A DNA stretch of 64,000 bases from Saprospiraceae bacterium. Lineage in GTDB: Bacteria; Bacteroidota; Bacteroidia; Chitinophagales; Saprospiraceae. The position numbers were made by a program, and so were the translations under genes. Numbering within the stretch: position 1 is the first letter of the stretch; each line of letters begins with the position of its first letter. Positions 1-64,000 of this stretch are shown piece after piece. The notes beneath the pieces were generated by a model. The model was not told where the DNA came from, did no database searches, and worked only from the letters and a program-made list of their open reading frames with translations. The DNA is taken from NCBI GenBank assembly GCA_016715405.1, contig JADKAE010000004.1, positions 119,693-183,692 of the forward strand, written 5' to 3'.

Positions 1-204
1 CGGCAAATATCGGCCTGGTGCATCCGCAAGGCCATGGAAGAGATCGACCCCGGCGAATATGCCGACGCGCTAAAAGCGATATTGCATAAAAAAGCTGCCG
101 AATACGCCGCTAATCCTCCTTATGAGCGAAGGGCCAAACTCATACGCTACGGCTTGCAAAAAGGCTACGAAAACGAATTGATCCAGGAATTACTACCGGA
201 ATAA
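1..204 (+). CDS. recX: RecX-like regulatory protein, C-terminal fragment (5' end outside window)
   Basis: Frame 1 is open from the window edge to TAA 202-204; it is absent from the ORF track because it is edge-truncated. The translation ...ADALKAILHKKAAEYAANPPYERRAKLIRYGLQKGYENELIQELLPE resembles RecX C-terminal helical repeats. Confidence 0.45.
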   Translation, partial: RQISAWCIRKAMEEIDPGEYADALKAILHKKAAEYAANPPYERRAKLIRYGLQKGYENELIQELLPE

Positions 205-300
205 AGACGTCAGGGAACTGACTTTTTCGCATTATTTGGTTGCAATGCAATATTATTGCCTATAAATTGCGTGGAGGAATCAGATATAAATAAAAAGAGC

Positions 301-435
301 ATGAAAAAACGCAAACACACGCTGGATTATTTTGAACAAACAGCCCTAACCAAAAAAACAACAAAAGGCGGTAAAAAGGGGGTTATAAGCTGCCCGCCGG
401 CGAGCCTACCTTGTCTACCCGCTGGGGTGAAATAG
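301..435 (+). CDS. hypothetical 44-aa peptide with Lys-rich leader, Gly-Gly motif and Cys/Pro-rich tail
   Basis: ATG 301 to TAG 433-435, below the 60-aa cut-off of the track: MKKRKHTLDYFEQTALTKKTTKGGKKGVISCPPASLPCLPAGVK. The stretch before the ATG is A-rich. No homology support. Confidence 0.2.
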   Translation: MKKRKHTLDYFEQTALTKKTTKGGKKGVISCPPASLPCLPAGVK

Positions 436-514
436 ATATTCGCCTGCGAAGCGAACATGAGGTGGTACTTAGCAAAGCCAACACAATCACCCATTTGTCA
501 TCGCCTTTATGTGA

Positions 515-2053
515 CTAAGTGCTTGTCTTGTCGATATATTTTTCTTTCACCAGTTGGGCAAAAGAACGCCCTTCGAGGTGACTGTCGAGCCATGCTTCAA
601 AATCGAACATTTGCAGCATGGCTTTTTCTTTGGGTTTTTGCAGCAATTGCTCGAAATCCGTTTTTAATGCCAACAGCGCCTTGCGCGTATCCTTTTTATC
701 TACCGATTTGCCTGCCTGTCTGATAAAATGGATCAGTTTGACCTCAAATTCGAGCAATCCCTCTTGCCTGTTCAAATACCGGTATGTGGAGCGCAAAAGC
801 GATTCGAGTAGCAGGTGGTTGCCCATTTCGTAGTGGATAATGAGGTTGAGCACCCGTGAGAGGCTTTGCAGGTCTTGCCGCTCGATGCTACGCGGCAGGT
901 TAAGCCATTTGTTGAGGTAGTCGAGGGCGCGGTTATAATTGCCTGCCCCAAAAAAGATATAGAAGTATTGAAAATAAAAGCTGCTGCGCTCGAAAAGATC
1001 CTTGTCGAGTTGTTCCATCTCGCACAAGTGGTCTTCCACTACGCGCAATCCCTCGTCAAAATCGCCGGTTTCGATGCACAACCTAAACTTATGGGTGTAA
1101 TATTGGCGGTGAATTTTGAGCTTGTCGTCGAGGGTGATGGGGATGATGCGACGTAGTTTTTCCAGGCATTCATTGACTTCCCGGTAGCGCCCCAGAAAGC
1201 CGCAGCTTACGGCGTAGTTGCTAAGGGCAGAAATGTATTCCGATAAGTCTTCGCGCAGAAAATGCGGTTTGGCCTCCATGAGCCCGATAAGTTCGCCCCC
1301 CAGGCGGTAGAAATTTTGGTAATCTTTGGCAGAATAGCTCAGTACGGTTTTAATGCGGTAATAAAAAATGCGGGCCTGATGGGTGAGCGCCTGATCGGGG
1401 CCGGTCAATAGCGGGTGTGAAGATACTTCTTGCAGTACTTCATCCTGGCTTCCTGCGCGTTGGGCGTTTTTCCGCACGGCCACCCATACGCGGTAAAACA
1501 GGGTTTGGTAGTCGGTGAAGTTGCGCATAAGGTCAAGACATTCGGCTTCCCTGGCAGCGATCAGATCCAGATGGCGGTCGAGATACGCAATATCAGCCCT
1601 TGCATAAGCTATTTGCTTGTGCCAATGCAGCGCCTCCAACTGGGCATCCAGCTTTTCGTAGGTTTCTGCCAGCTTTTCCGCCTTTTGGAGCACTTTGAAG
1701 CAGTCGTCGAATAAAGCGCGTTTGTAAAGCGACTTCACGCCCAGCAGTAAGTTGCGCAAGCGGTTGTCAACGGCTTGCTTTTCATCGTAAGATTGCAGGC
1801 TTCTCACCACCATGTCGTAGAGGTAGGCCTTGAGTTCTGAATACTTGCGGCTTTGAATCGGTTCTCCCTGGTATACATGCCGGCAAAGGGCTTCATCGTC
1901 AAAAGCCGGCTGGGCGTCGATGGCGTCAAACAGGCGCAGGTATTTGTTGTCTTTGTCGTTGTCGGTGTGGACAAATATCTTGAAGTATCGCTTCTCGGAC
2001 CCCGATAGCGATTTGATGAGATGGTACAAGCGGTCGGAAGGCGTTTTGGGCAT
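515..2053 (-). CDS. conserved hypothetical all-helical (TPR-like) protein
   Basis: Long ORF 515-2098. I place the start at Met16 (ATG 2053, MPKTPSDRLYHLIKSLSGSEKRYFKIF...) because the first 15 codons are a translated hairpin arm. No recognised catalytic motif. Confidence 0.7.
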   Translation of the reverse strand: MPKTPSDRLYHLIKSLSGSEKRYFKIFVHTDNDKDNKYLRLFDAIDAQPAFDDEALCRHVYQGEPIQSRKYSELKAYLYDMVVRSLQSYDEKQAVDNRLRNLLLGVKSLYKRALFDDCFKVLQKAEKLAETYEKLDAQLEALHWHKQIAYARADIAYLDRHLDLIAAREAECLDLMRNFTDYQTLFYRVWVAVRKNAQRAGSQDEVLQEVSSHPLLTGPDQALTHQARIFYYRIKTVLSYSAKDYQNFYRLGGELIGLMEAKPHFLREDLSEYISALSNYAVSCGFLGRYREVNECLEKLRRIIPITLDDKLKIHRQYYTHKFRLCIETGDFDEGLRVVEDHLCEMEQLDKDLFERSSFYFQYFYIFFGAGNYNRALDYLNKWLNLPRSIERQDLQSLSRVLNLIIHYEMGNHLLLESLLRSTYRYLNRQEGLLEFEVKLIHFIRQAGKSVDKKDTRKALLALKTDFEQLLQKPKEKAMLQMFDFEAWLDSHLEGRSFAQLVKEKYIDKTST

Positions 2054-2054
2054 A

Positions 2055-2152
2055 GTTCTCTGTTCTCTGTTGTCGGTTGTCGGTTGTCCGTTTGTCAATG
2101 ATAAAGTTAGTAAAAAGAACGGAAAACAGAGAACGGAAAACGGAGAACAGAA
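2055..2152. terminator. periodic-arm hairpin downstream of hpt
   Basis: Left arm gttctctgttctctgttgtcggttgtcggttgtccg and right arm gaacggaaaacagagaacggaaaacggagaacaga are imperfectly complementary. Both arms are built from 7-8-nt repeats and lie 25 nt after the hpt stop. Confidence 0.45.
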
Positions 2153-2176
2153 TAATTCTGAAACCTGACTTATACT

Positions 2177-2716
2177 TTATTCGTCAAGCTGATAGATAGC
2201 CGGCAGATTTCTGCCAAGGCCGTTGTAATCCAAGCCGTAGCCTACTACGAACCGGTTGGGGATTTCAAATCCGAGGTAGTCAATATGGAGTGGGTGTACG
2301 AGGGCTTCTGGTTTGAACAGCAGCGTAGCGATAGCGATCGAGGCGGGTTGTAATTGGTGCAGGGTGGGCAAAAAATGCGCCATAGTATTGCCCGAGTCGA
2401 TGATATCTTCGATGAGGATGACATGGCGCTCGGCTACGGGCGTCTCCAAGCCTATCCTTTCACTTATTTCGCCGCTGGATTGCGTACCCTTGTACGAGGA
2501 TAGTTTAATAAAAGACACCTCGCAGTCGATCGAGCAGGCTCTTGCCAGGTCGGCGGCAAAGATAAAAGCGCCGTTGAGCACGCCGAGCAATAGTGGGCGC
2601 TTGCCGGCATAATCGGCGCTAATGGCGGCGCCCAGTGCCTGTACCCTTTGTGCCAGGTCGGACGCTTCAATCATAAGCCTGAAAGACAGGTCGTGGAGTT
2701 GAATCGGGTTTGACAT
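2177..2716 (-). CDS. hpt: hypoxanthine phosphoribosyltransferase
   Basis: 179-aa ORF with the PRPP-binding motif VILIEDIIDSGNT and overall Hpt layout (LLLGVLNGAFIFAADL..., FVVGYGLDY). Confidence 0.9.
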   Translation of the reverse strand: MSNPIQLHDLSFRLMIEASDLAQRVQALGAAISADYAGKRPLLLGVLNGAFIFAADLARACSIDCEVSFIKLSSYKGTQSSGEISERIGLETPVAERHVILIEDIIDSGNTMAHFLPTLHQLQPASIAIATLLFKPEALVHPLHIDYLGFEIPNRFVVGYGLDYNGLGRNLPAIYQLDE

Positions 2717-2722
2717 AAGTAC

Positions 2723-4125
2723 TTAATCGAGTCCGTATTTATCAAGAAGGAATACCAGGGCGGTCATGGCAGCGGCGCCGAGTTCGAGCTCGCGTTTGTT
2801 TACGCTGTCAAAGTTGTCGGTGGGTGCGTGGTGAAAATCAAAATAGCGCTGGGAGTCGGGTTCGAAGCCGATGAGGAGGCCTTTCTGCGATTTGAGGCCG
2901 CCGATGTCGGCTCCCGAACCGCCTTTCGACAGGCGTAGTCCGTAGGGTTCGAGTAGGGACATCCACCGGGCCATTTTTTTGAATTTGGCTTCAAACACGG
3001 TGGCATCTCCCTCGCAGGTAAAACCCTGGGGGTAAAGCCGCCGCGATCCGATTCAATGGCAGCCATGTGGTATTCGCCGGCTTTATTAGATTCGCTGAGA
3101 TAAGTGCGGCCTCCGACGAGCCCGTTTTCTTCGTTCATAAACAACACACAACGCAGGGTGCGCTTGGGTTTATAGCCCATCGTTTTGAGCAGGCGGAGTA
3201 CTTCCATCGACTGTACGCAGCCGGCGCCGTCGTCGTGGGCGCCACCGCTGACATCCCAGGAGTCGAGGTGGCCGCCTACCAGGATGATATCACTGGGGCG
3301 TTCGCTGCCGCGCCATTCGGCGATGACGTTGTAGGAGAGCGCTTCACCCATGTGCATGCAGGTAGAGCGCATGTATACGCGCACGGGTTCATCTTTAAGC
3401 AGACTGCTAAGCAATTCGGCGTCGTTGGTGCTGATGCCAAAAGCGGGGATGCGGGGTGTGCCTTCTTCGTAGGCCAGGCTGCCGGTATGGGGCACGTCGT
3501 CGAGTCGCGAAGTCATGGATCGCACCAGCACGCCCACAGCGCCGTAGCGGGCAGCCCGGGCCGCTCCGTAACCGCGTTGGTCGACGGCGCCGCCATAAGC
3601 GGCAAAGGTATTGAGATGCGTGGGGTCGAACGGGCGGTTAAAAAACACAATCTTGCCTTCGAGGCGCGAGCGACCCAGCTTTTCGAGGTCGTCGAGGTGG
3701 TCCACTTCTATTACTTCGGCGGTAAGTCCTGCGGGTCCGGTGCCTACCGAGTTGCCCAGCGCCAGCGCCCGAAGGTCCAGGCTTCCCATCTTGCGCGAGT
3801 TGACTACCCGCACCTGCTCGGCGTCGCCCCTCACCCAGTGCGGCACCATACAAGGCTGGAGCCACACAGAGTCGAAGCCGATGGTGTCGAGTATCCAGCG
3901 GGTATATTCTACCGAAGCCGCAGCCTGGGGCGAACCGCTGAGCCGCCCGCCGATGCGGGTGGTGAGGTATTCCAGCCAACTATAGCAGCGGCTGTCGGTA
4001 AGCGCCTTGTCGTATATCCGCCTGATGTAGAAGGCATCTTCATCAGTAGTAGTTGCAGGGGTTTCCTGCGCATAGCTGGAGAGCCATGCGCCCCAGCAGA
4101 AGAGTAGTAGTAACCAGTTTTTCAT
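2723..4125 (-). CDS. M28 family aminopeptidase (frame broken once in this consensus)
   Basis: ORFs 2800-4158 and 2723-2998 are the N- and C-parts of one protein. It has signal peptide MKNWLLLLFCWGAWLSSYAQ and metal-ligand motifs GGHLDSWDV..GAHDDGAG and FMNEENGL. The frames join (..GGFTPRGFTCEGDATVFEAKF..) if one C is added to the CCC run at 3024-3026. Confidence 0.85.
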
Positions 4126-4654
4126 CCTTTCCGGTAAACGTGTTATGTTGCCTGCCAAAATTGGGGAATTGCAGGCAGAAAGTGGCTTTACTTTTCACAA
4201 ATCTTCTGCTACGCCCGTTTTTTTGACTTGTTTCCCGAATTGCCGGCTGCATAAGGGCGTCCTTTCGCCCGGCATAAAATTTTTTTTCGCTGCTTTTTGT
4301 GGAAAACATTTCTGTGGGGATTGTGATTTTTGAAATATTACATTATGTCTATGTGGAATTTTGATTGTTTATTTTGATAAAATTATTTTTGATGTACTTT
4401 ATATTTTACAAAATAAATAACAACTGCACATAAGTTTGTTTTTTGGTTTTTTGTCATTTTTGATTTAGTGCGTTTTTTCGAACAAACAAGCGGTTTTTAT
4501 GGTAGCTTTCAAACAAGGGGTGAAAAATTTTAATGAATTTGTAATTGTATTTTTTACAATAAGTATGTATCTTTGCTTTCAGAATTGTTAATCGATAGCT
4601 TTCATTCGCTAGTCAAACTAGCTGACAGCAGTTATCAAAAAGTCTTCGCTTCTG

Positions 4655-4985
4655 ATTGCTGACTGCTAATTGCTAACTGCTAGTTATAAAGATATAATTT
4701 GGTTTTATTTGGTTAGGGCTGAGGTAGTGCTTTATGCGCTGCCTCTTTTTTTTACACCGGACACTGTGAACAGGGAACAGCACGGGGGGCACCCCCCTGG
4801 CCCCCTCTCCACCTCCCCCCAAACCCCTCCCTCCCCCTCCCTCTTCAAATTTTTCACCAACAACCCTCCTCAAACCCCCCCCCCCCCCAAAAAATTTTTA
4901 CCCCCCCCAAAAAAAAAAAACACCCCCCCCCCCCCACCACCAAAAGTATTAGCAGTTAGGGCTTAGGGCTTAGGCAGTCAGACGG
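4655..4985. other. hairpin arms (TTAGCAA-type repeats) enclosing a low-complexity poly-C/poly-A block at 4781-4945
   Basis: ctgactgctaattgctaactgctag (4655-4690) is complementary to tagcagttagggcttagggcttaggcagtcag (4948-4985). Between them lie degenerate runs of C, A and T with no coding sense. Confidence 0.6.
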
Positions 4986-4986
4986 A

Positions 4987-5613
4987 CTAATCGCAAATCG
5001 TCGCATCTGGGTCTAAGCCGCAAGCCCTGAAGCCCATTGCCCGCCTGTTAAAGCGCCCTCTTTTGGGTTTCTTCCACCCTAAACACCTGTGGCTCTTGCA
5101 GCACCTTTTTTGGCGGTTTTCGTGCCCGGGGTAATACGCCAGCTTTTGGTCGGTGTTGGCGATAGCGGTATCAAACTTCTTATGGATATGGATTTCGCGC
5201 ACCTTGCCGTCGACAAAATCAATTTGCAGTTCGCGGGTTTTGAGGTCGGCTTCGAGTGCGTGGTAGGTAAGGCGGCTGAGGCGGCCGTTTTGCATGAGGC
5301 TGTCGACGGCGTATTTGTCGAGCCAGGCGGGGCGGTTGATGTCGGCTTCGGCAAAGAGGCGCAGCTCTTCGCTGAAGTCGACGCTGTCGAGGGTTTGTTC
5401 CTCAATGCGGCCGTCTATTTCGAGGCGTTTGCGCAGCTGCGGTTTTTTTGCCGTCAAGCTCGCAGCTTCCTGCTGGAAGTAGGTTTTTAGGTCAAAAAAA
5501 TGCGGATTGCTAAGCGGAACTGTTCCGGGGGATTCCTGCCGGCAGGCGGATAGTACAAGTAATAGAGATGTATTAATAAGGATGCAAAAAGAACGAAATG
5601 AACGGTGTGACAT
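4987..5613 (-). CDS. hypothetical lipoprotein
   Basis: 208-aa ORF with lipobox LLLVLSAC. The last ~45 residues look out of frame; an alternative frame gives ...KKVLQEPQVFRVEETQKRAL ending near 5048, so a frameshift near 5100-5115 is possible. Confidence 0.55.
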   Translation of the reverse strand: MSHRSFRSFCILINTSLLLVLSACRQESPGTVPLSNPHFFDLKTYFQQEAASLTAKKPQLRKRLEIDGRIEEQTLDSVDFSEELRLFAEADINRPAWLDKYAVDSLMQNGRLSRLTYHALEADLKTRELQIDFVDGKVREIHIHKKFDTAIANTDQKLAYYPGHENRQKRCCKSHRCLGWKKPKRGRFNRRAMGFRACGLDPDATICD

Positions 5614-5661
5614 TAGTTAGTTGAGTTTATTGAAAAAACACGATAGATCGGCTTATGCTTC

Positions 5662-6057
5662 TTACCAGCACCTCTTTATATGAGTATTAGCTAAATAATG
5701 ATCAAAAATTTCGTCTTTGCTAAGCAGATCCATGTTCTCTACTATTGCTTGTGAAATTATCATCCTGTCGAATGGATCTCTGTGATGAAAAGGTAATTTG
5801 TTCTGTATAATTGTATGGGCGAAATTGATGGGTAGAACCCCTATTTCATTTTCTATCACGTCATTAATAACTGTGTCATACGTGCCCGCAATAGTTAATT
5901 TACCTAATGAAGTCTTGATAGATATTTCCCAAAGGCTGGCAATGCTAATAAAAATTTCATTTTCAATATCCTCTATAACGGCCTTGGCATATGAACTTAG
6001 TTCCGGAGAACCTTCATTGAACCAAAGGAATGTGTGGGTATCTAGTAGATACTTCAT
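5662..6057 (-). CDS. vapC: PIN-domain toxin, VapC family
   Basis: 131 aa starting MKYLLDTHTFLW, with acidic PIN residues (D6, E44 in SLWEISIK, DPFDRMI). It overlaps the upstream antitoxin ORF by ATGA at 6054-6057. GC is clearly lower than the flanks. Confidence 0.85.
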   Translation of the reverse strand: MKYLLDTHTFLWFNEGSPELSSYAKAVIEDIENEIFISIASLWEISIKTSLGKLTIAGTYDTVINDVIENEIGVLPINFAHTIIQNKLPFHHRDPFDRMIISQAIVENMDLLSKDEIFDHYLANTHIKRCW

Positions 6058-6269
6058 TGCATGTATTCTTTGAAATCCTCTAACGGCTCATCGAAGTCAG
6101 GAGCAAGTATATATTTACCCTTAACTCGTCCAAAAACCCTTTTACCTTTACTTTTTTGAGCAGGCTGAGTTGTGTATTCATTTTTTAAAAATTCAATAAA
6201 GTGCATGACCTCGACCTTCAAGCTCTCAGGCAGCCGGTAAATTTCATAGATTATGCGTTGTTCATTCAT
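6054..6269 (-). CDS. DUF2281-type antitoxin
   Basis: 71 aa, MNEQRIIYEIYRLPESLKVEVMHFIEFLK...APDFDEPLEDFKEYM, the typical DUF2281 partner of PIN toxins. A 4-nt overlap with vapC suggests translational coupling. Confidence 0.75.
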   Translation of the reverse strand: MNEQRIIYEIYRLPESLKVEVMHFIEFLKNEYTTQPAQKSKGKRVFGRVKGKYILAPDFDEPLEDFKEYMQ

Positions 6270-6373
6270 TAGGCTTAATCTTTATTATGGAAGATTGATT
6301 GACAAATTACGCTCCTTATTGTAGACAACAAAATCAAGTCTGACACAGTTCACTCTAATATTTTGAAGTGCCA

Positions 6374-7902
6374 TCACCCCAGCAACACCTCCCCATCCAT
6401 CACCTCCGGCGCCGGTAAACCCAGCAGGAACAAAATCGTAGGGGCGATATCGGCCAGTTTGCCGTCTTTTACCCGGAGGCCTTTCGTGTCATTAGCCACA
6501 TAGATGCAAGGCACGGGGTTTTTGGTATGCGCCGTATTGGGCGTGCCGTCGTCGTTGACCATATAATCGGAGTTGCCGTGGTCGGCGATGATGATGGCTT
6601 CGTAGTCGTATTCGAGAGCCAGGGGGATGAGGCGACTCATACAGCCGTCGACGGTTTCGGCGGCCCTGACGGCTGCTGAAAATACGCCGGTATGCCCTAC
6701 CATATCGGTATTGGCGAAATTGAGACAGATAAAATCGGGTTGATTTTGCCGGATGTCGGCCATAATAGCTTCGGCGACTTCGGGGGCGCTCATCTCGGGC
6801 TGGAGGTCGTAGGTAGCCACCTTGGGAGAAGGTATCATGATGCGGCGTTCTCCGGGGAAGGTATCTTCGCGGCCTCCTGAAAAGAAGAAAGTTACGTGGG
6901 GGTATTTTTCCGTTTCGGCGATGCGCACCTGGGTTTTGCCGGCTGCCGACAGCACCTCGCCGAGCGTATTGCTCAAGTCGTCTTTTTGGAATACGACGTG
7001 CACGTTTTTATAAGTATCGTCGTAGCGGGTCATCGTCACGTAGTACAAGTCGAGTTTGTGCATATCGTACTCGGGGAAGTCCTGCTGCGTAAGCACCTGC
7101 GAAATCTCGCGGGGGCGGTCGGTGCGGAAGTTGAAGCAGATCAGGGCGTCGCCTGGTTGGATAGTGGCAATAGGGCTGCCATCGGGGTTTGTGCACACGA
7201 TAGGTTTGACGAATTCGTCGGTTTCGCCTTGTTCGTATTTGTGTTGCAGGAGTGCAAGGGCATCGGAGGAGGCTTCTCCTTTGGCGTGCACGAGCAGGTC
7301 GTAGGCCAGTTTGACGCGTTCCCAGCGCTTATCGCGGTCCATGGCGTAATAACGGCCGATTACGCTGGCCAGTTGGGCGTGCTGGGGGGCGATATGTTGT
7401 TGCAACTCGCGCAGGAAGCCCAGCCCGCTTTTGGGGTCGGTATCGCGGCCATCGAGGAAAGCGTGGATATACACCCGGTCGAGTCCGTGTTCCTGGCAGA
7501 TATCGCAGAGTGCTTCGAGGTGCTTGATATGCGAGTGCACGCCGCCGTCGGATACGAGGCCCATCAGGTGTAAGGCTTTGCCGCCGGCTTTGGCGTATTG
7601 CAGGGCTTCCAGCAGAGTGGCGTTAGTATGCAATTCGCGTTCGCGCACGGCTTTATTAATGCGGGCGAGTTCCTGGTATACGATGCGGCCCGCGCCGATA
7701 TTGAGGTGGCCCACTTCCGAGTTGCCCATCTGGCCGTCGGGAAGGCCCACTTGTTCACCGTGGGTGACCAACTCCGCGTTGGGATATTGCTTATATAGGA
7801 ATCCATAAAAGGCGTATTCGCCTGGGCGATAGCGCTTACTTCGGGTTTGGGGCCGTGCCCCCAGCCGTCGAGAATAACGAGGATAACGCGTGGTGCTTTC
7901 AT
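6374..7902 (-). CDS. gpmI: 2,3-bisphosphoglycerate-independent phosphoglycerate mutase (frame broken once)
   Basis: The N-terminus MKAPRVILVILDGWGHG (ORF 7564-7902) continues in ORF 6374-7969 at ..YPNAELVTHGEQVGLPDGQMGNSEVGHLNIGAGR... and ..IIADHGN. The indel lies near 7790-7797. Confidence 0.9.
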
Positions 7903-7907
7903 GGCTG

Positions 7908-7915
7908 CAAAAATA
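7908..7915 (-). promoter_or_regulatory. Bacteroidota -7 promoter box (TAnnTTTG) for gpmI
   Basis: Forward caaaaata is TATTTTTG on the minus strand, 5 nt upstream of the gpmI ATG. Confidence 0.4.
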
Positions 7916-8178
7916 CAAAAAACAAGCCGATTGGAAGGGAGGAAGTAATAAACAAGCGGCCATATACAATGAAATGAAGTCGGATTTCGTTTCTATGACA
8001 ACTACAACAAGCGACTATTTACAGCATCGTTCTACCCTTCTGATCACTACATCCTGTGCGATTAAAGTTACTTTTGCGAAGGATCTGCGTCTAATCAATA
8101 AATAAAGCATAAGGACCTGTTACTTTTTACACGTATTTCACATTATTCAATAATCGTTTTACCAAAAACTAAAAAACG

Positions 8179-8559
8179 ATGAATACCATACTATCAGTCC
8201 TGTTGCTGAGTGTGTTAGTCAATACCCAAGAGGTAAATCTGAACGCCATTACCAAGGCGATCAGCGAGGGGAATGCCGAGGCGTTGGGGCAATATTTCGA
8301 CCAGTCGGTTGAAGTATCGGTGCTCGACAACGAAGACGTGTATGCCAAAGCGCAGGCGATAAAGGTAGTTAAAGACTTTTTCGCCCAAAATAAACCCAAG
8401 AGTTTCAGCCAGGTACACCAGGGCACCTCTAAGGGTAACGACTCGCAATACTGCATAGGCAACCTGGTAACTGCTACCGGCACTTTCCGGGTATATATTT
8501 ACCTGAAGGTCAACGGCAACAATTATACCATCCAGGAGCTTCGCTTCGACGAAGGCTAA
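8179..8559 (+). CDS. DUF4783 domain protein
   Basis: 126 aa with a signal peptide. ..VYAKAQAIKVVKDFFAQNKPKSFSQVHQGTSKGNDSQYCIGNLVTATGTFRVYIYLK... matches my memory of the DUF4783 family. Confidence 0.75.
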   Translation: MNTILSVLLLSVLVNTQEVNLNAITKAISEGNAEALGQYFDQSVEVSVLDNEDVYAKAQAIKVVKDFFAQNKPKSFSQVHQGTSKGNDSQYCIGNLVTATGTFRVYIYLKVNGNNYTIQELRFDEG

Positions 8560-8597
8560 ATTTAAGAGAGTGTGGGAGAGTGAGAGGGTTCTCTCCT

Positions 8598-9041
8598 TCA
8601 CTTCAGCAGCAATAAATCGTTAAACGCGTAGTTCAGCAAATCGAAAGTAGTCACAATACCTTTTAGTTTGCCGTCATTATCGACTACCGGCATTGCGTGA
8701 AACAGGTTTTCACGGAAGATGTCGGCGGCAAGCTCGATCTTATCTTCCGGGCGTAGTTTGGCTACTTGTTTCACCATCACCTCGCGCACCAACAAGGAGC
8801 GCATAATCGCCTCGTTATATTCCTCGCTTTTTTGCGTATTAAAAATGGTAAAGCCGTGTAGCAATTTCAGGTAGTCGGAATAACTAACGATTCCCACCAC
8901 CTTGCCTTTGTCTACTACTGGTATGTGGTGAATATGGTGCTCCTGGAAAATGGCTTGAACCTTATTCATAGTATCATCAGGAGCTACCGATAGTACTTGG
9001 GTGGTCATAATAGCGGCCACCGTGAGAGATTTGTCAGTCAT
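8598..9041 (-). CDS. CBS-pair domain protein
   Basis: The ORF is 8598-9089; the probable start is MTDKSLTVAAIMTTQVLSV (ATG 9041). It has two CBS motifs (HHIPVVDKGKVVGIVS, HAMPVVDNDGKLKGIVT) and no other domain. Confidence 0.85.
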   Translation of the reverse strand: MTDKSLTVAAIMTTQVLSVAPDDTMNKVQAIFQEHHIHHIPVVDKGKVVGIVSYSDYLKLLHGFTIFNTQKSEEYNEAIMRSLLVREVMVKQVAKLRPEDKIELAADIFRENLFHAMPVVDNDGKLKGIVTTFDLLNYAFNDLLLLK

Positions 9042-9113
9042 AGCCCTGGATTTTTCCGCTGCGAGCCTTGTTACTTGGTAGTAGCGCAAGCCGTGCGGTG
9101 GTTATTCGATTGA

Positions 9114-9557
9114 TTAGCCCCCTTTTTCCACGTAATTCGAATTAAAGACAAAGGACAGCAGGTCGTGAGTAGTGATAATGCCCACCAGTTTGCCTTCATC
9201 TACAATGGGCAATGCGTGGAATTGGTTAGCCAGGAAAATATCGGCGGCCAGTCCTATCGTATCGTCGGGTTCAATAAACAGGGGGTCTTCCGTCATAAAA
9301 TCGCGCGCTCGGAGCGATTCGTAAGCTTTTTCGGAATACCTTTTGCCGCCGGTGTCGAGCGATAGGAGGTAAGCCTGTTTAAAGAAGTCTTCCATACTGA
9401 TGATGCCCAGCAAGGCATCTGTGGCCGATTCTATTACGGGTATATGGTGGAAATTGTTTTTGCGAAAAATCTCTTTCACCATATCGGCGGTAGCATCGGG
9501 TGTAACGGTTACTACCCGGGTAGTCATAATTTCGCGCACAGGACGGTCAGCTTGCAT
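9114..9557 (-). CDS. CBS-pair domain protein
   Basis: 147 aa with two CBS motifs (HHIPVIESATDALLGIIS, HALPIVDEGKLVGIIT). It is a paralogue of the adjacent gene. Confidence 0.85.
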   Translation of the reverse strand: MQADRPVREIMTTRVVTVTPDATADMVKEIFRKNNFHHIPVIESATDALLGIISMEDFFKQAYLLSLDTGGKRYSEKAYESLRARDFMTEDPLFIEPDDTIGLAADIFLANQFHALPIVDEGKLVGIITTHDLLSFVFNSNYVEKGG

Positions 9558-9595
9558 AGCTCAATTGTTTAAATCATGATAGCGAGCGCTTTTCA

Positions 9596-10363
9596 TCAGC
9601 GCTCGGCGAAATAAGTTTTCGAGGCTTCAAAATTGCCAAAAACCCCGATTGCCTCCCAGATGCCGGGCGACAGGCCCTGGCACGCTGCAACCATTTTGTC
9701 GGCTTGCGCGCAGCTCGCCGATTCATTGAGTTGAACCAGGTAGTGCGACATGCGGTCCTTTTGTTGTTGAAGGTATGTCAGCTCGGCTTCGTCCAGCTTA
9801 TACAGCTCGGGGTCGGGAGATTCATTTACAGCCTGCCAGCACGACGTATTCAACAGCGCTATTTGCTGGGCAATGGCTTCCCATTCTGTTTGGCAAGCTC
9901 TTTTATCCGATAGCACTTGTCGCAACCAACTGGAAGCGGCCTGCGCATTGTAGAGATAGTCGGGGTAATAGGCTATTTCACGGCTTTTGCGCAATTCGGT
10001 CCATTCGTAGCGCACGTGTTCGAGCAAGTTGGCTCCTACCACGGCGCAATTGTTGTCAATTTCATATAGGGCATCACCCAGCCAGGCGTCGATGCGGTCA
10101 AATCCGTATTGCCAGGTTTTATCGTCTTCAAAGCGATGGCTGTAGCGCATGTCCACTTTTTGCCATTCAAAAGCCAGGTAGAGGGCTGCGTGTTTAGCGC
10201 GGTTGGCATCTCCCTGCATCGAATAATACAAGACAGGCACAAAGGCCTGGTCGAAATTCACCATAGCGCGTGTGAGCGCTTCGTCGTCGTCGTCTTGCCG
10301 GCAACCAGAAAATATCAAAGCGCCAATGCACAAAGCCCATATGAACACCTTGTTCTTTGCCAT
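9596..10363 (-). CDS. hypothetical lipoprotein, all-helical
   Basis: 255 aa with lipobox LIFSGC. No recognisable family. It is the first gene of an apparent lipoprotein-CBS-CBS unit. Confidence 0.65.
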   Translation of the reverse strand: MAKNKVFIWALCIGALIFSGCRQDDDDEALTRAMVNFDQAFVPVLYYSMQGDANRAKHAALYLAFEWQKVDMRYSHRFEDDKTWQYGFDRIDAWLGDALYEIDNNCAVVGANLLEHVRYEWTELRKSREIAYYPDYLYNAQAASSWLRQVLSDKRACQTEWEAIAQQIALLNTSCWQAVNESPDPELYKLDEAELTYLQQQKDRMSHYLVQLNESASCAQADKMVAACQGLSPGIWEAIGVFGNFEASKTYFAER

Positions 10364-10388
10364 AAGACGTGTGGTTGATGATCTTTAT

Positions 10389-10396
10389 CAAAATTA
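10389..10396 (-). promoter_or_regulatory. -7 promoter box (TAATTTTG on minus strand)
   Basis: Forward caaaatta, 25 nt upstream of ATG 10363. Confidence 0.5.
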
Positions 10397-10406
10397 AGCC
10401 CTAATA

Positions 10407-10436
10407 CCGCTGAAATATTATGACAATATTCAGCGG
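10407..10436. terminator. hairpin after the USP gene
   Basis: ccgctgaaatatt / aatattcagcgg form a 12-13-bp stem with loop atgac, about 55 nt downstream of the stop at 10490. Confidence 0.5.
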
Positions 10437-10441
10437 CCGGG

Positions 10442-10455
10442 TTGATTTTTATCAG
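10442..10455. promoter_or_regulatory. FNR/FixK-type palindrome TTGAT-N4-ATCAG
   Basis: ttgatttttatcag. Its centre at 10448.5 is 59.5 bp from the G end of the -7 box at 10389. Confidence 0.55.
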
Positions 10456-10489
10456 AAAAAGAAAGGGGTCGGTAACCAGCACAACAGGC

Positions 10490-11656
10490 TCAATCGTGCA
10501 ATACCAACAGCGGGATTTTTGTGTGAAATGCTTCTTTGGATGTGGTGCTGACATGAAAAACTTCGTCGACGAGGTTGCGACTGCGGTGTACCATACACAG
10601 CATGTCGGCGCCGTTGTCGGCCACAAAATCGTCGATACTGGTAATCGTGCCGTTGTCGCTTTTTAGTTCGTAGTGGAAGGAGTGCTCTACAGGCTCCAAT
10701 AATTGGTCGACAGAGGGATCGATGCCCTGGTCGGCTTCGCCCGTATCTTTGTGATAAATTTTGACCTTGACGTGAAAGCGCTGGGCCAGTTTCAGCAGGG
10801 CGTCTACCACCAAGCCGGAAGACAACTTCAGGTTGTCGATGGCCAATACGAAGGTTTGTAATGGCTTAAAAACAGCCGATTCGGGGATAGCCAGCACGGG
10901 GGTGCGCGTATTTCGTATTACACCGTTGGTGACGCTGCCAATGAACACCTCGCGAAGGCCGGTAGCGCCCTTGGTGCCCATCACAATGAGGTCGTATTCG
11001 GAAAGATCAGCCAGGTCGGCTATTACCGATACGGCATCGCCGCGCAATACTTTGGCTTCCATCGTTACGCCCAGCTCGAGTTTGGGTTTATTTTGTGCAA
11101 TAATCTTGCCAACCTCTTCGATGGCGTCTTGTTGGATGATCGACTCTACAGACAAAAACATGCCGGCAGAGCTATACACCTTGTAGGTGTGCAGCAAGGT
11201 GATCTTCGACCCAAAAGCGTTGGCTATGGCTATGGCGTAATCGAGGGCATTGCCGGCAGGGGCGGAAAAATCGGTAGGAACCAGTATCTTTTTCATAGGA
11301 ATATCTTTTGGTTCAAGATCCAGAAAATTAATCAGCAACTGCCTGAGTTCTGATACACTGGGAACCTCCTGTTGAAAAAGCACCTTCCCATTGATCGCAA
11401 GAGCGGGAATACCTGAAATATCGTACTGTAGAAGTTTGTCAATTTCTGTGACTTCTTCTACCGGCATATCAAGAGACAGCTCTGCCAATGCTTCAAGCAA
11501 ATTAGCCTTAAGCTTGCGATTAAGCGCTGATCCGATGCCCAAGAGTTCCAGCTTGGGGCGCTCTTTATGAGATGTCTTCTTAAATAACATGCAACCGAAG
11601 TAAACTACGGGATTTTTCGCCTTCCGGAAAACCATCTCGCAACTCGCGCCATACAC
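10490..11656 (-). CDS. Cys-less thioredoxin-fold (TM0983-like) domain fused to tandem universal stress protein domains
   Basis: Single ORF. Residues ~35-115 (LELLGIGSALNRKLKANLLEALAEL...GIPALAINGKVLFQQEVPSVSELRQLL) resemble the small Thioredoxin_3 family, with CxxC replaced by SALN. Then MKKILVPTDFS... gives two USP domains (DLIVMGTKGATG..., ADMLCMVHRSRN). A GTG start at 11656 fits the -7 box; an internal ATG at 11296 would give USP alone. Confidence 0.7.
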   Translation of the reverse strand: MYGASCEMVFRKAKNPVVYFGCMLFKKTSHKERPKLELLGIGSALNRKLKANLLEALAELSLDMPVEEVTEIDKLLQYDISGIPALAINGKVLFQQEVPSVSELRQLLINFLDLEPKDIPMKKILVPTDFSAPAGNALDYAIAIANAFGSKITLLHTYKVYSSAGMFLSVESIIQQDAIEEVGKIIAQNKPKLELGVTMEAKVLRGDAVSVIADLADLSEYDLIVMGTKGATGLREVFIGSVTNGVIRNTRTPVLAIPESAVFKPLQTFVLAIDNLKLSSGLVVDALLKLAQRFHVKVKIYHKDTGEADQGIDPSVDQLLEPVEHSFHYELKSDNGTITSIDDFVADNGADMLCMVHRSRNLVDEVFHVSTTSKEAFHTKIPLLVLHD

Positions 11657-11678
11657 CGGGCGTTCCCTTTATTTATGG

Positions 11679-11686
11679 CAAAAATA
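11679..11686 (-). promoter_or_regulatory. -7 promoter box (TATTTTTG on minus strand)
   Basis: Forward caaaaata, 22 nt upstream of the GTG at 11656. Confidence 0.5.
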
Positions 11687-11731
11687 CCCTAAAGTCAAGG
11701 GCCAAGTTCCCTGGCCTTGTCATTCTATCCA

Positions 11732-11745
11732 ATGATTTTTATCAT
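11732..11745. promoter_or_regulatory. FNR/FixK-type palindrome ATGAT-N4-ATCAT
   Basis: atgatttttatcat. Its centre at 11738.5 is 59.5 bp from the -7 box end at 11679. It lies in the divergent intergenic region between the USP gene and the FixL-like gene. Confidence 0.55.
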
Positions 11746-11829
11746 TGCAACCATATGTCCATTTCACTTATGCGGGCGGGAATAAAAATCTTTCTCCTCA
11801 ACCATGCGTGCGTTCACAAAATGATCGCT

Positions 11830-11837
11830 TATTTTTG
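11830..11837 (+). promoter_or_regulatory. -7 promoter box TATTTTTG for the kinase gene
   Basis: An exact TAnnTTTG match, 13 nt upstream of ATG 11851. Confidence 0.45.
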
Positions 11838-11850
11838 GCATTCTTAAACT

Positions 11851-13135
11851 ATGCTTAAATCAAGTATTTCAGACGACGCGCTACGGCTAAAGGCCATCAT
11901 CGAAACTGCCACAGACGTTATTATCATTATTGACGAAAATGGCGCGGTTGAATTGGCCAACGAAGCCGCTTTCCGTCTCTTTGGGTATACCCGCGAAGAG
12001 CTGGTGGGCCAAAATATTGCCATGGTAATGCCCGAACCCCACCGCAGCCGGCACGATGAATATATCAGGCGCTATTGCGAAACCGGCCACAAAAAAATTA
12101 TCGGCATAGGCCGCGAGGTGGAAGGCCGCCGCAAGGATGGCACCGTCTTTCCTCTGCGCCTCAGTGTAAGTGAAGTAAAATTGCAGGATAAACGCATCTT
12201 CGCCGGCATTATTCACGACCTCTCCGAACAACGCGCCGCAGAAAGTCGCATTATCAAGCTGAATGCCGAACTCGAACAACGCGTCGAGATGCGCACCGAA
12301 GAACTCGCCAACGCAGTGAATCAACTGCTCAAGATTAACAAAAAACTGGAACGCGAAATCAAGGAACGAGAAGCCGCCGAAATGCTGATTAAGGAAAATG
12401 AAACAAGGCTCAAGGATGCGCTTCAAAGAGAAAAAGAACTCAGCGAACTCAAGTCGCGCTTCGTGTCGATGGCTTCTCACGAATTTCGCACCCCCCTCAG
12501 CACGATCCTATCTTCCGCCGACCTCATAGAAGCCTATGTCGCCGGTGAACAACAACCCAAACGCGAAAAACACGTCAAACGCGTCAAATCGGCAGTGGCC
12601 ACGCTTACCGGTATCCTCAACGACTTTCTTTCCCTCAGCAGGCTGGAGGAAGGCCAAATCGTTACCGAACCCGTGCATTTTCAACTCCGCAGTTTTTGCG
12701 ACGAAATCACCGACGAAATTCACGGACTGCTCAAACCCGGCCAGCATATCGTACACCTCATCCCGGAAGAACCCGTGAATTTGTTTTTGGACAAAAAATT
12801 TCTTAAAAATATTTTCTTTAACCTCTTGTCCAACGCCATTAAATACTCCGACGCCGATCTTCCTATCGAATGCGAAACCACGCTGAAAGACGACAAGCTC
12901 TGCATTCGCATCACCGACCAGGGTATCGGTATCCCCGAAGAAGAACAACAACACCTCTTTACCCGCTTTTTTCGCGCCCACCATGTGGAAAATATTCAGG
13001 GTACCGGTCTCGGCCTGAATATCGTGAAGCGATACGTAGAACTCATGCGGGGGCTATTTCTTTGAAAGCGAATTGAGCAAAGGCACCACTTTCGTTGTAG
13101 AAATTCCGCTAGTGCAGGAAAAAAACGAGCTTTGA
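11851..13135 (+). CDS. FixL-like haem-PAS sensor histidine kinase (two indels near the 3' end)
   Basis: The PAS segment MPEPHRSRHDEYIRRY..IIGIGREVEGRRKDGTVFPLRLSVSEV..FAGIIHDLSEQ parallels the Bradyrhizobium FixL haem pocket. It also has a coiled coil, H-box MASHEFRTPLS, and N/G boxes NLLSNAIKYS, DQGIGIP, GTGLGLNIVK. The expected C-terminus ELHAGAISFESELSKGTTFVVEIPL is recovered by single-base repairs near 13044 and 13061. Confidence 0.85.
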
Positions 13136-13224
13136 GCCGTACATCCCAGGAAAAAGCATGGCGGGTGCTACTTTTTTACTAATTTAGCCCTATTGACCTT
13201 ATTGACCAATAGTCTGTTGCACAC

Positions 13225-14267
13225 ATGAAGAAAATACTCGTTATAGAAGACAATGCCGACGTAAGGGAAAACCTGGAAGAGATTCTCGAATTATCCGGCT
13301 ATGATGTCCTGCTCGCAGAAGATGGCACGGTAGGCGTGGAAAAAGCGCTCAAAGAAATGCCCGACCTCATCTTGTGCGATGTGATGATGCCCAAACTCGA
13401 CGGCTACGGCGTACTCAATATCCTGAGCAAAAAAAGCCAGACTTCAAATATTCCCTTTATTTTCTTACCGCTAAAGCGGAAAAAACCGATTTCCGCAGGG
13501 GCATGAATCTCGGCGCCGACGATTATATCACCAAGCCATTTTATAAAGACGAATTACTATCGGTGATCGAAACCCGCCTGCGCAAAAGCGAACTGGTGCG
13601 CAAGCAGTTTGACCGTACCGAACAAGGCCTCAGCGCTTTTATCAACGACGTGCGCGGCTACGAGGAATTGCGCAAACTGTCGAGCGAGCGCAAGACAAAA
13701 AACCTCAAAAAACGCGAAATGCTCTTCGAAGAAGGCGATTACCCGCGGTATATTTATTTTGTAAAAGGCGGTAATGTCAAGGTCTTTAAAACCAATGAAG
13801 ACGGCAAAGAGTATATCATCACTATCGCCGGCCCCGGGGATTTTCTGGGTTACATGGACCTCATCAAGGAAAGCCGCCATACCGAATCGGCTGCGGCCCT
13901 CGAAGAGGCCGAGGTGAGCCTCATCCCCAAAGAAGATTTTATCGCCCTGCTCTACGCCAACCGCGACGTATCTTCCCAGCTTATCAAGATGCTGGCCAAT
14001 AATATCGCTGAAAAAGAAGAACAACTCCTCCACCTGGCCTATAACTCGGTGCGCAAACGCGTGGCCGACGCCGTGCTGCTGCTCGCCGAAAAAACGGACT
14101 CCGGCGATATCAATATCCTGCGCGATGACTTAGCCCGCATTGTGGGCACAGCCAAGGAAAGTGTGATCCGCATGCTCACCGAATTCAAAGAAGACGGCTA
14201 TATCGATATCAAAGACGGTATTATCGTGGTGAAAAATCGCGATAAGCTGCGGAATATGCCCGGTTGA
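13225..14267 (+). CDS. response regulator: receiver domain fused to Crp/Fnr-type cNMP-binding-like and HTH domains (one indel)
   Basis: REC domain MKKILVIEDN..LILCDVMMPKLDG..IPFIFL|TAKAEKTDFRRGMNLGADDYITKPF, with a 1-nt deletion near 13467. A Crp-like beta-barrel (MLFEEGDYPRYIYFVKGGNVKVF) and HTH (IVGTAKESVIRMLTEFKEDGYI) follow. The REC C-terminal half and the Crp part share one uninterrupted ORF (13374-14267). Confidence 0.85.
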
Positions 14268-14270
14268 TAA

Positions 14271-14344
14271 GAGAATGGGAGAGGGGAGAGGAGGGGCGAG
14301 AACTGTATCCCCGCTCTCCCCTCACCCCCTCACCCCCTCCCTCT
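14271..14344. terminator. periodic-arm hairpin (GGGAGAG / CTCTCCC type) between convergent genes
   Basis: gagaatgggagaggggagaggaggggcgag / ccccgctctcccctcaccccctcaccccctccctc. The right arm overlaps the last natB codons. Confidence 0.5.
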
Positions 14345-15555
14345 GAGTAGCTTCCAATTCACCTTCTCTCCCGTTACCACGTTTTCATTGCCGAAGATGT
14401 GCGATGCCAGGTAAAGCGCCAGCAATCCATACAGCAAGGCAAAAAACACGACCAATACCATTGCGGGCAGGCTGAACGTGCCTTTGAAGATGGCGCCGAT
14501 GGCCAGACAAATATTGAGCACGGGTACCAGCGCGGTAGTCATCGTAAGCTCCATGCCGGGCATCTGGGCCATCACAGCCGGGATGAGCACCAGCATCATG
14601 AGGGGCGACACGTAACTTTGTGATTCTTTGTACGAATTGGCCAGCAGCGATACCGCCATGCTGAGCGCCGCCAGGAAAACCGTAGACAAAACGATGAGCG
14701 TGATCATCCATACCCAGCCCTGCGCACTGACGGCCAGCGAAATAGCGCTCACATTGCCGCCCATAATTTTGGCTTGCAACAACACGGCAAATACCAAACT
14801 AAACAGGTTCATCAGGGCAGAGGCGAGGCCTACGCAGGCCACCGCCAGGAATTTACCCGCGATGATCTCCCGCACGTTTACCGGAGTAGTAAACAGCGTT
14901 TGCAGGGTGCGCCGCTCTTTTTCGCCGGCGGTAATGTCGATGGCGATGTATATGCAACCTGTGAAGATAAACAACATCAGCAGCATAGGCGCGTATGTAC
15001 CCAGTACTTTGCCGATTCGTTGACTCGGTTTGGCCAGGTCTTCTTCCTGTATCAACAGGGGCTGGGCGAAGGTGGGCGGCAGTTTTACGCCCTGCAGGCG
15101 CTCTTCGAGCAGCGACTGGTTGAGTTTGTTGAGCAAGCCGGTTATGGATTGCTTGCGACCGTCGAGCAGGTCTTTTGAGAAGTCGCCTGTTATGCGCAGG
15201 ATCACCGACTCGTTGGCGGCAAGCCCGGCGGCGTAATTGCCGTCTACCCGGATGCCTATGGTGTTTTTCTCTTCGGTCAGCGCCTGGCTGTCAAATGCCT
15301 GCACTTTGACTACAAACGAGGGGTCGCTGCCAATTAGCCCAGGCACCGGCGTCTGCTCCAGTGCCGGGTCGATGAGCACGGTCACTTTTTCCTGCTGCAT
15401 CTTGCCGGCCTGGCTTTGCCCTACCTTGCCGATGAGGAAAAACAAGGCCGGATACAGGAAAAACGGCAGCAATATGACGAGGTACAAGGTGCGCTTGTCG
15501 CGCAAACCTCGAGGATTTCTTTGCGGAATATGGTATTGATGATGGAGGTACGCAT
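14330..15555 (-). CDS. natB: ABC-2 type transporter permease, NatB-like (one indel)
   Basis: 391-aa ORF with multi-pass C-terminal helices. The true N-terminus MRTSIINTIFRKEILEVLRDKRTLYLVILLP is recovered from ATG 15555 if one A is added to the AAA run at 15504-15506. Confidence 0.8.
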
Positions 15556-15565
15556 GTGTTGTGGT

Positions 15566-15640
15566 TTTAGCAATTAGCTCTTAGCAATTAGCGGTCAGTT
15601 CTTTGAAGCTGATTGCTGTTAGCTGACTGCTGATTGCTAA
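15566..15640. terminator. periodic-arm hairpin (TTAGCAA type) between natA and natB
   Basis: tttagcaattagctcttagcaattagcggtcag / ctgattgctgttagctgactgctgattgctaaa. It abuts the natA stop and ends 11 nt before the natB ATG. Confidence 0.5.
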
Positions 15641-16365
15641 AATTGGACCATTTCAAAAAACGCATCGGCCAGCCGGGCCTGATTGGTGGCGGCGAGGGCC
15701 GAATCTATATCGCCGTGGTGTTGGAGGCGGCCTTTGTGGATAATCACCACGCGGTCGCACAGGCGCTCCACTTCGTCGAGGTGGTGCGTGGAGAAGATCA
15801 CAGCTTTGCCGTTCTCCCTGGCCATACGGCGAATGAATTGCAGGATAAACTCGCTGGCCATGATATCGAGTCCGGTGGTGGGTTCGTCGAGGACTACCAC
15901 TGCCGGGTCGTGCACCAGGGTGCGGGCGATGGATACGCGTTGCTTTTGCCCAGTGGACAATTTTTCGCAGTGTTTGTCTTTAAAATCGCCGATGCCGAAG
16001 GCTTCTACCAGTTCGTCGATGCGGCGCCGGAGCTCGGGCCGTGGTACTTCGTAAAGTTGACCGAAGTAGGTGAGGAGTTCTACGGGGGTAAGGCGCCTGT
16101 ACAGGTCCATGTCGCCGGTGAGGAAGCCGAGTGCGCGGCGTGCGACCAGGGGTTCTTTTTGCACCGAGTGTTGGTTGATAAAAGCTTCGCCGGCGGTGGG
16201 GGCGAGCAGTCCGGCCAACATGCGCAGCGTGGTGGTCTTACCGGCGCCGTTGGGGCCGAGCAGTCCCACGATCTCGCCGGGGTGTACTTCAAAACTGACC
16301 TCTTGCACGGCATGTACCTCGCCAAAGCGTTTTCCCAGATTGCGGGCTTCTATTGATGCGGGCAT
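15637..16365 (-). CDS. natA: ABC transporter ATP-binding protein, NatA-like
   Basis: 242 aa with Walker A GPNGAGKTT, signature LSTGQKQRV and Walker B VVVLDEPTTGLD. Confidence 0.9.
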   Translation of the reverse strand: MPASIEARNLGKRFGEVHAVQEVSFEVHPGEIVGLLGPNGAGKTTTLRMLAGLLAPTAGEAFINQHSVQKEPLVARRALGFLTGDMDLYRRLTPVELLTYFGQLYEVPRPELRRRIDELVEAFGIGDFKDKHCEKLSTGQKQRVSIARTLVHDPAVVVLDEPTTGLDIMASEFILQFIRRMARENGKAVIFSTHHLDEVERLCDRVVIIHKGRLQHHGDIDSALAATNQARLADAFFEMVQF

Positions 16366-16522
16366 ACGTGATTGTTTTTTTATGGGTTAGTAGAGGGGAG
16401 GGGGGATTTCTTACGGGAAGGTTTGCTTTTTTCCACGAATACAAGATAATATCCGATTATTTGCAATACAAATTCGATAAATAAACTTATCCCACATTAA
16501 CTTCGCATAAAAAGCCCCCATA

Positions 16523-17044
16523 GTGGAGCAGCAGTTCAAAGAGTTGATAGACCGCCACAACGGCATTTTGTACAAAATAGCCCGTTCGTACGCGCCGGAG
16601 CGGGAAGACATGCGCGACTTGTACCAGGAGATGCTGGTGCAGGTATGGCGGGCGCTGCCCGATTTCCGGGGGGAATCGCAGGCCTCTACCTGGATGTACC
16701 GCATTGCGCTCAACACGGCTTTGTCGTACCAGCAAAAACAACGCCGGCAGCAGACTGTGTTGCGGGGCGACGAATATTTTCCAGTAGTAATAGACGAAGG
16801 CATCGGCGCCGCGCAAGCCCAGCAACATCGCATCGACCTGTTGTACCGCTGCATCAGCAAGCTCGACAAAGATGAAAGAGCTATCATACTGCTCTACCTC
16901 GATGAAAAAAGCTACGAAGACATGGCGACAATCCTTGGTATTTCCGTCAACCTGGTGGGCGTGAAAATCCATCGCATCAAGAAAAAATTGCAGCAATTGC
17001 TGCTCGAAAACGAAGAATGGGTGAACGTCTGGCAGGAAGAATAA
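16523..17044 (+). CDS. ECF-type RNA polymerase sigma-70 factor
   Basis: 173 aa with a GTG start. Region 2 (DLYQEMLVQVWRALPDFRGESQASTWMYRIALN) and region 4 (ERAIILLYLDEKSYEDMATILGISVNLVGVKIHRIKKKL) are present. Confidence 0.85.
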   Translation: MEQQFKELIDRHNGILYKIARSYAPEREDMRDLYQEMLVQVWRALPDFRGESQASTWMYRIALNTALSYQQKQRRQQTVLRGDEYFPVVIDEGIGAAQAQQHRIDLLYRCISKLDKDERAIILLYLDEKSYEDMATILGISVNLVGVKIHRIKKKLQQLLLENEEWVNVWQEE

Positions 17045-17053
17045 AAGCGAGCT

Positions 17054-17671
17054 ATGGAAGAATTGGATCTTCGATCGATATGGAAAGACAATGATGCGGC
17101 TGCCGGATCTTACTACCGGCAGTTGAGCGACGAGGTGATGGCCCTGGCCCGCCGTCGTTCGCGCAGCGTGATCGACAAGGTAAAGCGCATCATTGTGATT
17201 GAATTTGTCGCAGGCCTCGCGATTGCCGTTGCGGCGGCGATCGGTACCTGGAAATACGCCTCCCAACCCGTCTTTTTCCTTTTGGTTATCGCGGGGGCAC
17301 TGGTGGCGGGCTGCTACCCCTACTACTGGCTGTGGCGGCGCATGCGGCACATCCACGAAAAGCCGGTATTGGAAGCCCTCGACGAACAGATTGTGATTTT
17401 GCAGTCGTATATTAGCCACGTAGTATGGCTGGTGGGCGCTTTATTGCCATTGGGTTACATCTCCGGATTTTTCATCGGCGCCATAGAAGGCGGCGCACCC
17501 TGGCCCGGCGTATTGTTGTCGTGGAAAATGTGGGCTATTGCGGCGCCCCTCGGCGTTGGGATTTGCTGGTTGATCGTATTTTTTACAAAAAAATATATGA
17601 ATGCCACCATAGGGCGGCAGGTAGCAGAACTCAGGCGGATTAAATTGGAATTGGAACACGAAGTGCAATAA
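17054..17671 (+). CDS. hypothetical membrane protein downstream of the ECF sigma gene
   Basis: 205 aa with about four predicted TM helices, starting 9 nt after the sigma gene. No zf-HC2 anti-sigma motif was seen. Confidence 0.6.
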   Translation: MEELDLRSIWKDNDAAAGSYYRQLSDEVMALARRRSRSVIDKVKRIIVIEFVAGLAIAVAAAIGTWKYASQPVFFLLVIAGALVAGCYPYYWLWRRMRHIHEKPVLEALDEQIVILQSYISHVVWLVGALLPLGYISGFFIGAIEGGAPWPGVLLSWKMWAIAAPLGVGICWLIVFFTKKYMNATIGRQVAELRRIKLELEHEVQ

Positions 17672-17682
17672 CAGGAGGCGGA

Positions 17683-18821
17683 ATGTCATTTTCACTACTC
17701 AAGCTGGCTTTACTGGCCGGCGCCGCTCAGGGCGCCATTCTGGGATTGCTGCTTTGGACCCGCCCGGTGAATCGCGAAGCCAACCGCATTTTTGCTTTCC
17801 TGCTTTTTCTGCTCACCATCCACCTCACGTTGGTCGCTTTTGACGAGCGCGATTTTTTATGCGTTTTCCACATCTCAGCCACCTCACCTGGCTGATCCCC
17901 GTACTGTATGGCCCGCTGACCTTGATCTACGTGCGCCGGCTTACCCATATTGCGCCTGCTTTTCAAAAAAAAGAACTGCTGTACCTTTTGCCTTTTTTGG
18001 TTTGGTTAATGGTGCAATTGCCCTATTTCCTCCAATCGGCAGCGGCCAAAAGGGCCTATCTGGGCAATTGGGAATTGTCGGTACAGGACGATTTCGGCTT
18101 GCTCAACCAACTGACCAATTTCGTACACTTGCTTTTTTTCGGGCTTTGCATACGCGTTTACCACAAACACGAACACCGCATTCCCGATTTCTATTCCGAT
18201 CTGACGAAAGTGCGCCTGCTGTGGTTGCAGCGTTTTTTGTATATCACCTTTGCCATTACCGCTATCGGCGTTTTTATTTTTTATGCAAAAAAACTGGACT
18301 GGCCCTATTTGTCGGGCTTATACCCATTCCATTTCCTGGGCGTAGTGGTACTCATCTACTGGACGGCCTACCAGGCCATAGCCCATCCCGTGCTTTTTTC
18401 GGCCGAAGTATATCCCTCGCCCGAAGAACAAGCGGAAGAGGCGCCGCCCTCGCGCCTCGACAACGCTACGCAGCAGGCCATGGCCGGGCAGTTGAAAAAA
18501 CTCATGGAAGAAGAGCATTTGTATTTAAATAGCGAGTTGACCTTAAAAGACCTCAGCGACCGGTTGCAATCCAACAAGCAATACGTGTCGGAAGTACTCA
18601 ATAGCTATATCGGCAAAACCTTCTACGATTTTGTCAACGACTACCGCATCGAAGCTTTCAAACGCCTGGCCGCCGATCCCTCCAACTCCAGCCTTACGCT
18701 ATTGGCACTGGCCCTGGAAGCCGGATTTAATTCAAAAGCCACCTTTAACGCCGTTTTCAAAAAGAAAACAGGCCTTACACCTTCCGCTTTTTATAAAGAA
18801 CAGCATATTAAAGAGGTCTGA
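17683..18821 (+). CDS. membrane-anchored AraC family transcriptional regulator (one indel)
   Basis: ORFs 17683-17895 and 17859-18821 join (..VAFDERDFFMRFPHLSHLTW..) if the T6 run at 17853-17858 is T7. The N-terminus has several TM helices. The C-terminal HTH_18 is LTLKDLSDRLQSNKQYVSEVLN...EAGFNSKATFNAVFKKKTGLTPSAF. Confidence 0.8.
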
Positions 18822-18885
18822 ATAGATCAATTCGGACGACTGGCAAAACCCCACGGTTCATCTTTGCTGAAAAATGATTCAAAAG

Positions 18886-19491
18886 ATGAAACGATTGCTA
18901 TTTGTTCCTTACCTGCGCCTCGCGCTTATGGCAGCCTTGCCGGCCGCCGTACTACCGGGGCTTCATGCGCAAGACGCGCCGCCACCTCTGCAATGGGATA
19001 TAGCCGCCGGAATGGGCTCCATCCACATGCCCGGGTTGGGCGCCGACTGGCAACACGCTCACACAGTAGTATACGCCGGAGTGGAGCAGCCCTTCAACCA
19101 GCGCCGCACCCTGAGCCTGGCCCTGCGATTTAGCTATGCCCGCGGCAAATACCAGGGCGACGCCGTGTCAACCCAACTGCTGTTTACTTTTTCTCCACTT
19201 ATCGCAAATGCCATCGAACCCGGCATAGGGCTTGGCGTGGGGTATCAGCGCGCGTTTTCCCCTTCAAAATCGATGCATTGGGATGGTGAAAGCTGGACCG
19301 CGGGAAAACAGTCCAAGGGATTATTCCACGTGCCCCTGCGCCTTAGTCTGGGCTACAAAGCAAAAGGCAAACAGTACGACTTTACGCCCTACGTGGCCTA
19401 TCAACTCCAGGCGCTGTTTGGCTACAGTCCCGACCTGAGCCTTTTGCCCCAATCTCATGCATTAATTGGTTTAAAAATTGCTTCACACTAA
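18886..19491 (+). CDS. hypothetical secreted / outer-membrane beta-barrel-like protein
   Basis: Signal peptide MKRLLFVPYLRLALMAALPAAVLPGLHAQ, alternating beta-strand pattern, and an aromatic residue near the C-terminus. Confidence 0.55.
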   Translation: MKRLLFVPYLRLALMAALPAAVLPGLHAQDAPPPLQWDIAAGMGSIHMPGLGADWQHAHTVVYAGVEQPFNQRRTLSLALRFSYARGKYQGDAVSTQLLFTFSPLIANAIEPGIGLGVGYQRAFSPSKSMHWDGESWTAGKQSKGLFHVPLRLSLGYKAKGKQYDFTPYVAYQLQALFGYSPDLSLLPQSHALIGLKIASH

Positions 19492-19503
19492 AAATCAGTG
19501 ACC

Positions 19504-20649
19504 ATGAATAAGTCCATTTTCTTTTTCCTGCTGGCAACCATTCTCTTTTTTGTCAGCGCTTGTCAAAAAGACGTTTACCAATGCGATCACCCTGCCGCCA
19601 CCGACGACGTAGTGATCAACCGCAACCACCCGATGAAAGACTCACTGGAAGCCATTATCGACAAATACGTCGACCTGGGCATACCTGGCGTGCAGGTGGC
19701 GGTTAAAAACGCCGACGGCTGGTATATCACCGGCGGAGGTTATGCCAAAATAGAAGACAAAAGCCCGCTGAGCAGCGGCATGAAGAGCTGGTATTTCAGT
19801 CTGACTAAAACCTACACCGCGGCTCTGGCCATGCAATTGTGGGAAGAAGGACAGTTGCAACTCGACGCGCCCATCGGCAATTACCTCGCCCCGGAGGTAG
19901 CCGGCGGCATTGCGGGCAGCAACACCATCACGGTGCGCATGTTGCTCAACCACAGCTCGGGTATCGTAAACTTCACCGAATTGCCGGCCTTCCAACTGGG
20001 GCAGTTAAACAACCCATTGGATCAACCCACGCTCGAAGAAAAACTGGAATTGGTATACGGGCAGCCGCTGCTGTTCACGCCGGGTAGCGATTTCAGTTAT
20101 TCCAATACCAATTATTTGCTATTGCATCTTATTATTGAAAAAGCGAGCGGCAAGACCTACGAGCAATTGCTGAAAGAAAAGATCATACAGCCGCTGGGAT
20201 TACAGCATACCCATTACAACCTGGCCAGTGCCGAGATGGCGTCAATGCCCTTTCCCAATTACTACTTCGACCGCTTTGCCAACGAGCAGTTGGAGAACAT
20301 TACCATGTGGAATATGGCACTGGGCAATACGAGTCTGGCCTACGGCGGCATAGCCGGCACCGCTGCCGACGCCATCCGCTGTTACGAAGCGCTCAACAAA
20401 GGCCAGGTAGTAGGCGCCGCCGCCCTGGCAGAGATGCGCACCTGGATACAAGGCCACGAATCCACACAACCCGATTACGGCCTGGGACTGGAATACTACC
20501 AATACGGCCTCAACGGCGATGCCGGGCAGTACGGCCACGAAGGCGACGGCATCGGTTGCACCACGCAGATGATGTATGTGCCTGCTAATGATACCTATTT
20601 GTATATCAATATCACCGCCGGCAGGCAGCTTTGGGCCTTATCTGTTTAA
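19504..20649 (+). CDS. serine hydrolase, class C beta-lactamase/PBP-like lipoprotein
   Basis: Lipobox FFVSAC, SxxK motif SLTKTYTA and YSN motif (FSYSNTNY). The 3' end may carry an indel; an alternative frame continues GPYLFKTTDFKIAL. Confidence 0.8.
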   Translation: MNKSIFFFLLATILFFVSACQKDVYQCDHPAATDDVVINRNHPMKDSLEAIIDKYVDLGIPGVQVAVKNADGWYITGGGYAKIEDKSPLSSGMKSWYFSLTKTYTAALAMQLWEEGQLQLDAPIGNYLAPEVAGGIAGSNTITVRMLLNHSSGIVNFTELPAFQLGQLNNPLDQPTLEEKLELVYGQPLLFTPGSDFSYSNTNYLLLHLIIEKASGKTYEQLLKEKIIQPLGLQHTHYNLASAEMASMPFPNYYFDRFANEQLENITMWNMALGNTSLAYGGIAGTAADAIRCYEALNKGQVVGAAALAEMRTWIQGHESTQPDYGLGLEYYQYGLNGDAGQYGHEGDGIGCTTQMMYVPANDTYLYINITAGRQLWALSV

Positions 20650-20773
20650 AACTACGGATTTTAAGATAGCCTTGTGCCGCTATACGGCCCGCTGGAGGCC
20701 TTAACCAGCTTTCGTTTCATAGTATGGGCGTCTTGCACACCGGCTGCGAGGCGCCCGCTGTTTTATGAAACGT

Positions 20774-20830
20774 GCAATAAATAATTTGTTTAAAATATTT
20801 TCAAAAATAAAACAAATTATTTATTATTGC
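20774..20830. repeat. AT-rich inverted repeat upstream of the Rpn-like gene
   Basis: gcaataaataatttgttt ... aaacaaattatttattattgc, an 18-21-bp arm pair with an ~18-nt spacer, ending 20 nt before ATG 20850. Confidence 0.6.
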
Positions 20831-20849
20831 AAAATAAAATCCATACCCA

Positions 20850-21943
20850 ATGCCCAAAGGAAAACAAACCCACCCCCGCCAGGGGGAGAGGCCGCACGAT
20901 GCCGTTTTTAAAGCGTTTTTCGGCGATGCAAAAATTGCAAAGAGTTACCTTATGAACTATACGCCGGCCGACATCCAGGAAAAGATCGATTTTTCATCGT
21001 TTCGAAGAAGCGATACGGCTTTTGTGAGCGGCAGGTTTGGCGTTTCATTTAGCGATGTAGTTTACGAAACGCAATTGCCGGGCGGAGGGCTTGCCCGCTT
21101 GCTGTACTTGTTTGAGCACAAGAGTTATATCCCTAAGCAACCCATACATCTGCAACTGCTCGATTATCTGTTGCAAATCTGGGAGGACGATCTTAAAAAT
21201 GACAGGCCGCTTTCTTTTGTAATTCCTATTGTCGTATACCACGGCAGGCAAAAGTGGCCACAGCGATCGCTTAGTGCATATTTGGGGAATTTCCCTACGG
21301 CATGGCAGGTTTTTATCCCTGATTTTAGCTATCTACTAACTGACTTAGGCCGGATACAACAGCAAACGATCATAAATGCCAGTGAAGATGAGCATCTCAG
21401 TAACCTATTTTTAGCCCTGAAATCGGCGCATGATGGCAAAATGGTCAGAAAAAATTGAAAAATATCCTTAATTTTGAAAACAGAGCGCAATCTATACAAA
21501 CTGATCGGGACAACATTCTGTTTCAGTCATTAGCACTTTATGTCATAAAAATCAGCCGTATGAAAATGTCGGAAATCAAGGAACTAAGCCAAGAATTACC
21601 TGAGCCGGAACGCAGTTGGTTGAGCGCCATTCCGGAGGAGTTATTAAAACCCTGGAAAAAGAAAGGATTGCGTAAAGGTCTTAAGAAAGGGCTAAAGAAA
21701 GGCTTGGAGAAGGGCCTAAAAAAAGGCCTGGAGCAGGGGCGTGCATTAGGCCTGGAACAAGGCCTGGAACAAGGCCTGGAACAAGGCCTGGAACAAGGCC
21801 GTGCTAAAGCACTAGCAGAGCTCGTTATCAAAGCCATTCAAAAATTTCCCGAATGGAGTGATGAAGAAGTTGCCGAATTTGTCGGCGCCACGGTTGAAGA
21901 TGTACAACAACAGCGGCAGCATTTGCGTGAAGAGTATAAGTAA
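20850..21943 (+). CDS. Rpn/YhgA-like PD-(D/E)XK recombination-promoting nuclease (transposase_31 family) with (K/Q)GL(E/K) repeat tract (one indel)
   Basis: N-terminal HDAVFKAFF..., SDVVYETQL..LLYLFEHKSY core. ORFs 20850-21458 and 21455-21943 join (..KMVRKKLKNILNF..) if the A6 run at 21449-21454 is A7. The C-terminus has tetrapeptide repeats followed by a DUF4351-like tail. Confidence 0.75.
21662..21808 (+). repeat. 12-nt periodic coding repeat (KGLx/QGLE)n
   Basis: Twelve consecutive 12-nt units, including four perfect copies of ggcctggaacaa at 21749-21796. Confidence 0.9.
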
Positions 21944-21961
21944 AATACCCCTCAATTCCGC

Positions 21962-22441
21962 CTAAACCCAGGCCTTTGCTGCGGCCGGGCATTCTGCTGT
22001 TGGCGGCGTTCCCTGACTTTTTTCGAGCATAAAGATCTTAAAGTCGCGGTCGGCTTTTTCGTAGACCACCAATTTTCGGGCGGGCACCACATCGCCGAAT
22101 TTGCGGATATAATCGCGTTTCAGCGAGAGGAGTTCCGACTCCATGTCCATGCGGGCGTTGATAAACTGGTCGGCTTCGGCGTCGTTCATATCCGCAATCG
22201 TCTTTTTGGGCTTAAAGCGCTTGCGGATATCGCTTTGCTTTTGCTCGTATTCGTTGTGGATCGCCCAGAATTTTTCCGACTCATTGGGTGTTAAACGAAG
22301 CCGTTCTGTAATAAAAGCCACCCTTTGGGCTCTGATCTTTCCGCCGAGGTTATCCATTTCTTCTTCAAACTCCTGGGCGCCGGCCCAGGTGGCGAGGGTA
22401 GCTATCAAAAACAGGGTTAGCATCAAGTTTCTCATGTTCAA
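21962..22441 (-). CDS. periplasmic protein of the ECF-sigma triad (Spy/LTXXQ-like helical protein)
   Basis: 159 aa with signal peptide MLTLFLIATLATWAGAQ and a charged helical body. The C-terminus is possibly shifted at T-run 22018-22023; the alternative is LEKVRERRQQQNARPQQRPGFRRN ending at 21952. Confidence 0.55.
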   Translation of the reverse strand: MNMRNLMLTLFLIATLATWAGAQEFEEEMDNLGGKIRAQRVAFITERLRLTPNESEKFWAIHNEYEQKQSDIRKRFKPKKTIADMNDAEADQFINARMDMESELLSLKRDYIRKFGDVVPARKLVVYEKADRDFKIFMLEKSQGTPPTAECPAAAKAWV

Positions 22442-22454
22442 GTTTTGTTTATAA

Positions 22455-22530
22455 GTTTATGGGTTTATGGGTTTATGAGTTTATGGGTATGGAATAAAAT
22501 AAACCAATAAACGTATAAACCCATAAACGC
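22455..22530. terminator. periodic-arm hairpin (GTTTATGGG type)
   Basis: gtttatgggtttatgggtttatgagtttatggg / ataaacgtataaacccataaac, immediately after the anti-sigma stop at 22532. Confidence 0.5.
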
Positions 22531-22531
22531 T

Positions 22532-23068
22532 TCAAAGCATTTCCTCGATATCCTCCAGGTCGAGTTCATCGATTAATTCTTCATAATATTGGTCGAGCGA
22601 ATCTTCGTCGCCGGCCGCATTTGCGGGGTCGGTTTCTGTAGTTTGTTCGCTTTCGCCGGCGGCCACTTCCATCAACATTGCCATATCGAAGTCGTCGATA
22701 TTGTCGGCTATGTATTGGGCGGCTTCGTCGGCGCTCACGCCGGCAAGCACCTGCTCGGTTTCTGCTGTGCTGGGGCGGAAAAGGAAGATAGCCACGGCGA
22801 CGGCGGCGGCAACGCCGGCGAAAGCCAGGGCATACCGCGGCTGCAGCAGTGATTCGAAAAATTCGCGAATCGGCGACCACCACGGCGCGGGCGCCGGGGC
22901 ATCTTGTTTTTGGGGTGCTTCTTGCTGAATGCGTTGCCACAACTCGTCGGGCAAAGCCTGGAAATAATTTTCGGGCGTGCTAAATCCGTCGCCCCGCTCT
23001 TTCAATTTAGAAAGTATGGGCGAAGACAAGCCTTCCAATTCTTTCCTGATTTCTTCTTTGTTTTTCAT
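22532..23068 (-). CDS. putative anti-sigma factor (single-pass membrane protein)
   Basis: Start MKNKEEIRKELEGL (ATG 23068), 10 nt after the repaired sigma stop. It has one TM helix (ALAFAGVAAAVAVAIFLF) and an acidic C-terminus. Confidence 0.6.
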   Translation of the reverse strand: MKNKEEIRKELEGLSSPILSKLKERGDGFSTPENYFQALPDELWQRIQQEAPQKQDAPAPAPWWSPIREFFESLLQPRYALAFAGVAAAVAVAIFLFRPSTAETEQVLAGVSADEAAQYIADNIDDFDMAMLMEVAAGESEQTTETDPANAAGDEDSLDQYYEELIDELDLEDIEEML

Positions 23069-23078
23069 CGCTAGTCTT

Positions 23079-23647
23079 TTATTCAATTTCCACCCCTTTA
23101 AGGTAAGCCTCGACTTTCTTCACCGCATGGTGGTAAGAAGCTTTGAGGGCTCCTCGGAGGTGCCGAGTACATCGGACATTTCTCTGTATCCCATTTCGTC
23201 GTAATAGCGCAGGTTGAACACGATACGTTGCTTTTCGGGCAATTTGTCGAGGGCTTCCTGCAATCTTATCTGCAATTCATCGCCGTCAAAATACGGGTCG
23301 GCTTCCAGTTGGCTCGACACGCGCGAGCCTTCTTCGTCGAGCGAAGCCGAAAACCGGCGCTTTTTTTGCTGCATAAACGAGATCGCTTCGTTGGTAGCAA
23401 TCCGGTACAGCCAGGTGAATAATTTCGATTTCCCTTCAAACTGCCCGATATTGCGATACACCTTGATAAGGCTGTTTTGCAATACGTCGTTGGCGTCTTC
23501 GTGGTCGGTCACCAAGCGGCGGATTTGCCAGTACAGCCGCTCCTGGTACGCTTGCATCAACAGCCGGAAACCCCGCTCTGCGGTGTGCTCCTGGCTCAAC
23601 AAGGCCAGTATCTGCTCATCTGCTATTGCCGGCGTAGGTGTCTGCAA
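23079..23647 (-). CDS. ECF-type RNA polymerase sigma-70 factor (one indel)
   Basis: Regions 2 and 4 are present (DVLQNSLIKVYRNIGQFEGKSKLFTWLYRIATN; QRIVFNLRYYDEMGYREMSDVLGTSEGALKASYHHAVKKVEAYL). The tail is recovered if CC at 23152-23153 is CCC. Confidence 0.85.
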
Positions 23648-23708
23648 CGTTGGGATTTTGATGGTAAGACTATTATTTACCCAAATAGTTTAATCGGGTG
23701 TTAAAATT

Positions 23709-24923
23709 TCAGGGCATTCCTTTTTCTACTGCCGTCCACACCCGGAACAGGTTTTTGTAACACATCTTTTCGATGTCTTTTTTGGAATAACCGCGTTTGA
23801 GCAATTCGTAGATCAGGTTGGGATATTGCGATACGTCTTTCAACCCCGTGGGCAGGGAATCGCCTACCCCGTCGAAGTCGGAGCCAAAGCCGATGTGGTC
23901 GGTGCCGACCAGCCGGGCTACCCGGTCGATATGGTTGGCTACCATTTCTACGTCGGAAAACAGCGTAGGGTGCGAGCGCTGAAACTCATCGATGACGGGT
24001 TTGGCGGCAGGGTCGTCTTCGTTCAGGCCTTTTTCGAATAAAATAGCCCGTAATTCCTCGCGCAGCTTTGCATCGCGGTGCAAAATGGTGCTATCCAGGA
24101 AGCTGGACCCGAAATTGATCATAATCACGCCGCCGTTTTGTCCCAGGCGTTTGATCATATCGTCGTTCATGTTGCGTTCAAAACCGGGGGTAAAGTGCCG
24201 CACCGACGAATGTGAGGCGATACAGGGTTTGGCGCTGAGGTCCATCACTTGGTAGAAGGTGCTATCCGAAACGTGCGAAATGTCGACCATGATACCCACG
24301 CGGTTCATCTCGTGCACCACCTCGCGACCAAAAGGGCTGAGTCCGTTCCAGGTGCGGGTGGTATCGTAAGAGGAATCGCAGATGAGGTTGTCGGTGGCGT
24401 GGGTGAGGGTGATATAACGTATACCGCGTCGGTGAAAATAGGACACATTGGCCAGGTCATTGCCGATGGGCGCGCCGTTTTCCATGCCCATTGGCAGCGA
24501 GATGAGCCCCTTGGCGGTGTTGCGTCGCACTTCGGCAGGAGAGACAGCCATAGCAAATTTGTCGGGGTGCGCCTTGGCGATGCTCGTCACCATATCGATC
24601 AGCGAATCGGCGAGTTCTTTGGATCCGCCTGTTTGCTGAAGCGACGGAGGGATGTAAATCGACATAAACGGCGCATCGAGTCCGCCTTTTTTGGCGCGCA
24701 CGTAGTCGAAATCACCCGAAGTAGTCTCTACGGGTATGCCGATGAATTCCTTGGCAAGCCTGAAATTCTGTACTTTCAGGCGATAGGGCAGGTCTACGTG
24801 CCCGTCGACGATGATGTATTTTTGCGCCAGCTCAGCGGCCTGCTTGCGCAGCGACGCGTCGGTTTGCGTATTCCCCGCCAACCACATCATGCATGATATT
24901 GTAAAAAGCAATAACCTGGTCAT
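23709..24923 (-). CDS. membrane dipeptidase, peptidase family M19
   Basis: 404 aa with a signal peptide. Motifs IVDGHVDLPYRL, ..ITLTHATDN.., DISHVSD and GSDFDG are typical of renal-type dipeptidases. Confidence 0.85.
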   Translation of the reverse strand: MTRLLLFTISCMMWLAGNTQTDASLRKQAAELAQKYIIVDGHVDLPYRLKVQNFRLAKEFIGIPVETTSGDFDYVRAKKGGLDAPFMSIYIPPSLQQTGGSKELADSLIDMVTSIAKAHPDKFAMAVSPAEVRRNTAKGLISLPMGMENGAPIGNDLANVSYFHRRGIRYITLTHATDNLICDSSYDTTRTWNGLSPFGREVVHEMNRVGIMVDISHVSDSTFYQVMDLSAKPCIASHSSVRHFTPGFERNMNDDMIKRLGQNGGVIMINFGSSFLDSTILHRDAKLREELRAILFEKGLNEDDPAAKPVIDEFQRSHPTLFSDVEMVANHIDRVARLVGTDHIGFGSDFDGVGDSLPTGLKDVSQYPNLIYELLKRGYSKKDIEKMCYKNLFRVWTAVEKGMP

Positions 24924-24935
24924 GTTTTTTTATGG

Positions 24936-24943
24936 CAAATTTA
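24936..24943 (-). promoter_or_regulatory. -7 promoter box (TAAATTTG on minus strand) for the dipeptidase gene
   Basis: Forward caaattta, 12 nt upstream of ATG 24923. Confidence 0.4.
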
Positions 24944-25077
24944 CAAATTACGAATGACGAATTACGAATGACGAATTACGATTACGAATAATGTGTTTAT
25001 AGTAAATATTAAATATGTTTAAATAATTCGTAATTCGTAATTGCTAATTCGTAATTTGTAATTACTAATTCGTAATT
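24938..25077. repeat. large periodic-arm hairpin (ATTACGAAT type)
   Basis: The left arm is aaattacaaattacgaatgacgaattacgaatgacgaattacgattacgaata and the right arm taattcgtaattcgtaattgctaattcgtaatttgtaattactaattcgtaatt. The arms are ~53 nt with a ~33-nt AT loop. Confidence 0.7.
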
Positions 25078-25222
25078 AAACCTTCATATCCCTGACTTTT
25101 TACAGTAAAATATAGCATCATAGCGACAATTTCGCCATGGCCTAAGAATGGATCGCAGGCAATTATTTACATTGTGCGTGCATGTTTGCCATTATTCATT
25201 CATTTATTTCTACACCTTTGTT

Positions 25223-28200
25223 ATGTACCCATTCTCATTATCTGGATTAGTACAAAAAATGCTGACTATCCTGTTATGGGGTGCTTTTGCAGTTGTCGGG
25301 TTTGCCCAGCAAACAGACGTGCAAATAGCCCAGTTGCGCCGTCCTCTGAGCGCCGTGCAACAGGTAGTTTTGCCTACACAAGACAACCAGTCCCTGCTGG
25401 AAGAAGAACTCAACCGCCGCGGGCCGGGTATCGCACCCCGTTTTGCCGTCACGATGGCCGTAGACATTTCGCCTGAATCGTTTGGCGACTGGGAACAACT
25501 ACCCAACGGCAATTCCGTTTGGCGCTTGCGACTGCGCTCTGCCGGTGCGCATTCGCTCAACCTGGGTTTTGTACAATACATCATGCCCGATCGCGGCACG
25601 ATGATTTTGTATTCGCCCGATGGCAAGCGCGTGATGGGGCCCTTTACGCCTTCCGACAACGAAACACACGAACAGCTCTGGACCCCCGTTTTTGAAGGCG
25701 ATGAACTCGTCATCGAAGTACAACTACCTACCGAAAAACGGCACGAACTGCAACTCCACCTCACCAGCGTCAACCACGATTTTGTCGGTTTTTCCGCCCT
25801 CGTTTCGGGATCGTGTAACCTCGACGTCATCTGTGGCGCCGCCGACGGCTGGGCTATCGTAGACCACTATCGCGACATCATCCAATCGGTGGCTGCCATT
25901 GGCCTGAATGGCAATACTTTTTGCACCGGCTTTTTGATCAACAACGCCCGCAACGACTGTACGCCATATTTTATGACGGACAACCACTGCGGTATCACCA
26001 ATAGCAATGCCGCCAGTTTTGTAGCGTACTGGAATTTCCAAAACAGCTTCTGCCGCCAGCCAAACTCGCCACAAAGCGGAGGCGCCGGCAATGGGCAATT
26101 GAATAACTTTAATTCCGGCGCCGTTTTTAGAGCTGCTTATGAGCCTTCTGATATGACCCTGATACAACTCGACGATGATATTCCCACATCTGCCAATGCC
26201 TTTTCGCCGGCTGGGTAGTAGCCAATGAACCGCCACAAGACACGGTTATCTGTATCCATCACCCCAGCGCCAACGAAAACGAAAAACGCATTTCTTTTGA
26301 ATTTGACGCCACCTACCGCGGCAACTGGGGCAGCGGCAGCACGCCGGTACCCAACGGCAATCACGTTATTGTGCCCGACTGGGACATCGGTACCACAGAA
26401 ACCGGCTCTTCGGGTTCTCCGCTGTTTGACCGCCATAAAAGAGTTGTTGGACAATTGCACGGCGGTTCGGCCTTATGCGGCAACGACCTCTACGACATAT
26501 TTCGGCTGGTTTACTACTTCCTGGTTGGGCGGCGGCGCCCCCAACAACCAGCTGAAAGTGTGGCTCGATCCCGATAATACCGGTATCACCAGCATCGATG
26601 GGCGCTACCAGTTCTCGTGTAGCTACTTTGTACTGGCCGACGTGCCTTCCCAGTCGGTCTGCGCACCTGATACGGTCGTATATACGCTCCAGATCAGCGA
26701 TAATTTCACTGATACGGTTGACTTGAGCATCATTGACCTGCCCGCAGGGCTGACGGCTACCCTCAGCGAAAACAGTGTACCCCCCGGTGGAAACGCCACC
26801 CTCACGATTACCGGTACGGAAAACCTGGCGCAAGGCGGCTATACTTTTTCGGTATCGGGCACCGATGCCACCAACCAGGCAGAAAGTACATTGTCGCTCC
26901 AGATCTACAACGGCATTGCACAGCCGGTGTTATCTGCGCCGGCCGATGGCGTCGTCGGCTTGGGCTTGACCCCGGTCTTCACCTGGTCGGGCGGCGCCGG
27001 TGGCACTACCTTTGACATCCAGATAGCTTCGGATCCGGATTTTACCCAAATCGTGGGTGAATTCTCCGGCTTGACAACGCCCACAGCGGCAGGTATTCAG
27101 CTTGGCACAGAATCAACCTACTATTGGCGCGTTCGCGCAAATAATTTGTGCGGCGCGTCGGATTGGACAACGCCGTTTTCGCTGACCACTGCGGCTATAA
27201 GTTGCACACAAGTCACCAATACCACGCCTGTGCCCATCTCGCCGGTGGGAACGCCTACGATTTTATCCATGACAGATATCAGTGCCGGTGGGCAAATCGT
27301 GGACGTACGCGTCAACGGGCTCAACATTCAGCATACCTGGGTAGGCGATGTGACCGTGCAGCTTACATCTCCTTCCGGCACGCAAATTACACTGGTCGAC
27401 CAGCCTGGCGTGCCTGGTGATGTATTTGGCTGCGACGGCGACAACATACTCCTCAATTTGTACGACGGGGCTCCCAATTCCGCCACTGATCTGGAGGAGG
27501 CATGCGGCAACCTTCCTGCGTTGGCGGGAGATTATGAGCCGGTAAACCCCTTTGCTGCCTTTGCCAACGAGCAGGCTACGGGCACCTGGACGCTCACCGT
27601 GAGCGATTCGGTCAACTCTGACGGCGGCACACTGATAAGCTGGCAATTGGAAGTGTGTACTACCCTGCCCAGCGATATCAGCCTCAACTTGCTGGAACCC
27701 GCACCCGCTATCTGTGCCGGCGATTCGACTTCGGTTGAGCTTCTGGCGGGCAATGGCTTCACCTCCGATACTATTGCAATCACAGCCAGTGGAATGCCCG
27801 CCGGCGCATCCTTGACTTACAATCCAAACCCGGCTACTACCGGAGAGAATATCACCGTTACTTTCAGCGGCTTTTCTGATCCGGGTAATTACCCCATTCA
27901 ACTGCTGGCTACCGATGGCATAGATTCGGCATATGTTGATGCAGATATAACCGTGATCGGCGCGCCCGGTGAGGCTACGCTGCTCTCGCCCGCCAACGGC
28001 GCTACGGATGTGCCTTCCGGCCTTGTATTGCAATGGGAGCCTGTAGACGAGGCATTGTACTATCAGGTTATTTTATCGTTGACGCCAAATTTTGAAGATA
28101 CATCGGCGCTTTATACCCGCGCGGTCACCAACTTGCCGATTACCGGCCTGTTGCCAAACTTGACCTACTACTGGCGTGTGGACGTATTCAATGCATGCGG

Positions 28201-29095
28201 CGAGACCACCGGCACTACCATTTTTAGTTTTACGATAGAAGCAGATTTTGCGTTTTCGCTCAACCCCACTTCGCTCGAAGAATGCAATTCCGCAGGCAAT
28301 ACGGCTACTTATGTGCTCACTACCGGCAATGGGTTTTCAGGGCCCGCAAGTTTGACATATACGGTTACGCCTGCTAATGGACCTACCCCAAGTTTCAGCC
28401 AGGCTGCTGATAATATCAATCCGGGTGATGTGGTGACTATTATTTTTGAAAATCTCAACAACAGCGGTCCCGGCAATTATTTCTATACTTTTAGTCTGGG
28501 CAACGGCAGTAATGCAAGTGCAGGCGACGTATTGCTCGCATTGAATGCTTCGCCGGGCCTCGCTACCCTCAATTCGCCGCCCGACAATGCGCAGATAGCC
28601 ACAGCTACCCCCCAACTCCAGTGGGGTGCGGCTGTGAGGGCTGACAACTATACGGTTGAAGTATCCCGCAACGATATGTTTACGGATATCGTACAAACGG
28701 CTACGACAGGCGGGGTTGCTTTTGCGATTAATGCATTGCCCGAACCGGGTGTGTATTACTGGCGAATTTCTGCCAACAACGAGTGCGGTAGTTCACTAAC
28801 GTCGGCTTTCGACTTCAACTTCCAGCCGAACAGCGTTGAAACGCTGCAAGGACAGCGGTTGTATGTGGAGCCGAACCCGACCGGAGGTGTGGTACGAGTG
28901 CGCTTTGCGGCGCCACTTGCCGGAGAATTACAGGCAGAAGTATTCACTGCCAACGGACAGCGCCTGCAAAAACAAACCTGGCTGACCGCACCCGGGCAAT
29001 TTACTATCGACTTGGGCGAGTATTCGCCGGGGACATACCTCGTGCGCCTCACGAATCAGGAAGATAGCGTAACACAACGCACCATTAAGCAATAA
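25223..29095 (+). CDS. secreted S1-family (lysyl-endopeptidase-like) serine protease with proprotein-convertase P-domain, Fn3/Ig-like repeats and T9SS type A C-terminal domain (two compensating indels)
   Basis: Catalytic His (FMTDNHCGI), Asp (DMTLIQLDD) and Ser (TETGSSGSPLF). The Ser segment at 26201-26497 is in another frame. P-domain HTWVGDVTVQLTSPSGT...GTWTLTVSD. The C-terminal tail LYVEPNPTGGVVRVRF...GTYLVRLTNQEDSVTQRTIKQ is present. Confidence 0.85.
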
Positions 29096-29101
29096 TGCAC
29101 T

Positions 29102-29140
29102 ATGGGCCATCCGGAAGGAATATTCCGGATGGCCCATTTC
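29102..29140 (+). terminator. intrinsic terminator
   Basis: A perfect 15-bp stem atgggccatccggaa / ttccggatggcccat with loop ggaata, followed by tttc, 7 nt after the stop at 29095. Confidence 0.8.
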
Positions 29141-29179
29141 TCCGAAATTGTCGTAATTTGGGGTTGCAATAACTGACGG

Positions 29180-30234
29180 ATGCAGAAAAAAAGAAAACAA
29201 ACCAAAAAGACAGGTCTGCCGCCGGAATCACTGGTATATACCGGCAAACACAGGCACGATAATACACATTTTACATTGGTACAATACAATGGTGATAAAT
29301 TATTAAAACAAAAGACCGTCAACAATATACCCGAGGCCAAATCTGGCGAATATCTGAATTGGTACGATATCAGAGGGCTGCACCAAATAGCGCTCGTAGA
29401 GCGAATAGGCGAACAATTTAGTATGCATCCGCTTATACTCGAAGACGTCTTAAATATCGAGCAGCGCCCCAAATTTGAAGATTACGACAACGGCATTTTT
29501 CTCATTGCAGAATTTCTTTATTACGATAAAACAACCCTCGAGATAGATACCGAACAGGTGTCTATTTTTTTTGGTGAAAATTTTCTGATTTCATTCCAGG
29601 AGACCGAATCAGATCTTTTTGAAAGTGTGCGGGAAAGACTGGATACTTCTAAAGGGCGCATTCGAAAGCGGAAAACGGACTATCTCGCCTATACCCTGCT
29701 CGACGCCGTCATCGATCACTATTTTGAGATTTTGGACGACATGGAGGATTCGCTGGATTCGCTGGAATCTGAGATTCTCTATAATCCCAGTCACAATTGC
29801 AAGCAAAAGTGCACACCCTCAAGCTGAGTACCTTGTATTTGCGCAAACACGTGGCTCCGTTACGCGATGCTATTTCCCAATTTTCGCGTTCCGATTCGCC
29901 CTTTATTCAGCAAGAAACGGGTGTTTTTCTGCGCGACCTCTACGACCACGTCATACGCGTAGTGGATATGGTGGAAACCCAGCGGGATGTACTCAACGGC
30001 TTGTACGACCTTTATTTGTCGGAGATCAGCTACAAGATGAATAACGTTATGCAGGTGCTAACCGTTATAACTACTATTTTCATACCGCTAACTTTTCTTG
30101 TTGGAGTCTATGGTATGAACTTCGACAATATGCCCGAATTGCGCTGGCATTATGGCTACTACATGGTGTGGGCTATTATGCTGGGCATTACGGCTTCTCT
30201 GCTCTATGTCTTTCGGAAAAAGAAATGGCTGTAA
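29180..30234 (+). CDS. corA: magnesium/cobalt transporter CorA (one indel)
   Basis: ORFs 29180-29827 and 29797-30234 join near 29795-29798. The GMN motif (LVGVYGMNF) and two C-terminal TM helices are present. Confidence 0.9.
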
Positions 30235-30461
30235 GCAATTACGAGTGTCAAATTACGAATTGCGAATTTAATTTGTATCAGCGCATACAAAAATGTGACT
30301 ATCGATGCATGCTGTCGTCATAACTGCAAAGATTGACGATAACAACCCCTCAGCATATATTTTTCGATTATCCATATTAGATTAGGGCCATAACCCAAAC
30401 ATACAATGCGAAAACGCACATAATCCCACGAACTACATTCTTACATTTCCTTTTGTTTGAC

Positions 30462-30504
30462 AAGGGCTGTCTCTTTACCAAAGAGACAGCCCTTATGTTT
30501 TTTT
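30462..30504 (+). terminator. intrinsic terminator with plus-strand T-tract
   Basis: A 14-bp perfect stem aagggctgtctctt / aagagacagccctt is followed by atgttttttt. It lies 17 nt below the stop of the minus-strand adhesin gene and 228 nt after the corA stop. Confidence 0.75.
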
Positions 30505-30520
30505 GTGCGAGTGATAATCT

Positions 30521-33500
30521 TTATCTGATCACCGTTACATCGCCACGGTACAGCAATGTCACGTTGTCGAGGAATTTCACTTCTATCAGGTATACATACA
30601 CGCCTTGCTGCACAGGTTTCCCCCTAAACTTCCCATCCCAAAGCGGTGAACCGCCTTCGCAGATAATCGGCACATTATCAGATTGGTATACCTGATCACC
30701 CCAGCGGTCAAAGATGCGCACGTAATTTATGACCTCTACCCCCCGGCATGCAAAGATCCGGAATTCGTCATTCGGGCCGTCGCCGTTGGGCGAGAATACA
30801 TTGGGGATATATACGTTGCGGTTGGCATCCAGTTCGACAAATACATCGGCCGTGCCGGTACATCCGTTGACATCGGTGACGAGCAGGTTGTAATCCAGAC
30901 TTTCGAGTGGTCGCACAAACGGGCTTTGCACCGTGTCCGACGATAAGTAATCGGCAGGCGTCCATAGGTAGCTGTCAATGGGCAAACTGGAGAAAATCGT
31001 GGGGACTATTTGTACACTTGTATCACCCAATTCCACCACAATTTCGGTGGGCAGGCTCACCTGAATCTCAGCGGGCTGATCGATAAATAGTTCTGTTTCG
31101 ACGGTGCAACCCAGCGAGTCTTGAACGATCACCACGTGATTGCCGGCGAAAATCGTGGCAGGTTGGTTGGCCGGAAAATTAAGCCCATTGAAGTCGAGCT
31201 CGTAAGTGTAATCATCCAGCGATTGGCCGCCACCGCCATACACCGTATCAATGACGATCAGCGTGGGATCGCCAAAACAAAGCGGCGGCAAGGTGGGTTC
31301 CAACACGACCGTAATGGGCGTGGGCTCACCAATCGTAAAGCTCAACGAATCCTGGCATCCTTTGATATCCGTGATCGTTACGGAGTATACGCCGGCAGTC
31401 AGGTTGTTGGCAATATTGGCAGTGGCAGGCGCTACGCCACCCGACCAGGTGTAAGGCGCCGGCCCTACAGGGTTGATGTTGTCATTTACATTATACACCA
31501 CCGCAATCACGCCGTCGGCGCTGCCGTTACAGGATACAGTGGGTGTCGAGATATTGGGGTCGAGGGTAAGTATAAGCGCATCGGGCTGGCTGAGCTGTAC
31601 GATTTGCTCTTTGCTACATCCGTTTGCATCAGTTATTACCGCGGTATATACACCTGCATTGAGGTTGTTAATAGTCGGAGTCACTTGCCCGCCTGGCGTC
31701 CATAAGTAAGAATACGGTCCGGTGCCGCCGGAAGGAACGAGCGAGATAGAGCCATCGGAGAGGCCGTTGCAACTCACCGGTTCCTGGTCTACGGCAATAT
31801 TGATATTCGGAGGGGTGGGTACGATAAAGACCGTGTCAATGCCGCACACGCCGTCGTTGACGGTAAGTTGTTGAGGCCCGCGGCACAATTGCGTCGCACT
31901 GGCACTGGGTACATTGACGGTGGCTTCACCGGAAGACCAGATGAAATTAAAAGTCCTGCGCTCCCATCGCTATAGATGGCGGTCGCCGTGGCCTGTCCGT
32001 CGCAGGTTACATCATCGGGGCAACTCACCGGCGCTAAGGCCGTAAAGGATACATTAATCGACGGCGGGTCGGGCAGGGTAACCTGCAGGGGCAGCGGCGT
32101 ACAGTTGTTGGCGTCGATGACCGTCACGCCGTAATTGCCGGCAGCAAGGCCCGCAATTGGGTTTATCGTGGTCACCTGGCCCGGGTTAGTTGACCAGATA
32201 TAGTTATACGGCCCTGTGCCGCCGCTGACAAATACGGTGATCTGCCCGTTGGCATCGCCAGGGCAGGTGGGCAATTGCAGCGAAAAACTATCGAGACTGA
32301 GCGGCGCCGGGGAAGTTACCATGGCCGTATCAATAGCCTGGCAGCCATCTTCGGCGGTCACGGTTACGATGTACGTGCCGGGGCACAAACTTACGATATT
32401 GGGGCCTACTGCCATGTTGCTCCAGGCATAACCCGCAATTGGCGCACCGCCGGCAACGGCTGTTACACTCAGCATACCGTCGCAGTTGCTGGCACAACTC
32501 ACGGCATCGTCATTGAGTTGGGTAATGTTGGGAGGCGTAGGGGCAAGAACTGTCGCGCTAAGGGTATCTGTACAACCGTTGGCGTCAGTAACGGTAAGGC
32601 TATAGCTGCCTTGCGCAAGATTGCCGGCGATAGAATCCTGTAAGGCGCCATCATGTGCCCAATTATAGTCGTAAGGAAAGGTACCGCCTGTTACGCCCGC
32701 CGCGATAAGGCCGTCATTGCCTACTACGCACGACTCGTTGACCAACTCCAGAATGGTGACGTCGAGAGGCTGAGGCTCTGCTACTACAAAAGTGTCGAGG
32801 AGTTGACAAGCCGCCGTGCTGGCGTCGGTCATCGTCAAAAAATAAGTGCCGGCGCAGAGCCCGGTCAGCAAGCTGGTCGTATTTGAATTGACAGGCGGAT
32901 TGCCCGTGCTATTCCATGTAAACGTGTAAGGCAGGTCGGCCGGCGCTCCGCTGGTGGAGCCGGTTACAAAAATTTGCCCATCACAGGCGGCGTTGCAATT
33001 GACATTGTCAATAACGGGAGTAACCGTAAGCGTTTTTACAGCGCCTACCGTGAAACAGGTGTTGAATGTACAGTTGTTGTCATCTGTTACGGTTACACAA
33101 TAGGAGCCGGGGAGGAGGTCGGTTACGGTAGCCGTGGTGGCATTCAGCGTACCTAATCCGTTATCCCACGTGAAAGTATACACGCCGCCCGCAGCCGTAC
33201 CGCCGCTGGCAGTAACCGTAATGCTGCCGTCTTCGGCGCCGGTACAGGAAGCATTGGTGATGAACGTATTATTGGGCAATATCGTAAGCGCTGCCGGTTG
33301 CGAAAGCGTAACACTGGCCGTAGCTTCACAGCCCAATGGATCGGTAACTGTTACGGCATAAAATCCGGAGGGAATATTAGACAGGGTTGAAGTATCCTCG
33401 GTTGTTGTATTCCAGGTGAATGAATAACCGGTACTTGGACCGGACTGCACCACGCCGTCCAGCACGATCTGGGCTTGAACTGAGCCGTCGCTTTCCCCAA

Positions 33501-35142
33501 AACAAGAGGGCCTCTGGAACAATGGCTCTACGCCAAGTTGGGGCGCGGCAAAAATCTGTATGGTATCCATTACCACAATAGGGGGTATGCTTGAATCGGT
33601 GACGGTTACCTGGTATACTCCGGCAGGCAGGTTGTTTACTGTAGACATTCCCCCTTCGTTGGCAATTACTACGGGGCCGTTATTGGGTCCTGCCGTCGGT
33701 ACCGTATTCCAGGAATACTGGTATGGCGCCATCCCGCTGGCTACTGTAAGCGTAAAGGCGCCGTCAGAACCACCGGCACAAGTCACGCTGTCTTGTTCGA
33801 TCAGCAAAAACAAAGGCAAAGCGGATATATTGATGACGCCATTGCGGATGATCACCCCAAAAGGCACGGGTTCGGGGGTGCTGGGGTCACCTACTTCAAT
33901 GGGGGTAGGTGAATTGGTGATGGTAATATCGCTGCTTTCACCCAAGGTACCGATCACGTTGAAGCAGATCTGGAATAGCGACGAGCCGTCGAGCAAGGTC
34001 ACTCCGCCAAAACTGGCATCGATCCACGACATCGTGAGGGTGCCGCTGCCGGCGCCATAAGGCAACGCAAATATACCTGCGCTCAAATCGGGCATATTGG
34101 GGTTAAAAGTCTGTACACCAGTATATTGGAGAACCGTAGAATCCCAAGAAATCGACCATTGAATGGACCCCACGTTGACAAAATCCTCCACCAGCACATC
34201 TGCGCATACATTATCGCCGGGAAGCGCATTTTCCAGCGGTAACTGGAACGAAACGGCCTGGCAGGCATTCATGTTTACGTTAAACGAGGCGCCACAGCTT
34301 TTGCCGTCTTCTATGGTGATGATATAGTTGCCGGGACGGGGTACATAAAAGTCGAGCGTTTCTCCATGGCTGGGCGAACCTGTCATCAGGGTGCCTTTGA
34401 TGCTGGGATCGCTGGCAAACGAGATGTCTACCGAGTAAAATGAATTGGTATTAAATTCTGGCAGGCCGCCCTGCACGGTGAAAGAACCCAGGCATCCTGT
34501 GGCTCCGGTATTGGGGTTGATATTGGTTGTTGTAATCGCGTTGAGGTATACCACGGCAAACTGCTCGGCAGTATTCACATTGACGCAGGGGCCGGCGGGG
34601 TTGCCCTCAAATTCGGCGTTGGGGAAATTGAGGCGGTCGTAGGTAATGGGGGCGAACCACAGCAATATGGGCGCGCCGGCATTGAAGAAATTTTGCAATA
34701 CCCCACCGTTGAAGAATGTGGCGTCGCCATTGGTGCCGTTGCGGGTAAATACATAAATACCTCCTGCCGGTGGCGGGTTGTTGGCTACACAGGGGTCAGC
34801 AATGATATTGCCCAAGGTAGGCCCGGTTACCGTTGGCGGGCACTCATAAAAAGCGTAGCCCACCCCGGCAGGCGTGGCAGGCACGGGGTCGCCGCTGAGG
34901 TCCATATCGCCGTTGTGCTCCAGCCTTATAGAGTCGCCAAAACAGAGGTACAGCGTATCCGGCGTCACATCGTTGCTTTGTCCAAAATGCTGCCCGAATT
35001 CGAAAGTGCCGGCAGAATTGCACATCATGCGGGCTTTTGCAGCATCGCGAGCCGCCTGGCCATTATACAAAATTACATCAGGCGTTTGTGCCTGCATTTG
35101 CCAGGCGCCCAACAACAACAGGAGAATGAAAAATTTCTTCAT
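30521..35142 (-). CDS. giant T9SS adhesin: N-terminal region with cohesin-like module, many SprB-type repeats, T9SS type B (gliding-motility-associated) C-terminal domain (one indel)
   Basis: Signal peptide MKKFFILLLLLGAWQMQAQ, with more than 12 repeats of the C.G..DG.I.v...GG..PY.Y.W pattern. The C-terminus is YIPNVFSPNGDGPNDEFRIF...WDGKFRGKPVQQGVYVYLIEV. ORFs 31789-35142 and 30521-31888 join if CC at 31955-31956 is CCC. Confidence 0.85.
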
Positions 35143-35473
35143 CGTAGAAGTTTATGGTAAATAGTTTGTGGGACTTTCTGCTGCCCAATCCGCAGCTTTC
35201 GCGGCCGGACCAGCGGGCACAAAAATAGCCAAGTAAACTCGTATCGCCAATGAAACGCTTAAATGCATTCGCGCTAATTACTCCGATACGGTATTTTATG
35301 CCCTATCCCGGCAGAATTTTTGCTCAACTCAGAAACCGGCGTGCGGTATATCAACGTCAGGATACCCCCGGGCAGTATCCCAATGGGCAAAACTATTTTG
35401 TTAAATGACAGGCAAATCCAGCCATTTTTTTAGCTTTTTACTGATCTTTCAGCCGCGCAAATATTACAACTTC

Positions 35474-36208
35474 ATGAGAAAAACTCGCAAAGCCATCTTA
35501 TCAGACAACGATCAATTCCTCGAAGGGCCCAAAAGCCGTACGACCGAACTCGTTTTTGTGTTGAGAGTAATTTTTCAATTTATTAAGGGCTTTCGCAAAC
35601 TTCACTTCGTGGGGCCCTGCATTACGGTATTCGGGTCGGCCCGTTTCCCCGATGGCCACCCCTACTACGAAAAAGCCCGGGAAGTGGGCAAAGCTATCTC
35701 TCAAATGGGTTTTACGGTTATGACCGGCGGCGGACCCGGTATTATGGAGGCCGCCAACCGCGGCGCGTTCGAAGCCGGCGGTCGCTCCGTAGGCTGCAAT
35801 ATCACGCTGCCCTTCGAACAAACCCCCAACCCCTATATGCATGAATGGCTCGAAATCAGGTATTTTTTTATCAGAAAAGTACTCCTGCTCAAGTATTCCT
35901 ACGCCTTTGTGGTGCTGCCCGGCGGCTGGGGCACGATGGACGAAATGTTTGAAACCCTCACTTTGGTTCAAACCGGCGTGATTCATAATTTCCCCGTGGT
36001 GCTCATCGGCACTGACTATTACAACCCACTAATGGAATACCTCGAGTTTATGGTGGAACAAAAAACGATTTCTCCCAATGACCTCCACCTGATCAAACTC
36101 ACCGACGATATCGACGAAGCAACCGCCCATATCGATAAGTTTATTACCCAAAATTACAAGGTGAAAGAACGGAAAAATCAGCTGTGGTGGCTGCTGGAGC
36201 GCCCGTGA
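35474..36208 (+). CDS. LOG family / TIGR00730 Rossmann-fold nucleotide-binding protein
   Basis: Motifs GGGPGIMEAANRGA and PGGWGTMDE. The start is placed at MRKTRKAIL (ATG 35474). Confidence 0.85.
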   Translation: MRKTRKAILSDNDQFLEGPKSRTTELVFVLRVIFQFIKGFRKLHFVGPCITVFGSARFPDGHPYYEKAREVGKAISQMGFTVMTGGGPGIMEAANRGAFEAGGRSVGCNITLPFEQTPNPYMHEWLEIRYFFIRKVLLLKYSYAFVVLPGGWGTMDEMFETLTLVQTGVIHNFPVVLIGTDYYNPLMEYLEFMVEQKTISPNDLHLIKLTDDIDEATAHIDKFITQNYKVKERKNQLWWLLERP

Positions 36209-36315
36209 GCCGGCACCAAGCAGCTAATTGCTAAGACCTAACCGCTAAGCCCTAATATGCAACCCCCACCAATTCCTAGTGTCCTTCGTATTATCACCAA
36301 AAAATAAATTGGCTT

Positions 36316-37446
36316 ATGAAGGATGTTACGCTCCGCACACTAATCTTGCCCGCACTCTGCTGTGCACTGTGCACTACAGCGCTTCCTGCGCAGGAAAACA
36401 ATACGCAACAGGAAAAAGAACAAGTCATTATCTTACGCGAAAACGGACTGAAACCACACCCCGGTAAGGAGACTGTTACTTTTTATCGCTTCTCGCAAAC
36501 CGATGAAGTACAACGCGTGATACTCGGTATTTATCCCGGTGAAAAAGGCGACGACCCCGGTTTGGCAGTCAGCGAACTAGTTGACGGCGGAGGCGCCGCC
36601 GAAGCCGGCATCCTCGCCGGCGACAGGATTTTGGAGGTGGATAGCAAAAAGATTTCAGATGCCGAAGACCTGCGCTATGCCCTCTCCAGCCATAAAGCCG
36701 GCGACGAGGTGCGGGTGTTGTATCTGCGCGGCGACCAGAGTCATTCAGCAGTAGTCAACCTAACAGCCCCCCGTCAGGCCCACGACTACAAGTGGCGCTG
36801 GCGCGAGGAACGCGACCCCTGTAAAGTATTTATAGGCGTTTATACGCATACCTGGAAGGAAGGCGCCGGCGTAAAAGTAGACGGCGTGATAGGCGGTACT
36901 TCGGCCGACGTTGCAGGCCTGCAGGAAAGCGATGTGATCCTGGCGCTCGACGATGTAACCGTGGGCACACATGAAGAATTGGTGCGCGAGCGCGACAAAC
37001 ACAAGGCCGGTGACTTTTATACGCTCACTATACGTCGAGGGGAACTCACTTTTGAAGTGGATGCGCAATTTAAAGAATGCCCAACCAACACAAAAGAAAC
37101 GGTTGCTACCACTCCGGAACCCGCTATAGACGTACCGGTAATACCGGCTCAACAGCAGCCCACTTTGAACAATGCCGAGCCGCTACAACTCGAGCAGTGG
37201 AAGGCATTCCCCAACCCGACTCACGGACAAATCAACGTGCGCTTCCAGGCCGAACCGTCGCCTACCAGCTTGCATGTTACCGATAGCTACGGCCGGGTGG
37301 TATACCGCGAACAACTCAATAATTTCGATGGCAATTTCGACCGCCAGCTCAACCTCGGCGGCGCCACCCCCGGTATCTATACGCTAAGTGTAACACAAGG
37401 CGACAAAGTGTTTACTGAGAAAATTGTGTTGTTGCCCAAAGCTTAA
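36316..37446 (+). CDS. secreted tandem-PDZ protein with T9SS type A C-terminal domain
   Basis: Signal peptide, two PDZ-like segments (GGAAEAGILAGDRILEVD; TSADVAGLQESDVILALDD), and a C-terminal tail FPNPTHGQINVRF...GIYTLSVTQGDKVFTEKIVL. Confidence 0.75.
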   Translation: MKDVTLRTLILPALCCALCTTALPAQENNTQQEKEQVIILRENGLKPHPGKETVTFYRFSQTDEVQRVILGIYPGEKGDDPGLAVSELVDGGGAAEAGILAGDRILEVDSKKISDAEDLRYALSSHKAGDEVRVLYLRGDQSHSAVVNLTAPRQAHDYKWRWREERDPCKVFIGVYTHTWKEGAGVKVDGVIGGTSADVAGLQESDVILALDDVTVGTHEELVRERDKHKAGDFYTLTIRRGELTFEVDAQFKECPTNTKETVATTPEPAIDVPVIPAQQQPTLNNAEPLQLEQWKAFPNPTHGQINVRFQAEPSPTSLHVTDSYGRVVYREQLNNFDGNFDRQLNLGGATPGIYTLSVTQGDKVFTEKIVLLPKA

Positions 37447-37455
37447 TCGTTGTGA

Positions 37456-37500
37456 GTTGTGGGTTGTCGGTTCTGAGTTCTGGTACCGACAACCCATAAC
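37456..37500. terminator. hairpin (GTTGTCGG type)
   Basis: gttgtgggttgtcggt / accgacaacccataac forms 16 bp with 1 mismatch and a 13-nt loop, 10 nt after the stop at 37446. Confidence 0.65.
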
Positions 37501-37506
37501 TCTCCC

Positions 37507-37551
37507 TCACCCTGTCACCCTGTCACCGTGTCACCGTGTCACCGTGTCACC
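37507..37551. repeat. 8-nt tandem repeat (TCACC[CG]TG) x5.5
   Basis: tcaccctg tcaccctg tcaccgtg tcaccgtg tcaccgtg tcacc, with strict 8-nt period. Confidence 0.9.
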
Positions 37552-37850
37552 TCCATGTTATTTTTTCTTCCCACAACAATTTTTTGCCCATATTTGCATT
37601 GTTGAAATAATGTGCCATTGCACAATCTATTTCGCCTTAATGCCGATAGTTTCTTACACTTGAAGAAGCGCCAAACCCGGAAGACATCCCGGTTGGCCAG
37701 GCAAACAATCGTCATCCCACCCCTTCGGTCTGGCTTTTGCGACCTTTTCTGAGAAGACTTACACAGGAGGCTACAGTTGTGATCGACTGAAGCGCAGGGC
37801 AGGCGTATGTGCGCTACCTGTCGCCATGAACATATTTTTGTTGGAACAAC

Positions 37851-39516
37851 ATGCCAAATACTGCTTGGATGAAAAGGGTAAACTACACACTGCTAGCTGT
37901 ATGGCTTCTCCCATGTATGTTATCAGCGCAGCCCAAATGGGAATGGGCTTTATTGGGCGGAGGCGCCAACTACCTGGGCGATCTGGTGGAAAAGGAACTA
38001 CCGGTTTGGGAAGAAACGCAGCCTGCTGCCGGCATTTATGCCAGTCATTTTCTGGGTTATCGCTGGGCTATTCGCACCAGCGCTTTTTACGGTCAGTTTA
38101 GCGGCAACGACGATAATTTTTCTCAGGAAATATTTAGCCTCGAACGCAACTTTCGATTCCGGTCTTACGTAGCAGAACTCGGCGTGTGTGTAGTATGGGA
38201 GCCTTTTGGCAAGGCTCGCTATCCTGCCGGAGGAGGTTATCGCCGTATCGTTTCTCCATATGGGTTTGTAGGAGGGGCAGCGTCGTATATTGATGCCAAA
38301 CCCGATTTTTCAGCGACACAACGCGAAGTGTGGTTCGATAAGACACAGCAGGACATGCAGGCCGGACTTTCCGGTGTGCGCTGGGCAATCCCTATAGGCG
38401 GAGGCTTGAAATTCGATGTAGGCAAACGAACTTCTATTAACCTGGAATTGGGCGTGCGCAAGGTCTTTTCCGATCGGGTTGACGGGGTTAGCTTTTCCGG
38501 TAATCCCGACCAGGACGATTGGTACCTCTTTGGCATGATGGGCCTTTCTAAACGGTTTGGGGAATACGATACCGACCGCGACGGCATTGTGGATAAAAAA
38601 GACGCCTGCCCGCAGGTTTTTGGCGTTTTGTCGGCCGGCGGCTGCCCCGACGAAGACGGCGACGGCGTGGAAGACCTCGAAGATGCCTGCCCCACTGAGG
38701 TAGGCCTCCTCGAATTAGGCGGTTGCCCCGATGCCGATGGCGACGGCATCATCGATAAACTGGACGCCTGCCCTGCTGAAAGCGGCCCGGCCAAACTCAA
38801 GGGTTGCCCCGATACCGATGGCGACGGCATTGCCGACAAGCAGGACGCCTGTCCGCTCGAAGCCGGCCCTGCGCTTCGCAAAGGCTGCCCCGACCCCGAT
38901 AGCGACGCCGACGGCATCGTTGACCGCCTCGACCACTGCCCCGGCGAAGCCGGCTGGGCCCTCCTGCAACGGATGCCCCTTTGCCGACCGCGATGGCGAC
39001 GGCGTAGCCGATGCCGATGATGTTTGCCCCGATACACGGGGGTACATCGGACTAAAAGGCTGCCTCGATGCCGACAAGGACCGTATCATCGACCCCCTCG
39101 ATAAATGCCCCGATTTAGCCGGCATTGCAGCCAATAACGGCTGCCCCCCCCTGCCGGAGAAAGCTAAGAAGGTTTTGATTACCGCCATGCGGAGCGTACA
39201 GTTTGAAACGGGTAGCGCCGTGATTAAAAAACAGTCTTACACAATTCTAAATCAAGTGGCAGATGTGATTTTAACGTACGATTATTATAAATTGAGCATT
39301 GAAGGGCATACCGATAGCCGCGGCAATGACAAAGCCAACAAAAAACTGTCGGAAAGCAGGGCCGCCGCCTGCCTCAAATACCTGGCAAAAAAAGGTGTTG
39401 CACCCGAAAGAATGCGCGCTGCCGGCTGGGGAGAATCTAAGCCTGTCGCTACTAACAAAACCGACAAAGGAAGGCGCCTGAACCGACGGGTAGAATTTAG
39501 ACTTTATCTGGAATAA
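37851..39516 (+). CDS. OmpA-family protein: DUF6089-like beta-barrel, thrombospondin type 3 repeats, OmpA C-terminal domain (one indel)
   Basis: The N-terminus is QPKWEWALLGGGANYLGDL.... There are about 8 repeats of D.DGDG..D..D.CP..G, and a C-terminal OmpA domain (LSIEGHTDSRGNDKANKKLSESRA...NRRVEF). ORFs 37851-39020 and 38731-39516 join at an extra T near 38955. The start may be 37869. Confidence 0.85.
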
Positions 39517-39547
39517 CCATATTTTTTTACACCTCAACCCATATCAC

Positions 39548-40261
39548 ATGAGATTTGTATACACCATTTTGAGCATGATAGTACTGTCCACCGCGGCTTT
39601 GGCACAACCGCAGTGGGAAGTCGGCGCCTTTATCGGTCTGGCCAACTATCAGGGCGACCTGGTTAAGGAAACTTTTCCCCTGTTTAAAGAAGGAAACCCC
39701 TCGTTTGGCTTTGGCGGGCGATATGTGTACGACTACACCTGGAGCTTTCGCGGCAATTTTACAATAGGAAAAATCACAGGCGATGATATCAACTATCGCA
39801 GTGACGAATTTCGCGCGGGTCGCAATGCCCGTTTTGAAAATACCCTCGCCGAATTGTCGGTAGGGGCAGAGTGGGAGCCTTTCGGTGAATGGCGCTACCT
39901 GTCGGGTATGGGATTTAAAAAAATGATATCCCCCTATATTTTTGCGGGGGTAGGCTTCACCTTTACCGGCCTCGATGCGCAATACCCCGCTCCTGAAACG
40001 GTTTCTCCGGGCATGGCCCTATTGCTTGCCCAGGATAAAAATGCCAACTTTTCCAAAACCTTGATCGTGTTGCCTGTCGGTTTGGGTGTAAAATTTGACT
40101 TGGCCGAATACTGGTTTCTGGGCCTCGAATTCGGCATGCGCTACGCCTTTACCGATTACCTCGATGGAATCAGCAAAGCCGGCAACCCCGATGGAAGTGA
40201 TTGGTACCAATTTTCAGGTTTCCAGGTAGTACACCGCCTGCGCAATACCAGGAGAAGATGA
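39548..40261 (+). CDS. DUF6089-family outer-membrane beta-barrel protein
   Basis: 237 aa with a signal peptide. QPQWEVGAFIGLANYQGDLV... is paralogous to the N-terminal domain of the preceding gene. Confidence 0.75.
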   Translation: MRFVYTILSMIVLSTAALAQPQWEVGAFIGLANYQGDLVKETFPLFKEGNPSFGFGGRYVYDYTWSFRGNFTIGKITGDDINYRSDEFRAGRNARFENTLAELSVGAEWEPFGEWRYLSGMGFKKMISPYIFAGVGFTFTGLDAQYPAPETVSPGMALLLAQDKNANFSKTLIVLPVGLGVKFDLAEYWFLGLEFGMRYAFTDYLDGISKAGNPDGSDWYQFSGFQVVHRLRNTRRR

Positions 40262-40264
40262 TGT

Positions 40265-40340
40265 AATTGCGGATTTCGGATTTCGGATTGCGGATTTATC
40301 CTTGAACAATCCGAAATCCGCAATCCGAAATCCGAAATTG
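40265..40340. terminator. periodic-arm hairpin (TTCGGAT type) between convergent genes
   Basis: aattgcggatttcggatttcggattgcggattt / aatccgaaatccgcaatccgaaatccgaaatt with loop atccttgaac. Confidence 0.6.
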
Positions 40341-40341
40341 A

Positions 40342-42471
40342 TTAGCCGTGTGTTTCCGCCACCTCCGCTTTATGCGCTTCGATCAGCTTTTGCTGAATAT
40401 CATTGGGAACGGGGCTGTACTCTGAAAACTTGAGGCTGAACTTAGCCCGTCCCTGCGTAAGCGAACGCAGCGTAGAAGAATACATATACAACTCGGCCAG
40501 TGGCGCGCGGGCGATAATTTTCTGATAGTGCCCGTCGGAGTCCATCCCGAGAATGATCGCGCGGCGCGTTTGCAAGTCGCCCATCACATCGCCCATCACA
40601 TCGTCGGAGCAGAGAATCTCCAGGTTGTAAATCGGTTCCAGCAATTGCGGGCCTGCATTGGTAAAGGCTTCGCGGAAGGCTTGTATAGAGGCGAGCATAA
40701 AGGCCATATCGTTGGAGTCTACCGGGTGCATCTTGCCGTCGAAGATACTCACGCGGATATCCTGGCAATAAGAACCCGTGAGCGGGCCTTCTTCCATTTT
40801 AGACATAATACCCTTTTTGATCGCGCTTGAAAACTTGGCGTCGATCGAGCCGCCCACAATACACCATAAGTAAGCCAGTTTGCCGCCCCAGGGTAAGTTC
40901 TCGATGTCCGTATTTTTTACGGTAAGTTCGGAAGGGTTGGGCATGCCTTCGTGGAAAGGCTCTATACGCATGTGCACTTCGGCAAATTGGCCGGCGCCGC
41001 CCGTTTGTTTCTTATGGCGGAACATCGTATTGGCCATCTTGGTGATCGTCTCGCGGTAGGCGATTCTCGGGCGGATAAAGTCCATCGTCACACCCTGTGT
41101 GCGTTCTACCCTGTTTTTAACGATTTCGAGGTGCAACTGGCCCTGTCCGTGCAGCAAGGTCTGCTTAAGCGTTTGCGATTGTTCGAGGATCAGCGTAGGG
41201 TCCTCTTCTGCGATGGCGTGCAGTGCCTTCATCAGCTTCTCCATGTCGTTTTTGTTGGGAGGCTGCACAGCCACAGTCACGCGTGGGTCGGGGAAATGCA
41301 TCGGCTCGATGCGGCGGTCGTTGCCTTTGGGGTTGAGTGTTTGGTTGGTGTGCGTGTTTTTGAGTTTCACTGTTACGCCGACATCACCGGCCCGTAGCTC
41401 ATTCACCGGTTCGCGGTCTTTGCCATTGGAGATATAGAGTTGGCCAAATCGCTCTGCGGTGCGGTTATTGGCGTTCACCAATTCGTCGCCGGCGCGCAAC
41501 ACGCCCGAGTAGACTTTAAAATAAGAAACCGTACCCACTTTGGGTTCTGTAACGGTTTTGTAAATAAAAACAGTGGCATCGCCTGCGGGGTCGCAGGGAA
41601 GCGTACCGCCTCCTTCGAGATCGGCGGCGGGGCGGTCGGCAGGCGAGGGCAAACATCGTTGATAAAGCCCATGATGCGGCCGCTGCCCATGTTATTCGTA
41701 GAAGAGCAGCAGAATACCGGAAAGATCTGCTGGTTGGCAATCGCAATGCGAAGCCCCATCGACAGATCTTCTTCTGAAGCGTACCCTGCTCAAAAATCGC
41801 TCCATCAAACCCTCTTCGTTTTCGGCAGCAGCCTCTACCAGGGCGTTGTGCATAGCCAGGGCGCGGTCTTTCTCGGCATCGGGAATGGGTTTTCTTTTCG
41901 GGTTTGCGCCGCCGGCGGGAAATACATAGGTAGTCATGCGCAGCACGTCGACAATCGTATTAAAGCCCGTGCCGGCATTGAGCGGGTATTGGATGGGAAT
42001 GACCCTGTGGCCGAAGCGGCTGCGAGCCTGTTCCAGTGTAGTGTCGTAATCAGCTTTTTCGGAATCAAGTTGGTTGATGACAAAAATGGTAGGCGCTTTA
42101 AAGCGCTCGATATATTCCCATATCAGCTCCGTGCCTACTTCCACGCCGCTTTTGGCATTGAGCAACATGACCGCCGTATCGGCAACCTTGAGCGAAGATA
42201 CTACCTCGCCTACAAAATCGTCAAAACCCGGCGTGTCAATAACATTGATTTTGGATTCTTTCCAGGTGTCGTGCAAAAGCGTACTGAATATAGAATTGCC
42301 GCGTTCGTGCTCTATATCGGTATAATCGGAAACGGTATTTCCTTCTTCCACTTTGCCCCTGCGTCCTATCGTCTTTGACTCATACAGCATGGTTTCTGCA
42401 AAAGTGGTTTTGCCTGCCCCCGGGTGGCCCAACAATACGACGTTTCTGATGTGTTTGGTATCGAAGCTCAT
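40342..42471 (-). CDS. elongation factor G paralogue (three indels)
   Basis: G1 GHPGAGKTT, DTPGFDDF and NQLD are present. The fragments at 41692-42471, 41475-41759 and 40342-41652 join as ..GLMERFFEQGTLSEEDLSMGLRIAIANQQIFPVFCCSS..INDV.LPSPADRP.. with repairs near 41795, 41777 and 41650. Confidence 0.85.
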
Positions 42472-42704
42472 AAGCCATTATACTTTTGATGTGATCAATG
42501 AAGTCGCTCTATCGTAGCAATCGTTTTTAGCGCAATGAAAATATCAAAAGAATGGAAACGAGCAAAATAATCAACGGTGTTTTGTCACTTTTCACAAATA
42601 AAACTAAACCCCAGTTATAATTCTTACCTCCAGGTTTAGCACCTGAAGTCTCTATTCAACGAATGAATCGCAAATATATGATGCGTTTGGCGAAAAAAAA
42701 ATAG

Positions 42705-42914
42705 TTAATCAATGAACCCGTTTTCCTGCAGCACCCCTATTGCGGCTTCTGCTTTGTCATCCGGCACGATAAGCTCGGCCTCTCCAATAGCTGGGAAGTT
42801 GGGGTCGGGACCACGATAAATATGGCTCTCTATGCCGTTTTGCTTGAGCGCGTCTTCCGCTAATTTGGCTTGAAATACATCAGCGGCAATAAACACTTTC
42901 GTCCACCCTTCCAT
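42705..42914 (-). CDS. DUF2007 (putative signal-transducing) small protein
   Basis: 69 aa, MEGWTKVFIAADVFQAKLAEDALKQNGIESHIY.... Confidence 0.65.
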   Translation of the reverse strand: MEGWTKVFIAADVFQAKLAEDALKQNGIESHIYRGPDPNFPAIGEAELIVPDDKAEAAIGVLQENGFID

Positions 42915-42981
42915 AATGTATTGGTTTTAAGTTGATAAATTAGAAACGCCGCACTTAATTGGGCGTTTTGATTAGGACTTT

Positions 42982-42995
42982 TTGTAAATTTACAA
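42982..42995. promoter_or_regulatory. perfect 14-bp palindrome TTGTAAATTTACAA
   Basis: TTGTA-N4-TACAA lies in the divergent intergenic region, 68 nt from the DUF2007 ATG and 137 nt from the cytochrome c ATG. Confidence 0.35.
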
Positions 42996-43113
42996 CAATT
43001 GACTGAAAAACTCAATGACAGCAACTCATTTTACCCCCCCTCTTGCTCAGATAAATAACTACAAAACGAATACCTGAATTGTGAGTTGATACGTATTATT
43101 TCATAACCAACTT

Positions 43114-43121
43114 TAAATTTG
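43114..43121 (+). promoter_or_regulatory. -7 promoter box TAAATTTG
   Basis: An exact TAnnTTTG match, 10 nt upstream of ATG 43132. Confidence 0.45.
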
Positions 43122-43131
43122 AACACCGATC

Positions 43132-44094
43132 ATGAAAAAAGTGCTTAAAGTAGTTGCCTGGCTGCTGGGCATCGTCTTACTCATTGTAGCCGGCGTGGCT
43201 GCCTGGATCAATTTCGCCCCTGCACCCACGTACGATCCGCCGACTATTCCCGAACTCAAGGTAGAAGTTACGCCCGAACGAGTCGCCCAAGGGGCTAAAA
43301 TTGCCTCCATGCAATGCGTCATCTGCCATACAGGCAGCGACGGCAAGCTTAGCGGCCAGATCCTCAAAGACTCTCCCAAGGCTTTTGGGAAATTTCATTC
43401 GGCTAATATTACTAAACATCCCGACAGGGGTATTGGTAAGTGGACCGACGGAGAGATCTATTATTTCCTGCGCACCAGCGTGCGCAAAGACGGCAGATTT
43501 GCCACCCCCGCTATGCCTAAATTCCCTAAAGCCGCCGACGAAGACCTCTATTCCGTGATCGCCTGGTTGCGGTCAGACGATCAGCGCCTGGAACCCAGCG
43601 AAAGGGGCTCGCACCCCCAGGAACTCACCTTCCTGGCCAAGGCATTGATGAAATTTGTATTCCGACCCTATCCTTTCCCCACGGAGCCCATCCCCCTGCC
43701 CGATACTGCCAATGCAGTTGAGCTGGGACGCTATCTGGCCACCGGCCTGTATGGCTGTTACGATTGCCATTCTGCCGATTTTGCCACCAATAACGCACTC
43801 GAACCCGAAAAATCAGTTGGATTTTTTGGCGGCGGCAATCCCATGCTCGATATGGAAGGCAACGTGATGCCCTCCGCAAATATCACCCCCGACCCGGAAA
43901 CCGGTATCGGCAGTTGGACGGAAGAACAGTTTGTGCAAACTGTGAAACACGGCAGAAGACCCGATGGCACCTCTATTCGCTATCCTATGCTGCCGCATAC
44001 GCCCCTTACCGACGGCGAGGTGAAGGCCATCTATGCCTACCTGCGCACGGTGCCGCCTGTCAAAAATAAGGTGGAACGACCCGCGTTTGATTGA
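43132..44094 (+). CDS. membrane-anchored dihaem c-type cytochrome
   Basis: 320 aa with an N-terminal TM helix and two CxxCH motifs (CVICH, CYDCH). Confidence 0.8.
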   Translation: MKKVLKVVAWLLGIVLLIVAGVAAWINFAPAPTYDPPTIPELKVEVTPERVAQGAKIASMQCVICHTGSDGKLSGQILKDSPKAFGKFHSANITKHPDRGIGKWTDGEIYYFLRTSVRKDGRFATPAMPKFPKAADEDLYSVIAWLRSDDQRLEPSERGSHPQELTFLAKALMKFVFRPYPFPTEPIPLPDTANAVELGRYLATGLYGCYDCHSADFATNNALEPEKSVGFFGGGNPMLDMEGNVMPSANITPDPETGIGSWTEEQFVQTVKHGRRPDGTSIRYPMLPHTPLTDGEVKAIYAYLRTVPPVKNKVERPAFD

Positions 44095-44174
44095 TTTCGG
44101 AATGCGGATTTCGGAATGCGGATTTATCTCTGAACAATCCGCAATCCGAAATCCAAAATCCGAAATCCAGAATT
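44090..44174. terminator. periodic-arm hairpin (TTCGGAT type), second copy
   Basis: ttgatttcggaatgcggatttcggaatgcggattt / aatccgcaatccgaaatccaaaatccgaaatccagaatt with loop atctctgaac. The left arm overlaps the stop codon. Confidence 0.6.
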
Positions 44175-44250
44175 CCACACAACCATGGCGCCCTTTTTGC
44201 CGTCTTTGCCTTATATCGCAGAATTATTTGCGCTGAATCATAAAAAACGG

Positions 44251-44258
44251 TAACTTTG
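44251..44258 (+). promoter_or_regulatory. -7 promoter box TAACTTTG
   Basis: An exact TAnnTTTG match, 7 nt upstream of ATG 44266. Confidence 0.45.
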
Positions 44259-44265
44259 CGCACTT

Positions 44266-45090
44266 ATGAAAATGAGGCATCTATTAATTGTATTTTGTTT
44301 GGGGGCAATCGGGTGGGCTACATCCTGCAAAAGCGAGTTTGAACGCATCAGGGCTAGCGGCGATCCAGCCGCCATGTACACCAAAGCCACCGATTATTAC
44401 GACAAGGGCGAATACCAAAAAGCGCAGGCGCTCTACGAATTGGTGATAAGCAGTTATCGCGGGCGCAAAGAAGCAGAGGATATCTCGTATCGCTACGCAT
44501 ACACCTATTACCACCTGGGCCAGTATATCCTGGCGGCTTATTATTTCAAGAATTTTGTGCAAACATTCGGCGCCAGCACCAAACGCGAAGAAGCGGATTA
44601 CATGGCTGCATACTCAAATTACCAGCTTTCACCCAGTTTTCGCCTCGACCAGTCGTACACAATTAGTGCCATAGAAGGCCTTCAACTGTTTGTAAGCACC
44701 TACCCGCAAAGCGAAAAAGTGGCCGATTGCAATAGACTGATAGACGAAATGCGCAAAAAACTGGAGCGCAAAGCTTACGAAGAGGCCAATTTGTACTTTG
44801 ACCTGCGGAGTTACCAGTCGGCTATCCAAACCTATGAAAACCTACTGAAAGACTACCCCGAAACCGACAATGCAGAACGGGTGCGCTATATGATTGCCCG
44901 CTCGGCCTATCTGCTGGCTATAAACAGTTTTGTTGAAAAACAGGAACCTCGATTCAGAGAAGCTATCAACTACTCGACCGAATTCCTGGAGCGCTACCCC
45001 AAAAGCGAATTCAAAAATGAAGTTTCGTCGTTTTACGATAATTCCAGAAAAAAATTAAATCAATTGACGAATGTCGGATATCAAAACTAA
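44266..45090 (+). CDS. bamD: outer membrane protein assembly factor BamD
   Basis: 274-aa lipoprotein (GWATSC) with TPR-like repeats, in the conserved bamD-rpoZ-coaBC-DUF4835 order of Bacteroidota. Confidence 0.8.
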   Translation: MKMRHLLIVFCLGAIGWATSCKSEFERIRASGDPAAMYTKATDYYDKGEYQKAQALYELVISSYRGRKEAEDISYRYAYTYYHLGQYILAAYYFKNFVQTFGASTKREEADYMAAYSNYQLSPSFRLDQSYTISAIEGLQLFVSTYPQSEKVADCNRLIDEMRKKLERKAYEEANLYFDLRSYQSAIQTYENLLKDYPETDNAERVRYMIARSAYLLAINSFVEKQEPRFREAINYSTEFLERYPKSEFKNEVSSFYDNSRKKLNQLTNVGYQN

Positions 45091-45427
45091 AGTGCAGGGC
45101 CTGGACCCCAACGTGAGAGCCCGCAATCTAACCCAGCTCGTAAAAGATACGGGCAACATCTACGAGGTAATGGCTATCATTACCAAACGCGCCAAGCAAT
45201 TGGCCGTGGATATCAAACACGAGTTGCACCAGAAGCTCGAAGAATTTGCCGTGAGCTCTGATACGATCGAGGAGATCAACGAAAACAAAGAGCAAATCGA
45301 GATCTCTAAATTTTACGAGCGTTTGCCCAATCCGGCTATCATCGCTACCGAAGAGTATCTCGACGGCGAGATTTATTACCGGTACCAGGACAAGAAGAAG
45401 CGCAAGCCACTCAACAGCGGCGAATAA
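45071..45427 (+). CDS. rpoZ: DNA-directed RNA polymerase subunit omega
   Basis: 118 aa. ..NIYEVMAIITKRAKQL...KLEEFAV...ENKEQIEISKFYERLPNPAIIATEEYLDGEIYYR matches Bacteroidota omega. It overlaps bamD by 20 nt. Confidence 0.8.
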   Translation: MSDIKTKVQGLDPNVRARNLTQLVKDTGNIYEVMAIITKRAKQLAVDIKHELHQKLEEFAVSSDTIEEINENKEQIEISKFYERLPNPAIIATEEYLDGEIYYRYQDKKKRKPLNSGE

Positions 45428-45440
45428 GTTATTCTGACCT

Positions 45441-46637
45441 TTGAAAGGCAAGAAGATCATTGTGGGGGTCACCGGCAGCATCGCCGCCTACAAAGCGGCC
45501 ACGCTCGTCAGGCTGCTGGTGAAGGCAGGCGCCGAAGTCAGGGTGCTCATGACGCCCGCTGCCCAGCAATTTATCAGCCCGCTTACCCTGGCCACCCTCT
45601 CCAAACATCCTGTACATAGCGAGATCAGCTCCGAATCGGCCTGGAATAATCACGTCGAAATGGGCCTGTGGGCCGATGCCCTCGTGGTAGCCCCGCTTAC
45701 CGCCTCTACGCTGGCTAAAATGGCGCACGGCATTTGCGACAATATCCTCGTGGCCGTCTACCTCTCCGCCCGCTGTCCCGTATTTTTTGCCCCCGCCATG
45801 GATGTGGATATGTGGGCGCATCGCTCCACACAAGACAACGTAAAACGCCTGCTCGATTGCGGCAACCACCTCATACCGGTAGGCGTAGGCGAATTGGCCA
45901 GCGGACTCATCGGCGAAGGGCGTATGGCCGAGCCCGAAGATATTGTGGCCACCCTCGCCGCCCATTTTCAATCGGCAGATACCCTCAAAGGCCGCAAAGT
46001 GATGATCACCGCCGGCCCTACCTACGAACCCATCGACCCCGTGCGCTTTATCGGCAACCGCTCCTCCGGCAAGATGGGCATAGCGCTGGCCGACGAGGCC
46101 GCCGCTCGCGGCGCCGAAGTGACGCTCATTCTGGGCCCTTCGTTTTACGGCCCTCAACACCCCGGCGTAACAACCATAGCTGTGCAAACCGCAGATGAGA
46201 TGTACGAGGCCGCCCTCATGCATTTTCCCGGCAGCGACGTGGCCATACTTTCAGCCGCAGTGGCCGATTACCGGCCGCAGGATACCGCCAACCAGAAACT
46301 CAAAAAAATAGCCGATACGCTGCCCATTCAATTGGTGAAAAACCCCGATATCGCCGCCGAACTGGGGCGCCTAAAAACCACAAAGCAGCTCATCGTCGGC
46401 TTTGCGCTGGAAACAAACGACGAAATACCCAACGCAAAGGCCAAAATGGAAAAGAAAAACTTCGACTTCATCGTCCTGAACTCCCTCAACGACCCCGGCG
46501 CCGGCTTCGTGCACGATACCAACAAGATTTCTATTCTGCATCGAAACAATAAGATATTGCATTTCGAGTTAAAAAGTAAAACCGCGGTGGCCGCCGATAT
46601 CATTGATGAGGTGGCAACACTGCTTTCCGATTTTTAA
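45441..46637 (+). CDS. coaBC: bifunctional phosphopantothenoylcysteine decarboxylase / phosphopantothenate-cysteine ligase
   Basis: 398 aa. The N-terminal flavoprotein is KIIVGVTGSIAAYKA.., and the C-terminal ligase has ITAGPTYEPIDPVRFIGNRSSGKMG. Confidence 0.9.
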   Translation: MKGKKIIVGVTGSIAAYKAATLVRLLVKAGAEVRVLMTPAAQQFISPLTLATLSKHPVHSEISSESAWNNHVEMGLWADALVVAPLTASTLAKMAHGICDNILVAVYLSARCPVFFAPAMDVDMWAHRSTQDNVKRLLDCGNHLIPVGVGELASGLIGEGRMAEPEDIVATLAAHFQSADTLKGRKVMITAGPTYEPIDPVRFIGNRSSGKMGIALADEAAARGAEVTLILGPSFYGPQHPGVTTIAVQTADEMYEAALMHFPGSDVAILSAAVADYRPQDTANQKLKKIADTLPIQLVKNPDIAAELGRLKTTKQLIVGFALETNDEIPNAKAKMEKKNFDFIVLNSLNDPGAGFVHDTNKISILHRNNKILHFELKSKTAVAADIIDEVATLLSDF

Positions 46638-46655
46638 TCGACACAAATAGGTACA

Positions 46656-47570
46656 ATGAATAATTTTGGACTAAAACTGGCTTCCTTCATTCTGGTTGTC
46701 GCAGCCTTTATGGGCAGCGCACAAGCCCAGGAACTCAACGCCACCGTCAAGATCAATACGCAAAAGCTGCAGACGGCAGACCCCAGGGTATTTGAAACGC
46801 TGGAACAGACGCTTCGCGAATTTCTCAATAGCCAGAAATGGACCGAAGACGTGTTTGACAACCCCGAGCGCATCAATTGCAATTTTATCCTCACTATTCA
46901 GGAAGAACGCTCGGCTACGTCTTTTAAAGCTGAATTGGCCGTGCAATCATCCCGGCCTATCTACGGCTCCGACCAGGAGACTCCGCTGTTGAATTACCTC
47001 GACAAAGAGCTTACATTCGAATACGAACAATTTCAGCCCCTGGTATATTCCAAAAACGCGTATAATGACAACCTCTCTTCGGTATTGTCATTTTACGTAT
47101 ATGTCATCCTCGGGCTCGATTACGATTCTTTTGCCGCCCTGGGAGGTGAGCGTTATTTCCAGACGGCCCAGGAAATAGTCAACAACGTGCCCTCCAACGT
47201 AACCGCCGCCAACCCGGGTTGGCGCTCGATGGAAAGCAACCGCAACCGCTTCTGGCTGATCGAAAACCTCTTGTCGCCCCGGGTACGCCCCTTGCGCCAG
47301 GCTATCTACGACTACCACCGCCAGGGCCTCGATATCATGCCGGAGAATGTAGACAACGGCCGCGCCAATATCTCCCTCGCCCTCGAACAACTCGACAAGG
47401 TGAACCAGGCCTACCCCAATGCGATGATCGTGCAGCTATTCAGCAACGCCAAAGCCAACGAAATTATAGAGATCTTCAAAAGAGGCACGATGGCCCAGCA
47501 GGACCGCGTAATTCAGATTATGACTAAGGTGGATGCCACGAATTCGGCGAAGTATAGGGCGATAAAGTGA
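46656..47570 (+). CDS. DUF4835 family protein (annotated in some resources as the T9SS component PorD)
   Basis: 304 aa with a signal peptide. ELNATVKINTQKLQTADPRVFETLEQTLREFLNSQKWTEDVF... and the position after coaBC are typical of the family. Confidence 0.7.
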   Translation: MNNFGLKLASFILVVAAFMGSAQAQELNATVKINTQKLQTADPRVFETLEQTLREFLNSQKWTEDVFDNPERINCNFILTIQEERSATSFKAELAVQSSRPIYGSDQETPLLNYLDKELTFEYEQFQPLVYSKNAYNDNLSSVLSFYVYVILGLDYDSFAALGGERYFQTAQEIVNNVPSNVTAANPGWRSMESNRNRFWLIENLLSPRVRPLRQAIYDYHRQGLDIMPENVDNGRANISLALEQLDKVNQAYPNAMIVQLFSNAKANEIIEIFKRGTMAQQDRVIQIMTKVDATNSAKYRAIK

Positions 47571-47580
47571 TGGGCTGATT

Positions 47581-47642
47581 GTTTATGGGTTTATAGGTTT
47601 ATGGGTTTATTGATAAACATATAAACCCATAAACCCATAAAC
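47581..47642. terminator. periodic-arm hairpin (GTTTATGGG type), second copy
   Basis: gtttatgggtttataggtttatgggtttat / ataaacatataaacccataaacccataaac forms a ~30-bp stem with a few mismatches, between convergent genes. Confidence 0.65.
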
Positions 47643-47653
47643 GGATACCCCAA

Positions 47654-48533
47654 TCAAACCACCTTCAAACTCATATCCAGGCTGGTTGCCGAATGCGTAA
47701 GCGCGCCCACAGAGATATAATCCACGCCCGTTTGGGCTACGCGGCGCACATTGTGGATGGTGACGCCGCCGGAGGCTTCGGTTTCGAATCGTTTATCTAC
47801 GGTAGCCACGGCTTCTTCGAGCAGGGGTAATTCAAAATTGTCGAACATAATGCGGGTGATCTGGCCGACTTCGAGGGCTTCGGCGAGTTCTACCAGGTTG
47901 CGCACTTCGAGGGTGACGCCCAACTGGAGGTTGTTGGCTTTTTGATATTCAGCCACGCGCTGTACGGCCGGGGTAATCCCTCCGCAGGCGTCGATATGAT
48001 TGTCTTTGATCATTATCCAATCGTAGAGTCCTACGCGGTAATTGTGGCAGCCGCCGAGCTTGACGGCCCATTTTTCGAGGAAGCGGATCAGCGGCGTCGT
48101 TTTTCTCGTATCGAGGATTTTTACGGGCAAATCTTCTACTTCAAAAGCAAAATGGTTGCTGAGGGTAGCGATGCCGCTCATGCCGTTGCATGGTGTTGAG
48201 CGTCACGCGCTCGGCACGCAATAGCGCCTGTGTGTTGCATTCCACTTTGAAGGCGATATCGCCGTAATTGACCTCGCTGCCGTCGGCAATGAGCGATTCG
48301 AAAGTAGAAGAAGGGTCTACTTTTTCAAATATGCGGCGGGCTACTGCTACGCCGGCAATGACGCCCACGTCTTTTATCTTCAATTGCGCCTTGCTGCGCA
48401 TATCGGGGGGAATACAAGCTTTTGACGTGTGGTCGCCGTCGCGCACGTCTTCGAATATGGCGCGGTCGATGAAATCATCGAGCAGCGCTGCCACGTCGGC
48501 AGGTAACGGAGAGGTTGTGCTCATAGTACTCAT
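47654..48533 (-). CDS. nadC: nicotinate-nucleotide diphosphorylase (carboxylating) (one indel)
   Basis: ORFs 48141-48533 and 47654-48181 join as ..RAERVTLNTMQR.MSGIATL..ILDTRKTTP..HR.GL.D..MIKDNH, with an indel near 48184. Confidence 0.9.
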
Positions 48534-48541
48534 GGATTTTT

Positions 48542-48623
48542 AACCACAGAGTTTCACTGAGTTTACACGGAGTTACACAGAGTGAGATTATACCCTCTGT
48601 GTAACTCCGTGTCCTCTGTGGTT
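48542..48623. terminator. two-tier hairpin
   Basis: The outer pair is aaccacagag / ctctgtggtt and the inner pair cacggagttacacagag / ctctgtgtaactccgtg (17 bp perfect), with loop tgagattatacc. It lies between the porin stop and the nadC ATG. Confidence 0.7.
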
Positions 48624-48652
48624 AATAAAAATCTTTGTCCAAGTCTTACGGA

Positions 48653-49374
48653 TCAGAACAAGATGCCCAGTTTCAGGGTAATCGCGTTGATGATAGCCTT
48701 GGCGTCTTCTTTGCGATTGCCGCGGGGGTCAAAAACCGTTCCGTTATCGTCGCTTACATCGGTAAAGCCGATCTGAAATCCTAAACCGGCTATCAGGCTG
48801 GTGCTCGTCGAAAGGCTGTATTCAATACCGCCGCCGACGCCCCACGACATGTAGATACCGTTGACTTCTTTGGTAATATTGAATTTTTCTTCGTTTTCAC
48901 CCGATTGGCTCGGGTCGTTGATTACGCCGCGCGCCTGGGTTTTGATACCTATCGATATGCCGGGTTCGAGGAAATAGCGAATGTAGCCGAATTCGTTGGT
49001 GCGCATCTTGAGGCCGATCGGAATTTCCAGGTATTGCACGCCGTATTTGAGCTTGCTGCCATTGGAAAGCGAGTCGAGCGTAGACGGCAGGTCGGACTTG
49101 GTCCAGTATTGTCCGCCGTAATCGTGTAGCAGCGTACCGCCGCTGTTGAAGGCAAATCCAGCCCTGTGCTGAGGGCGTAGTTTTCGCCGATAAGGTACTC
49201 GCCGATCATACCTAGTTTCAAACCCAAATTGGTGCCGCTGGGGTTTATTTTGTTGTTGTTGGTCGACATCCAGGAAAAGGACGGACTCAATTGAAAGCCG
49301 AAGCGAATATCATCCTGTGCAGAAATTGTTAAAACATTGCACAAAAAGGCGGCAAGAATGACAATTTTTTTCAT
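48653..49374 (-). CDS. outer-membrane beta-barrel protein (porin / PorT-like family) (one indel)
   Basis: Start MKKIVILAAFLCNVLTISAQ. ORFs 48949-49413 and 48653-49039 join (..ENYALSTGLGFAFNSGGTLL..) if a G is added near 49158. The C-terminal residue is Phe. Confidence 0.75.
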
Positions 49375-49420
49375 TATTGCATTGTTTTTTGTAGACGCTG
49401 TAAAGTTATACATCGCTTTG

Positions 49421-49552
49421 CGGTTACCAGAGGTGAAATCTTGACAAGTTTATTTTTTGCCCTGCAAGGCACAAAGCGCAGCGTAGCCCAAGCTACGGCG
49501 GCATTGTAACGCGCAGGGCGAAAAAGAAAGGGACAAAATCCTCTGGTAACCG
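49421..49552. repeat. 132-nt extended imperfect hairpin in a divergent intergenic region
   Basis: The outer pair is cggttaccagagg / cctctggtaaccg (13 bp perfect). The middle pair is ttttttgccctgc / gcagggcgaaaaa and the tip is gtagc-ccaa-gctac. Confidence 0.7.
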
Positions 49553-49663
49553 GGCGATAACAGGCTGAAAGATAGTTGGGCGTTTATCGGCAACTATTTT
49601 CAATGTTCCCCCCACGCGCCCGACAATACAGTGCAATATACCTTATCAAAAAACCCTATACGT

Positions 49664-50718
49664 ATGTTACAGCTACGCCGTTGGTGGTATGCAGGTCTGA
49701 TACTCAGTGTGCTTTTTATACAGGCATGCCGCCAGGAAGCCGCCAAAGACATTCCCGATGTGTCAGACATCGAGGTCGAAATGAATGTGACGCGTTTTGA
49801 AAAAGCGCTTTTCTCCTCGATACCAACCAAATGGCCGCCGGGTTGCAGGATATCGAAGCAAAATACCAGTTTTCAATAATTTATTTCGAACGCATCCTCG
49901 GCTCCAAGGACCCCGCGATGGCCCCCGTAGGCCACGAGGCTTTTGTCAAAGGCTTTATCACCTATCCGCCGGTGCGCCATCTGTACGATACCTGTATGGT
50001 GCTGTACAACGATTTCTCGCCTATCGAAAAGCAGTTTAAACAGGCTTTTCAATTTTATAAATACTATTTTCCCGACCTGCCCGTACCCGATATTACCACT
50101 TTTGTGTCCGAATATTCGCACGCGGCATTTATCTTCGGCGACAATTCGCTGGCCGTGGGGCTCGATTTCTTTTTGGGTGAAAATTATCCCTACCAGCAAT
50201 ACAATCCCGGCAATACCAATTTTTCGGATTACCTGATCCGCACATACAATGCCGACCACCTGGTAGCCCGCACCCTGCTTACGCTCGCCGACGATATGGT
50301 GGGCCCGCCTTCGGGCAATCGCATGATCGATGTGATGATCAATAACGGCAAAAAGCTGTACCTGCTCGATATGTTGTTGCCCAATGCCCCCGATACGGTC
50401 AAAATGGAGGTCACCCCCGACCAGTGGCAATGGCTGCAGGAGAATGAACTCGAGATGTGGGCTTTTTTCCTCGAAGAAAATATGTTGTACAATACGTCGT
50501 GGGAAGATATCCGCAAATACGTGGAGTACAGCCCCAATTCGCCGGGGATGCCCGAAGAGGCACCGGGCCGCACGGCTAACTGGCTGGGATGGCAAATTGT
50601 CAAAGCCTATATGTCGCGCTTCCCGGATACTACTTTCCAGCAATTGATAGAATTGCAAGACGCCCAGAAACTACTCGACGAGTCGAAGTACAAACCCAGG
50701 CGGCGGTGGGGGGGCTGA
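49664..50718 (+). CDS. gldB: gliding motility lipoprotein GldB (one indel)
   Basis: Lipobox LFIQAC. ..RFEKALFSLDTNQMAAGL.. is recovered by an indel repair near 49813. The C-terminus APGRTANWLGWQIVKAYM...LLDESKYKPRR matches GldB. Confidence 0.8.
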
Positions 50719-50870
50719 GTCGGCAATCAGCAGTCAGGCAGTCGGGGCGTAGCGGCTTTGCGCCTGGCCGGTTGCTGCGTTAAAAAATAACCCAGACTGG
50801 CCCCCCGAAGCGGCGGCGCCGGCGCCCCCCCCCCCCCCCCCCCGCCGGCCCCCCCCCCGCGGCGGGGGGG
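50719..50870. other. half hairpin (CAGTCGG type) followed by GC homopolymer junk
   Basis: gtcggcaatcagcagtcaggcagtcgggg is followed by a C20 run at 50824-50843 plus C and G runs. No complementary arm is present. Confidence 0.6.
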
Positions 50871-50872
50871 AG

Positions 50873-52764
<1,892 letters not shown>

Positions 52765-52773
52765 TACCGCCGC

Positions 52774-53575
52774 ATGCCGGAACCCCTGATATTAAATATA
52801 GAAACCGCCACCGACGTATGCTCGGTGGCCTTGTGCCTCGGCGAAGAGGTGTTGGCGCTCGTAGAATCGCAGACCGTCAACGACCATGCCGCGCAACTCA
52901 CCACGTATATCGACCAATGCATGGACAAGGCGGGTTACAGGCTCGGCGAACTCGACGCGTTGGCGGTGAGCGGCGGTCCGGGTTCGTATACTTCGCTGCG
53001 CATCGGCGTGGCCACGGCCAAAGGCATCTGTTACGCCCTCGACAAACCCCTGCTGGCCGTGCCTACGCTGGAATCGCTGGCACACGCCGCCCGCCAAATC
53101 GCGGTTGACCAACCCACGCCGTATTGCCCATGATCGACGCCCGCCGTGGGGGTCAGCGCGCGTACACGACGAGGAAGGCCGCGAGGTGAGGTGGCAAGGC
53201 GCAAAAAAAGCAAAAACAGGACGAGCAAGGCCGCGAGGGGGGGGGGGGGGGTGCCGCCGGGGCCGGTCGAGAGGTGGCATGGCAAATTGGCTGGGGATGA
53301 ATGGGCTGCAAAAGGGCTTTGCCGGGGGTGCGTTGAGTTAAATAGTTTTTTTTGGGTGGCAGCGCGTCGAGGACAAAGCCAGGCCGCTATTTATTTCTCC
53401 GCAAGTGTTTTTTATCGATTTGCGATGCTCGGCGCAACACCTGTCCCCTTTGTCCGTTGAACAATTTGCACAAGGCGCCTTTGTCGATTTGGCTTATTAC
53501 GAACCATTTAGTTTTTTTTATTTAAAACCTCCCAATATTAACGCAAGCCGCACGCTAAAAATACGGGGATTTTGA
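52774..53575 (+). CDS. tsaB: tRNA threonylcarbamoyladenosine biosynthesis protein TsaB (middle third corrupted)
   Basis: The N-terminus ILNIETATDVCSVAL...ALAVSGGPGSYTSLRIGVATAKG is intact to 53133. After that come frame changes and the G15 run at 53237-53251. The C-terminal SAQHLSPLSVEQFAQGAFVDLAYYEPF..YLKPPNI is recognisable at ~53410-53575. Confidence 0.75.
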
Positions 53576-53631
53576 CAAGCCTGGAGTTACCCAATCAAAT
53601 TAAATGTGGATCCATAAAACCTATTTAATCA

Positions 53632-54567
<936 letters not shown>

Positions 54568-54588
54568 TGTTTGATGTTGGATTTTTAT

Positions 54589-55465
54589 TTATAAAGATGC
54601 AGCTGCCGGGCGTTTGCGCTTCCAGCGTTTGTGGGTCCAGAGCCAGTATTCGGGTTGTGCCAATATCTGTTGCTCGAGGGCGCGGGTGTGTTTTTCCGAT
54701 ATCTCGCCAAAGGAAGTGCCGGCGGGTTGGTCTTCGAGCACGGTAAAGTCCATGGTGTAGTATCCGCGGCGCAATTTATTGATACGCCCGAATACAACGG
54801 GGTAATTGTACTCAACTGCGTATTTCTCAGTGCCATAGGCCACGGCGGTATCCTGGTGGAGGAAGGTGGTCCAGTATGCATTGGCGGCATTGGAGGGCGA
54901 TTGGTCGGCGCCGAACATAAAATTGATGAGGCGGTGGGTATTGTTAATAAAAAAAGTTTTTACCTGCTTTTTGGGCAATAGTTCCATGCCATATTTACTG
55001 CGGGAGGTATGTAGTTTTTTATCAAAATAAGGATTGGCCAATGGGCTATAAATACCCACAGCGGTATGCGTCGTTTGCAGGTCGCAGGCAACAGCGGCTA
55101 ATTCCCAGTTGTTGTAGTGCCCGGCTACCAGCAGGAGGCTTCTACCTTCTTTGGCATAGTGCTCGAATACTTCTGGATTGACGATCTGGCAATGTTCGTT
55201 GATTTCCTCTTTGGTAATGCTGAACATTTTCACCGACTCCAGGATGAGGGTCGCAAAAGTGGTGGTAAAATTTGCCGGCGATGGCTTCGATTTCCTGCGG
55301 CGATTTGTCGGGAAAGGAATTTTTGAGGTTGGTAACCACTACCTTTTTGCGGTAGCCCAATATGTTATACAATACAAAGCAAAGCAAATCTGACAACGCA
55401 TAAATACCCCAGTAGGGCAGCAGCGAAATGGGTTTGATAAATAGATAAAAAACTATTCTGCTCAT
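54589..55465 (-). CDS. lipid A biosynthesis / lysophospholipid acyltransferase family protein (LpxL-like) (one indel)
   Basis: ORFs 55142-55465 and 54589-55233 join (..KFYHHFCDLILESVKMFSITKEE..) if one G is removed from GGG at 55248-55250. The HxxxxE-type motif AGHYNNWE is present. Confidence 0.8.
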
Positions 55466-55479
55466 GCTTGAATTTTTTT

Positions 55480-55630
55480 ATAAAAACGTTTAGTAGGGTT
55501 TAGCGATGGGTGGGGGATTGGGGGTTGTTGCAACCGGGCGCCACCCCCCCCCCCCCCCCCCCCCCCCCAACAAAAAATTAGGGCTAAAGGGGCGCGGCGC
55601 CCCCCCCCCCCCCCCCCGCCCAACCCAACA
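55480..55630. other. G-rich repeat arm followed by C25 and C18 homopolymer junk
   Basis: tagggtttagcgatgggtgggggattgggggttg is followed by C-runs at 55544-55568 and 55600-55617, then cgcccaacccaaca. Confidence 0.6.
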
Positions 55631-56330
55631 TCACAAACTACGCGTGCGGCCGCCGTCGACGGGCAAGCTGACGCCGTTGATATAGGCGGCAGCGGGCGAT
55701 GCCAGGAAGGCTACGGCTGCGGCAATTTCAGCGGGTTGTGCAAAACGCCCCATAGGCACGCTGTTTTGCATGTTGCGACCTACTTCTTCCACGCTTTTTC
55801 CCGATTCGGCAGCCTGGCGTTCGATGATGTCATGCAGGCGGTCGGTGAGGGTCAGGCCCGGCAATACGTTATTGACGGTGATCTGGTGGCGGCCCAGTTC
55901 GTTGGCCATGGTTTTAGCCCAGCTGGCCACGGCGCCCCGCACGGTATTCGACACACCCAATCCGTCGAGGGGGACTTTTACCGAAGTAGAGATGATGTTG
56001 ATGATGCGTCCGTAGTTTTCGCGTATCATGCCCGGCACCACGGCCTGAGTGAGCAAGTGGTTGCAGATGAGGTGGTTGTTAAATGCCTGTAGGAAGTTTT
56101 CGGCCTTCGCTTCAGTAATTGGGCCGGCGGGAGGGCCGGCGGTGTTGTTGACGAGAATGTGGATGGGCTTTTCGGATACAAGCCCTGATATTTTGATATT
56201 TTTCGCCGTAGCTGCCTGCTACGCCTGCAAAACGCGCCTCCTCTAAAACAAAATTTGCTCGCTTTCGCTCAATCACGAAAATCCAAACAAGCTCTTGGTT
56301 TAATCGGCTGCAAAATTAGCAATAATTAGT
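55631..56330 (-). CDS. SDR family oxidoreductase (FabG-like); N-terminal Rossmann part not recoverable
   Basis: The clean frame from ~56215 down reads ..IHILVNNTAGPPAG..NHLLTQAVVPGMI..GRIINIIS..SNTVRGAVASWAKTMANE..INGVSLPVDGG. Upstream of ~56215 there are only out-of-frame remnants and no ATG before the neighbouring stop at 56351. Confidence 0.65.
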
Positions 56331-56350
56331 CTTACCGGCTCCGTCGCCCT

Positions 56351-59302
56351 TTATTGTTTAATTACTTTTCGGGTTTCCACAACGCCGTCTTGATTGGTCA
56401 GGCGCACAAAATAGATACCCGGTTCCCAATCGACTTCAGCTATTTCGATTTGGCGCCTGCCCGCCGAGGCGTATTCCATAATTTGGGTGGTCATCACCTG
56501 GCCCAGGCATTGAGCACGTCGAGTTTGAATTGGTACAACACGCCAACGCCCTGTGCGTCTATTTCGATACGGAGCGATTCGGTGAACGGGTTGGGCATCA
56601 CCCGCCAATGAAAGCCGTTTGGCGGGGCAGGAGCGATATCGGTTATGCAGCTGGTGTGGAAGGCAAAATTACTGGCCGTATCGCTCTGGCTAAATCCGCA
56701 GACAGTTTGTATCTGCACTTCGTAATCGCGGCAGGGCTCAAGATCGGTTAATACGATACCGGGGGATAGGGAGGTGCGTTCTTCCCACAAATCTTCTCCG
56801 GCCTTGCGATAGCGTATCACATAACTAATTGCCGGCGATACTAAATCCCAGCCCAACTCGGCATTGGTGAGATACACGCTGAGGGTATCTATGTTGGCGG
56901 GCGAAGCACAGAAGGAGGCGGGCACAATAATAACGCAGTAGTCTTCCACTTCGCCAAAAGTACCGTTGGGGAAATTACAAGGGCCAACCACGTTCTGGAA
57001 ATTCATCACGACGCGCATGCGGGTAAAACCCAGGGGCGAAGCGGGCGGGAACGACAATAGCCCCTGTGACGGTAGTATTGGAGGAAGCTCCCGGGTCGAA
57101 GGCGAGCTCGTCGTTTTCAAAATCGCCGTTTTGGTTGTAGTCGATCCACACTTTGAAATATTCCTGGAAGACAAAACCCGAAAACGCCGGGCTGAGGCTG
57201 ATATCGTAGCTACCTCCCAATTCGAGCACAGGAGGGGTTATTTCGGTATAGAGGCCGTAGCCGTCGTCGCTTCCGCTCGTATTGTCGATGCCGGCAAAAA
57301 CGACTTTTTCTATCCATTCTTCTCCGGCATCGAGCCCGTTTGCGGGGCAATAGTTGAGGTCGGTGCAAGCGCCGCAGCCGCTCGTGCGGAATTCGACGAG
57401 TGCGGTGGGGGTGGTTTGCAGGGTATCGCAAACGGTAAACAGGGCAATTTCGTAATCGGTGCAGGCGGTGAGACTATCGAGTGAGAAGCTGTTGCCGGCC
57501 ACTTCGATCGTTTGCCAGGTAGAATCGCCGGCAGGGCGGAGTTGCAGCACAAATTGGGTGGCGGCCAATACGTTGCCCCACGTTGCCAACGCGGAAGTAT
57601 CGTTGATTTCGGATACCTGAAAGCCTTGCGGCAATTCGCAACAACCGTCGGTCTTGAAGGTGTAGTTATTGAAAAGGGTGGCCGTATCGCTGCTGCAATA
57701 GGCCGTGATTTGCAGTTCGTATTCGGAACAGGCGAGCAGACCTTCGAGCAAGAAGGGCGAGCTGACGCCGCTGATGGTATCCCAATTGAGGCTGTCAGCC
57801 GGGCGCCAAAGCAGGTCAACCTGGATTACACTGTCGGTGGCCGCCCAGGAGATCGTGGCCCGATCGCCGGTAATATCGACGGCATTAACGCTGGTGGCGG
57901 GCGGACAGCCGCTGCAATTTTGCATCAGCAGTTGGAGGCTGTTAAACACATTGAGGCGGCCGCCGGTGACGGTGATGCTATCGAGGCTGGCATTGGGGGT
58001 CACTCCCTCCAGGATGTATTGTTTGGCGAGTAATACGGCCGCTGCCGGGTCGCTTTTTGCGATAGCGATAAAGGAAGGGCATGGCGCGGAATAAAGCAGA
58101 CCTATCGTACCTGTCACATGCGGGGTAGCGCCCGAGGTGCCACCGAAGGGTCCGTAGGTATTGGGGAGGTCGGTGGTCCAGGTACTTGCACCGAAAGCGC
58201 CCAGGTCTATTGTGGTAAGTCCGTAGCCTGCCGAGGTGACCTTCACGTCGTTGTGGTTCATGTTGGTCACTGAGATAAGGTAATCGCTCGGACAAGCCGT
58301 GGGCAGGTCGCCTTCTATGTCCACGTTAACATTGCCATTAATCGTAGCGCCGCAGTTGAGTATACCGTTGGTGCCGAGGGTGTCGTAGAAGGCGCACCAG
58401 AGGGGGGCGTCCTCGGGGTCGCCCAGGTCGACGCCCCAGGAGGCGTTGGTAGCTACTACAAAGGCTCCTTCTTCGCCGTTGGTTTCGTTGTATCGCATAC
58501 GCTGTACCAGCGGGTAGGAGTAGGCTTCGAGCACGGCAGCTTCGTCGGTATTAAAATTATTTTTGACAACCATCACTTTTACATTCCAGCTGATGCCCGA
58601 CACGCCAATGCCGTTATTGCCTTTGGCGCCCATAATGCCGGCAACGGGGGTGCCGTGGCCGCCGCCGCTGATATTGTCGGTGCCGGTCACGGTGCTCCAA
58701 CCGCGATAGTCATCCACGTAGCCGTTGCCGTCGTCGTCGATGTCGTTGTCGGGGATTTCGGCGTGGTTAATCCAGAGGTTGTCTTCGAAATCCTCGTGGT
58801 TGAGGTCAATGCCGTCGTCGAGGGCGCAGACCACGATAGTGTCGCCTTGCACGGTAAGTCCGCCGGTGGTAATATCCCAGGCGAGGTCCATGTCGATATC
58901 GGCGCCGGGAAGGCCGCCGGTCTGACCGGTATTGATGTATTGCCACTGGCTGTCGAAGCCGGGGTCGTCGGGTATGGTAGAGCGGGTAGTGACGAAGTGG
59001 TTGAACTGGGCTTCCACGACTTCGCGGTCGCGGCGGATGGCCTGCAGGAACCGGGTTTCGTGGATGCGGGCAAAGTCGAAAGTGAGGGCCCAGATGTGCA
59101 TAGGCGCCGACACGAGTTTGCGGGTTTTAAGTCCGGTAGGCCGCCCTTCAAAATACTGCCATTTTTTGGCCCATTGTTGCGCGCTGACCTGCGGGCGGAA
59201 TTGTACCAGCACTTCGCCTTGTACGTGGTCGAGCAATTGGCTTTTGGCGGGTAATAAAAATGAGAATACGGCGAGAGCGACTAACGATAGGCGGCGCATC
59301 AT
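56351..59302 (-). CDS. secreted subtilisin-like S8 serine protease with Fn3-like modules, GEVED domain and T9SS type A C-terminal domain (two indels)
   Basis: The catalytic triad is VCALDDGID, GGGHGTPVAGIMG and GGTSGATPHVTG. It has the GTFGEVEDYC motif and the tail VMPNPFTESLRIEI...GIYFVRLTNQDGVVETRKVIKQ. The fragments at 56975-59302, 56494-57174 and 56351-56608 join near 57045 and 56506. Confidence 0.85.
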
Positions 59303-59410
59303 AAGTAATTAGGCGTTTTTTTTTATAAAAATAAAAAGCAGCGAAAGATAAACACTTTACCTATTGCAAATGCGGGATTAGCGGGTTTTGTCAAACGCTT
59401 GACCGATGAA

Positions 59411-60129
59411 TCAGGGACGCAGGGTGCGTTTGTTGAGCCTAAGCGTTTTTAAGACGCCGCGTTTTTCATTGATCAGGCTCACCAGGTAGAGGCCGGCGGG
59501 TATGTCGGAGATGTCGTAGCGATTATTTTGAGAAGCGTCGAAAGTGCGAATCCTTTTGCCGATCATGTTGTAGAGGATGATCTCGTCAACAGGGGCATTG
59601 GGCGTAATTTCAAAATAGTCGATGGCGGGATTGGGGAACAGGCGTAGACTAGCCTTTGAGAATTCTTTGTCGGCGTCTTCCACATTGGCGGTTAGTATCA
59701 GCGTGCCGATGGTTTTATCGGGGCTTTTAGTGAGGGAAAAGGGAATTTCATACACGCCCCTGCCGGCAGCCCCCATCGGTAGTATATGCAGGGAAAACGT
59801 AAGGGAAGCGCCCGGCGCCAGTTCTACCGGCGCGTTGATATTGTATTTGGGGGCGTAATTGGTGGCTACGTCGGGCGTGTAATAGGCGAAGTCGTCGCAC
59901 ACTTGCGTTTGCCAGCCCAGCGGCTGGTTTACGATGTTCCTTTTCCACTTCAGCAGCAGGGTTTGGTTGGGGATTGTGACCGTAGCACTCAATTCAGCGT
60001 TTTCGACCAATCGTCGAGGTCTACCAGGAAGCGCTCTTCCACGGCATTGGGCTCAAGTGACAACAGCTTTTGCGAATAGCCGTTGCCTATTGCCGAAAGG
60101 GTTAGAATCAGGAGTAAAAAGTGCTTCAT
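59411..60129 (-). CDS. hypothetical secreted protein with T9SS type A C-terminal domain (one indel)
   Basis: The N-terminus MKHFLLLILTLSAIGNGYSQ starts at ATG 60129 and joins ORF 59411-60010 if AA at 60009-60010 is AAA. The tail is LRLFPNPAIDYFEI...GLYLVSLINEKRGVLKTLRL. Confidence 0.7.
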
Positions 60130-60226
60130 TGGGCTACAATCGTTAATATGGGCATTAAGTTACGTCTTTTTTAACGCAACAAGCCTCAAAATGGAACGGC
60201 AAAATGGCGTTTTAATTTTTAATTAA

Positions 60227-60283
60227 CAGCAGTCGGCAGTCGGCTATCGGCTACTTGGATCCGACTGCCGACTGCCGACCGCC
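60227..60283. terminator. periodic-arm hairpin (CAGTCGG type)
   Basis: cagcagtcggcagtcggctatcgg / ccgactgccgactgccgac. The right arm encodes the last residues of the DUF1611 ORF. Confidence 0.55.
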
Positions 60284-61333
60284 AGAATCCATAAACTCCC
60301 TCACCACCGGTATCAGCCTATCCACGCCTTCTTTGAGCGGGCGCACCACCGGGATGCCCATCACGGCCTCCGTTTCGCGCTGGTAAGCGGCCAGTTCGGC
60401 ATCGGTCATATTTTCTTCATTCAAAGTAATAGCCAGCACCCTGGCGCCGTACAAAGACAAGAGGCCTATTTCTGAAGCTATAAGGGGAATGGGTATGTCG
60501 GTGCTATCGTAGCAGCGGCGGCCCGGGGCGTGTTGCAGGATAACCCCGGTGACATTGCCCGAGAGGATAATCTCGCTGCCGCAGGGGCCGTTGGGATTGC
60601 GCAGCGCTGATTGGCCTTCAATGAGGATGAGGTCGGGATTGCTTTCGTTGGCACAATCCACAATCACCCGTTCGATTTCGCCGCTAACGAAATCGTTGAC
60701 CGTGCTGTCAAAGATAAAGCCATAGCGATATCCCTGCATCCAGCCTGTCTGCCCGGTATAAATCATCTCTGTAGCGATATTGTTTTCGCGGCAGCTTTCC
60801 ATCAGCATGCGGCAGGTGGTTCGTTTGCCCAGGGCGCAGTCGGTGCCCAGTACAGCAATTTTCGGTGTTTTGACCGAATAGATATCGCCGGTCCAGAAGC
60901 GCAGCGAATTGCGGGGTTTGGGTTTGCGCACATCGATGAGTTCTACGCGGTTTTTTTCGGCCAGCGCTTTGAAATCAGGGTCGTCGCTCAGAAAAGTATG
61001 CAGACCGCACACGACACCCATGCCCGAGCCGATGGCGGTATACAGCTCTTCGCGAAAATCTTCGGGCAGTTGTCCGCCGTGGAGCGCCACGCCCACCACG
61101 CAATATTTGGGTAGCGGCAACTCAGCGGCTTTATAATCGGCTATCGTAGCAAAAACGGGAATCCCCAGCGTTTTGCCGTCCATCACTTCGCCGGCGTCAC
61201 TGCCTGCGTGCTGATAGTCAATAACGGCCTGGATATCGAAGCGGTCGGTGCCGCGCAAGAGTCCGTGACAAGTTTTGGCATTAGACGTGGCCAGCATGCC
61301 GTGGGTGAGAATTATGGCGGTTGAATTTTCCAT
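60251..61333 (-). CDS. DUF1611 domain protein
   Basis: 360 aa. ..VLGTDCALGKRTT.. has a P-loop-like motif, and the overall DUF1611 layout matches from memory. Confidence 0.7.
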   Translation of the reverse strand: MENSTAIILTHGMLATSNAKTCHGLLRGTDRFDIQAVIDYQHAGSDAGEVMDGKTLGIPVFATIADYKAAELPLPKYCVVGVALHGGQLPEDFREELYTAIGSGMGVVCGLHTFLSDDPDFKALAEKNRVELIDVRKPKPRNSLRFWTGDIYSVKTPKIAVLGTDCALGKRTTCRMLMESCRENNIATEMIYTGQTGWMQGYRYGFIFDSTVNDFVSGEIERVIVDCANESNPDLILIEGQSALRNPNGPCGSEIILSGNVTGVILQHAPGRRCYDSTDIPIPLIASEIGLLSLYGARVLAITLNEENMTDAELAAYQRETEAVMGIPVVRPLKEGVDRLIPVVREFMDSGGRQSAVGSK

Positions 61334-61337
61334 ACTT

Positions 61338-61345
61338 CAAATATA
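61338..61345 (-). promoter_or_regulatory. -7 promoter box (TATATTTG on minus strand)
   Basis: Forward caaatata, 4 nt upstream of ATG 61333. Confidence 0.45.
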
Positions 61346-61357
61346 TCAATATGCGCG

Positions 61358-61365
61358 TATCTTTG
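61358..61365 (+). promoter_or_regulatory. -7 promoter box TATCTTTG
   Basis: An exact TAnnTTTG match, 7 nt upstream of ATG 61373. Confidence 0.45.
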
Positions 61366-61372
61366 CACGCAT

Positions 61373-62053
61373 ATGAGAACGATATTCTATTGTATATGTG
61401 CGGCGGCGGTCCTGCTGGGTCAGGCCGGCTGCGCCAACGGCGCCGGAAAACCCCGGCTGATTGCCGATTATTTTGTGCGCTACCTGGCCGACGTATCTGA
61501 GATCAAGGCACAGGCCAGCTTTTACGAAGGCGATACCCTGGAGACGGCGGTGCCCAAAGTGATTGCCGGCGGCGTCAGCTTCCAGCAAAGCGCCATGGAA
61601 GCCAAATCGCTCCAGCGCGAGGTGGTTCGCTATTTGCTGCAGCGTCGCAGCGAGTTCATCCCGCCCTTTACTTTCGCCTTCACCGGCGACGACGGCGAGA
61701 AAGTGACCTACACCCTCCCGATGAACCCCATCGACAGTTTTTCCTTTAAAGGGCCTATAAGTAAGTCGAAAGGCGGCACGCTGATACTCAAAGGCGAGCC
61801 CCTCAGCGCCAAAGAAAGCCTGGTAGTGCTTTTTAGCGATGCCCGCAACCAGGCCGGCTCTGTGACTATTCAAGGTCCTATTACTACCCAGGAAGTCTTC
61901 ATACCCGCCACCAATCTGGCCAATCTGCAAACCGGCGCAGGCATGGTTTATCTGGTGCGGAAAATTGTAAAAATCGAGGATACTCCGGCGCGTTATGTCA
62001 TTGCGGCAGGAGAGTATTATACGCCGGCTATCGGGGTGGTGCTGGTGGAGTAG
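61373..62053 (+). CDS. hypothetical lipoprotein
   Basis: 226 aa with lipobox LLGQAGC. No family recognised. Confidence 0.6.
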   Translation: MRTIFYCICAAAVLLGQAGCANGAGKPRLIADYFVRYLADVSEIKAQASFYEGDTLETAVPKVIAGGVSFQQSAMEAKSLQREVVRYLLQRRSEFIPPFTFAFTGDDGEKVTYTLPMNPIDSFSFKGPISKSKGGTLILKGEPLSAKESLVVLFSDARNQAGSVTIQGPITTQEVFIPATNLANLQTGAGMVYLVRKIVKIEDTPARYVIAAGEYYTPAIGVVLVE

Positions 62054-62157
62054 GGGAATGGGGGACTTGGCGAGGGGGCGAGGGGGCGACTTTTCTTAAG
62101 ACAACGGCACAGCTCGCCCCCTCTCCCATTCTCCCTCGCCCATTCTCCCTCTCCCTC
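62053..62157. terminator. periodic-arm hairpin (GGCGAGGGG / CTCTCCC type)
   Basis: ggggaatgggggacttggcgagggggcgagggggcgac / ctcgccccctctcccattctccctcgcccattctccctctccctcg. Confidence 0.55.
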
Positions 62158-62188
62158 GAATTCTTCCTCTCATTTCCATTCCGCTTCT

Positions 62189-62196
62189 TATCTTTG
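62189..62196 (+). promoter_or_regulatory. -7 promoter box TATCTTTG for carB
   Basis: An exact TAnnTTTG match, 53 nt upstream of ATG 62250. Confidence 0.4.
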
Positions 62197-62249
62197 CGGG
62201 CGATTTGGCGAGCCGGTTGCCATCCTCCGGCAGAAAATTGCACTATAAC

Positions 62250-64000
62250 ATGCCCAAAGATCAGTCCATCCGTTCCGTCCTCATCATAGGTAGCGGACCC
62301 ATTATCATAGGACAAGCCTGCGAATTCGACTACTCGGGCAGCCAGGCTTCCCGATCGCTCCGCGAAGAAGGCATCGAGGTGACGCTCATCAACTCGAACC
62401 CCGCGACGATCATGACCGACCCGGTCACCGCCGATCATATCTATTTGCTGCCCCTCACCGTAGACAGCATTATCCAAATCCTCGAAGAGCGGCAGATTGA
62501 TGCAGTACTTCCCACGATGGGCGGACAAACTGCGCTCAACCTGGCTATCGAGGCCGACTCGCGTGGGGTATGGCAGAAATACGGCGTGCGAATGATCGGC
62601 GTGGATATCGCGGCTATCGAGCTGACCGAAAACCGCGAGGCGTTCCGCCAACATATGATCGATATAGGACTATTTGTGGCCCCTTCGCGTATCGCTAACT
62701 CGTTCCTGGAAGGCAAAGAAGCCGCCCAGGATATCGGCTACCCGCTCGTGATACGGCCATCGTATACGCTGGGCGGCACCGGCGGCAGCTTTGTGCACCA
62801 CGAAGATGAATTTGACGCCGCCCTGCGCCGCGGACTCGAGATGTCGCCTACCCACGAGGTATTGGTAGAAAAAGCGGTGTTGGGCTGGAAAGAATTCGAG
62901 CTCGAACTGCTGCGCGACGCCAGCGACAACGTGGTCATTATCTGCGTGGTCGAAAACCTCGACCCCATGGGCATCCATACCGGCGACAGCATCACGGTAG
63001 CCCCCGCCATGACGCTTAGCGACACCGCCTACCAGGAGATGCGCAACCAGGCCATAAAAGCCATGCGCTCACTGGGCAATTTTTCGGGGGGATGCAATAT
63101 CCAGTTTGCCCAAAACCCCGAAACCGAAGAACTCATCGTCATCGAGATCAACCCACGCGTATCGCGCTCGTCGGCGCTGGCCAGCAAGGCCACGGGCTAC
63201 CCCATCGCCAAAATAGCAGCCAAACTCGCTATCGGCTATCGCCTCGACGAACTTAATAATCAGATCACCAAAACTACCTCGGCTTTTTTCGAACCCACGC
63301 TCGACTACGTGATTGTGAAAATGCCGCGCTGGAGTTTTGAGAAATTTCCGGGCGCCGACCACCAACTCGGCCTGCAAATGAAATCGGTGGGCGAAGTGAT
63401 GGCCATCGGCCGCAATTTCCTGGAAGCCCTGCAAAAAGCCTGCCAGAGCCTCGAAAATAACCGCATGGGCCTCGGCGCCGATAAAAAAGAGTGGATCAGA
63501 ACCTCCGACGTGCTGGAGCGACTCGAAAAAGTAAGCGACGACCGCATCTTCCGCCTCAAAGACGCCCTGCGACTCGGCGTACCCGAAAAAACGGTGCAAA
63601 AACTCACCCATATCGACCCCTGGTTTATCAAGCAAATCAAGCAGTTGGTCAAAATGGAGCAACAACTGATGCGCTATAACGTAGCCGAGGATATCCCCGA
63701 AGATTTTTTCCGCGAACTCAAGGAGGTAGGCTATTCCGACGCCCAGATCGCCTGGCTGATGCGCATCAAAGAGGAAGAAGTTACCCGACAGCGCTTTCTC
63801 CTGGGCATCAAGCGCACCTATAAGATGGTGGATACCTGTGCGGCTGAATTTGAAGCAAAAACCCCCTATTTTTATTCTACTTTCGATAGCGAAAACGAAA
63901 GCATTCCCTCCGATCGCCGCAAGGTGGTCGTGCTGGGCTCGGGGCCTAATCGCATCGGACAGGGCATCGAATTCGACTATTGCTGCGTGCACGGCCTCCT
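62250..64000 (+). CDS. carB: carbamoyl-phosphate synthase large subunit, N-terminal 583 codons (3' end outside window)
   Basis: My own translation from ATG 62250 is open to the window end; the gene is absent from the ORF track. It reads MPKDQSIRSVLIIGSGPIIIGQACEFDYSGSQA..., IEINPRVSRSSALASKATGYPIA, ..VVVLGSGPNRIGQGIEFDYCCVH. No frame break in 1751 nt. Confidence 0.95.
   Translation, partial: MPKDQSIRSVLIIGSGPIIIGQACEFDYSGSQASRSLREEGIEVTLINSNPATIMTDPVTADHIYLLPLTVDSIIQILEERQIDAVLPTMGGQTALNLAIEADSRGVWQKYGVRMIGVDIAAIELTENREAFRQHMIDIGLFVAPSRIANSFLEGKEAAQDIGYPLVIRPSYTLGGTGGSFVHHEDEFDAALRRGLEMSPTHEVLVEKAVLGWKEFELELLRDASDNVVIICVVENLDPMGIHTGDSITVAPAMTLSDTAYQEMRNQAIKAMRSLGNFSGGCNIQFAQNPETEELIVIEINPRVSRSSALASKATGYPIAKIAAKLAIGYRLDELNNQITKTTSAFFEPTLDYVIVKMPRWSFEKFPGADHQLGLQMKSVGEVMAIGRNFLEALQKACQSLENNRMGLGADKKEWIRTSDVLERLEKVSDDRIFRLKDALRLGVPEKTVQKLTHIDPWFIKQIKQLVKMEQQLMRYNVAEDIPEDFFRELKEVGYSDAQIAWLMRIKEEEVTRQRFLLGIKRTYKMVDTCAAEFEAKTPYFYSTFDSENESIPSDRRKVVVLGSGPNRIGQGIEFDYCCVHGL

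Follow-up and report, generated by a model that had tools for sequence, protein, structure and literature searches.

What are the hairpins that stand directly after many stop codons in a 64-kb stretch of a Saprospiraceae genome (the window), and how did they arise? Their arms are themselves tandem copies of a 7-8-nt word. An earlier note, made from the sequence alone, proposed that neither plain terminators nor a single REP or MITE family would produce this architecture, and suggested either birth by slippage or a factor that recognizes periodic stems. The source of the window is a wastewater bacterium of the Bacteroidota that is Saprospiraceae-like.

Detection of periodic hairpins

Period-7/8 arrays were found with TRF at all loci named by the earlier note, and an inverted-repeat search of the window showed that these arrays pair up into inverted repeats whose arms measure 22-41 nt and are 74-100% complementary. 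A custom scan (arms of at least 16 nt, at least 72% complementarity, loops of at most 120 nt) returned 14 inverted-repeat loci, compared with a mean of 2.6 (maximum 5) in 30 dinucleotide shuffles. When an arm was counted as periodic at an autocorrelation of at least 0.7 at 7-8 nt, both arms were periodic at 10 of the 14 loci and at none in all 30 shuffles. Under stricter scan settings, eight of nine long inverted repeats were periodic. The common architecture and its periodicity beyond shuffled expectation were therefore upheld, as was the recurrence of word families within the window (Table 1).

RNA folds of 12 window hairpins range from -23 to -62 kcal/mol. Ten of these have z scores between -4.6 and -8.8, with none of 200 shuffles folding equally well; the two weakest folds are those at 14271-14344 and 15566-15640. 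Several individual entries need qualification. The claimed half copies at 30236, 36218, and 50719 are indeed single-arm arrays, and the locus at 8565-8600, listed as weak, falls below the thresholds of the custom scan. The hairpin at 48542-48623 is strong, although periodicity in its arms is weak. Two complementary arrays do exist at 4655-4985, but they lie 270 nt apart, on either side of a low-complexity block without support from Illumina contigs, and a single hairpin at this place is doubtful.

Table 1. Arrays and hairpins of the window (fold energies in kcal/mol)
Position	Feature	Words and structure	Fold	Gene context	Relatives and reads
2055-2152	Periodic hairpin	5' arm GTTCTCT then GTTGTCG; 3' arm mirrored AACGGAA/AACAGAG	-28.6; z -5.1	Phosphoribosyltransferase gene stop (2177, - strand) and start of next - strand gene (Pfam)	
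4655-4985	Two complementary arrays	TGCTAAC x3.7 at 4655-4682; TTAGGGC/TTAGCAG at 4950-4985; classical terminator (4721-4745) and C/A block between			No Illumina contig support for 4775-4955
8565-8600	Short inverted repeat, marginal	GGGAGAG type		Spacer of convergent DUF4783 and CBS genes (Pfam)	
14271-14344	Hairpin	G-rich 5' arm GGGAGAG/GGGCGAG; C-rich 3' arm CCCCTCAC	-35.8, but z just -1.96	Between convergent Crp-type regulator and natB; covers final natB codons	L001: same-family hairpin at 20084-20172
15566-15640	Hairpin	TTAGCAA/TTGCTAA	z -3.3	natA-natB intercistronic spacer; natB start codon ~12 nt past hairpin	In Illumina unitig 14318-16260; L001: GTTTATAG; L002: 230-nt GGTTATGAGG hairpin
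22447-22530	Hairpin	Octamer GTTTATGG/CCATAAAC	z -7.6	Between two co-directional - strand genes; downstream of sigma-70 gene	L001 and L002: hairpins with different word and copy number
24938-25077	Largest hairpin	ATTACGA/ATGACGA and TCGTAAT; 45-nt AT-rich loop	-45.7; z -7.2	Between divergent M19 dipeptidase and lysyl-endopeptidase-like genes	L001: only ~55 nt, remnants; family high-copy with other loops, also in RNA contigs
30236-30272	Single-arm array	AATTACG/AATTGCG		Immediately 3' of CorA stop codon; classical terminator 30462-30494 downstream	L001: full ATTTCGG hairpin
36218-36256	Single-arm array	CTAAKNC/TTGCTAA type		LOG-family gene stop 10 nt upstream	
37454-37502 (entry 37454-37551)	Hairpin, then unpaired array	GTTGTGG/GTTGTCG with CCGACAAC; unpaired GTCACCGT x5.6 at 37507-37551	-32; z -7.65	7 nt past PDZ/Por_Secre_tail gene stop	
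40265-40340	Hairpin	ATTTCGG/ATTGCGG with CCGAAAT; 26-bp perfect stem	-40.4; z -7.4	Entire spacer of convergent DUF6089 OMP (stop +3) and EF-G-like (stop +2) genes	k-mer depth ~100x flanks; contigs break at 40264/40266 and 40339/40340
44090-44174	Hairpin, second TTCGGAT-family member	Loop TATCTCTGAACA, homologous to loop of 40265-40340	z -7.6	Covers cytochrome c stop codon; upstream of BamD-like gene	
47581-47642	Hairpin, second copy	GTTTATGG/CCATAAAC	z -6.7	Convergent DUF4835 and quinolinate phosphoribosyltransferase genes, stops 10 and 11 nt away	
48542-48623	Strong hairpin, weakly periodic	18-bp perfect core; CACGGAG/CACAGAG, period ~10 nt	-44.4; z -8.1	Between OMP gene stop and QRPTase gene start	In L101/L106/L146, ATTGCGG hairpins are enclosed by outer arms of these words
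50719-50747	Single-arm array	CAGTCGG type		Begins at GldB stop codon	6-nt indels in related strain
54563-54586	Unpaired array	TTTGATG x3.4		Takes up 21-nt spacer of convergent porin and lipid A acyltransferase genes	Absent from the earlier note's list
60227-60283	Hairpin	CAGTCGG/CCGACTG	-42.9; z -8.8	3' arm within final codons of DUF1611 gene	Inside Illumina unitig 59904-61746, 1-nt difference
62047-62157	Hairpin	G-rich 5' arm GGCGAGGG; C-rich 3' arm CTCGCCC/CTCTCCC	-61.6; z -4.6	Begins at stop of gene ending 62053; carB downstream	Left arm and loop in Illumina unitig 61799-62132

The hairpins are real DNA. An independent Illumina run yields unitigs that cover the whole of 15566-15640 and 60227-60283 and extend into further hairpins. 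A JGI contig and an NCBI MAG have the same architecture at their orthologous sites, and it recurs in more than 120 unrelated metagenome contigs. Artefacts of error-prone long-read assembly have a negligible probability as the explanation. The window does contain indel errors, seen as split genes (CorA, EF-G-like, QRPTase, Rpn, porin, and S8 peptidase) and as indels relative to Illumina contigs, and it has homopolymer blocks that lack Illumina contig support. Refuted for the hairpins, this reading may apply only to those blocks and to the interior of 4655-4985. The three outcomes that the earlier note named as refuting were each checked against the available data, and none of these checks overturned the observation.

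Arms, words, and orientation

A hairpin arm usually consists of three to five units, with a period of 7 (33 hairpins) or 8 (13 hairpins) and seldom any other. Across phyla the arms hold two to six units, and the two arms of a hairpin vary nearly independently within that range, which is what slippage predicts. The same words are found at many loci, and unlinked loci of at least one family have a common loop. At least seven unrelated words occur in one genome, with no convergence on a consensus. In 66 hairpins versus eight, the two arms carry their units in mirrored order, a count biased upward because the arms had been chosen for best pairing.

The G-rich arm is almost always 5' (42 versus 8 across words, and 37 versus 0 within the TTCGGAT family). 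The two strands look alike: sense and antisense folds are equally stable (-44.4 versus -45.0 kcal/mol) and stem mismatches comprise 15 G.T and 12 A.C. This lack of strand asymmetry fits an origin at the DNA level.

Placement at gene ends

Hairpins occupy the spacer directly past stop codons, apparent operons included. A hairpin was considered stop-proximal if a long ORF pointing into it ended within -20 to +40 nt, and this holds for 8 of 10 hairpins in the window compared with 17% of random positions. The enrichment extends to relatives (14 of 15) and to metagenome loci (56 of 94), where random positions give 13-21%. Hairpins of the window lie -2 to +12 nt from stop codons, and the distances have their peak at -2 to +10 nt. 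The coordinates bear out the reported overlap of arms with the final codons of natB, DUF1611, and cytochrome c. On the gene map of the window, about 14 of some 28 spacers with a 3' end hold a hairpin, versus one of about 10 divergent spacers. The hairpin in that divergent spacer is the one at 24938-25077, which does not follow a stop codon as claimed.

The reported absence of U-tracts was also confirmed. No hairpin in the window has five or more T residues within 10 nt past its stem on either strand, and no periodic hairpin was among the matches of terminator scans of the window. The window contains only about four convincing canonical terminators in its 64 kb, and its terminator-like motifs do not exceed the shuffled level.

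Inheritance and turnover among relatives

A given hairpin site is inherited among relatives, persisting between genomes with identities of about 90% and 80-85%. Four of five sites compared with L001 are common to both, as are two of two compared with L002, and one window hairpin is absent at its orthologous L001 site. The hairpin sequence turns over much faster than its flanks, through gain and loss of whole units and through changes on both arms. At orthologous sites the flanks are 80-91% identical, and unit number, loop, and sometimes word differ. A changed word on one arm has its mirror image on the other, as in GTTTATGG/CCATAAAC versus GGTTATGAGG/CCTCATAACC, orthologs differ by whole units with unbalanced arms, and at two orthologous sites the word has been replaced outright.

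Comparison with known repeats

The architecture itself is already known from inverted tandem-heptamer pairs in Xanthomonas (PMC4692102) and from hairpins of cyanobacterial short tandemly repeated repetitive (STRR) sequences (PMC2670836), and the best reading of the hairpins described here is that they are a Bacteroidota counterpart of both. They share with STRRs tandem 7-nt units, several unrelated words per genome, and an intergenic location, and some STRR copies likewise form hairpins near a gene 3' end or between cistrons. These heptamer sequences were reportedly described by Mazel and coworkers in 1990. One STRR hairpin lies between hupS and hupL, where a role in transcript stability was proposed (PMC2670836). 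Apart from belonging to another phylum, STRRs are mostly one-sided direct arrays, with few paired arrays in Nostoc (PMC4692102), whereas inverted pairs predominate here, octamers are common, and arms have only two to six units.

The GGGAATC pairs of Xanthomonas (Rehm et al. 2015, PMC4692102) correspond more closely. There too, one heptamer forms two close arrays on opposite strands in convergent, G-rich-first orientation, typically with about four units per array. Those pairs are mostly intergenic, rare between divergent genes, and transcribed, and they keep their gene context between species while length varies: each genome has 70-75 pairs, 83% of them in the same gene context (PMC4692102). 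However, Xanthomonas uses one G-quadruplex-prone word, whereas at least seven words per genome are found here, most of them unable to form a G-quadruplex, and the position immediately past the stop codon is not emphasized for the Xanthomonas repeats (PMC4692102).

Direct TAACTGA repeats occur in Beggiatoaceae, cyanobacteria, and five Bacteroidetes (MacGregor 2015, PMC4679880). As here, these are heptamer arrays, and one identical word turns up in distant phyla although no mechanism of transfer is known; Bacteroidetes contain such arrays, and other heptamers share the same spacers. The window words TGCTAAC/CTGCTAA are one base from TAACTGA. The TAACTGA arrays, however, are direct repeats that closely precede start codons and, a single inverted case apart, share one orientation, whereas the window has inverted pairs that closely follow stop codons.

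The REP, BIME, and REPIN sequences of Proteobacteria are high-copy extragenic palindromes, for which REP block of 3' exonucleases is established; REPINs are hairpins of two inverted halves. The window hairpins resemble them in copy number, in being built from two inverted halves, and in where they lie (past stops, in convergent spacers, and within operons), and a similar exonuclease block is expected. REPs carry a conserved 5' GT[AG]G, are tied to a RAYT transposase, and have arms that are not tandem repeats. Here the arms are tandem repeats, and neither that motif nor a RAYT transposase was seen. Canonical intrinsic (Rho-independent) terminators also place a hairpin a few nucleotides past the stop and are symmetric between convergent genes. 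They differ in having a U-tract and stems of 5-14 bp, compared with 18-41 bp here (2-4 times longer), and folding energies here are 2-4 times larger; moreover, some window hairpins lie within operons and one in a promoter region. With many words, long stems, and no U-tract, the hairpins are indeed neither canonical terminators nor one REP or MITE family.

Origin and possible function

We give about even odds to the view that these are hairpin-forming long simple-sequence repeats, evolving by slippage and copy-correction and serving as REP-like 3'-UTR or intercistronic hairpins. Arrays would lengthen and shorten through replication slippage, and either selection for pairing or copying templated by the hairpin (through intrastrand template switching or repair) would keep the arms complementary. 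Recombination or gene conversion may homogenize or seed copies between loci, and hairpins might persist at gene 3' ends because they do least harm there. This putative route retains the slippage of the earlier note in part: whole-unit differences and unbalanced arms between orthologs agree with it, but slippage alone leaves recurrent words and homologous unlinked loops unexplained. Also counting against slippage with copy-correction are the strict G-first arrangement, which it does not predict, and the outright replacement of words at two orthologous sites, which is easier under insertion.

Insertion is the core of another possible, though less probable, account, in which the hairpins are non-autonomous mobile elements of REPIN or MITE type and whole hairpins are copied into further intergenic sites, with a preference for existing hairpins or 3' ends. 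The copying would be done by a trans-acting enzyme that recognizes folded single-stranded DNA (RAYT/IS200-like or another nuclease), and slippage would have added the internal periodicity secondarily. Hairpin families do have roughly 100-fold k-mer depth, contigs that break exactly at hairpin ends, and diverse flanks, but no target-site duplication or conserved terminal motif was seen at those ends. Homologous 12-nt loops at three unlinked TTCGGAT-family loci favor copying, but loops are unrelated between most hairpin copies. The replaced words and the hairpin missing from L001 would follow from mobility, yet sites are largely conserved rather than polymorphic among genomes 80-91% identical. 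Compound hairpins, with one word family nested in the arms of another (L101/L106/L146, L122, L161, and L096/L126), also fit. So does the occurrence of TTCGGAT/ATTGCGG hairpins in contigs assigned to Acidobacteria, Planctomycetota, Nitrospirae, and other Bacteroidota, which spreads the same ATTKCGG hairpin over at least four phyla, although such sharing could arise by chance in a 241-million-record database with about 600 possible words. Fixed G-first orientation could simply be inherited from a founder, but it holds for unrelated words too. The window has no RAYT/IS200 gene, its sole transposase-like gene being a split Rpn/YhgA homolog.

The hairpins are unlikely to be dedicated bidirectional terminators that lack a U-tract, replace scarce canonical ones, and are kept by selection on RNA structure. 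Placement directly past stops, the filling of whole convergent spacers (14271, 40265, and 47581), the scarcity of canonical terminators, very stable stems, coordinated change of both arms between species, and a symmetric design suited to both directions all suit such a role. Against it, several hairpins (natA-natB; 22447) probably stand inside operons, with the next start codon following after 12-20 nt, the 24938 hairpin lies in a divergent promoter region, and neither a G.U over A.C excess nor a sense-strand stability advantage is seen. To our knowledge, bacterial RNA polymerases studied so far require a U-tract for efficient intrinsic termination. Less probable still is the second suggestion of the earlier note, that the arrays are bound, as DNA or single-stranded RNA, by a factor that reads their 7-8-nt period, much as S1/Csp/CsrA were proposed for TAACTGA repeats. 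The sharp period, arm lengths confined to two to six units across phyla, and fixed orientation would fit, and regulatory effects of heptamer arrays have been suggested in Nostoc (bioRxiv 10.1101/2022.06.06.494920) and Beggiatoaceae (PMC4679880). No candidate factor was identified, however, and close relatives swap words at the same site. Nor do the data support a factor that reads periodic stems: one genome has at least seven unrelated words without a consensus, and base pairing sequesters these words in stems of -23 to -62 kcal/mol.

If the simple-sequence-repeat view is correct, the hairpins would be transcribed within 3' UTRs or intercistronic spacers, where a 25-35-bp stem would be expected to cause weak RNA polymerase pausing, block 3'-to-5' exonucleases, and serve as an RNase III substrate. 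These properties would lead to a REP-like role as mRNA-end or processing hairpins and leaky bidirectional terminators, rather than canonical intrinsic terminators. Any function must be dispensable, because such hairpins are few or absent in most related species in a sample of 80 dipeptidase-locus flanks (0.14 per 10 kb versus about 1.6 here), which also weighs against dedicated terminators. At natA-natB, the roughly 12 nt between hairpin and natB start leave no room for a promoter, and the hairpin must therefore be read through. RNA contigs on natA and natB have similar depth, and metatranscriptome contigs contain hairpin sequences, the RNA data being unitigs that break at repeats.

Periodic Arms and Fold Stability

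Almost every long hairpin in the window DNA is built from periodic arms. Tandem Repeats Finder (TRF) detected arrays with a period of 7 or 8 at every locus named in the earlier note, which had described at least 14 hairpins with arms made of tandem 7-8-nt words, and the unit is present in 2.3 to 7.7 copies over all loci. An inverted-repeat search of the window paired arrays into arms of 22-41 nt with 74%-100% complementarity. An ungapped scan for inverted repeats that included a measure of periodicity found 14 loci in the window, compared with a mean of 2.6 and a maximum of 5 in 30 dinucleotide-preserving shuffles. Both arms were periodic at 7-8 nt at 10 window loci and at none in any shuffle, and under stricter settings eight of the nine long inverted repeats of the window were periodic.

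Predicted RNA folding energies range from -23 to -62 kcal/mol. Ten of 12 hairpins have z-scores between -4.6 and -8.8, with none of 200 shuffles as stable; weaker folds are found at 14271-14344 (z = -1.96) and 15566-15640 (z = -3.3). The period is 7 nt in 33 hairpins, 8 in 13, 9-10 in four, and 6 in one. Among 90 hairpins of a single family, arms contain two to six units, mostly three to five, and the two arm lengths of a hairpin vary almost independently within this narrow range. Runs of GGG are limited to the families at 14271 and 62047 (GGGAGAG and GGCGAGGG) and to GTTTATGGG, and are absent from the words TTCGGAT, ATTACGA, TTAGCAA, CAGTCGG, and GTTGTCG. The window gave no Rfam match at the gathering score, and a tRNA scan of it returned nothing.

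The reported lack of U-tracts was borne out: neither flank of any hairpin carries one, and the tails have 0-4 T per 10 nt on both strands. The periodic hairpins are also absent from the output of a consensus terminator scan of the window, which recovered classical terminators at 4721, 20725, and 30462. Some entries in the original list of loci require revision. The hairpin at 24938-25077 does not follow a stop codon and instead occupies a spacer between divergently transcribed genes. The arrays at 4655-4682 and 4950-4985 are kept apart by a low-complexity block of C/A runs as well as by a classical terminator, and the arrays at 30236, 36218, and 50719 are one-armed. At 48542-48623 the hairpin is strong but the arm periodicity is weak, and 8565-8600 is marginal. 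Additional one-armed arrays are included in the table.

Location at Gene Ends

The window DNA was detected in wastewater and activated-sludge runs. Its flanking M19 dipeptidase has its nearest proteins in Saprospiraceae and Lewinellaceae, and exact-protein look-ups of this dipeptidase gave no match. A hairpin was scored as stop-proximal when a long ORF directed into it ended at -20 to +40 nt. This applies to eight of 10 window hairpins (17% of random positions), to 14 of 15 in relatives (13%), and to 56 of 94 in metagenome contigs (21%), which agrees with the placement after stop codons proposed from the window sequence. The stop-to-hairpin distance peaks at -2 to +10 nt, and all window loci are spacers or overlap last codons. 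By a curated gene map of the window, a hairpin or array is present in about half of the ~28 spacers that include a gene 3' end and in one of ~10 divergent spacers. The convergent spacers at 14271, 40265, and 47581 are made entirely of hairpin.

Several hairpins are probably located inside operons. The natA-natB hairpin ends ~12 nt upstream of the natB start, and the hairpin at 22447 is ~14 nt from the start of the downstream gene. Both must be transcribed through because too little room is left for a promoter. Unitigs from metatranscriptome RNA runs break at the repeats.

Turnover at Orthologous Sites

Two related genomes, a JGI contig (L001, ~90% DNA identity to the window) and an NCBI MAG (L002, ~80%-85%), retain a hairpin at four of five and two of two covered window sites, respectively. 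Hairpin content has diverged much further than the flanking DNA. The hairpins at 22447 belong to one family in all three genomes; the MAG has a longer word (GGTTATGAGG/CCTCATAACC vs. GTTTATGG/CCATAAAC), with nine units on one arm and three to four on the other. This gene pair is not kept in relatives more distant than these two genomes. Between natA and natB, the window has TTAGCAA-type words, the JGI contig has GTTTATAG, and the MAG has a 230-nt GGTTATGAGG hairpin. After corA, a complete ATTTCGG hairpin in the JGI contig corresponds to a one-armed AATTCGT array in the window, and at the 24938 site the JGI contig has only ~55 nonperiodic bases with word remnants. The site therefore persists while its content turns over in unit number, in loop, and even in word, with word changes on both arms. 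Unit variants follow a mirrored order on the two arms more often than after unit shuffling (66 vs. 8, in 81 hairpins whose arms were picked for best pairing, a choice that biases the count upward).

Arm Orientation and Strand Symmetry

The G-rich array is almost always the 5' arm. All 10 window hairpins have more G than C in this arm, as do 11 of 13 hairpins in relatives and 21 of the 27 metagenome hairpins with other words. Counted over words in the window and loci L001-L164, G-first outnumbers C-first by 42 to 8, and additional array pairs of the ATTKCGG family are G-first in 37 cases and C-first in none. Nonperiodic inverted repeats gave 157 versus 103. Because an inverted repeat is identical when read on either strand, this orientation genuinely belongs to the element. 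It is not caused by stop codons in the 5' arm, a possibility that was tested and rejected (21 vs. 15, p = 0.36), and stop-free words still show the bias (10 vs. 2).

We also looked for an RNA-level signature of the transcribed strand and found no signal. The two strands, sense and antisense, fold with equal stability (-44.4 vs. -45.0 kcal/mol), and G.T mismatches are not in excess over A.C (15 vs. 12). Mismatches are mainly transversion-type differences from unit to unit.

Assembly Quality

The window assembly is clearly prone to indels. Many genes are broken into two overlapping ORFs (see table), and 1-base indels relative to Illumina contigs of a near-identical strain occur at the split points, for example at 21456 and 41646-41906. 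Together these indicate uncorrected indel errors in the window rather than real pseudogenes. The long homopolymer and low-complexity blocks are probably assembly artefacts as well. An Illumina unitig of the near-identical strain joins 55479 to 55627 by six other letters, and the block at 4775-4955 is supported by no Illumina DNA contig.

An assembly made with such errors invites the suspicion that the hairpins are themselves artefacts. This explanation is excluded. Two of the hairpins are spanned by independent Illumina unitigs (15566-15640 by the piece 14318-16260; 60227-60283 by the piece 59904-61746), and both related genomes have the same architecture at orthologous sites. At gene ends the hairpins do interrupt short-read assemblies, with consequences for the quality of metagenome-assembled genomes.

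Split genes, low-complexity blocks, and added one-armed arrays in the window
Feature	Position	Class	Remark
CorA	29180-30234	split gene	
EF-G-like	40342-42471	split gene	
QRPTase (quinolinate phosphoribosyltransferase)	47654-48533	split gene	
Rpn (Rpn/YhgA)	20850-21943 (+)	split gene	
BBP2 porin	53663-54567	split gene	
S8 peptidase	56494-59302	split gene	
Lysyl-endopeptidase-like	25148-29095	split gene	
SprB	30521-35142	split gene	
C25, C22	55480-55626	homopolymer	
C34	50825-50858	homopolymer	
G15	53237-53251	homopolymer	
T43	53669-53711	homopolymer	
C/A runs	4775-4955	low complexity	
Array	37507-37551	one-armed array	TRF; missing from earlier list
Array	54563-54586	one-armed array	TRF; missing from earlier list

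Distribution across Lineages

Relatives were sampled as 80 loci that surround the M19 dipeptidase gene in GTDB species. Few of these loci have strictly periodic hairpins, a count that is a lower bound because arrays mixing 7- and 8-nt units, such as GGCAARR in L205 and L206, are missed. A Lewinellaceae MAG has three, and single examples, each with its own words, are found in Haliscomenobacter, Flammeovirgaceae, and others. A looser threshold gives 0.14 hairpins per 10 kb in the 80 loci versus ~1.6 in the window. Relatives of 78% protein identity have GGTTACT and GGCAARR hairpins. A different, REP-like element with a GCGGGCTTTAGTCCGC core hairpin was seen at L005 19668-19816, in three tandem copies, and at L206 2742-2802; its genomes have few periodic hairpins.

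The TTCGGAT hairpin is present in at least 120 metagenome contigs, and G+C among the matches listed ranges from 0.40 to 0.73. Examples carrying the GGATT[TG]C form are L158, L159, L155, L150, and L103 (from L085-L164). The 90%-identity clusters of neighboring proteins name Saprospiraceae, another Bacteroidetes bacterium, Acidobacteria, Planctomycetota, and Nitrospirae, with phylum assigned from one protein cluster per contig. The sharing of one word across phyla may be due to chance, given the huge database and only ~600 distinct heptamer words. Phage as a vector for such spread has little support, as the pattern was found in only three viral contigs.

Several of these contigs carry further hairpins of other words, some of them compound. 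In compound hairpins, ATTGCGG arms are nested in outer arms of other words (L101 ~4090-4240, L106 ~1340-1480, and L146 ~5420-5570; also L122, L161, L096, and L126). The outer words are CACGGAG (compare window 48542) or GACGAAT (compare window 24938), and some nested hairpins instead have nonperiodic inverted flanks outside.

Precedent

Since 1990 bacteria have been known to carry tandem heptamer repeats, for which we know of no agreed function or origin. Two later papers (PMC4692102, PMC4679880) cite Mrazek 2007 for an over-representation of heptamer arrays in some bacteria. The 7-bp STRRs of cyanobacteria can fold into hairpins, as in the hupS-hupL spacer; they have been suggested to act in transcript stability, and their function is unknown (PMC2670836). 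Xanthomonas genomes have 70-75 inverted pairs of GGGAATC arrays each, mostly intergenic and transcribed, with 83% in the same gene context between species and variable in length (PMC4692102); as we read that description, the pairs are convergent, which equals G-first. TAACTGA direct repeats occur in Beggiatoaceae, cyanobacteria, and five Bacteroidetes, and no mechanism of transfer between them is known (PMC4679880).

The hairpin architecture thus has precedent. Like STRRs and other long simple-sequence repeats, the window hairpins are built of head-to-tail units of ~7 nt, of which the class has at least three, and like STRRs they are intergenic with a unit present at several dispersed loci. 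STRRs in the strict sense require a cyanobacterial host, so the window repeats are placed in the general long simple-sequence-repeat class. They resemble the close, convergent, opposite-strand heptamer arrays of Xanthomonas, but in most word families lack the tract of at least three G residues in each unit that confers G-quadruplex potential. A literature search with the repeat strings returned only unrelated primer coincidences. In the literature searched, we did not find descriptions of a setting in Saprospiraceae, of this density or this many word families, of octamer words, of the tight stop-codon placement, of the site-conserved word turnover, of the orientation bias over many words, or of the arm-length cap.

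Origin and Possible Function

The window elements are most likely hairpin-forming long simple-sequence repeats. Their arrays would evolve in place by unit slippage, with arm complementarity kept by hairpin-templated copying or by selection. Some copying process would seed or homogenize loci, and survival would be mainly at gene 3' ends. Candidate mechanisms are narrowed by the inherited sites with word turnover on both arms, by the G-rich arm coming almost always first, and by an arm length capped at ~2-6 units across phyla.

The main rival is a REPIN- or MITE-like mobile element. Six word families each occupy at least two window loci. In DNA runs, k-mer depth over the TTCGGAT hairpin at 40265 is ~100-fold (about two orders of magnitude) above that of its flanks, and many contigs with differing flanks stop exactly at both of its ends. 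The ATTACGA family has a like pattern of depth and contig breaks, with further copies that have different short loops in DNA and RNA contigs. Three unlinked copies of the TTCGGAT family have homologous 12-nt loops (TATCCTTGAACA at 40265, TATCTCTGAACA at 44090, and TACCCTGATTCA at L001 4718), so some copying from locus to locus exists, and it could proceed by transposition or gene conversion. Loops are mostly unrelated between copies. The ends of more than 80 copies, which are hard to place in degenerate arrays, show no target-site duplication, no conserved terminal motif, and no tetranucleotide in common. REP and REPIN elements have a conserved 5' GT[AG]G and no tandem periodicity, and the window hairpins differ on both points. 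A Y1 transposase of the RAYT type was found in none of 60 ORFs scanned against Pfam within these 64 kb. A single ancestral consensus for all words, such as ATTKCGG, was also considered and rejected because the clustering was weak and mostly reflected the ATTKCGG family itself.

As long simple-sequence repeats, the hairpins would be transcribed in 3' UTRs and intercistronic spacers. From the REP analogy and from what RNase III and 3' exonucleases are known to require, we infer that mRNA ends would be protected or processed by a stem of 25-35 bp, which would terminate transcription only leakily. A dedicated bidirectional terminator that works without a U-tract would suit the convergent spacers, and is less likely for elements that include hairpins transcribed through; canonical intrinsic terminators differ in having a U-tract (at least five T in eight) 0-2 nt past a short GC-rich stem. 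Also less likely is a factor that binds the periodic words, which would account for the sharp period of 7 or 8 nt and must contend with words that change at a persisting site. We think it improbable that a single cross-phylum class (three to five units of 7-8 nt per arm, G-first, at stops) has a dedicated copying mechanism and acts as a U-tract-independent bidirectional 3'-end signal in Bacteroidota, in the contigs with Acidobacteria, Planctomycetota, and Nitrospirae assignments, and in Xanthomonas as described in the literature. If it did, the fixed orientation would reflect a cotranscriptional logic, for example a C-rich arm never exposed to Rho, or G-rich nontemplate DNA stalling polymerase arriving from either side.

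Should the hairpins shape mRNA 3' ends, predictors that accept only terminators with a U-tract will miss many transcript boundaries in such genomes. The window provides a dense, multifamily example in an abundant wastewater lineage, and metatranscriptomes together with relatives at graded distances make the heptamer-repeat question testable.

Other Features of the Window

The only transposase-like gene in the window is the Rpn/YhgA-like gene (Pfam Transposase_31), which is split by a frameshift and has in-frame 12/24/36-nt tandem repeats in its 3' half (21658-21800). A DUF6089 gene contains ~2.3 copies of an 81-nt tandem repeat (38685-38907) encoding thrombospondin type 3 (TSP_3). Metagenome k-mer depth is very high at 16215-16282, 51409-52009, 62227-62827, and 63429-64000. 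These stretches are conserved coding motifs (ABC ATPase, IMPDH, CarB), and their depth reflects words common to other community members rather than genome repeats. A PIN-domain gene at 5662-6269 (-) has a small overlapping upstream ORF of 71 aa, and the two probably form a toxin-antitoxin pair.

Follow-up and report, generated by a model that had tools for sequence, protein, structure and literature searches.

Members of the Saprospiraceae and related bacteria abound in activated sludge and on marine particles, where oxygen fluctuates. The locus described here raises the question of whether two identical palindromes, each placed before a predicted promoter beside the genes for a FixL-like kinase and a Crp-type regulator, are operators of that regulator. 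We analysed the 64,000-nt stretch of Saprospiraceae DNA that contains them (the window) together with related Saprospirales loci.

Identical boxes at two predicted promoters

A sequence-only reading of the window had described two identical palindromes at an equal offset from two -7 boxes, and this arrangement is exact: TGATAAAAATCA occurs on the minus strand at 10454..10443 and 11744..11733, with centres at 10448.5 and 11738.5, and an exact TAnnTTTG box has its G 59.5 nt from each centre. The elements around the two promoters are as follows.

10443..10454, unstranded: promoter 1 distal box TGATAAAAATCA, 15.8 bits
10421..10432, minus strand: proximal box of promoter 1, TGAATATTGTCA, scoring 7.3 bits and lying 37.5 nt from the -7 G, at about -42.5
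10406..10437, minus strand: stem-loop GCCGCTGAATATTGTCATAATATTTCAGCGGT, overlapping the proximal box and starting 53 nt past the usp stop codon
10389..10396, minus strand: predicted sigmaA -7 box TAATTTTG of the lipoprotein-CBS operon, a match to the TAnnTTTG consensus
10379..10390, unstranded: third box TGATAAAGATCA, 16.2 bits, an exact TGAT-N4-ATCA
11733..11744, unstranded: promoter 2 distal box TGATAAAAATCA, 22.1 bits, at about -64.5
11711..11722, minus strand: conserved half-site TGACAAGGCCAG, exactly 22 bp from the distal box
11679..11686, minus strand: predicted sigmaA -7 box TATTTTTG of the trx-usp promoter, invariant in loci L001 and L003
11830..11837, plus strand: predicted -7 box TATTTTTG of the kinase-regulator operon, 14 nt before ATG 11851

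Both copies of TGATAAAAATCA, as well as TGATAAAGATCA and TGAATATTGTCA, are inverted repeats with a TGA-N6-TCA core in a 5-N4-5 layout. With at most one mismatch allowed, the TGATAAAAATCA 12-mer has four matches in the window against 0.34 expected, and TGAT-N4-ATCA has five in the 64 kb against 0.76 expected, three of the five falling within 10379-11744. A weight matrix trained on the kinase-upstream boxes of related genomes, which share ancestry, scores no more than three sites in the window at 14 bits or above, and each of them falls within 10379-11744. The expected number is 0.27 under a whole-window Markov model and 0.10 under intergenic composition, and none of 300 simulations reached three, so the motif clearly exceeds what AT-rich intergenic DNA would supply. 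Both the dyad count described below and the promoter 1 sites are independent of the training of this matrix.

The weight-matrix scan added no further regulon members in the window, there being no other site of at least 14 bits; the remaining TGAT-N4-ATCA or near matches (21543, 24116 and 63757) each score below 10 bits. TAnnTTTG alone is not enriched (50 in the window against 40 expected), and the -7 boxes therefore gain weight only through their fixed offset. When registered on the box, promoters 1 and 2 are identical at 50 of 135 positions and have only the box and the -7 box in common, which led us to reject a duplicated promoter segment. Rfam and tRNA scans of the window found nothing.

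The boxes are conserved in related loci

Each of the 80 related Saprospirales loci has the kinase gene next to the regulator gene, and a divergent thioredoxin-fold or CBS gene accompanies them in nearly all. In an unbiased count of all trinucleotide dyads upstream of the kinase, TGA-N6-TCA ranked first, with an occurrence in 65 of 65 regions against 9.2 expected, and a kinase-upstream box of at least 18 bits, orthologous to the promoter 2 distal box, is present in 70 of the 76 assessable loci. Site density is roughly 16 times higher in intergenic DNA, at 130 in 144 kb versus 54 in 955 kb. A metagenome scan for distant relatives, which used generic receiver motifs, provided two usable full-length cases (L081 and L082); in both, at 40% identity, the kinase is encoded upstream and is preceded by a TGAT-N4-ATCA box. 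Even where the intergenic DNA of a genome can no longer be aligned, the boxes and their spacing are conserved, and the promoter 1 layout is kept in distant relatives.

The family consensus is rrTGAYTTTTRTCAyy, mostly TGAC...GTCA. The sites had been assigned to the TTGAT-N4-ATCAA type, and the TGA/TCA core of this assignment stands, whereas the family as a whole follows TGAY-TTTT-RTCA. Collectively, these findings indicate that the palindromes are evolutionarily conserved boxes at set distances from two promoters and predicted regulator-binding sites.

Architecture of the two promoters

The genes read from the two promoters are listed here.

10490..11656, minus strand: target gene 1, trx-usp, encoding a Cys-less MTH895-type thioredoxin fold and tandem universal stress protein (USP) domains
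9596..10363, minus strand: target gene 2, encoding a predicted lipoprotein of 255 aa, first gene of its operon
9114-9557 and 8598-9089, minus strand: two CBS-pair protein genes downstream of the lipoprotein gene
8215-8601: open reading frame overlapping the second CBS gene by 4 nt

A family search gave no match for the lipoprotein, and a homologue search found only seven proteins, all unannotated. Its start at ATG 10363 is sound, because a lipoprotein signal peptide follows.

One palindrome had been noted at each promoter; TGATAAAAATCA is indeed present at both, but promoter 1 has three boxes, TGAATATTGTCA and TGATAAAGATCA having been overlooked. At the distal position L001, L003, L035, L037, L039 and L040 carry the identical 12-mer, which becomes TGATAAAAGTCA in L016 and L043. 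The proximal TGAATATTGTCA, weaker than the distal box, lies exactly 22 bp from it. The third box, TGATAAAGATCA, is present only in the window, L001 and L003; it overlaps the promoter 1 -7 box and spans about -6 to +6 of the predicted start site, which is a repressor-like position. The -7 box itself is kept in the window and L001, with a T run 1 nt shorter in L003.

A GC-rich inverted repeat between palindrome and -7 box had been reported for both promoters. It is significant at promoter 1 (-15.5 kcal/mol, z -3.4) but not at promoter 2 (z -1.2). The promoter 1 stem-loop GCCGCTGAATATTGTCATAATATTTCAGCGGT is conserved in L001 and L003 only, and it may serve as the trx-usp terminator. We rejected the repeat as a common architecture: distant relatives are without the hairpin, and the second box is conserved there instead. 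Similarly, the ttaggg said to precede both -7 boxes abuts the box in promoter 2 and lies 2 nt away in promoter 1.

The promoter 2 distal box sits where trx-usp and the kinase gene diverge, in the region that they share, and autoregulation of the kinase-regulator operon is therefore likely. TGATAAAAATCA reads toward trx-usp here, with its T-run on the plus (kinase) strand, and the box centre is 98.5 nt from the kinase-side -7 box TATTTTTG. The half-site TGACAAGGCCAG occupies the position of a second full box in relatives, with a full-box score of -25 bits. GTG 11656, originally taken as the trx-usp start, is no more than the earliest start codon in frame, and L003 does not conserve it; ATG 11635 or ATG 11590 is probably the likelier one.

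A receiver-CRP/FNR fusion as the candidate regulator

Two genes on the plus strand follow the divergent region.

11851..13135, plus strand: soluble histidine kinase carrying a FixL-type haem PAS together with HisKA and HATPase domains
13225..14267, plus strand: response regulator that joins a receiver to a degenerate cNMP barrel and a CRP/FNR helix-turn-helix

The regulator gene is split by a 1-nt deletion in a T-run at about 13459. The reconstructed protein has 347 aa, differs at one residue from the related protein P0001, and contains PF00072 (5e-17), PF00027 (cNMP_binding, 3.7e-22) and PF13545 (HTH_Crp_2, 3.4e-13). Its cNMP-type beta-barrel followed by a Crp-type helix-turn-helix places it in the CRP/FNR superfamily, with 28% identity to E. 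coli CRP over 180 residues and an E-value of 4.5e-23 to the Crp-family chain 4ev0 in the PDB. Residues R180, E181 and R185 of CRP align with K311, E312 and R316. The E..R pair claimed for the recognition helix is thus present, and among homologues of 38-55% identity E312 and R316 are invariant down to 38%. The receiver carries E8-D9, D52, T82 and K104; at 38-55% identity D52 and K104 are invariant and D9 nearly so, while T82 of P0001 is at a conserved Thr/Ser position. A PAS-HisKA-HATPase gene lies directly upstream in the 80 loci and in L081 and L082, as expected for a cognate kinase.

The protein differs from FNR, CRP, FixK and FixJ. Unlike FNR, it has a receiver at its N-terminus, C51 as its sole cysteine and no FNR Cys cluster. 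Of the CRP residues for cAMP the Ser alone is kept, E72 being replaced by Y210 and R82 by E221. It is not a FixK, which is a stand-alone CRP/FNR protein under transcriptional control by FixJ, since a 125-residue receiver precedes the CRP module in all homologues and the locus is without a FixJ-type gene, nor is it the FixJ of a FixLJ pair, its output domain being HTH_Crp_2 rather than GerE. Among representatives at the 50%-identity level it has about 2,700 matches at E <= 1e-30, and the best 150 of these are nearly all full length. Structure prediction from 12 sequences gave a pLDDT of 71.9 and a pTM of 0.42, with low confidence in the linker and barrel. In the literature covered, which did not include Galperin's 2006 response-regulator classification, we found no characterised receiver-Crp regulator and no FixL work in Saprospirales.

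Might the boxes instead be bound by a stand-alone CRP/FNR regulator encoded elsewhere, with the FixL-like operon as one target and the receiver-Crp protein reading another sequence? Many CRP/FNR sites have TGA-N6-TCA as their generic core, several members of the family are usually present in a Bacteroidota genome, and our inspection covered only 64 kb in this case. Work on a Saprospiraceae metagenome-assembled genome (MAG), from the same bacterial family and the same wastewater-type habitat, listed homologues of this transcription-factor superfamily, placed them in a MalR-like group and assigned them to carbon sensing by a Bacteroides MalR matrix, and differs from the present system in making no mention of receiver domains ('receiver' occurs 0 times) or of a FixL-like partner (PMC8510549). 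We nevertheless consider a stand-alone regulator unlikely. The box co-occurs with the receiver-Crp gene in the 70 of 76 loci and in both 40%-identity relatives, no other CRP-family gene is found in the 64-kb window or within 8 kb in any of the 80 loci, and the TGA-reading E..R pair is invariant across the receiver-Crp family. The recognition helix and the strict co-occurrence of box and gene together suggest that the adjacent regulator would bind the boxes.

Promoter geometry suggests activation

All distances are counted from predicted -7 boxes, which are consensus matches, and the placement of TAnnTTTG at -12..-5 is borrowed from a flavobacterium (PMC9723704). In related loci, second boxes were found only 22 or 23 bp to either side of the first, and for 18 of 85 strong boxes the G of a -7 box (at most one mismatch) lies exactly 36.5 nt from the box centre, a sharp mode that the borrowed placement puts at about -41.5. 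The window offsets of 59.5 and 37.5 nt would fit within this scheme, where 36.5 nt is the canonical position and 59.5 nt, at about -64.5, the distal position of the 22-23-bp tandem. The lipoprotein promoters of L016, L035, L037, L039 and L043 have their distal box at 58.5 or 59.5 nt and their proximal box at 36.5 nt, and the distal offset recurs where the lipoprotein is only about 30% identical. Promoter 2 of L001 has an offset of 58.5 nt. A strictly fixed offset of 59.5 nt was therefore rejected, as relatives vary between the two values.

This geometry bears on whether the adjacent regulator might bind the same sites mainly as a repressor, with negative autoregulation and a stress-gene shut-off that is relieved by the signal. 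Such a role would suit the third box (10379-10390), centred on the predicted promoter 1 start site, and five loci (L009, L011, L012, L017 and L062) in which a box lies 23.5 nt from the kinase-side -7 box TAATTTTG, at about -28.5 and inside the core promoter. The dominant 36.5-nt position with tandem partners two helical turns upstream is, however, the classical activator layout, and a TTTG -33 element is absent from the spacer of the 36.5-nt promoters in the two loci read (L023 and L054), as expected under activator dependence. Genes for cbb3 oxidase, USPs and Hsp20 are, moreover, activated in hypoxia by FixK, FNR or DosR. We judge a mainly repressive role improbable and favour activation.

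A FixL-type kinase and a probable hypoxia regulon

The kinase gene carries two 1-nt homopolymer deletions, at about 13053 and 13060, that break the frame; the first frame stops at 13065 and the corrected frame at 13135. If these frameshifts and the one in the regulator gene are genuine and not artefacts of assembly, this strain would carry a dead system. The kinase PAS matches the Bradyrhizobium japonicum FixL (BjFixL) haem domain (1dp6/1drm) with an E-value of 1e-33 and about 50% identity, and it keeps equivalents of His200, Arg206 and Arg220 (MPEPHRSRHDEYIRRY...IIGIGRE). With a homologous PAS, a proximal His and a distal Arg it has the features of a FixL-type haem PAS, and haem binding is predicted. 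NCBIfam FixL is the second-best match of the kinase, at 173 bits against an equivalog cut-off of 850, and we thus call it a FixL homologue rather than an equivalog.

Predicted targets in relatives add Hsp20, ccoNO (COX1+FixO) of the cbb3 oxidase and a FixI-type P-ATPase. A regulon of USP, CBS, Hsp20, ccoNO, FixI-type P-ATPase and thioredoxin genes fits hypoxia. The same pathway could in principle respond to NO, CO or redox state instead of O2, given that haem-PAS domains can bind several diatomic ligands and that His214 of BjFixL is a Lys in this kinase. The PAS is, however, about 50% identical to the O2-sensing domain of FixL and keeps the O2-discriminating distal Arg220, and the relatives' regulon includes a high-affinity cbb3 oxidase with its FixI-type assembly ATPase; we therefore give another signal little credence and retain low oxygen as the probable input.

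A predicted low-oxygen circuit

We assign a probability of roughly 70% to the reading that the boxes are operator sites of the adjacent response regulator, in a low-oxygen regulon that would involve activation of a small set of stress genes. The small regulon of CRP/FNR-type sites first suggested for this locus, under the adjacent Crp-type regulator, accordingly gains support from the domains, the conserved boxes and their co-occurrence with the gene. In the proposed mechanism, the soluble FixL-type haem-PAS kinase would sense low oxygen, as its homology suggests, and phosphorylate Asp52 of the receiver. The CRP/FNR-fold module would then bind TGAY-N4-RTCA boxes as a dimer and activate TAnnTTTG-type Bacteroidota sigmaA promoters from equivalents of the class II (about -41.5) and class I (about -64.5) positions. 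Both window promoters would use a strong distal box with a weak or half proximal box 22 bp away, driving the thioredoxin-fold/USP fusion and the lipoprotein-CBS-CBS operon, and at high levels of the regulator the third box, over the predicted start site of promoter 1, may limit or stop expression. A single protein would thereby do the two-step job of rhizobial FixJ and FixK. By far the least credible alternative, that the palindromes arose by chance in AT-rich DNA or through promoter duplication, could appeal to the A5/T5 run at the box centre, common in intergenic DNA, and to the overall lack of TAnnTTTG enrichment, but is refuted by the simulations, the promoter comparison, the conserved spacing and the dyad count.

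The circuit shares parts with several known systems. In the FixL-FixJ-FixK cascade of rhizobia, the end protein of CRP/FNR fold is FixK, whose box is TTGA-N6-TCAA. Common to both systems are a FixL-type haem-PAS histidine kinase, soluble or membrane-bound, and a CRP/FNR-fold end protein, here predicted to act at TGA-N6-TCA boxes before cbb3 oxidase (fixNO) and fixI-type genes. The Saprospirales system differs in fusing the receiver directly to the CRP/FNR module, with neither a FixJ (receiver plus LuxR/GerE) nor a separate fixK, so that one transcriptional step is skipped. It also differs in its Bacteroidota host with TAnnTTTG promoters and in a core regulon of USP, CBS and lipoprotein genes rather than nitrogen-fixation genes.

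With FNR/ANR (TTGAT-N4-ATCAA) the system shares the 5-N4-5 palindrome with its TGA/TCA core, a recognition-helix Glu and Arg four residues apart, and, as counted from the predicted -7 boxes, site positions equivalent to -41.5 and about -61 to -65. It departs from them in the missing N-terminal Cys cluster, with receiver phosphorylation as the proposed input, and in its boxes, where r/y flanks stand in place of a conserved outer T/A, C predominates at position 4 and an oriented T4 run forms the centre. E. coli CRP has the same cNMP-barrel and helix-turn-helix fold and uses tandem or single sites on one helix face at class II-like and class I-like distances, as is predicted here, whereas in the present system the cAMP contacts are lost, the half-site is TGAY rather than TGTGA, and the RNA polymerase is of the Bacteroidota sigmaA type with -7 and -33 elements.

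Universal stress proteins, an alpha-crystallin/Hsp20 and a CBS-domain protein are prominent in the mycobacterial DosR regulon, and these gene classes recur here. DosS/DosT-DosR (DevR) likewise pairs a haem-based hypoxia-sensing kinase, predicted in our case, with an autoregulated response regulator, which is likely in ours, but the Dos sensors use GAF-haem instead of PAS, and DosR has a NarL/LuxR-type output and another operator.

Implications for oxygen control in Saprospirales

The broader proposal, which we hold at slightly better than even odds, is that receiver-CRP/FNR fusions form a large uncharacterised class of Bacteroidota response regulators, in which phosphorylation would replace cAMP or an Fe-S cluster as the allosteric input. 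Together with a FixL-type haem kinase, such a fusion would be the main O2 switch of aerobic Saprospirales, merging FixJ and FixK, activating sigmaA (-7/-33) promoters from the class II and class I distances of sigma70 promoters, and limiting itself through the operator at the promoter 1 start site. If so, CRP/FNR-fold output would join the well-studied kinds of response regulator, and phosphorylation would control a fold otherwise known under small-ligand or metal-cluster control. The locus would also provide a first example in which the geometry of an activator at Bacteroidota -7/-33 promoters is precise, here drawn from predicted -7 boxes, and the sharp 36.5-nt offset (about -41.5) would suggest that sigma70-type activator-polymerase contacts are reused with the divergent Bacteroidota sigmaA. 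The locus offers a complete circuit that can be tested directly, from the sensor and regulator to the operator consensus, the promoter geometry and a list of targets.

A conserved palindrome in the predicted target promoters

The candidate operators and the genes that they precede are listed below (window coordinates).

8598-9089 and 9114-9557, minus strand: two CBS-pair proteins
9596-10363, minus strand: predicted lipoprotein, 255 aa
10379-10390: third box, TGATAAAGATCA
10389-10396 and 11679-11686, minus strand: exact TAnnTTTG boxes (read 10396..10389 and 11686..11679)
10421-10432: proximal box of promoter 1, TGAATATTGTCA
10443-10454 and 11733-11744: 12-mer cores of promoters 1 and 2
10490-11656, minus strand: Cys-less MTH895-type thioredoxin fold fused to tandem USP domains (trx-usp), 388 aa

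On the minus strand, cTGATAAAAATCAAc occupies 10455..10441 upstream of the lipoprotein-CBS-CBS operon (promoter 1) and aTGATAAAAATCATt occupies 11745..11731 upstream of trx-usp (promoter 2). As the sequence-only reading had claimed, 59.5 nt separate each palindrome centre from the G in its predicted sigmaA element, TAnnTTTG (-7 box). With at most one mismatch, the 12-mer core was observed four times in the window versus 0.34 expected, and TGAT-N4-ATCA five times in 64 kb versus 0.76 expected, three of the five falling inside 10379-11744. That reading did not report the third box, which overlaps the promoter-1 -7 box and is centred on the predicted start site, a position that suggests self-limitation. 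We rejected the possibility that the two promoters are copies of each other, as only 50 of 135 positions are identical when registered on the box, a number that the box itself, the -7 box and chance agreement account for. The motif taken to mark a small regulon stood out in a weight-matrix scan of the window, where only these three named sites reached at least 14 bits (0.27 expected under a whole-window model, 0.10 from intergenic composition; three reached in 0/300 simulations); the promoter-1 sites lie outside the matrix training region.

A scan of species-representative genomes yielded 80 related loci in Saprospiraceae, Lewinellaceae, Haliscomenobacter and Phaeodactylibacter, with regulators 65-99% identical to the query. 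Conservation of the sites was borne out: TGAYTTTTRTCA, usually TGACTTTTGTCA, is present in each divergent intergenic region, and these regions are unalignable elsewhere. In an unbiased count of all trinucleotide pairs at gaps of 0-12 nt, leaving out close relatives L001-L003, TGA-N6-TCA ranked first among all dyads (65/65 regions versus 9.2 expected). Of the 76 assessable loci, 70 have a box of at least 18 bits no more than 600 nt upstream of the kinase gene. The matrix consensus is rrTGAYtTTTRTCAyy, and across all loci the 144 kb of intergenic DNA contain 130 sites scoring at least 14 bits, versus 54 in 955 kb of called coding sequence. Two distant metagenome relatives (40% identity) carry a TGAT-N4-ATCA box before the kinase gene, and there too the kinase gene lies upstream. 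No further CRP-family gene was found in the window or any locus flank.

All boxes (10441-10456 and 11731-11746 in the window) have an oriented T4 run at their centre where a spacer of arbitrary sequence might be expected. Essentially every locus has the T-run on the kinase-coding strand, and toward the divergent gene the box reads TGAYAAAARTCA, with the A-run oriented toward the presumably activated gene; the run could bend the DNA as an A-tract or provide an additional contact. An extra strong box stands just 3' of the regulator gene in L008, L010, L014, L020, L026, L030, L041 and L060 (about 9200-9560; Lewinellaceae, Phaeodactylibacter and some other loci). That of L060, with a matching position in L038 and L075, precedes an opposite-strand gene whose product, a small membrane protein of about 70-90 aa, matches no family. 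In L061, L071 and L073, which have no thioredoxin-fold gene, a box at about 5062-5500 precedes the gene for a conserved 125-137-aa protein (KLQKDFQSQFANLKIEFYKAAH...) without Pfam match.

Promoter geometry

Second boxes near strong boxes occur at offsets of 22 or 23 bp, with none other within 45 bp. In the A-run direction, and with up to one mismatch allowed in the -7 box, 18 of the 85 strong boxes have the -7 G at exactly 36.5 nt from their centre, while every other offset counts at most six. Because the Flavobacterium psychrophilum sigmaA TAnnTTTG box spans -12 to -5 (PMC9723704), 36.5 nt corresponds to -41.5 and 59.5 nt to -64.5. The full lipoprotein-promoter layout, a distal TGATAAAA(A/G)TCA, a proximal TGA-N6-TCA 22-23 bp downstream and then TAnnTTTG, is kept in genomes whose lipoproteins are just 22-35% identical. 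Measured from the -7 G, the distal box is at 59.5 nt (L035, L037, L039) or 58.5 nt (L016, L043), and the proximal box is at 36.5 nt in all five loci. Promoter 1 of the window follows this layout, with its proximal box at 37.5 nt; promoter 2 has a conserved half-site, TGACAAGGCCAG, and no full box at the proximal position. The box spacing and this conserved layout thus make the equal offset a genuine element of promoter architecture, in which the palindrome takes the distal place in a tandem, although the offset is not fixed to the base (58.5 nt at L001 promoter 2).

The GC-rich inverted repeat described for both promoters is significant in promoter 1 (-15.5 kcal/mol, z -3.4) but not in promoter 2 (z -1.2); the promoter-1 repeat shares sequence with the proximal box and may serve as terminator for the usp gene that lies upstream. 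Relative to the predicted -7 box of the kinase promoter, the box sits at about -103.5 in the window and at about -28.5 in five loci. The leader 3' of the promoter-2 -7 box (11640-11678, AAAGGGAACGCCCGGTGTATGGCGCG) is kept in L001 and L003, the GTG start inside it is not, and it may be a structured 5' leader.

A FixL-type kinase and a receiver-CRP regulator

11851-13065, plus strand: ORF with PAS, HisKA and HATPase_c (kinase)
13225-13506 and 13374-14267, plus strand: two frames of one regulator gene
7798 (phosphoglycerate mutase), 13053 and 13060 (kinase), 13459 (regulator), 15503 (ABC permease): missing bases

At several homopolymers the window is one base shorter than 93%-identical L001, and the reading frames of the kinase, regulator and phosphoglycerate mutase genes are shifted as a result. 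These may be real inactivations, leaving pseudogenes; from the sequence they look like assembly errors of the long-read type. Joined at a T-run, the two regulator frames encode a 347-aa protein that differs by one residue from a database protein, P0001, on a 3.9-Mb contig.

Kinase residues 12-141 match the haem-binding PAS domain of Bradyrhizobium FixL (1dp6/1drm, 8js5; E 1e-33 to 4e-35), ahead of DosP-type haem PAS domains (1e-18). Proximal His200, Arg206 and distal Arg220 are kept (MPEPHRSRHDEYIRRY...KIIGIGRE), with His214 replaced by Lys. NCBIfam FixL is the second-best model match, scoring far under the equivalog cut-off. Given this PAS match and sub-threshold score, we assign the protein by sequence as a FixL-type haem-PAS kinase and not a rhizobial FixL orthologue. 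Many relatives (L004-L022 and others; about 6200-7900) have a tandem pair of FixL-like PAS domains, where the kinases of the window and of the Haliscomenobacter clade have a single copy.

The joined regulator carries Response_reg, cNMP_binding and HTH_Crp_2 domains. Receiver residues E8-D9, D52, T82 and K104 are present, and the C-terminal 215 residues are 28% identical to E. coli CRP. The E..R pair noted in the recognition helix is indeed retained (AKESVIR versus SRETVGR in CRP; CRP R180, E181 and R185 correspond to K311, E312 and R316). CRP cAMP contacts E72 and R82 are replaced by Y210 and E221, and the FNR-type cysteine cluster is absent, C51 being the sole cysteine. The family is large: clustered at 50% identity, about 2,700 representatives match at E <= 1e-30, and nearly all of the best 150 of these are full-length (340-360 aa). 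Seventeen members at 38-55% identity all keep D52, K104, E312 and R316. No PDB entry holds a receiver and a CRP module in one chain.

The kinase gene precedes the regulator gene in all 80 loci, and a thioredoxin-fold or CBS gene is divergent from it in nearly all. The divergent thioredoxin-fold gene is always Cys-less, either USP-fused or a ~100-aa gene followed by a separate usp; in trx-usp, CxxC is replaced (GIGSALNRKL). The lipoprotein-CBS-CBS cluster often lies near the kinase-regulator pair in relatives. The lipoprotein gene is the first in the operon whose promoter architecture is best conserved; its product has no Pfam or NCBIfam match and only seven homologues in a word-based search. 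Between the convergent regulator and ABC-permease genes, a purine-rich/pyrimidine-rich inverted repeat (14270-14344, GGGAGAGGGGAGAGGAGGG / CCCCGCTCTCCCCTCACCC), with (GAGTGT)n/(ACACTC)n at the corresponding position in L001, probably terminates transcription from both sides and is unusual in composition for such an element.

Discussion

Domain identity, box conservation and spacing, and co-occurrence of the box with the regulator gene are established by computation; the reading of the whole system is a sequence-based one. Deoxy-haem would activate the kinase, which would phosphorylate D52 of the regulator; the CRP-fold dimer would then bind the boxes via E312 and R316, and tandem dimers on one helical face, at about -41.5 and about -64.5, would activate sigmaA polymerase. 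The regulator differs from FNR in lacking the cysteine cluster, from CRP in lacking the cAMP contacts, from FixK in having a receiver domain and from FixJ in its Crp-type output, and so belongs to none of them. Literature searches for such regulators yielded neither a characterised receiver-Crp regulator nor FixL work in Saprospirales. In the closest paper, Saprospiraceae CRP/FNR homologues were assigned to MalR-like carbon sensing, with receiver domains unmentioned (PMC8510549).

The predicted targets in the window are trx-usp and the lipoprotein-CBS-CBS operon, and probably also the kinase-regulator operon itself. Boxes in relatives also precede more usp genes, Hsp20 (L057, L059), a fused ccoNO cbb3-oxidase (L070, L074), a FixI-type P-ATPase (L077), a thioredoxin and further CBS proteins. 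Micro-oxic genes of this kind belong to the FixK/FNR set, and USP, alpha-crystallin and CBS proteins to the mycobacterial DosR regulon. By analogy, the predicted regulon combines the FixK/FNR micro-oxic set with a DosR-type USP/alpha-crystallin/CBS set, and the system would work like FixLJ-FixK, but with a single step in place of those of FixJ and FixK.

Follow-up and report, generated by a model that had tools for sequence, protein, structure and literature searches.

In the Saprospiraceae DNA analysed here, a window of 64,000 nt to whose positions all coordinates refer, a sensor histidine kinase and a response regulator are encoded next to each other. The two proteins probably form a two-component system that senses O2 or a related haem ligand and controls a low-oxygen and stress regulon through a receiver domain joined to a Crp-type output (REC-Crp). 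This reading builds on the domain content of both proteins, the conservation of their haem-ligand and phosphorylation sites, the intactness of the genes, the adjacency of kinase and regulator, and the enrichment of a palindrome together with the genes downstream of it. The pair is real and intact, and it is common in Bacteroidota.

Gene organization and integrity

The kinase gene (11851..13135, + strand) and the regulator gene (13225..14267, + strand) are both interrupted in the window. According to the ORF list, the kinase frame begins at 11851 and breaks at 13065, with the stop codon of the gene at 13133-13135, and the regulator is split into ORFs 13225-13506 and 13374-14267. These positions agree with those of the initial annotation, as does the distance of 89 nt between the kinase stop codon and the regulator start at 13225. 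The same annotation had repaired the frames and read the receiver and Crp parts as one protein, and both steps proved correct. In GCA_963852055.1 (locus L001), a public genome that shares 99% identity with the window, both genes are intact and encode 428 aa and 347 aa, and the repaired regulator is 100% identical to the intact public protein P0001; the REC-Crp fusion is thus a real single gene and no artefact. In Pfam, the repaired kinase matched PAS, HisKA and HATPase_c and the repaired regulator Response_reg, cNMP_binding and HTH_Crp_2, all of them above the curated cut-offs.

Three homopolymer runs are each one base shorter in the window than in GCA_963852055.1, namely a G run at 13049 and T runs at 13061 and 13460. 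The deletions at about 13049 and 13061 break the kinase inside its HATPase_c domain, and that at about 13460, in the T run, breaks the regulator. Three frame-breaking single-base deletions across both genes could be taken as genuine, which would make the pair a pseudogene remnant that is inactive in this strain. This is hardly credible, since all three deletions lie in homopolymer runs, indels of the same kind are scattered over the comparable 19 kb (43 events), and they also split a gene for an EF-G-like GTPase in another part of the window. Moreover, the two deletions in the kinase are 12 nt apart and the frame is jointly restored in the reference alone; no decay other than the indels is seen in the coding sequence; and the 99%-identical genome carries both genes whole. 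Real pseudogenes were therefore ruled out, because the indels are homopolymer errors.

The haem-PAS kinase

Residues 12-126 of the kinase (11884..12228, + strand) form a FixL-type haem-PAS domain, as judged from a gapless alignment with Bradyrhizobium japonicum FixL (BjFixL), an AlphaFold model and Foldseek. It aligned with the haem domains of BjFixL at 46-50% identity (E=3e-35 to 1e-31), with Escherichia coli DosP at about 1e-18, and with generic PAS/LOV domains at 1e-8 at best. His68 (CAC, codon 12052-12054) aligns with BjFixL His200, the proximal His, Arg74 with the haem-propionate Arg206, and Arg88 with Arg220, the distal Arg at the end of the FG loop; the distal pocket is lined by Ile83/Ile84, Leu104 and Val106. 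Both His68 and Arg88 were invariant among 30 homologues. The homologue search with the PAS domain alone returned mostly short fragments, which served for an alignment; some Saprospiraceae fragments are already labelled 'FixL' by NCBI and JGI. The AlphaFold model of the domain reached a pLDDT of 90.6, and its top 20 Foldseek matches were all FixL haem domains, with a target-normalised TM of 0.92-0.95 for single haem-domain entries and an rmsd of 1.2-1.6 Å for most of the 20. The initial proposal of a FixL-type haem-PAS domain that keeps the proximal His and both Arg residues is thereby borne out.

One result seems at odds with this assignment. The NCBIfam equivalog model sens_FixL_Rhizob gave the kinase 185 bits, far under its cut-off of 850, and haem binding is deduced from sequence and model. 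It could thus be argued that the PAS domain is generic, ligand-free and merely FixL-like, and that the kinase answers an unrelated cue. We consider this highly improbable. The low score is explained by the fact that the PAS part alone matches, generic PAS domains fit about 27 orders of magnitude worse than FixL, and the gapless identity of 46-50% extends to every key pocket residue, with His68 invariant. The FixL-type partner kinases of related loci differ at one of these positions: where BjFixL has Arg206, 23 of 43 carry Asn and 15 carry Arg, so that ligand affinity or selectivity may differ from that of FixL.

The transmitter has another affinity. Its HisKA (DHp) domain (12451..12654, + strand; Pfam 1.5e-13) contains the phospho-acceptor His210 (codon 12478-12480) in the H-box SHEFRTPL, and the N, G1, F and G2 boxes are all visible in the HATPase_c catalytic domain (12790..13115, + strand; 3.3e-27). 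This DHp/CA core matched HK853/WalK/VicK-type kinases at 1e-33 to 1e-24, as against about 1e-6 for the BjFixL cores (4gcz, 8a3u). Neither the core comparison nor the sens_FixL_Rhizob model identified a FixL-type transmitter. Judged by these comparisons, the FixL-likeness of the kinase is limited to its PAS domain and the transmitter is HK853/WalK-like; therefore, the sign of signalling of FixL cannot simply be transferred to it.

The REC-Crp regulator

The receiver domain of the regulator (residues 4-115; 13234..13568, + strand; Pfam Response_reg 4.4e-28) carries the phospho-acceptor Asp52 (codon 13378-13380) along with Glu8, Asp9, Thr82 and Lys104, and all five residues were invariant in 12 homologues. 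The closest solved receivers belong to the OmpR/PhoB family. No FixJ-type GerE/LuxR helix-turn-helix was detected with Pfam; the output consists of cNMP_binding and HTH_Crp_2. The former is a Crp-type beta-barrel (residues 159-243; 13698..13952, + strand; 4.8e-22) and the latter a Crp-type winged helix-turn-helix (residues 279-344; 14058..14255, + strand; HTH_Crp_2 4.6e-13, Crp 9e-5). The recognition helix reads TAKESVIRML, and residues 299-322 were nearly all invariant among homologues. In the barrel the phosphate-binding cassette is degenerate: in the alignment with Thermus thermophilus CRP (4ev0), it has GY in place of GE and TE in place of RS, so the Glu and Arg-Ser/Thr of the cAMP cassette of CRP proper were not found. 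The replacing Gly209 and Tyr210 are themselves invariant in REC-Crp homologues. Sequence and Pfam analysis revealed no FNR-like Cys motif before the barrel, the N-terminus being occupied by the receiver.

Among solved structures the Crp part matched CRP 4ev0 at 5e-24, FNR at 4e-15 and FixK2 at 6.5e-9, and it also matched MtbCRP; on these sequence scores it is closer to CRP than to FNR or FixK2. The AlphaFold model of the full regulator was of moderate quality (pLDDT 72, pTM 0.41, linker below 50). Its domains have the folds that were expected: a (beta/alpha)5 receiver fold (residues 1-50 with pLDDT above 90), a barrel (158-235), a helix (247-290) and the helix-turn-helix (300-343). The linker and the placement of the domains are of low confidence, and the model is therefore silent on how the receiver might control the Crp module. 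Foldseek with this model retrieved no solved chain that spans both halves.

Predicted operator and neighbouring genes

A palindrome, aTGAY-N4-RTCAt, precedes the kinase in 42 of 63 related loci, where shuffled sequences gave 1.6 on average and 5 at most. Tandem copies spaced by 22-23 bp occurred in 12 cases, and the density of the palindrome was 10-20 times higher within 300 bp upstream of the kinase than in the rest of the loci. It is AT-rich and sits in AT-rich intergenic DNA. Among all 4-mer palindromes with gaps of 2-8, ATGA-N6-TCAT ranked first and TGAT-N4-ATCA second, which argues against a pure composition effect. The window holds five TGAT-N4-ATCA sites where 0.76 are expected, and three of the five are intergenic at the kinase-regulator locus. 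These predicted operators, to which no strand is assigned, are TGATTTTTATCA (full palindrome CAATGATTTTTATCATTG; 11733..11744) between the divergently transcribed Usp and kinase genes, in their promoter region, and a distal TTGATTTTTATCAG (10443..10454) and a proximal ATGATCTTTATCAA (10379..10390) site upstream of an operon that starts with a gene for a 255-aa protein, the proximal one 21 nt before its start. Motif sites at 24116, 27270, 58564, 62380 and 63757 were taken as chance occurrences, those at 24116 and 63757 lying inside long ORFs. A scan for sigma-70 promoters and terminators, with models unsuited to Bacteroidota promoters, stayed at chance level. Visual inspection showed TAnnTTTG-like -7 boxes some 60 nt downstream from two of the predicted operators; they were given no weight.

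The gene divergent from the kinase encodes a Thioredoxin_3 domain with a universal stress protein (Usp) domain (10490..11656, − strand; Pfam Usp 6e-35, Thioredoxin_3 3e-10) and is a predicted regulon member. Among the 81 loci that were compared, counting L001, 42 have a Usp homologue, and the operator precedes it in 21. The 255-aa protein (9596..10363, − strand), with its two predicted operators upstream, has a lipoprotein-like N-terminus; it had no Pfam match and is conserved in four loci only. It is followed by a CBS-pair protein of 147 aa (9114..9557, − strand), also a predicted regulon member and annotated as CBS in L001, and by a second CBS-pair protein of 163 aa (8598..9089, − strand; ORF list and L001). 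A CBS-pair representative from another locus (L006), 60% identical to the 147-aa protein, matched Pfam CBS at 9e-29. In 33 of the 81 loci the pair has CBS genes as neighbours, and in 25 such genes lie downstream of a predicted operator.

Over the loci, the palindrome is followed by the kinase in 43, by CBS genes in 25 and by Usp genes in 21. Further genes behind it encode a P-type ATPase with ATPase-cat_bd (FixI/CcoI-like; six loci), Hsp20 (three) and COX1 with FixO, i.e. a fused CcoNO of a cbb3-type oxidase (two). The small numbers of cco and fixI loci are explained by the short flanks that were compared; within the window there are no such targets.

Distribution and partner kinases

With matches at E<=1e-30, the REC-Crp architecture comprises about 2,700 clusters at 50% identity and is encoded in at least 576 species genomes. 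These figures come from family-specific search patterns and a library of representatives that has no taxonomic labels. All 80 REC-Crp genomes that were fetched belong to Bacteroidota. Database names of the members are 'response regulator' and 'CRP-like cAMP-binding protein'. The initial annotation knew of no characterised REC-Crp regulator, and indeed a full-text literature search found no study of a REC-Crp regulator, although Galperin's 2006 census of response regulators, which lay outside its scope, may list the architecture. The rarity that the annotation implied did not hold, as thousands of members exist in databases. The same kind of search found no study of FixL in Bacteroidota; its one match from Flavobacterium, RgzAB, is a GAF hybrid kinase and unrelated.

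Among 69 related loci that have a gene directly upstream of the regulator, this gene encodes a FixL-type haem-PAS kinase with His and distal Arg kept in 43. Around 11 further loci have a second type of PAS domain, whose best matches are still the haem domains of FixL, 10jx and DosP; this second class of partner kinases carries Met at the distal-Arg position. Cultured carriers of the regulator include Phaeodactylibacter xiamenensis KD52, Flavilitoribacter nigricans DSM 23189 and Ferruginibacter sp. SUN002, and of these three only the Phaeodactylibacter locus has the FixL-type kinase directly upstream.

Discussion

We propose that the kinase is a soluble protein in which the ligation state of a single FixL-type haem-PAS domain would set autophosphorylation at His210. 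As in FixL, the deoxy form would be active and the O2-bound form inhibited. The phosphoryl group would then pass to Asp52 of the regulator encoded downstream, in which the receiver is followed by a helical linker and a complete Crp/Fnr module of beta-barrel, dimerisation helix and winged helix-turn-helix. The nucleotide pocket is degenerate and, therefore, phosphorylation rather than cAMP or an Fe-S cluster would switch DNA binding. The active dimer would bind aTGAY-N4-RTCAt, often as tandem pairs about 22 bp apart, and would control its own operon and a low-oxygen and stress regulon. In the window this regulon would comprise the divergent Trx-Usp gene and the operon of the 255-aa protein and the two CBS proteins; in relatives Hsp20, the FixI/CcoI-like copper ATPase and the cbb3-type oxidase CcoNO would be added. 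Most likely, the regulator activates the low-oxygen genes. Haem binding, O2 as the signal, phosphotransfer, the binding of the palindrome and the direction of regulation are what we infer from the domains, the conserved residues and the genes behind the operator.

Haem-PAS domains also serve as redox, CO or NO sensors, and the same architecture might respond to NO, CO or the redox state of the haem iron and govern nitrosative or redox stress instead of hypoxia. DosP-type relatives score next best after FixL, the Arg206 equivalent varies, with Asn prevailing, a second class of partner kinases has Met for the distal Arg, and Usp, CBS and Hsp20 are general stress genes. Yet we regard this as rather unlikely. 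In FixL the distal Arg (R220) contacts the bound O2, and its equivalent is invariant in the FixL-type class; furthermore, a cbb3 oxidase of high affinity and the copper ATPase that belongs to it are among the predicted targets, and such genes are classic members of FixK regulons at low O2 (PMC4999443). The regulator, for its part, might integrate two inputs, if its barrel were a real sensor for a cyclic nucleotide or other small metabolite in addition to the phosphorylation of the receiver. The match to the cNMP_binding fold is strong, and Gly209-Tyr210 and Glu221, which replace cassette residues, are invariant or nearly so, which suggests a conserved pocket; the conserved Gly-Tyr and Glu-Ser could reflect another ligand. 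However, both the Glu and the Arg that hold the ribose-phosphate in CRP are absent, and the barrel works without a nucleotide in many Crp/Fnr members, including FixK2, which leaves a double input quite unlikely. Switching by phosphorylation under control of a haem sensor of O2 or a related ligand is the reading preferred here.

The initial annotation saw in the pair a FixL-FixJ-FixK cascade collapsed into two proteins. As a statement on function this stands as probable: the TGA-N6-TCA palindrome is conserved at the locus and, in related genomes, precedes the ccoNO, FixI/CcoI-like, Usp, CBS and Hsp20 genes, and the pair therefore probably does the job of FixL-FixJ-FixK in two proteins, with one tier fewer. 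As a statement on descent it fails, because only the PAS domain is FixL-like, while the core resembles HK853/WalK, the receiver OmpR/PhoB, and the Crp part is nearer to CRP. With the cascade of rhizobia and Caulobacter (BjFixL, RmFixL) the pair shares the haem-PAS fold, the proximal His and the distal Arg, and a Crp/Fnr-class DNA-binding module downstream. Unlike the cascade it lacks the FixJ (REC-LuxR) tier; its kinase has one PAS domain and no PAS-A, with a HK853/WalK-like transmitter; its receiver is OmpR/PhoB-like, its Crp part closer to CRP than to FixK2, and its phylum is Bacteroidota. FixK/FnrN boxes share a TTGA-N6-TCAA core, and cco genes belong to FixK regulons (PMC4999443). The predicted box has the same TGA-N6-TCA core, and its predicted targets likewise include a cbb3 oxidase and a fixI-like gene; its flanking base, however, is A (ATGA...TCAT) where FixK has T (TTGA...TCAA), and FixK2 is a distant match. 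A FixL sensor wired to an OmpR-type, non-FixJ receiver is known from the hFixL-FxkR-FixKf system of Rhizobium etli and Rhizobium leguminosarum, in which fixKf is induced by FxkR, an OmpR-type regulator that stands apart from it, so that the cascade keeps three tiers (PMC4999443). The overall logic, from O2 sensor to Crp/Fnr-type output, would be the same, but the present regulator holds its OmpR-like receiver and the Crp module in one polypeptide.

Beyond this locus, we lean slightly towards the view that REC-Crp regulators and haem-PAS kinases constitute the main phylum-wide O2-response system of aerobic Bacteroidota, covering Saprospiraceae, Lewinellaceae, Chitinophagaceae, Cytophagales, Sphingobacteriales and some Flavobacteriales. 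On this view REC-Crp would add a class of response-regulator output not described before, with phosphorylation instead of cAMP or the Fe-S cluster as the switch of the Crp/Fnr fold. It would have an operator code of its own, ATGA-N6-TCAT as against GTGA for CRP and TTGA for FNR/FixK, and a second haem-PAS subclass with a distal Met. O2 sensing in aerobic Bacteroidota is essentially unstudied, although activated sludge, soils, lakes and marine particles, where O2 fluctuates, harbour these bacteria in large numbers. The pair is a concrete candidate: the haem chemistry of its type of sensor is well understood, and both an operator and a regulon, the high-affinity cbb3 oxidase included, are predicted for it. 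If the proposal is true, receiver phosphorylation would be a third mode of control of the Crp/Fnr fold beside nucleotide and Fe-S cluster. The combination of a FixL sensor with a WalK/HK853-type transmitter and of an OmpR-like receiver with a Crp output is a natural case of re-wired domains, relevant to the evolution of two-component systems and to the engineering of gas-responsive circuits.

Other O2-responsive systems resemble the pair in parts. FNR carries its own O2 sensor, a [4Fe-4S] cluster at the N-terminus. Like FNR/ANR, the regulator has a Crp/Fnr fold that would act as a dimer on a palindrome with a TGA-N6-TCA core, and it is predicted to control low-O2 respiration; unlike in FNR, the N-terminal extension is a receiver without a Cys cluster, and sensing would be left to the haem kinase. 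In Mycobacterium tuberculosis, the haem kinases DosS and DosT drive, through DosR (DevR), a regulon rich in Usp, a CBS-pair protein and alpha-crystallin/Hsp20. The Usp, CBS and Hsp20 classes recur among the targets predicted here. DosS and DosT, however, use haem-GAF and not haem-PAS domains, and the output of DosR is of the NarL/LuxR type; the present sensor is a haem-PAS domain, the output is Crp-type and the operator unrelated. The haem-PAS domain of E. coli DosP (EcDos) comes second, in both structure and sequence, among the relatives of the sensor domain. Its distal ligand is Met, of which the second class of partner kinases, with Met at the distal-Arg position, is reminiscent; the output of DosP, however, is a c-di-GMP phosphodiesterase and that of the present sensor a histidine kinase.

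Gene structure and sequence errors

In the window, a sensor kinase gene (11851–13135, plus strand) is followed by a regulator gene (13225–14267, plus strand) in which a receiver domain is joined to a Crp/Fnr module (REC-Crp). As listed, the kinase ORF starts at 11851 and its frame is broken at 13065, and the regulator gene appears as two plus-strand ORFs (13225–13506 and 13374–14267). Such breaks could mark real pseudogenes. However, reading through into the next frame gives the kinase a normal C-terminus and the regulator a continuous receiver domain, and both genes are intact (428 and 347 aa) in the public genome GCA_963852055.1 (contig CAWKQD010000007.1), which is 99% identical to the window across about 21 kb. 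Its single regulator gene is 100% identical to the frame-repaired translation, which bears out both the fusion and the frame repair of the initial annotation. Relative to this genome, one base is missing from the window at each of 13049, 13061 and 13460, all in homopolymer runs. Across 19 kb (window 4946–24263), the matching locus L001 of that genome differs by 101 substitutions, which are clustered (e.g., 11889–12027), and 43 indels, many of them single-base and homopolymeric. An EF-G-like translation GTPase is also divided by a frameshift (40342–41652 and 41692–42471, minus strand), and the last residues of its N-terminal ORF are out of frame. Because similar indels are scattered over the 19 kb and this gene is split likewise, the kinase and regulator frameshifts are attributed to assembly errors; the homopolymer indels, the other split gene and the intact public copy make pseudogenisation very unlikely. 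The differences between the two genomes suggest a distinct strain plus long-read-type errors. A low-complexity stretch of ~190 nt (4760–4945), rich in C- and A-homopolymers and absent from L001 (1725 joined to 1727), seems to stem from faulty assembly or reads and not from biology.

A FixL-type PAS domain on a different transmitter

In Pfam, the repaired kinase contains the expected PAS (5e-20), HisKA (1.5e-13) and HATPase_c (3e-27) domains. A generic PAS domain is an unlikely alternative: LOV and generic PAS domains match this region only at about 1e-8, whereas residues 11–141 align without gaps to the haem domain of Bradyrhizobium japonicum FixL (BjFixL; E = 3e-35), followed by Sinorhizobium meliloti FixL (3.5e-32) and Escherichia coli DosP (about 1e-18). 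BjFixL His200, Arg206 and Arg220 correspond to His68 (codon 12052–12054), Arg74 and Arg88, and the hydrophobic distal positions to Ile83, Ile84, Leu104 and Val106, so that the haem-pocket alignment of the initial annotation is reproduced by computation. Among 30 homologues, His68, Tyr71, Ile83, Ile84, Gly85, Gly87 and Arg88 are invariant. The AlphaFold model of the domain (pLDDT 90.6) retrieved FixL haem domains as its best 20 PDB matches, with DosP after them; the target-normalised TM was 0.92–0.95 against single haem-domain entries, and the rmsd was 1.2–1.6 Å for most of the 20. Outside the PAS domain, the kinase is not FixL-like. Its DHp/CA core matches HK853, WalK/VicK and KdpD-type kinases (1e-33 to 1e-23) and the BjFixL core, taken from chimeric structures, only at about 1e-6; the NCBIfam FixL equivalog model scores 185 of the 850 bits required, all owing to the PAS part. 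The PAS domain is of the FixL type, and the transmitter is instead of the WalK/HK853 type.

The REC-Crp regulator

The repaired regulator likewise contains the three expected domains, Response_reg (4e-28), cNMP_binding (5e-22) and HTH_Crp_2 (5e-13). The receiver residues E8, D9, D52, T82 and K104 are all present and invariant among homologues, and the closest receivers belong to the OmpR/PhoB family (e.g., RpaA/B, PhoP, PhoB, MtrA). The C-terminal 190 residues form a complete Crp/Fnr module, related to the solved CRPs of Thermus thermophilus (4ev0, 5e-24), Mycobacterium tuberculosis (2e-18) and E. coli (1e-16) and to FNR (4e-15). Unlike the output of the FixL-FixJ-FixK cascade, this part is CRP-like, FixK2 being only a distant match (6.5e-9). 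The barrel might bind a second ligand; however, where 4ev0 has the Glu and Arg-Ser that contact cAMP, the aligned regulator has Tyr and Thr-Glu, which makes canonical nucleotide binding unlikely. The regulator has no FNR-type Cys cluster, since its N-terminus is the receiver. Compared by eye with CRP and FNR, the recognition helix (TAKESVIRML) retains the Glu and Arg by which these proteins read the TGA core, with Lys at the position of CRP Arg180. In the full-length model (pLDDT 72, pTM 0.41), the domains are well folded and the linker is of low confidence; the PDB search found no single chain spanning both halves.

Distribution and partner kinases

A word-indexed search with the regulator scored ~8,000 candidates, of which the top 120 all contain the three Pfam domains, are named 'response regulator' or 'CRP-like cAMP-binding protein', and are assigned to Saprospiraceae, Chitinophagales, Haliscomenobacter or Phaeodactylibacter. 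When 1.84 billion cluster representatives were searched exhaustively, 2,705 matched at E ≤ 1e-30, and nearly all of the best 150 span both halves, a minority being truncated fragments. When one genome per species was scanned, at least 576 species had a relative. All 80 loci fetched are from Bacteroidota (Saprospiraceae, Lewinellaceae, Chitinophagaceae, Cytophagales, Sphingobacteriales, Flavobacteriales). A same-strand ORF lies immediately 5' of the regulator in 69 of these 80, and 43 of the 69 encode a FixL-type PAS domain retaining the His and distal Arg. From this pairing across related loci, haem-PAS kinase and REC-Crp regulator are a conserved module, not a one-off.

Less probably, the kinase responds to a haem ligand other than O2. 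The distal Arg, kept in all 43 FixL-type kinases, favors O2; at the Arg206 position, 23 of these kinases have Asn and 15 have Arg. About 11 further loci (Chitinophagaceae, Roseivirgaceae and others) have a kinase with a different PAS domain directly upstream of the REC-Crp gene (L043, L046, L049, L052, L054, L055, L059, L064, L067, L068, L073). Its best matches are S. meliloti FixL (2e-15), the haem-PAS 10jx and DosP; the proximal His is kept, and a 'PMGxGM/R' motif places Met, sometimes Arg, at the distal-Arg position. These domains may constitute a separate subclass of haem-PAS whose ligand chemistry differs. About a dozen loci (L018, L025, L026, L030, L045, L079 and others) have no kinase upstream of REC-Crp, and so the partner must be encoded elsewhere; here a predicted operator immediately precedes the regulator, adjoining a divergent CBS gene.

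Predicted operator and candidate targets

The opposite strand upstream of the kinase carries a Thioredoxin_3-Usp gene, two CBS-pair genes and, between Usp and CBS genes, a 255-aa gene without a Pfam family and with a lipoprotein-like N-terminus (9596–10363, minus strand). Of 81 loci (L001 included), 42 have a Usp homologue beside the kinase-regulator pair and 33 a CBS-pair homologue; the 255-aa gene adjoins the pair in only 4 loci. The Usp-kinase intergenic region contains a perfect palindrome, CAATGATTTTTATCATTG (11730–11747), and the 255-aa gene is preceded by two similar predicted sites. TGAT-N4-ATCA occurs five times in the window (0.76 expected), three of them at these intergenic sites. 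In related loci, the 300 bp before the kinase hold the exact motif at 10–20 times the density seen elsewhere. When all 4-mer inverted repeats (gaps of 2–8) in these upstream regions were ranked without bias, ATGA-N6-TCAT came first, TGAT-N4-ATCA second and TGAC-N4-GTCA third. TGAY-N4-RTCA precedes the kinase in 42 of 63 loci, compared with 1.6 in shuffles (maximum 5), and A and T are preferred in the flanks. Tandem pairs of predicted sites are frequent (L021, L042, L048, L056, L057, L066, L067, L075 and others), spaced exactly 22 bp in 10 cases and 23 bp in 2; 22 bp amounts to two helical turns, which suggests that two dimers bind cooperatively to the same face of the DNA. The FixK/FnrN box has the consensus TTGA-N6-TCAA, and cco genes belong to FixK regulons (PMC4999443). 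The predicted operator shares the TGA-N6-TCA core of this box and differs in the flanking base.

Among genes starting at most 300 bp downstream of intergenic predicted sites in the related loci were the kinase gene in 43 loci, those for CBS-pair (25) and Usp (21) proteins, the regulator itself without a preceding kinase (10), a P-type ATPase (about 800 aa) whose ATPase-cat_bd domain is typical of FixI/CcoI (6), Hsp20 (3) and a fused COX1+FixO protein, the CcoNO of cbb3 oxidase (2).

Model of the signaling pair

The best-supported reading is a two-component system responsive to oxygen or a haem ligand. Phosphorylation would switch the Crp/Fnr fold of the regulator, which would autoregulate and control a low-oxygen/stress regulon. 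We infer each of haem binding, ligand identity, sign of control, phosphotransfer and operator binding. The initial annotation proposed a FixL-FixJ-FixK cascade collapsed into two proteins. Functionally, this probably describes the pair, which would equal the three-tiered cascade without its middle tier; by descent it does not, as the pair is a separate assembly in which a WalK/HK853-type transmitter carries a FixL-type PAS domain and a CRP-like output is joined to an OmpR-like receiver. The domains are all known, and databases hold thousands of automatically named members, with some kinase fragments already labelled FixL. In agreement with the initial annotation, a literature search turned up neither experimental nor comparative work on this pair, on any other REC-Crp regulator or on a Bacteroidota FixL, although a listing in a census paper is possible. 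The pair makes oxygen sensing directly testable in a major, little-studied phylum.

Other genes in the window

A PIN-domain and a DUF2281 gene a few kb before the locus (L001 2435–3042; window about 5650–6260, minus strand) probably form a toxin-antitoxin module. Bacteroidota-typical surface and secretion genes occupy 26225–35142 and 56975–59302, including a 956-aa protein that bears a Por_Secre_tail (T9SS) sorting domain, SprB-repeat proteins (1117 and 455 aa) with a CHU_C domain, and a subtilase containing fn3 and GEVED domains. Such genes would fit a gliding organism of the Saprospiraceae type.
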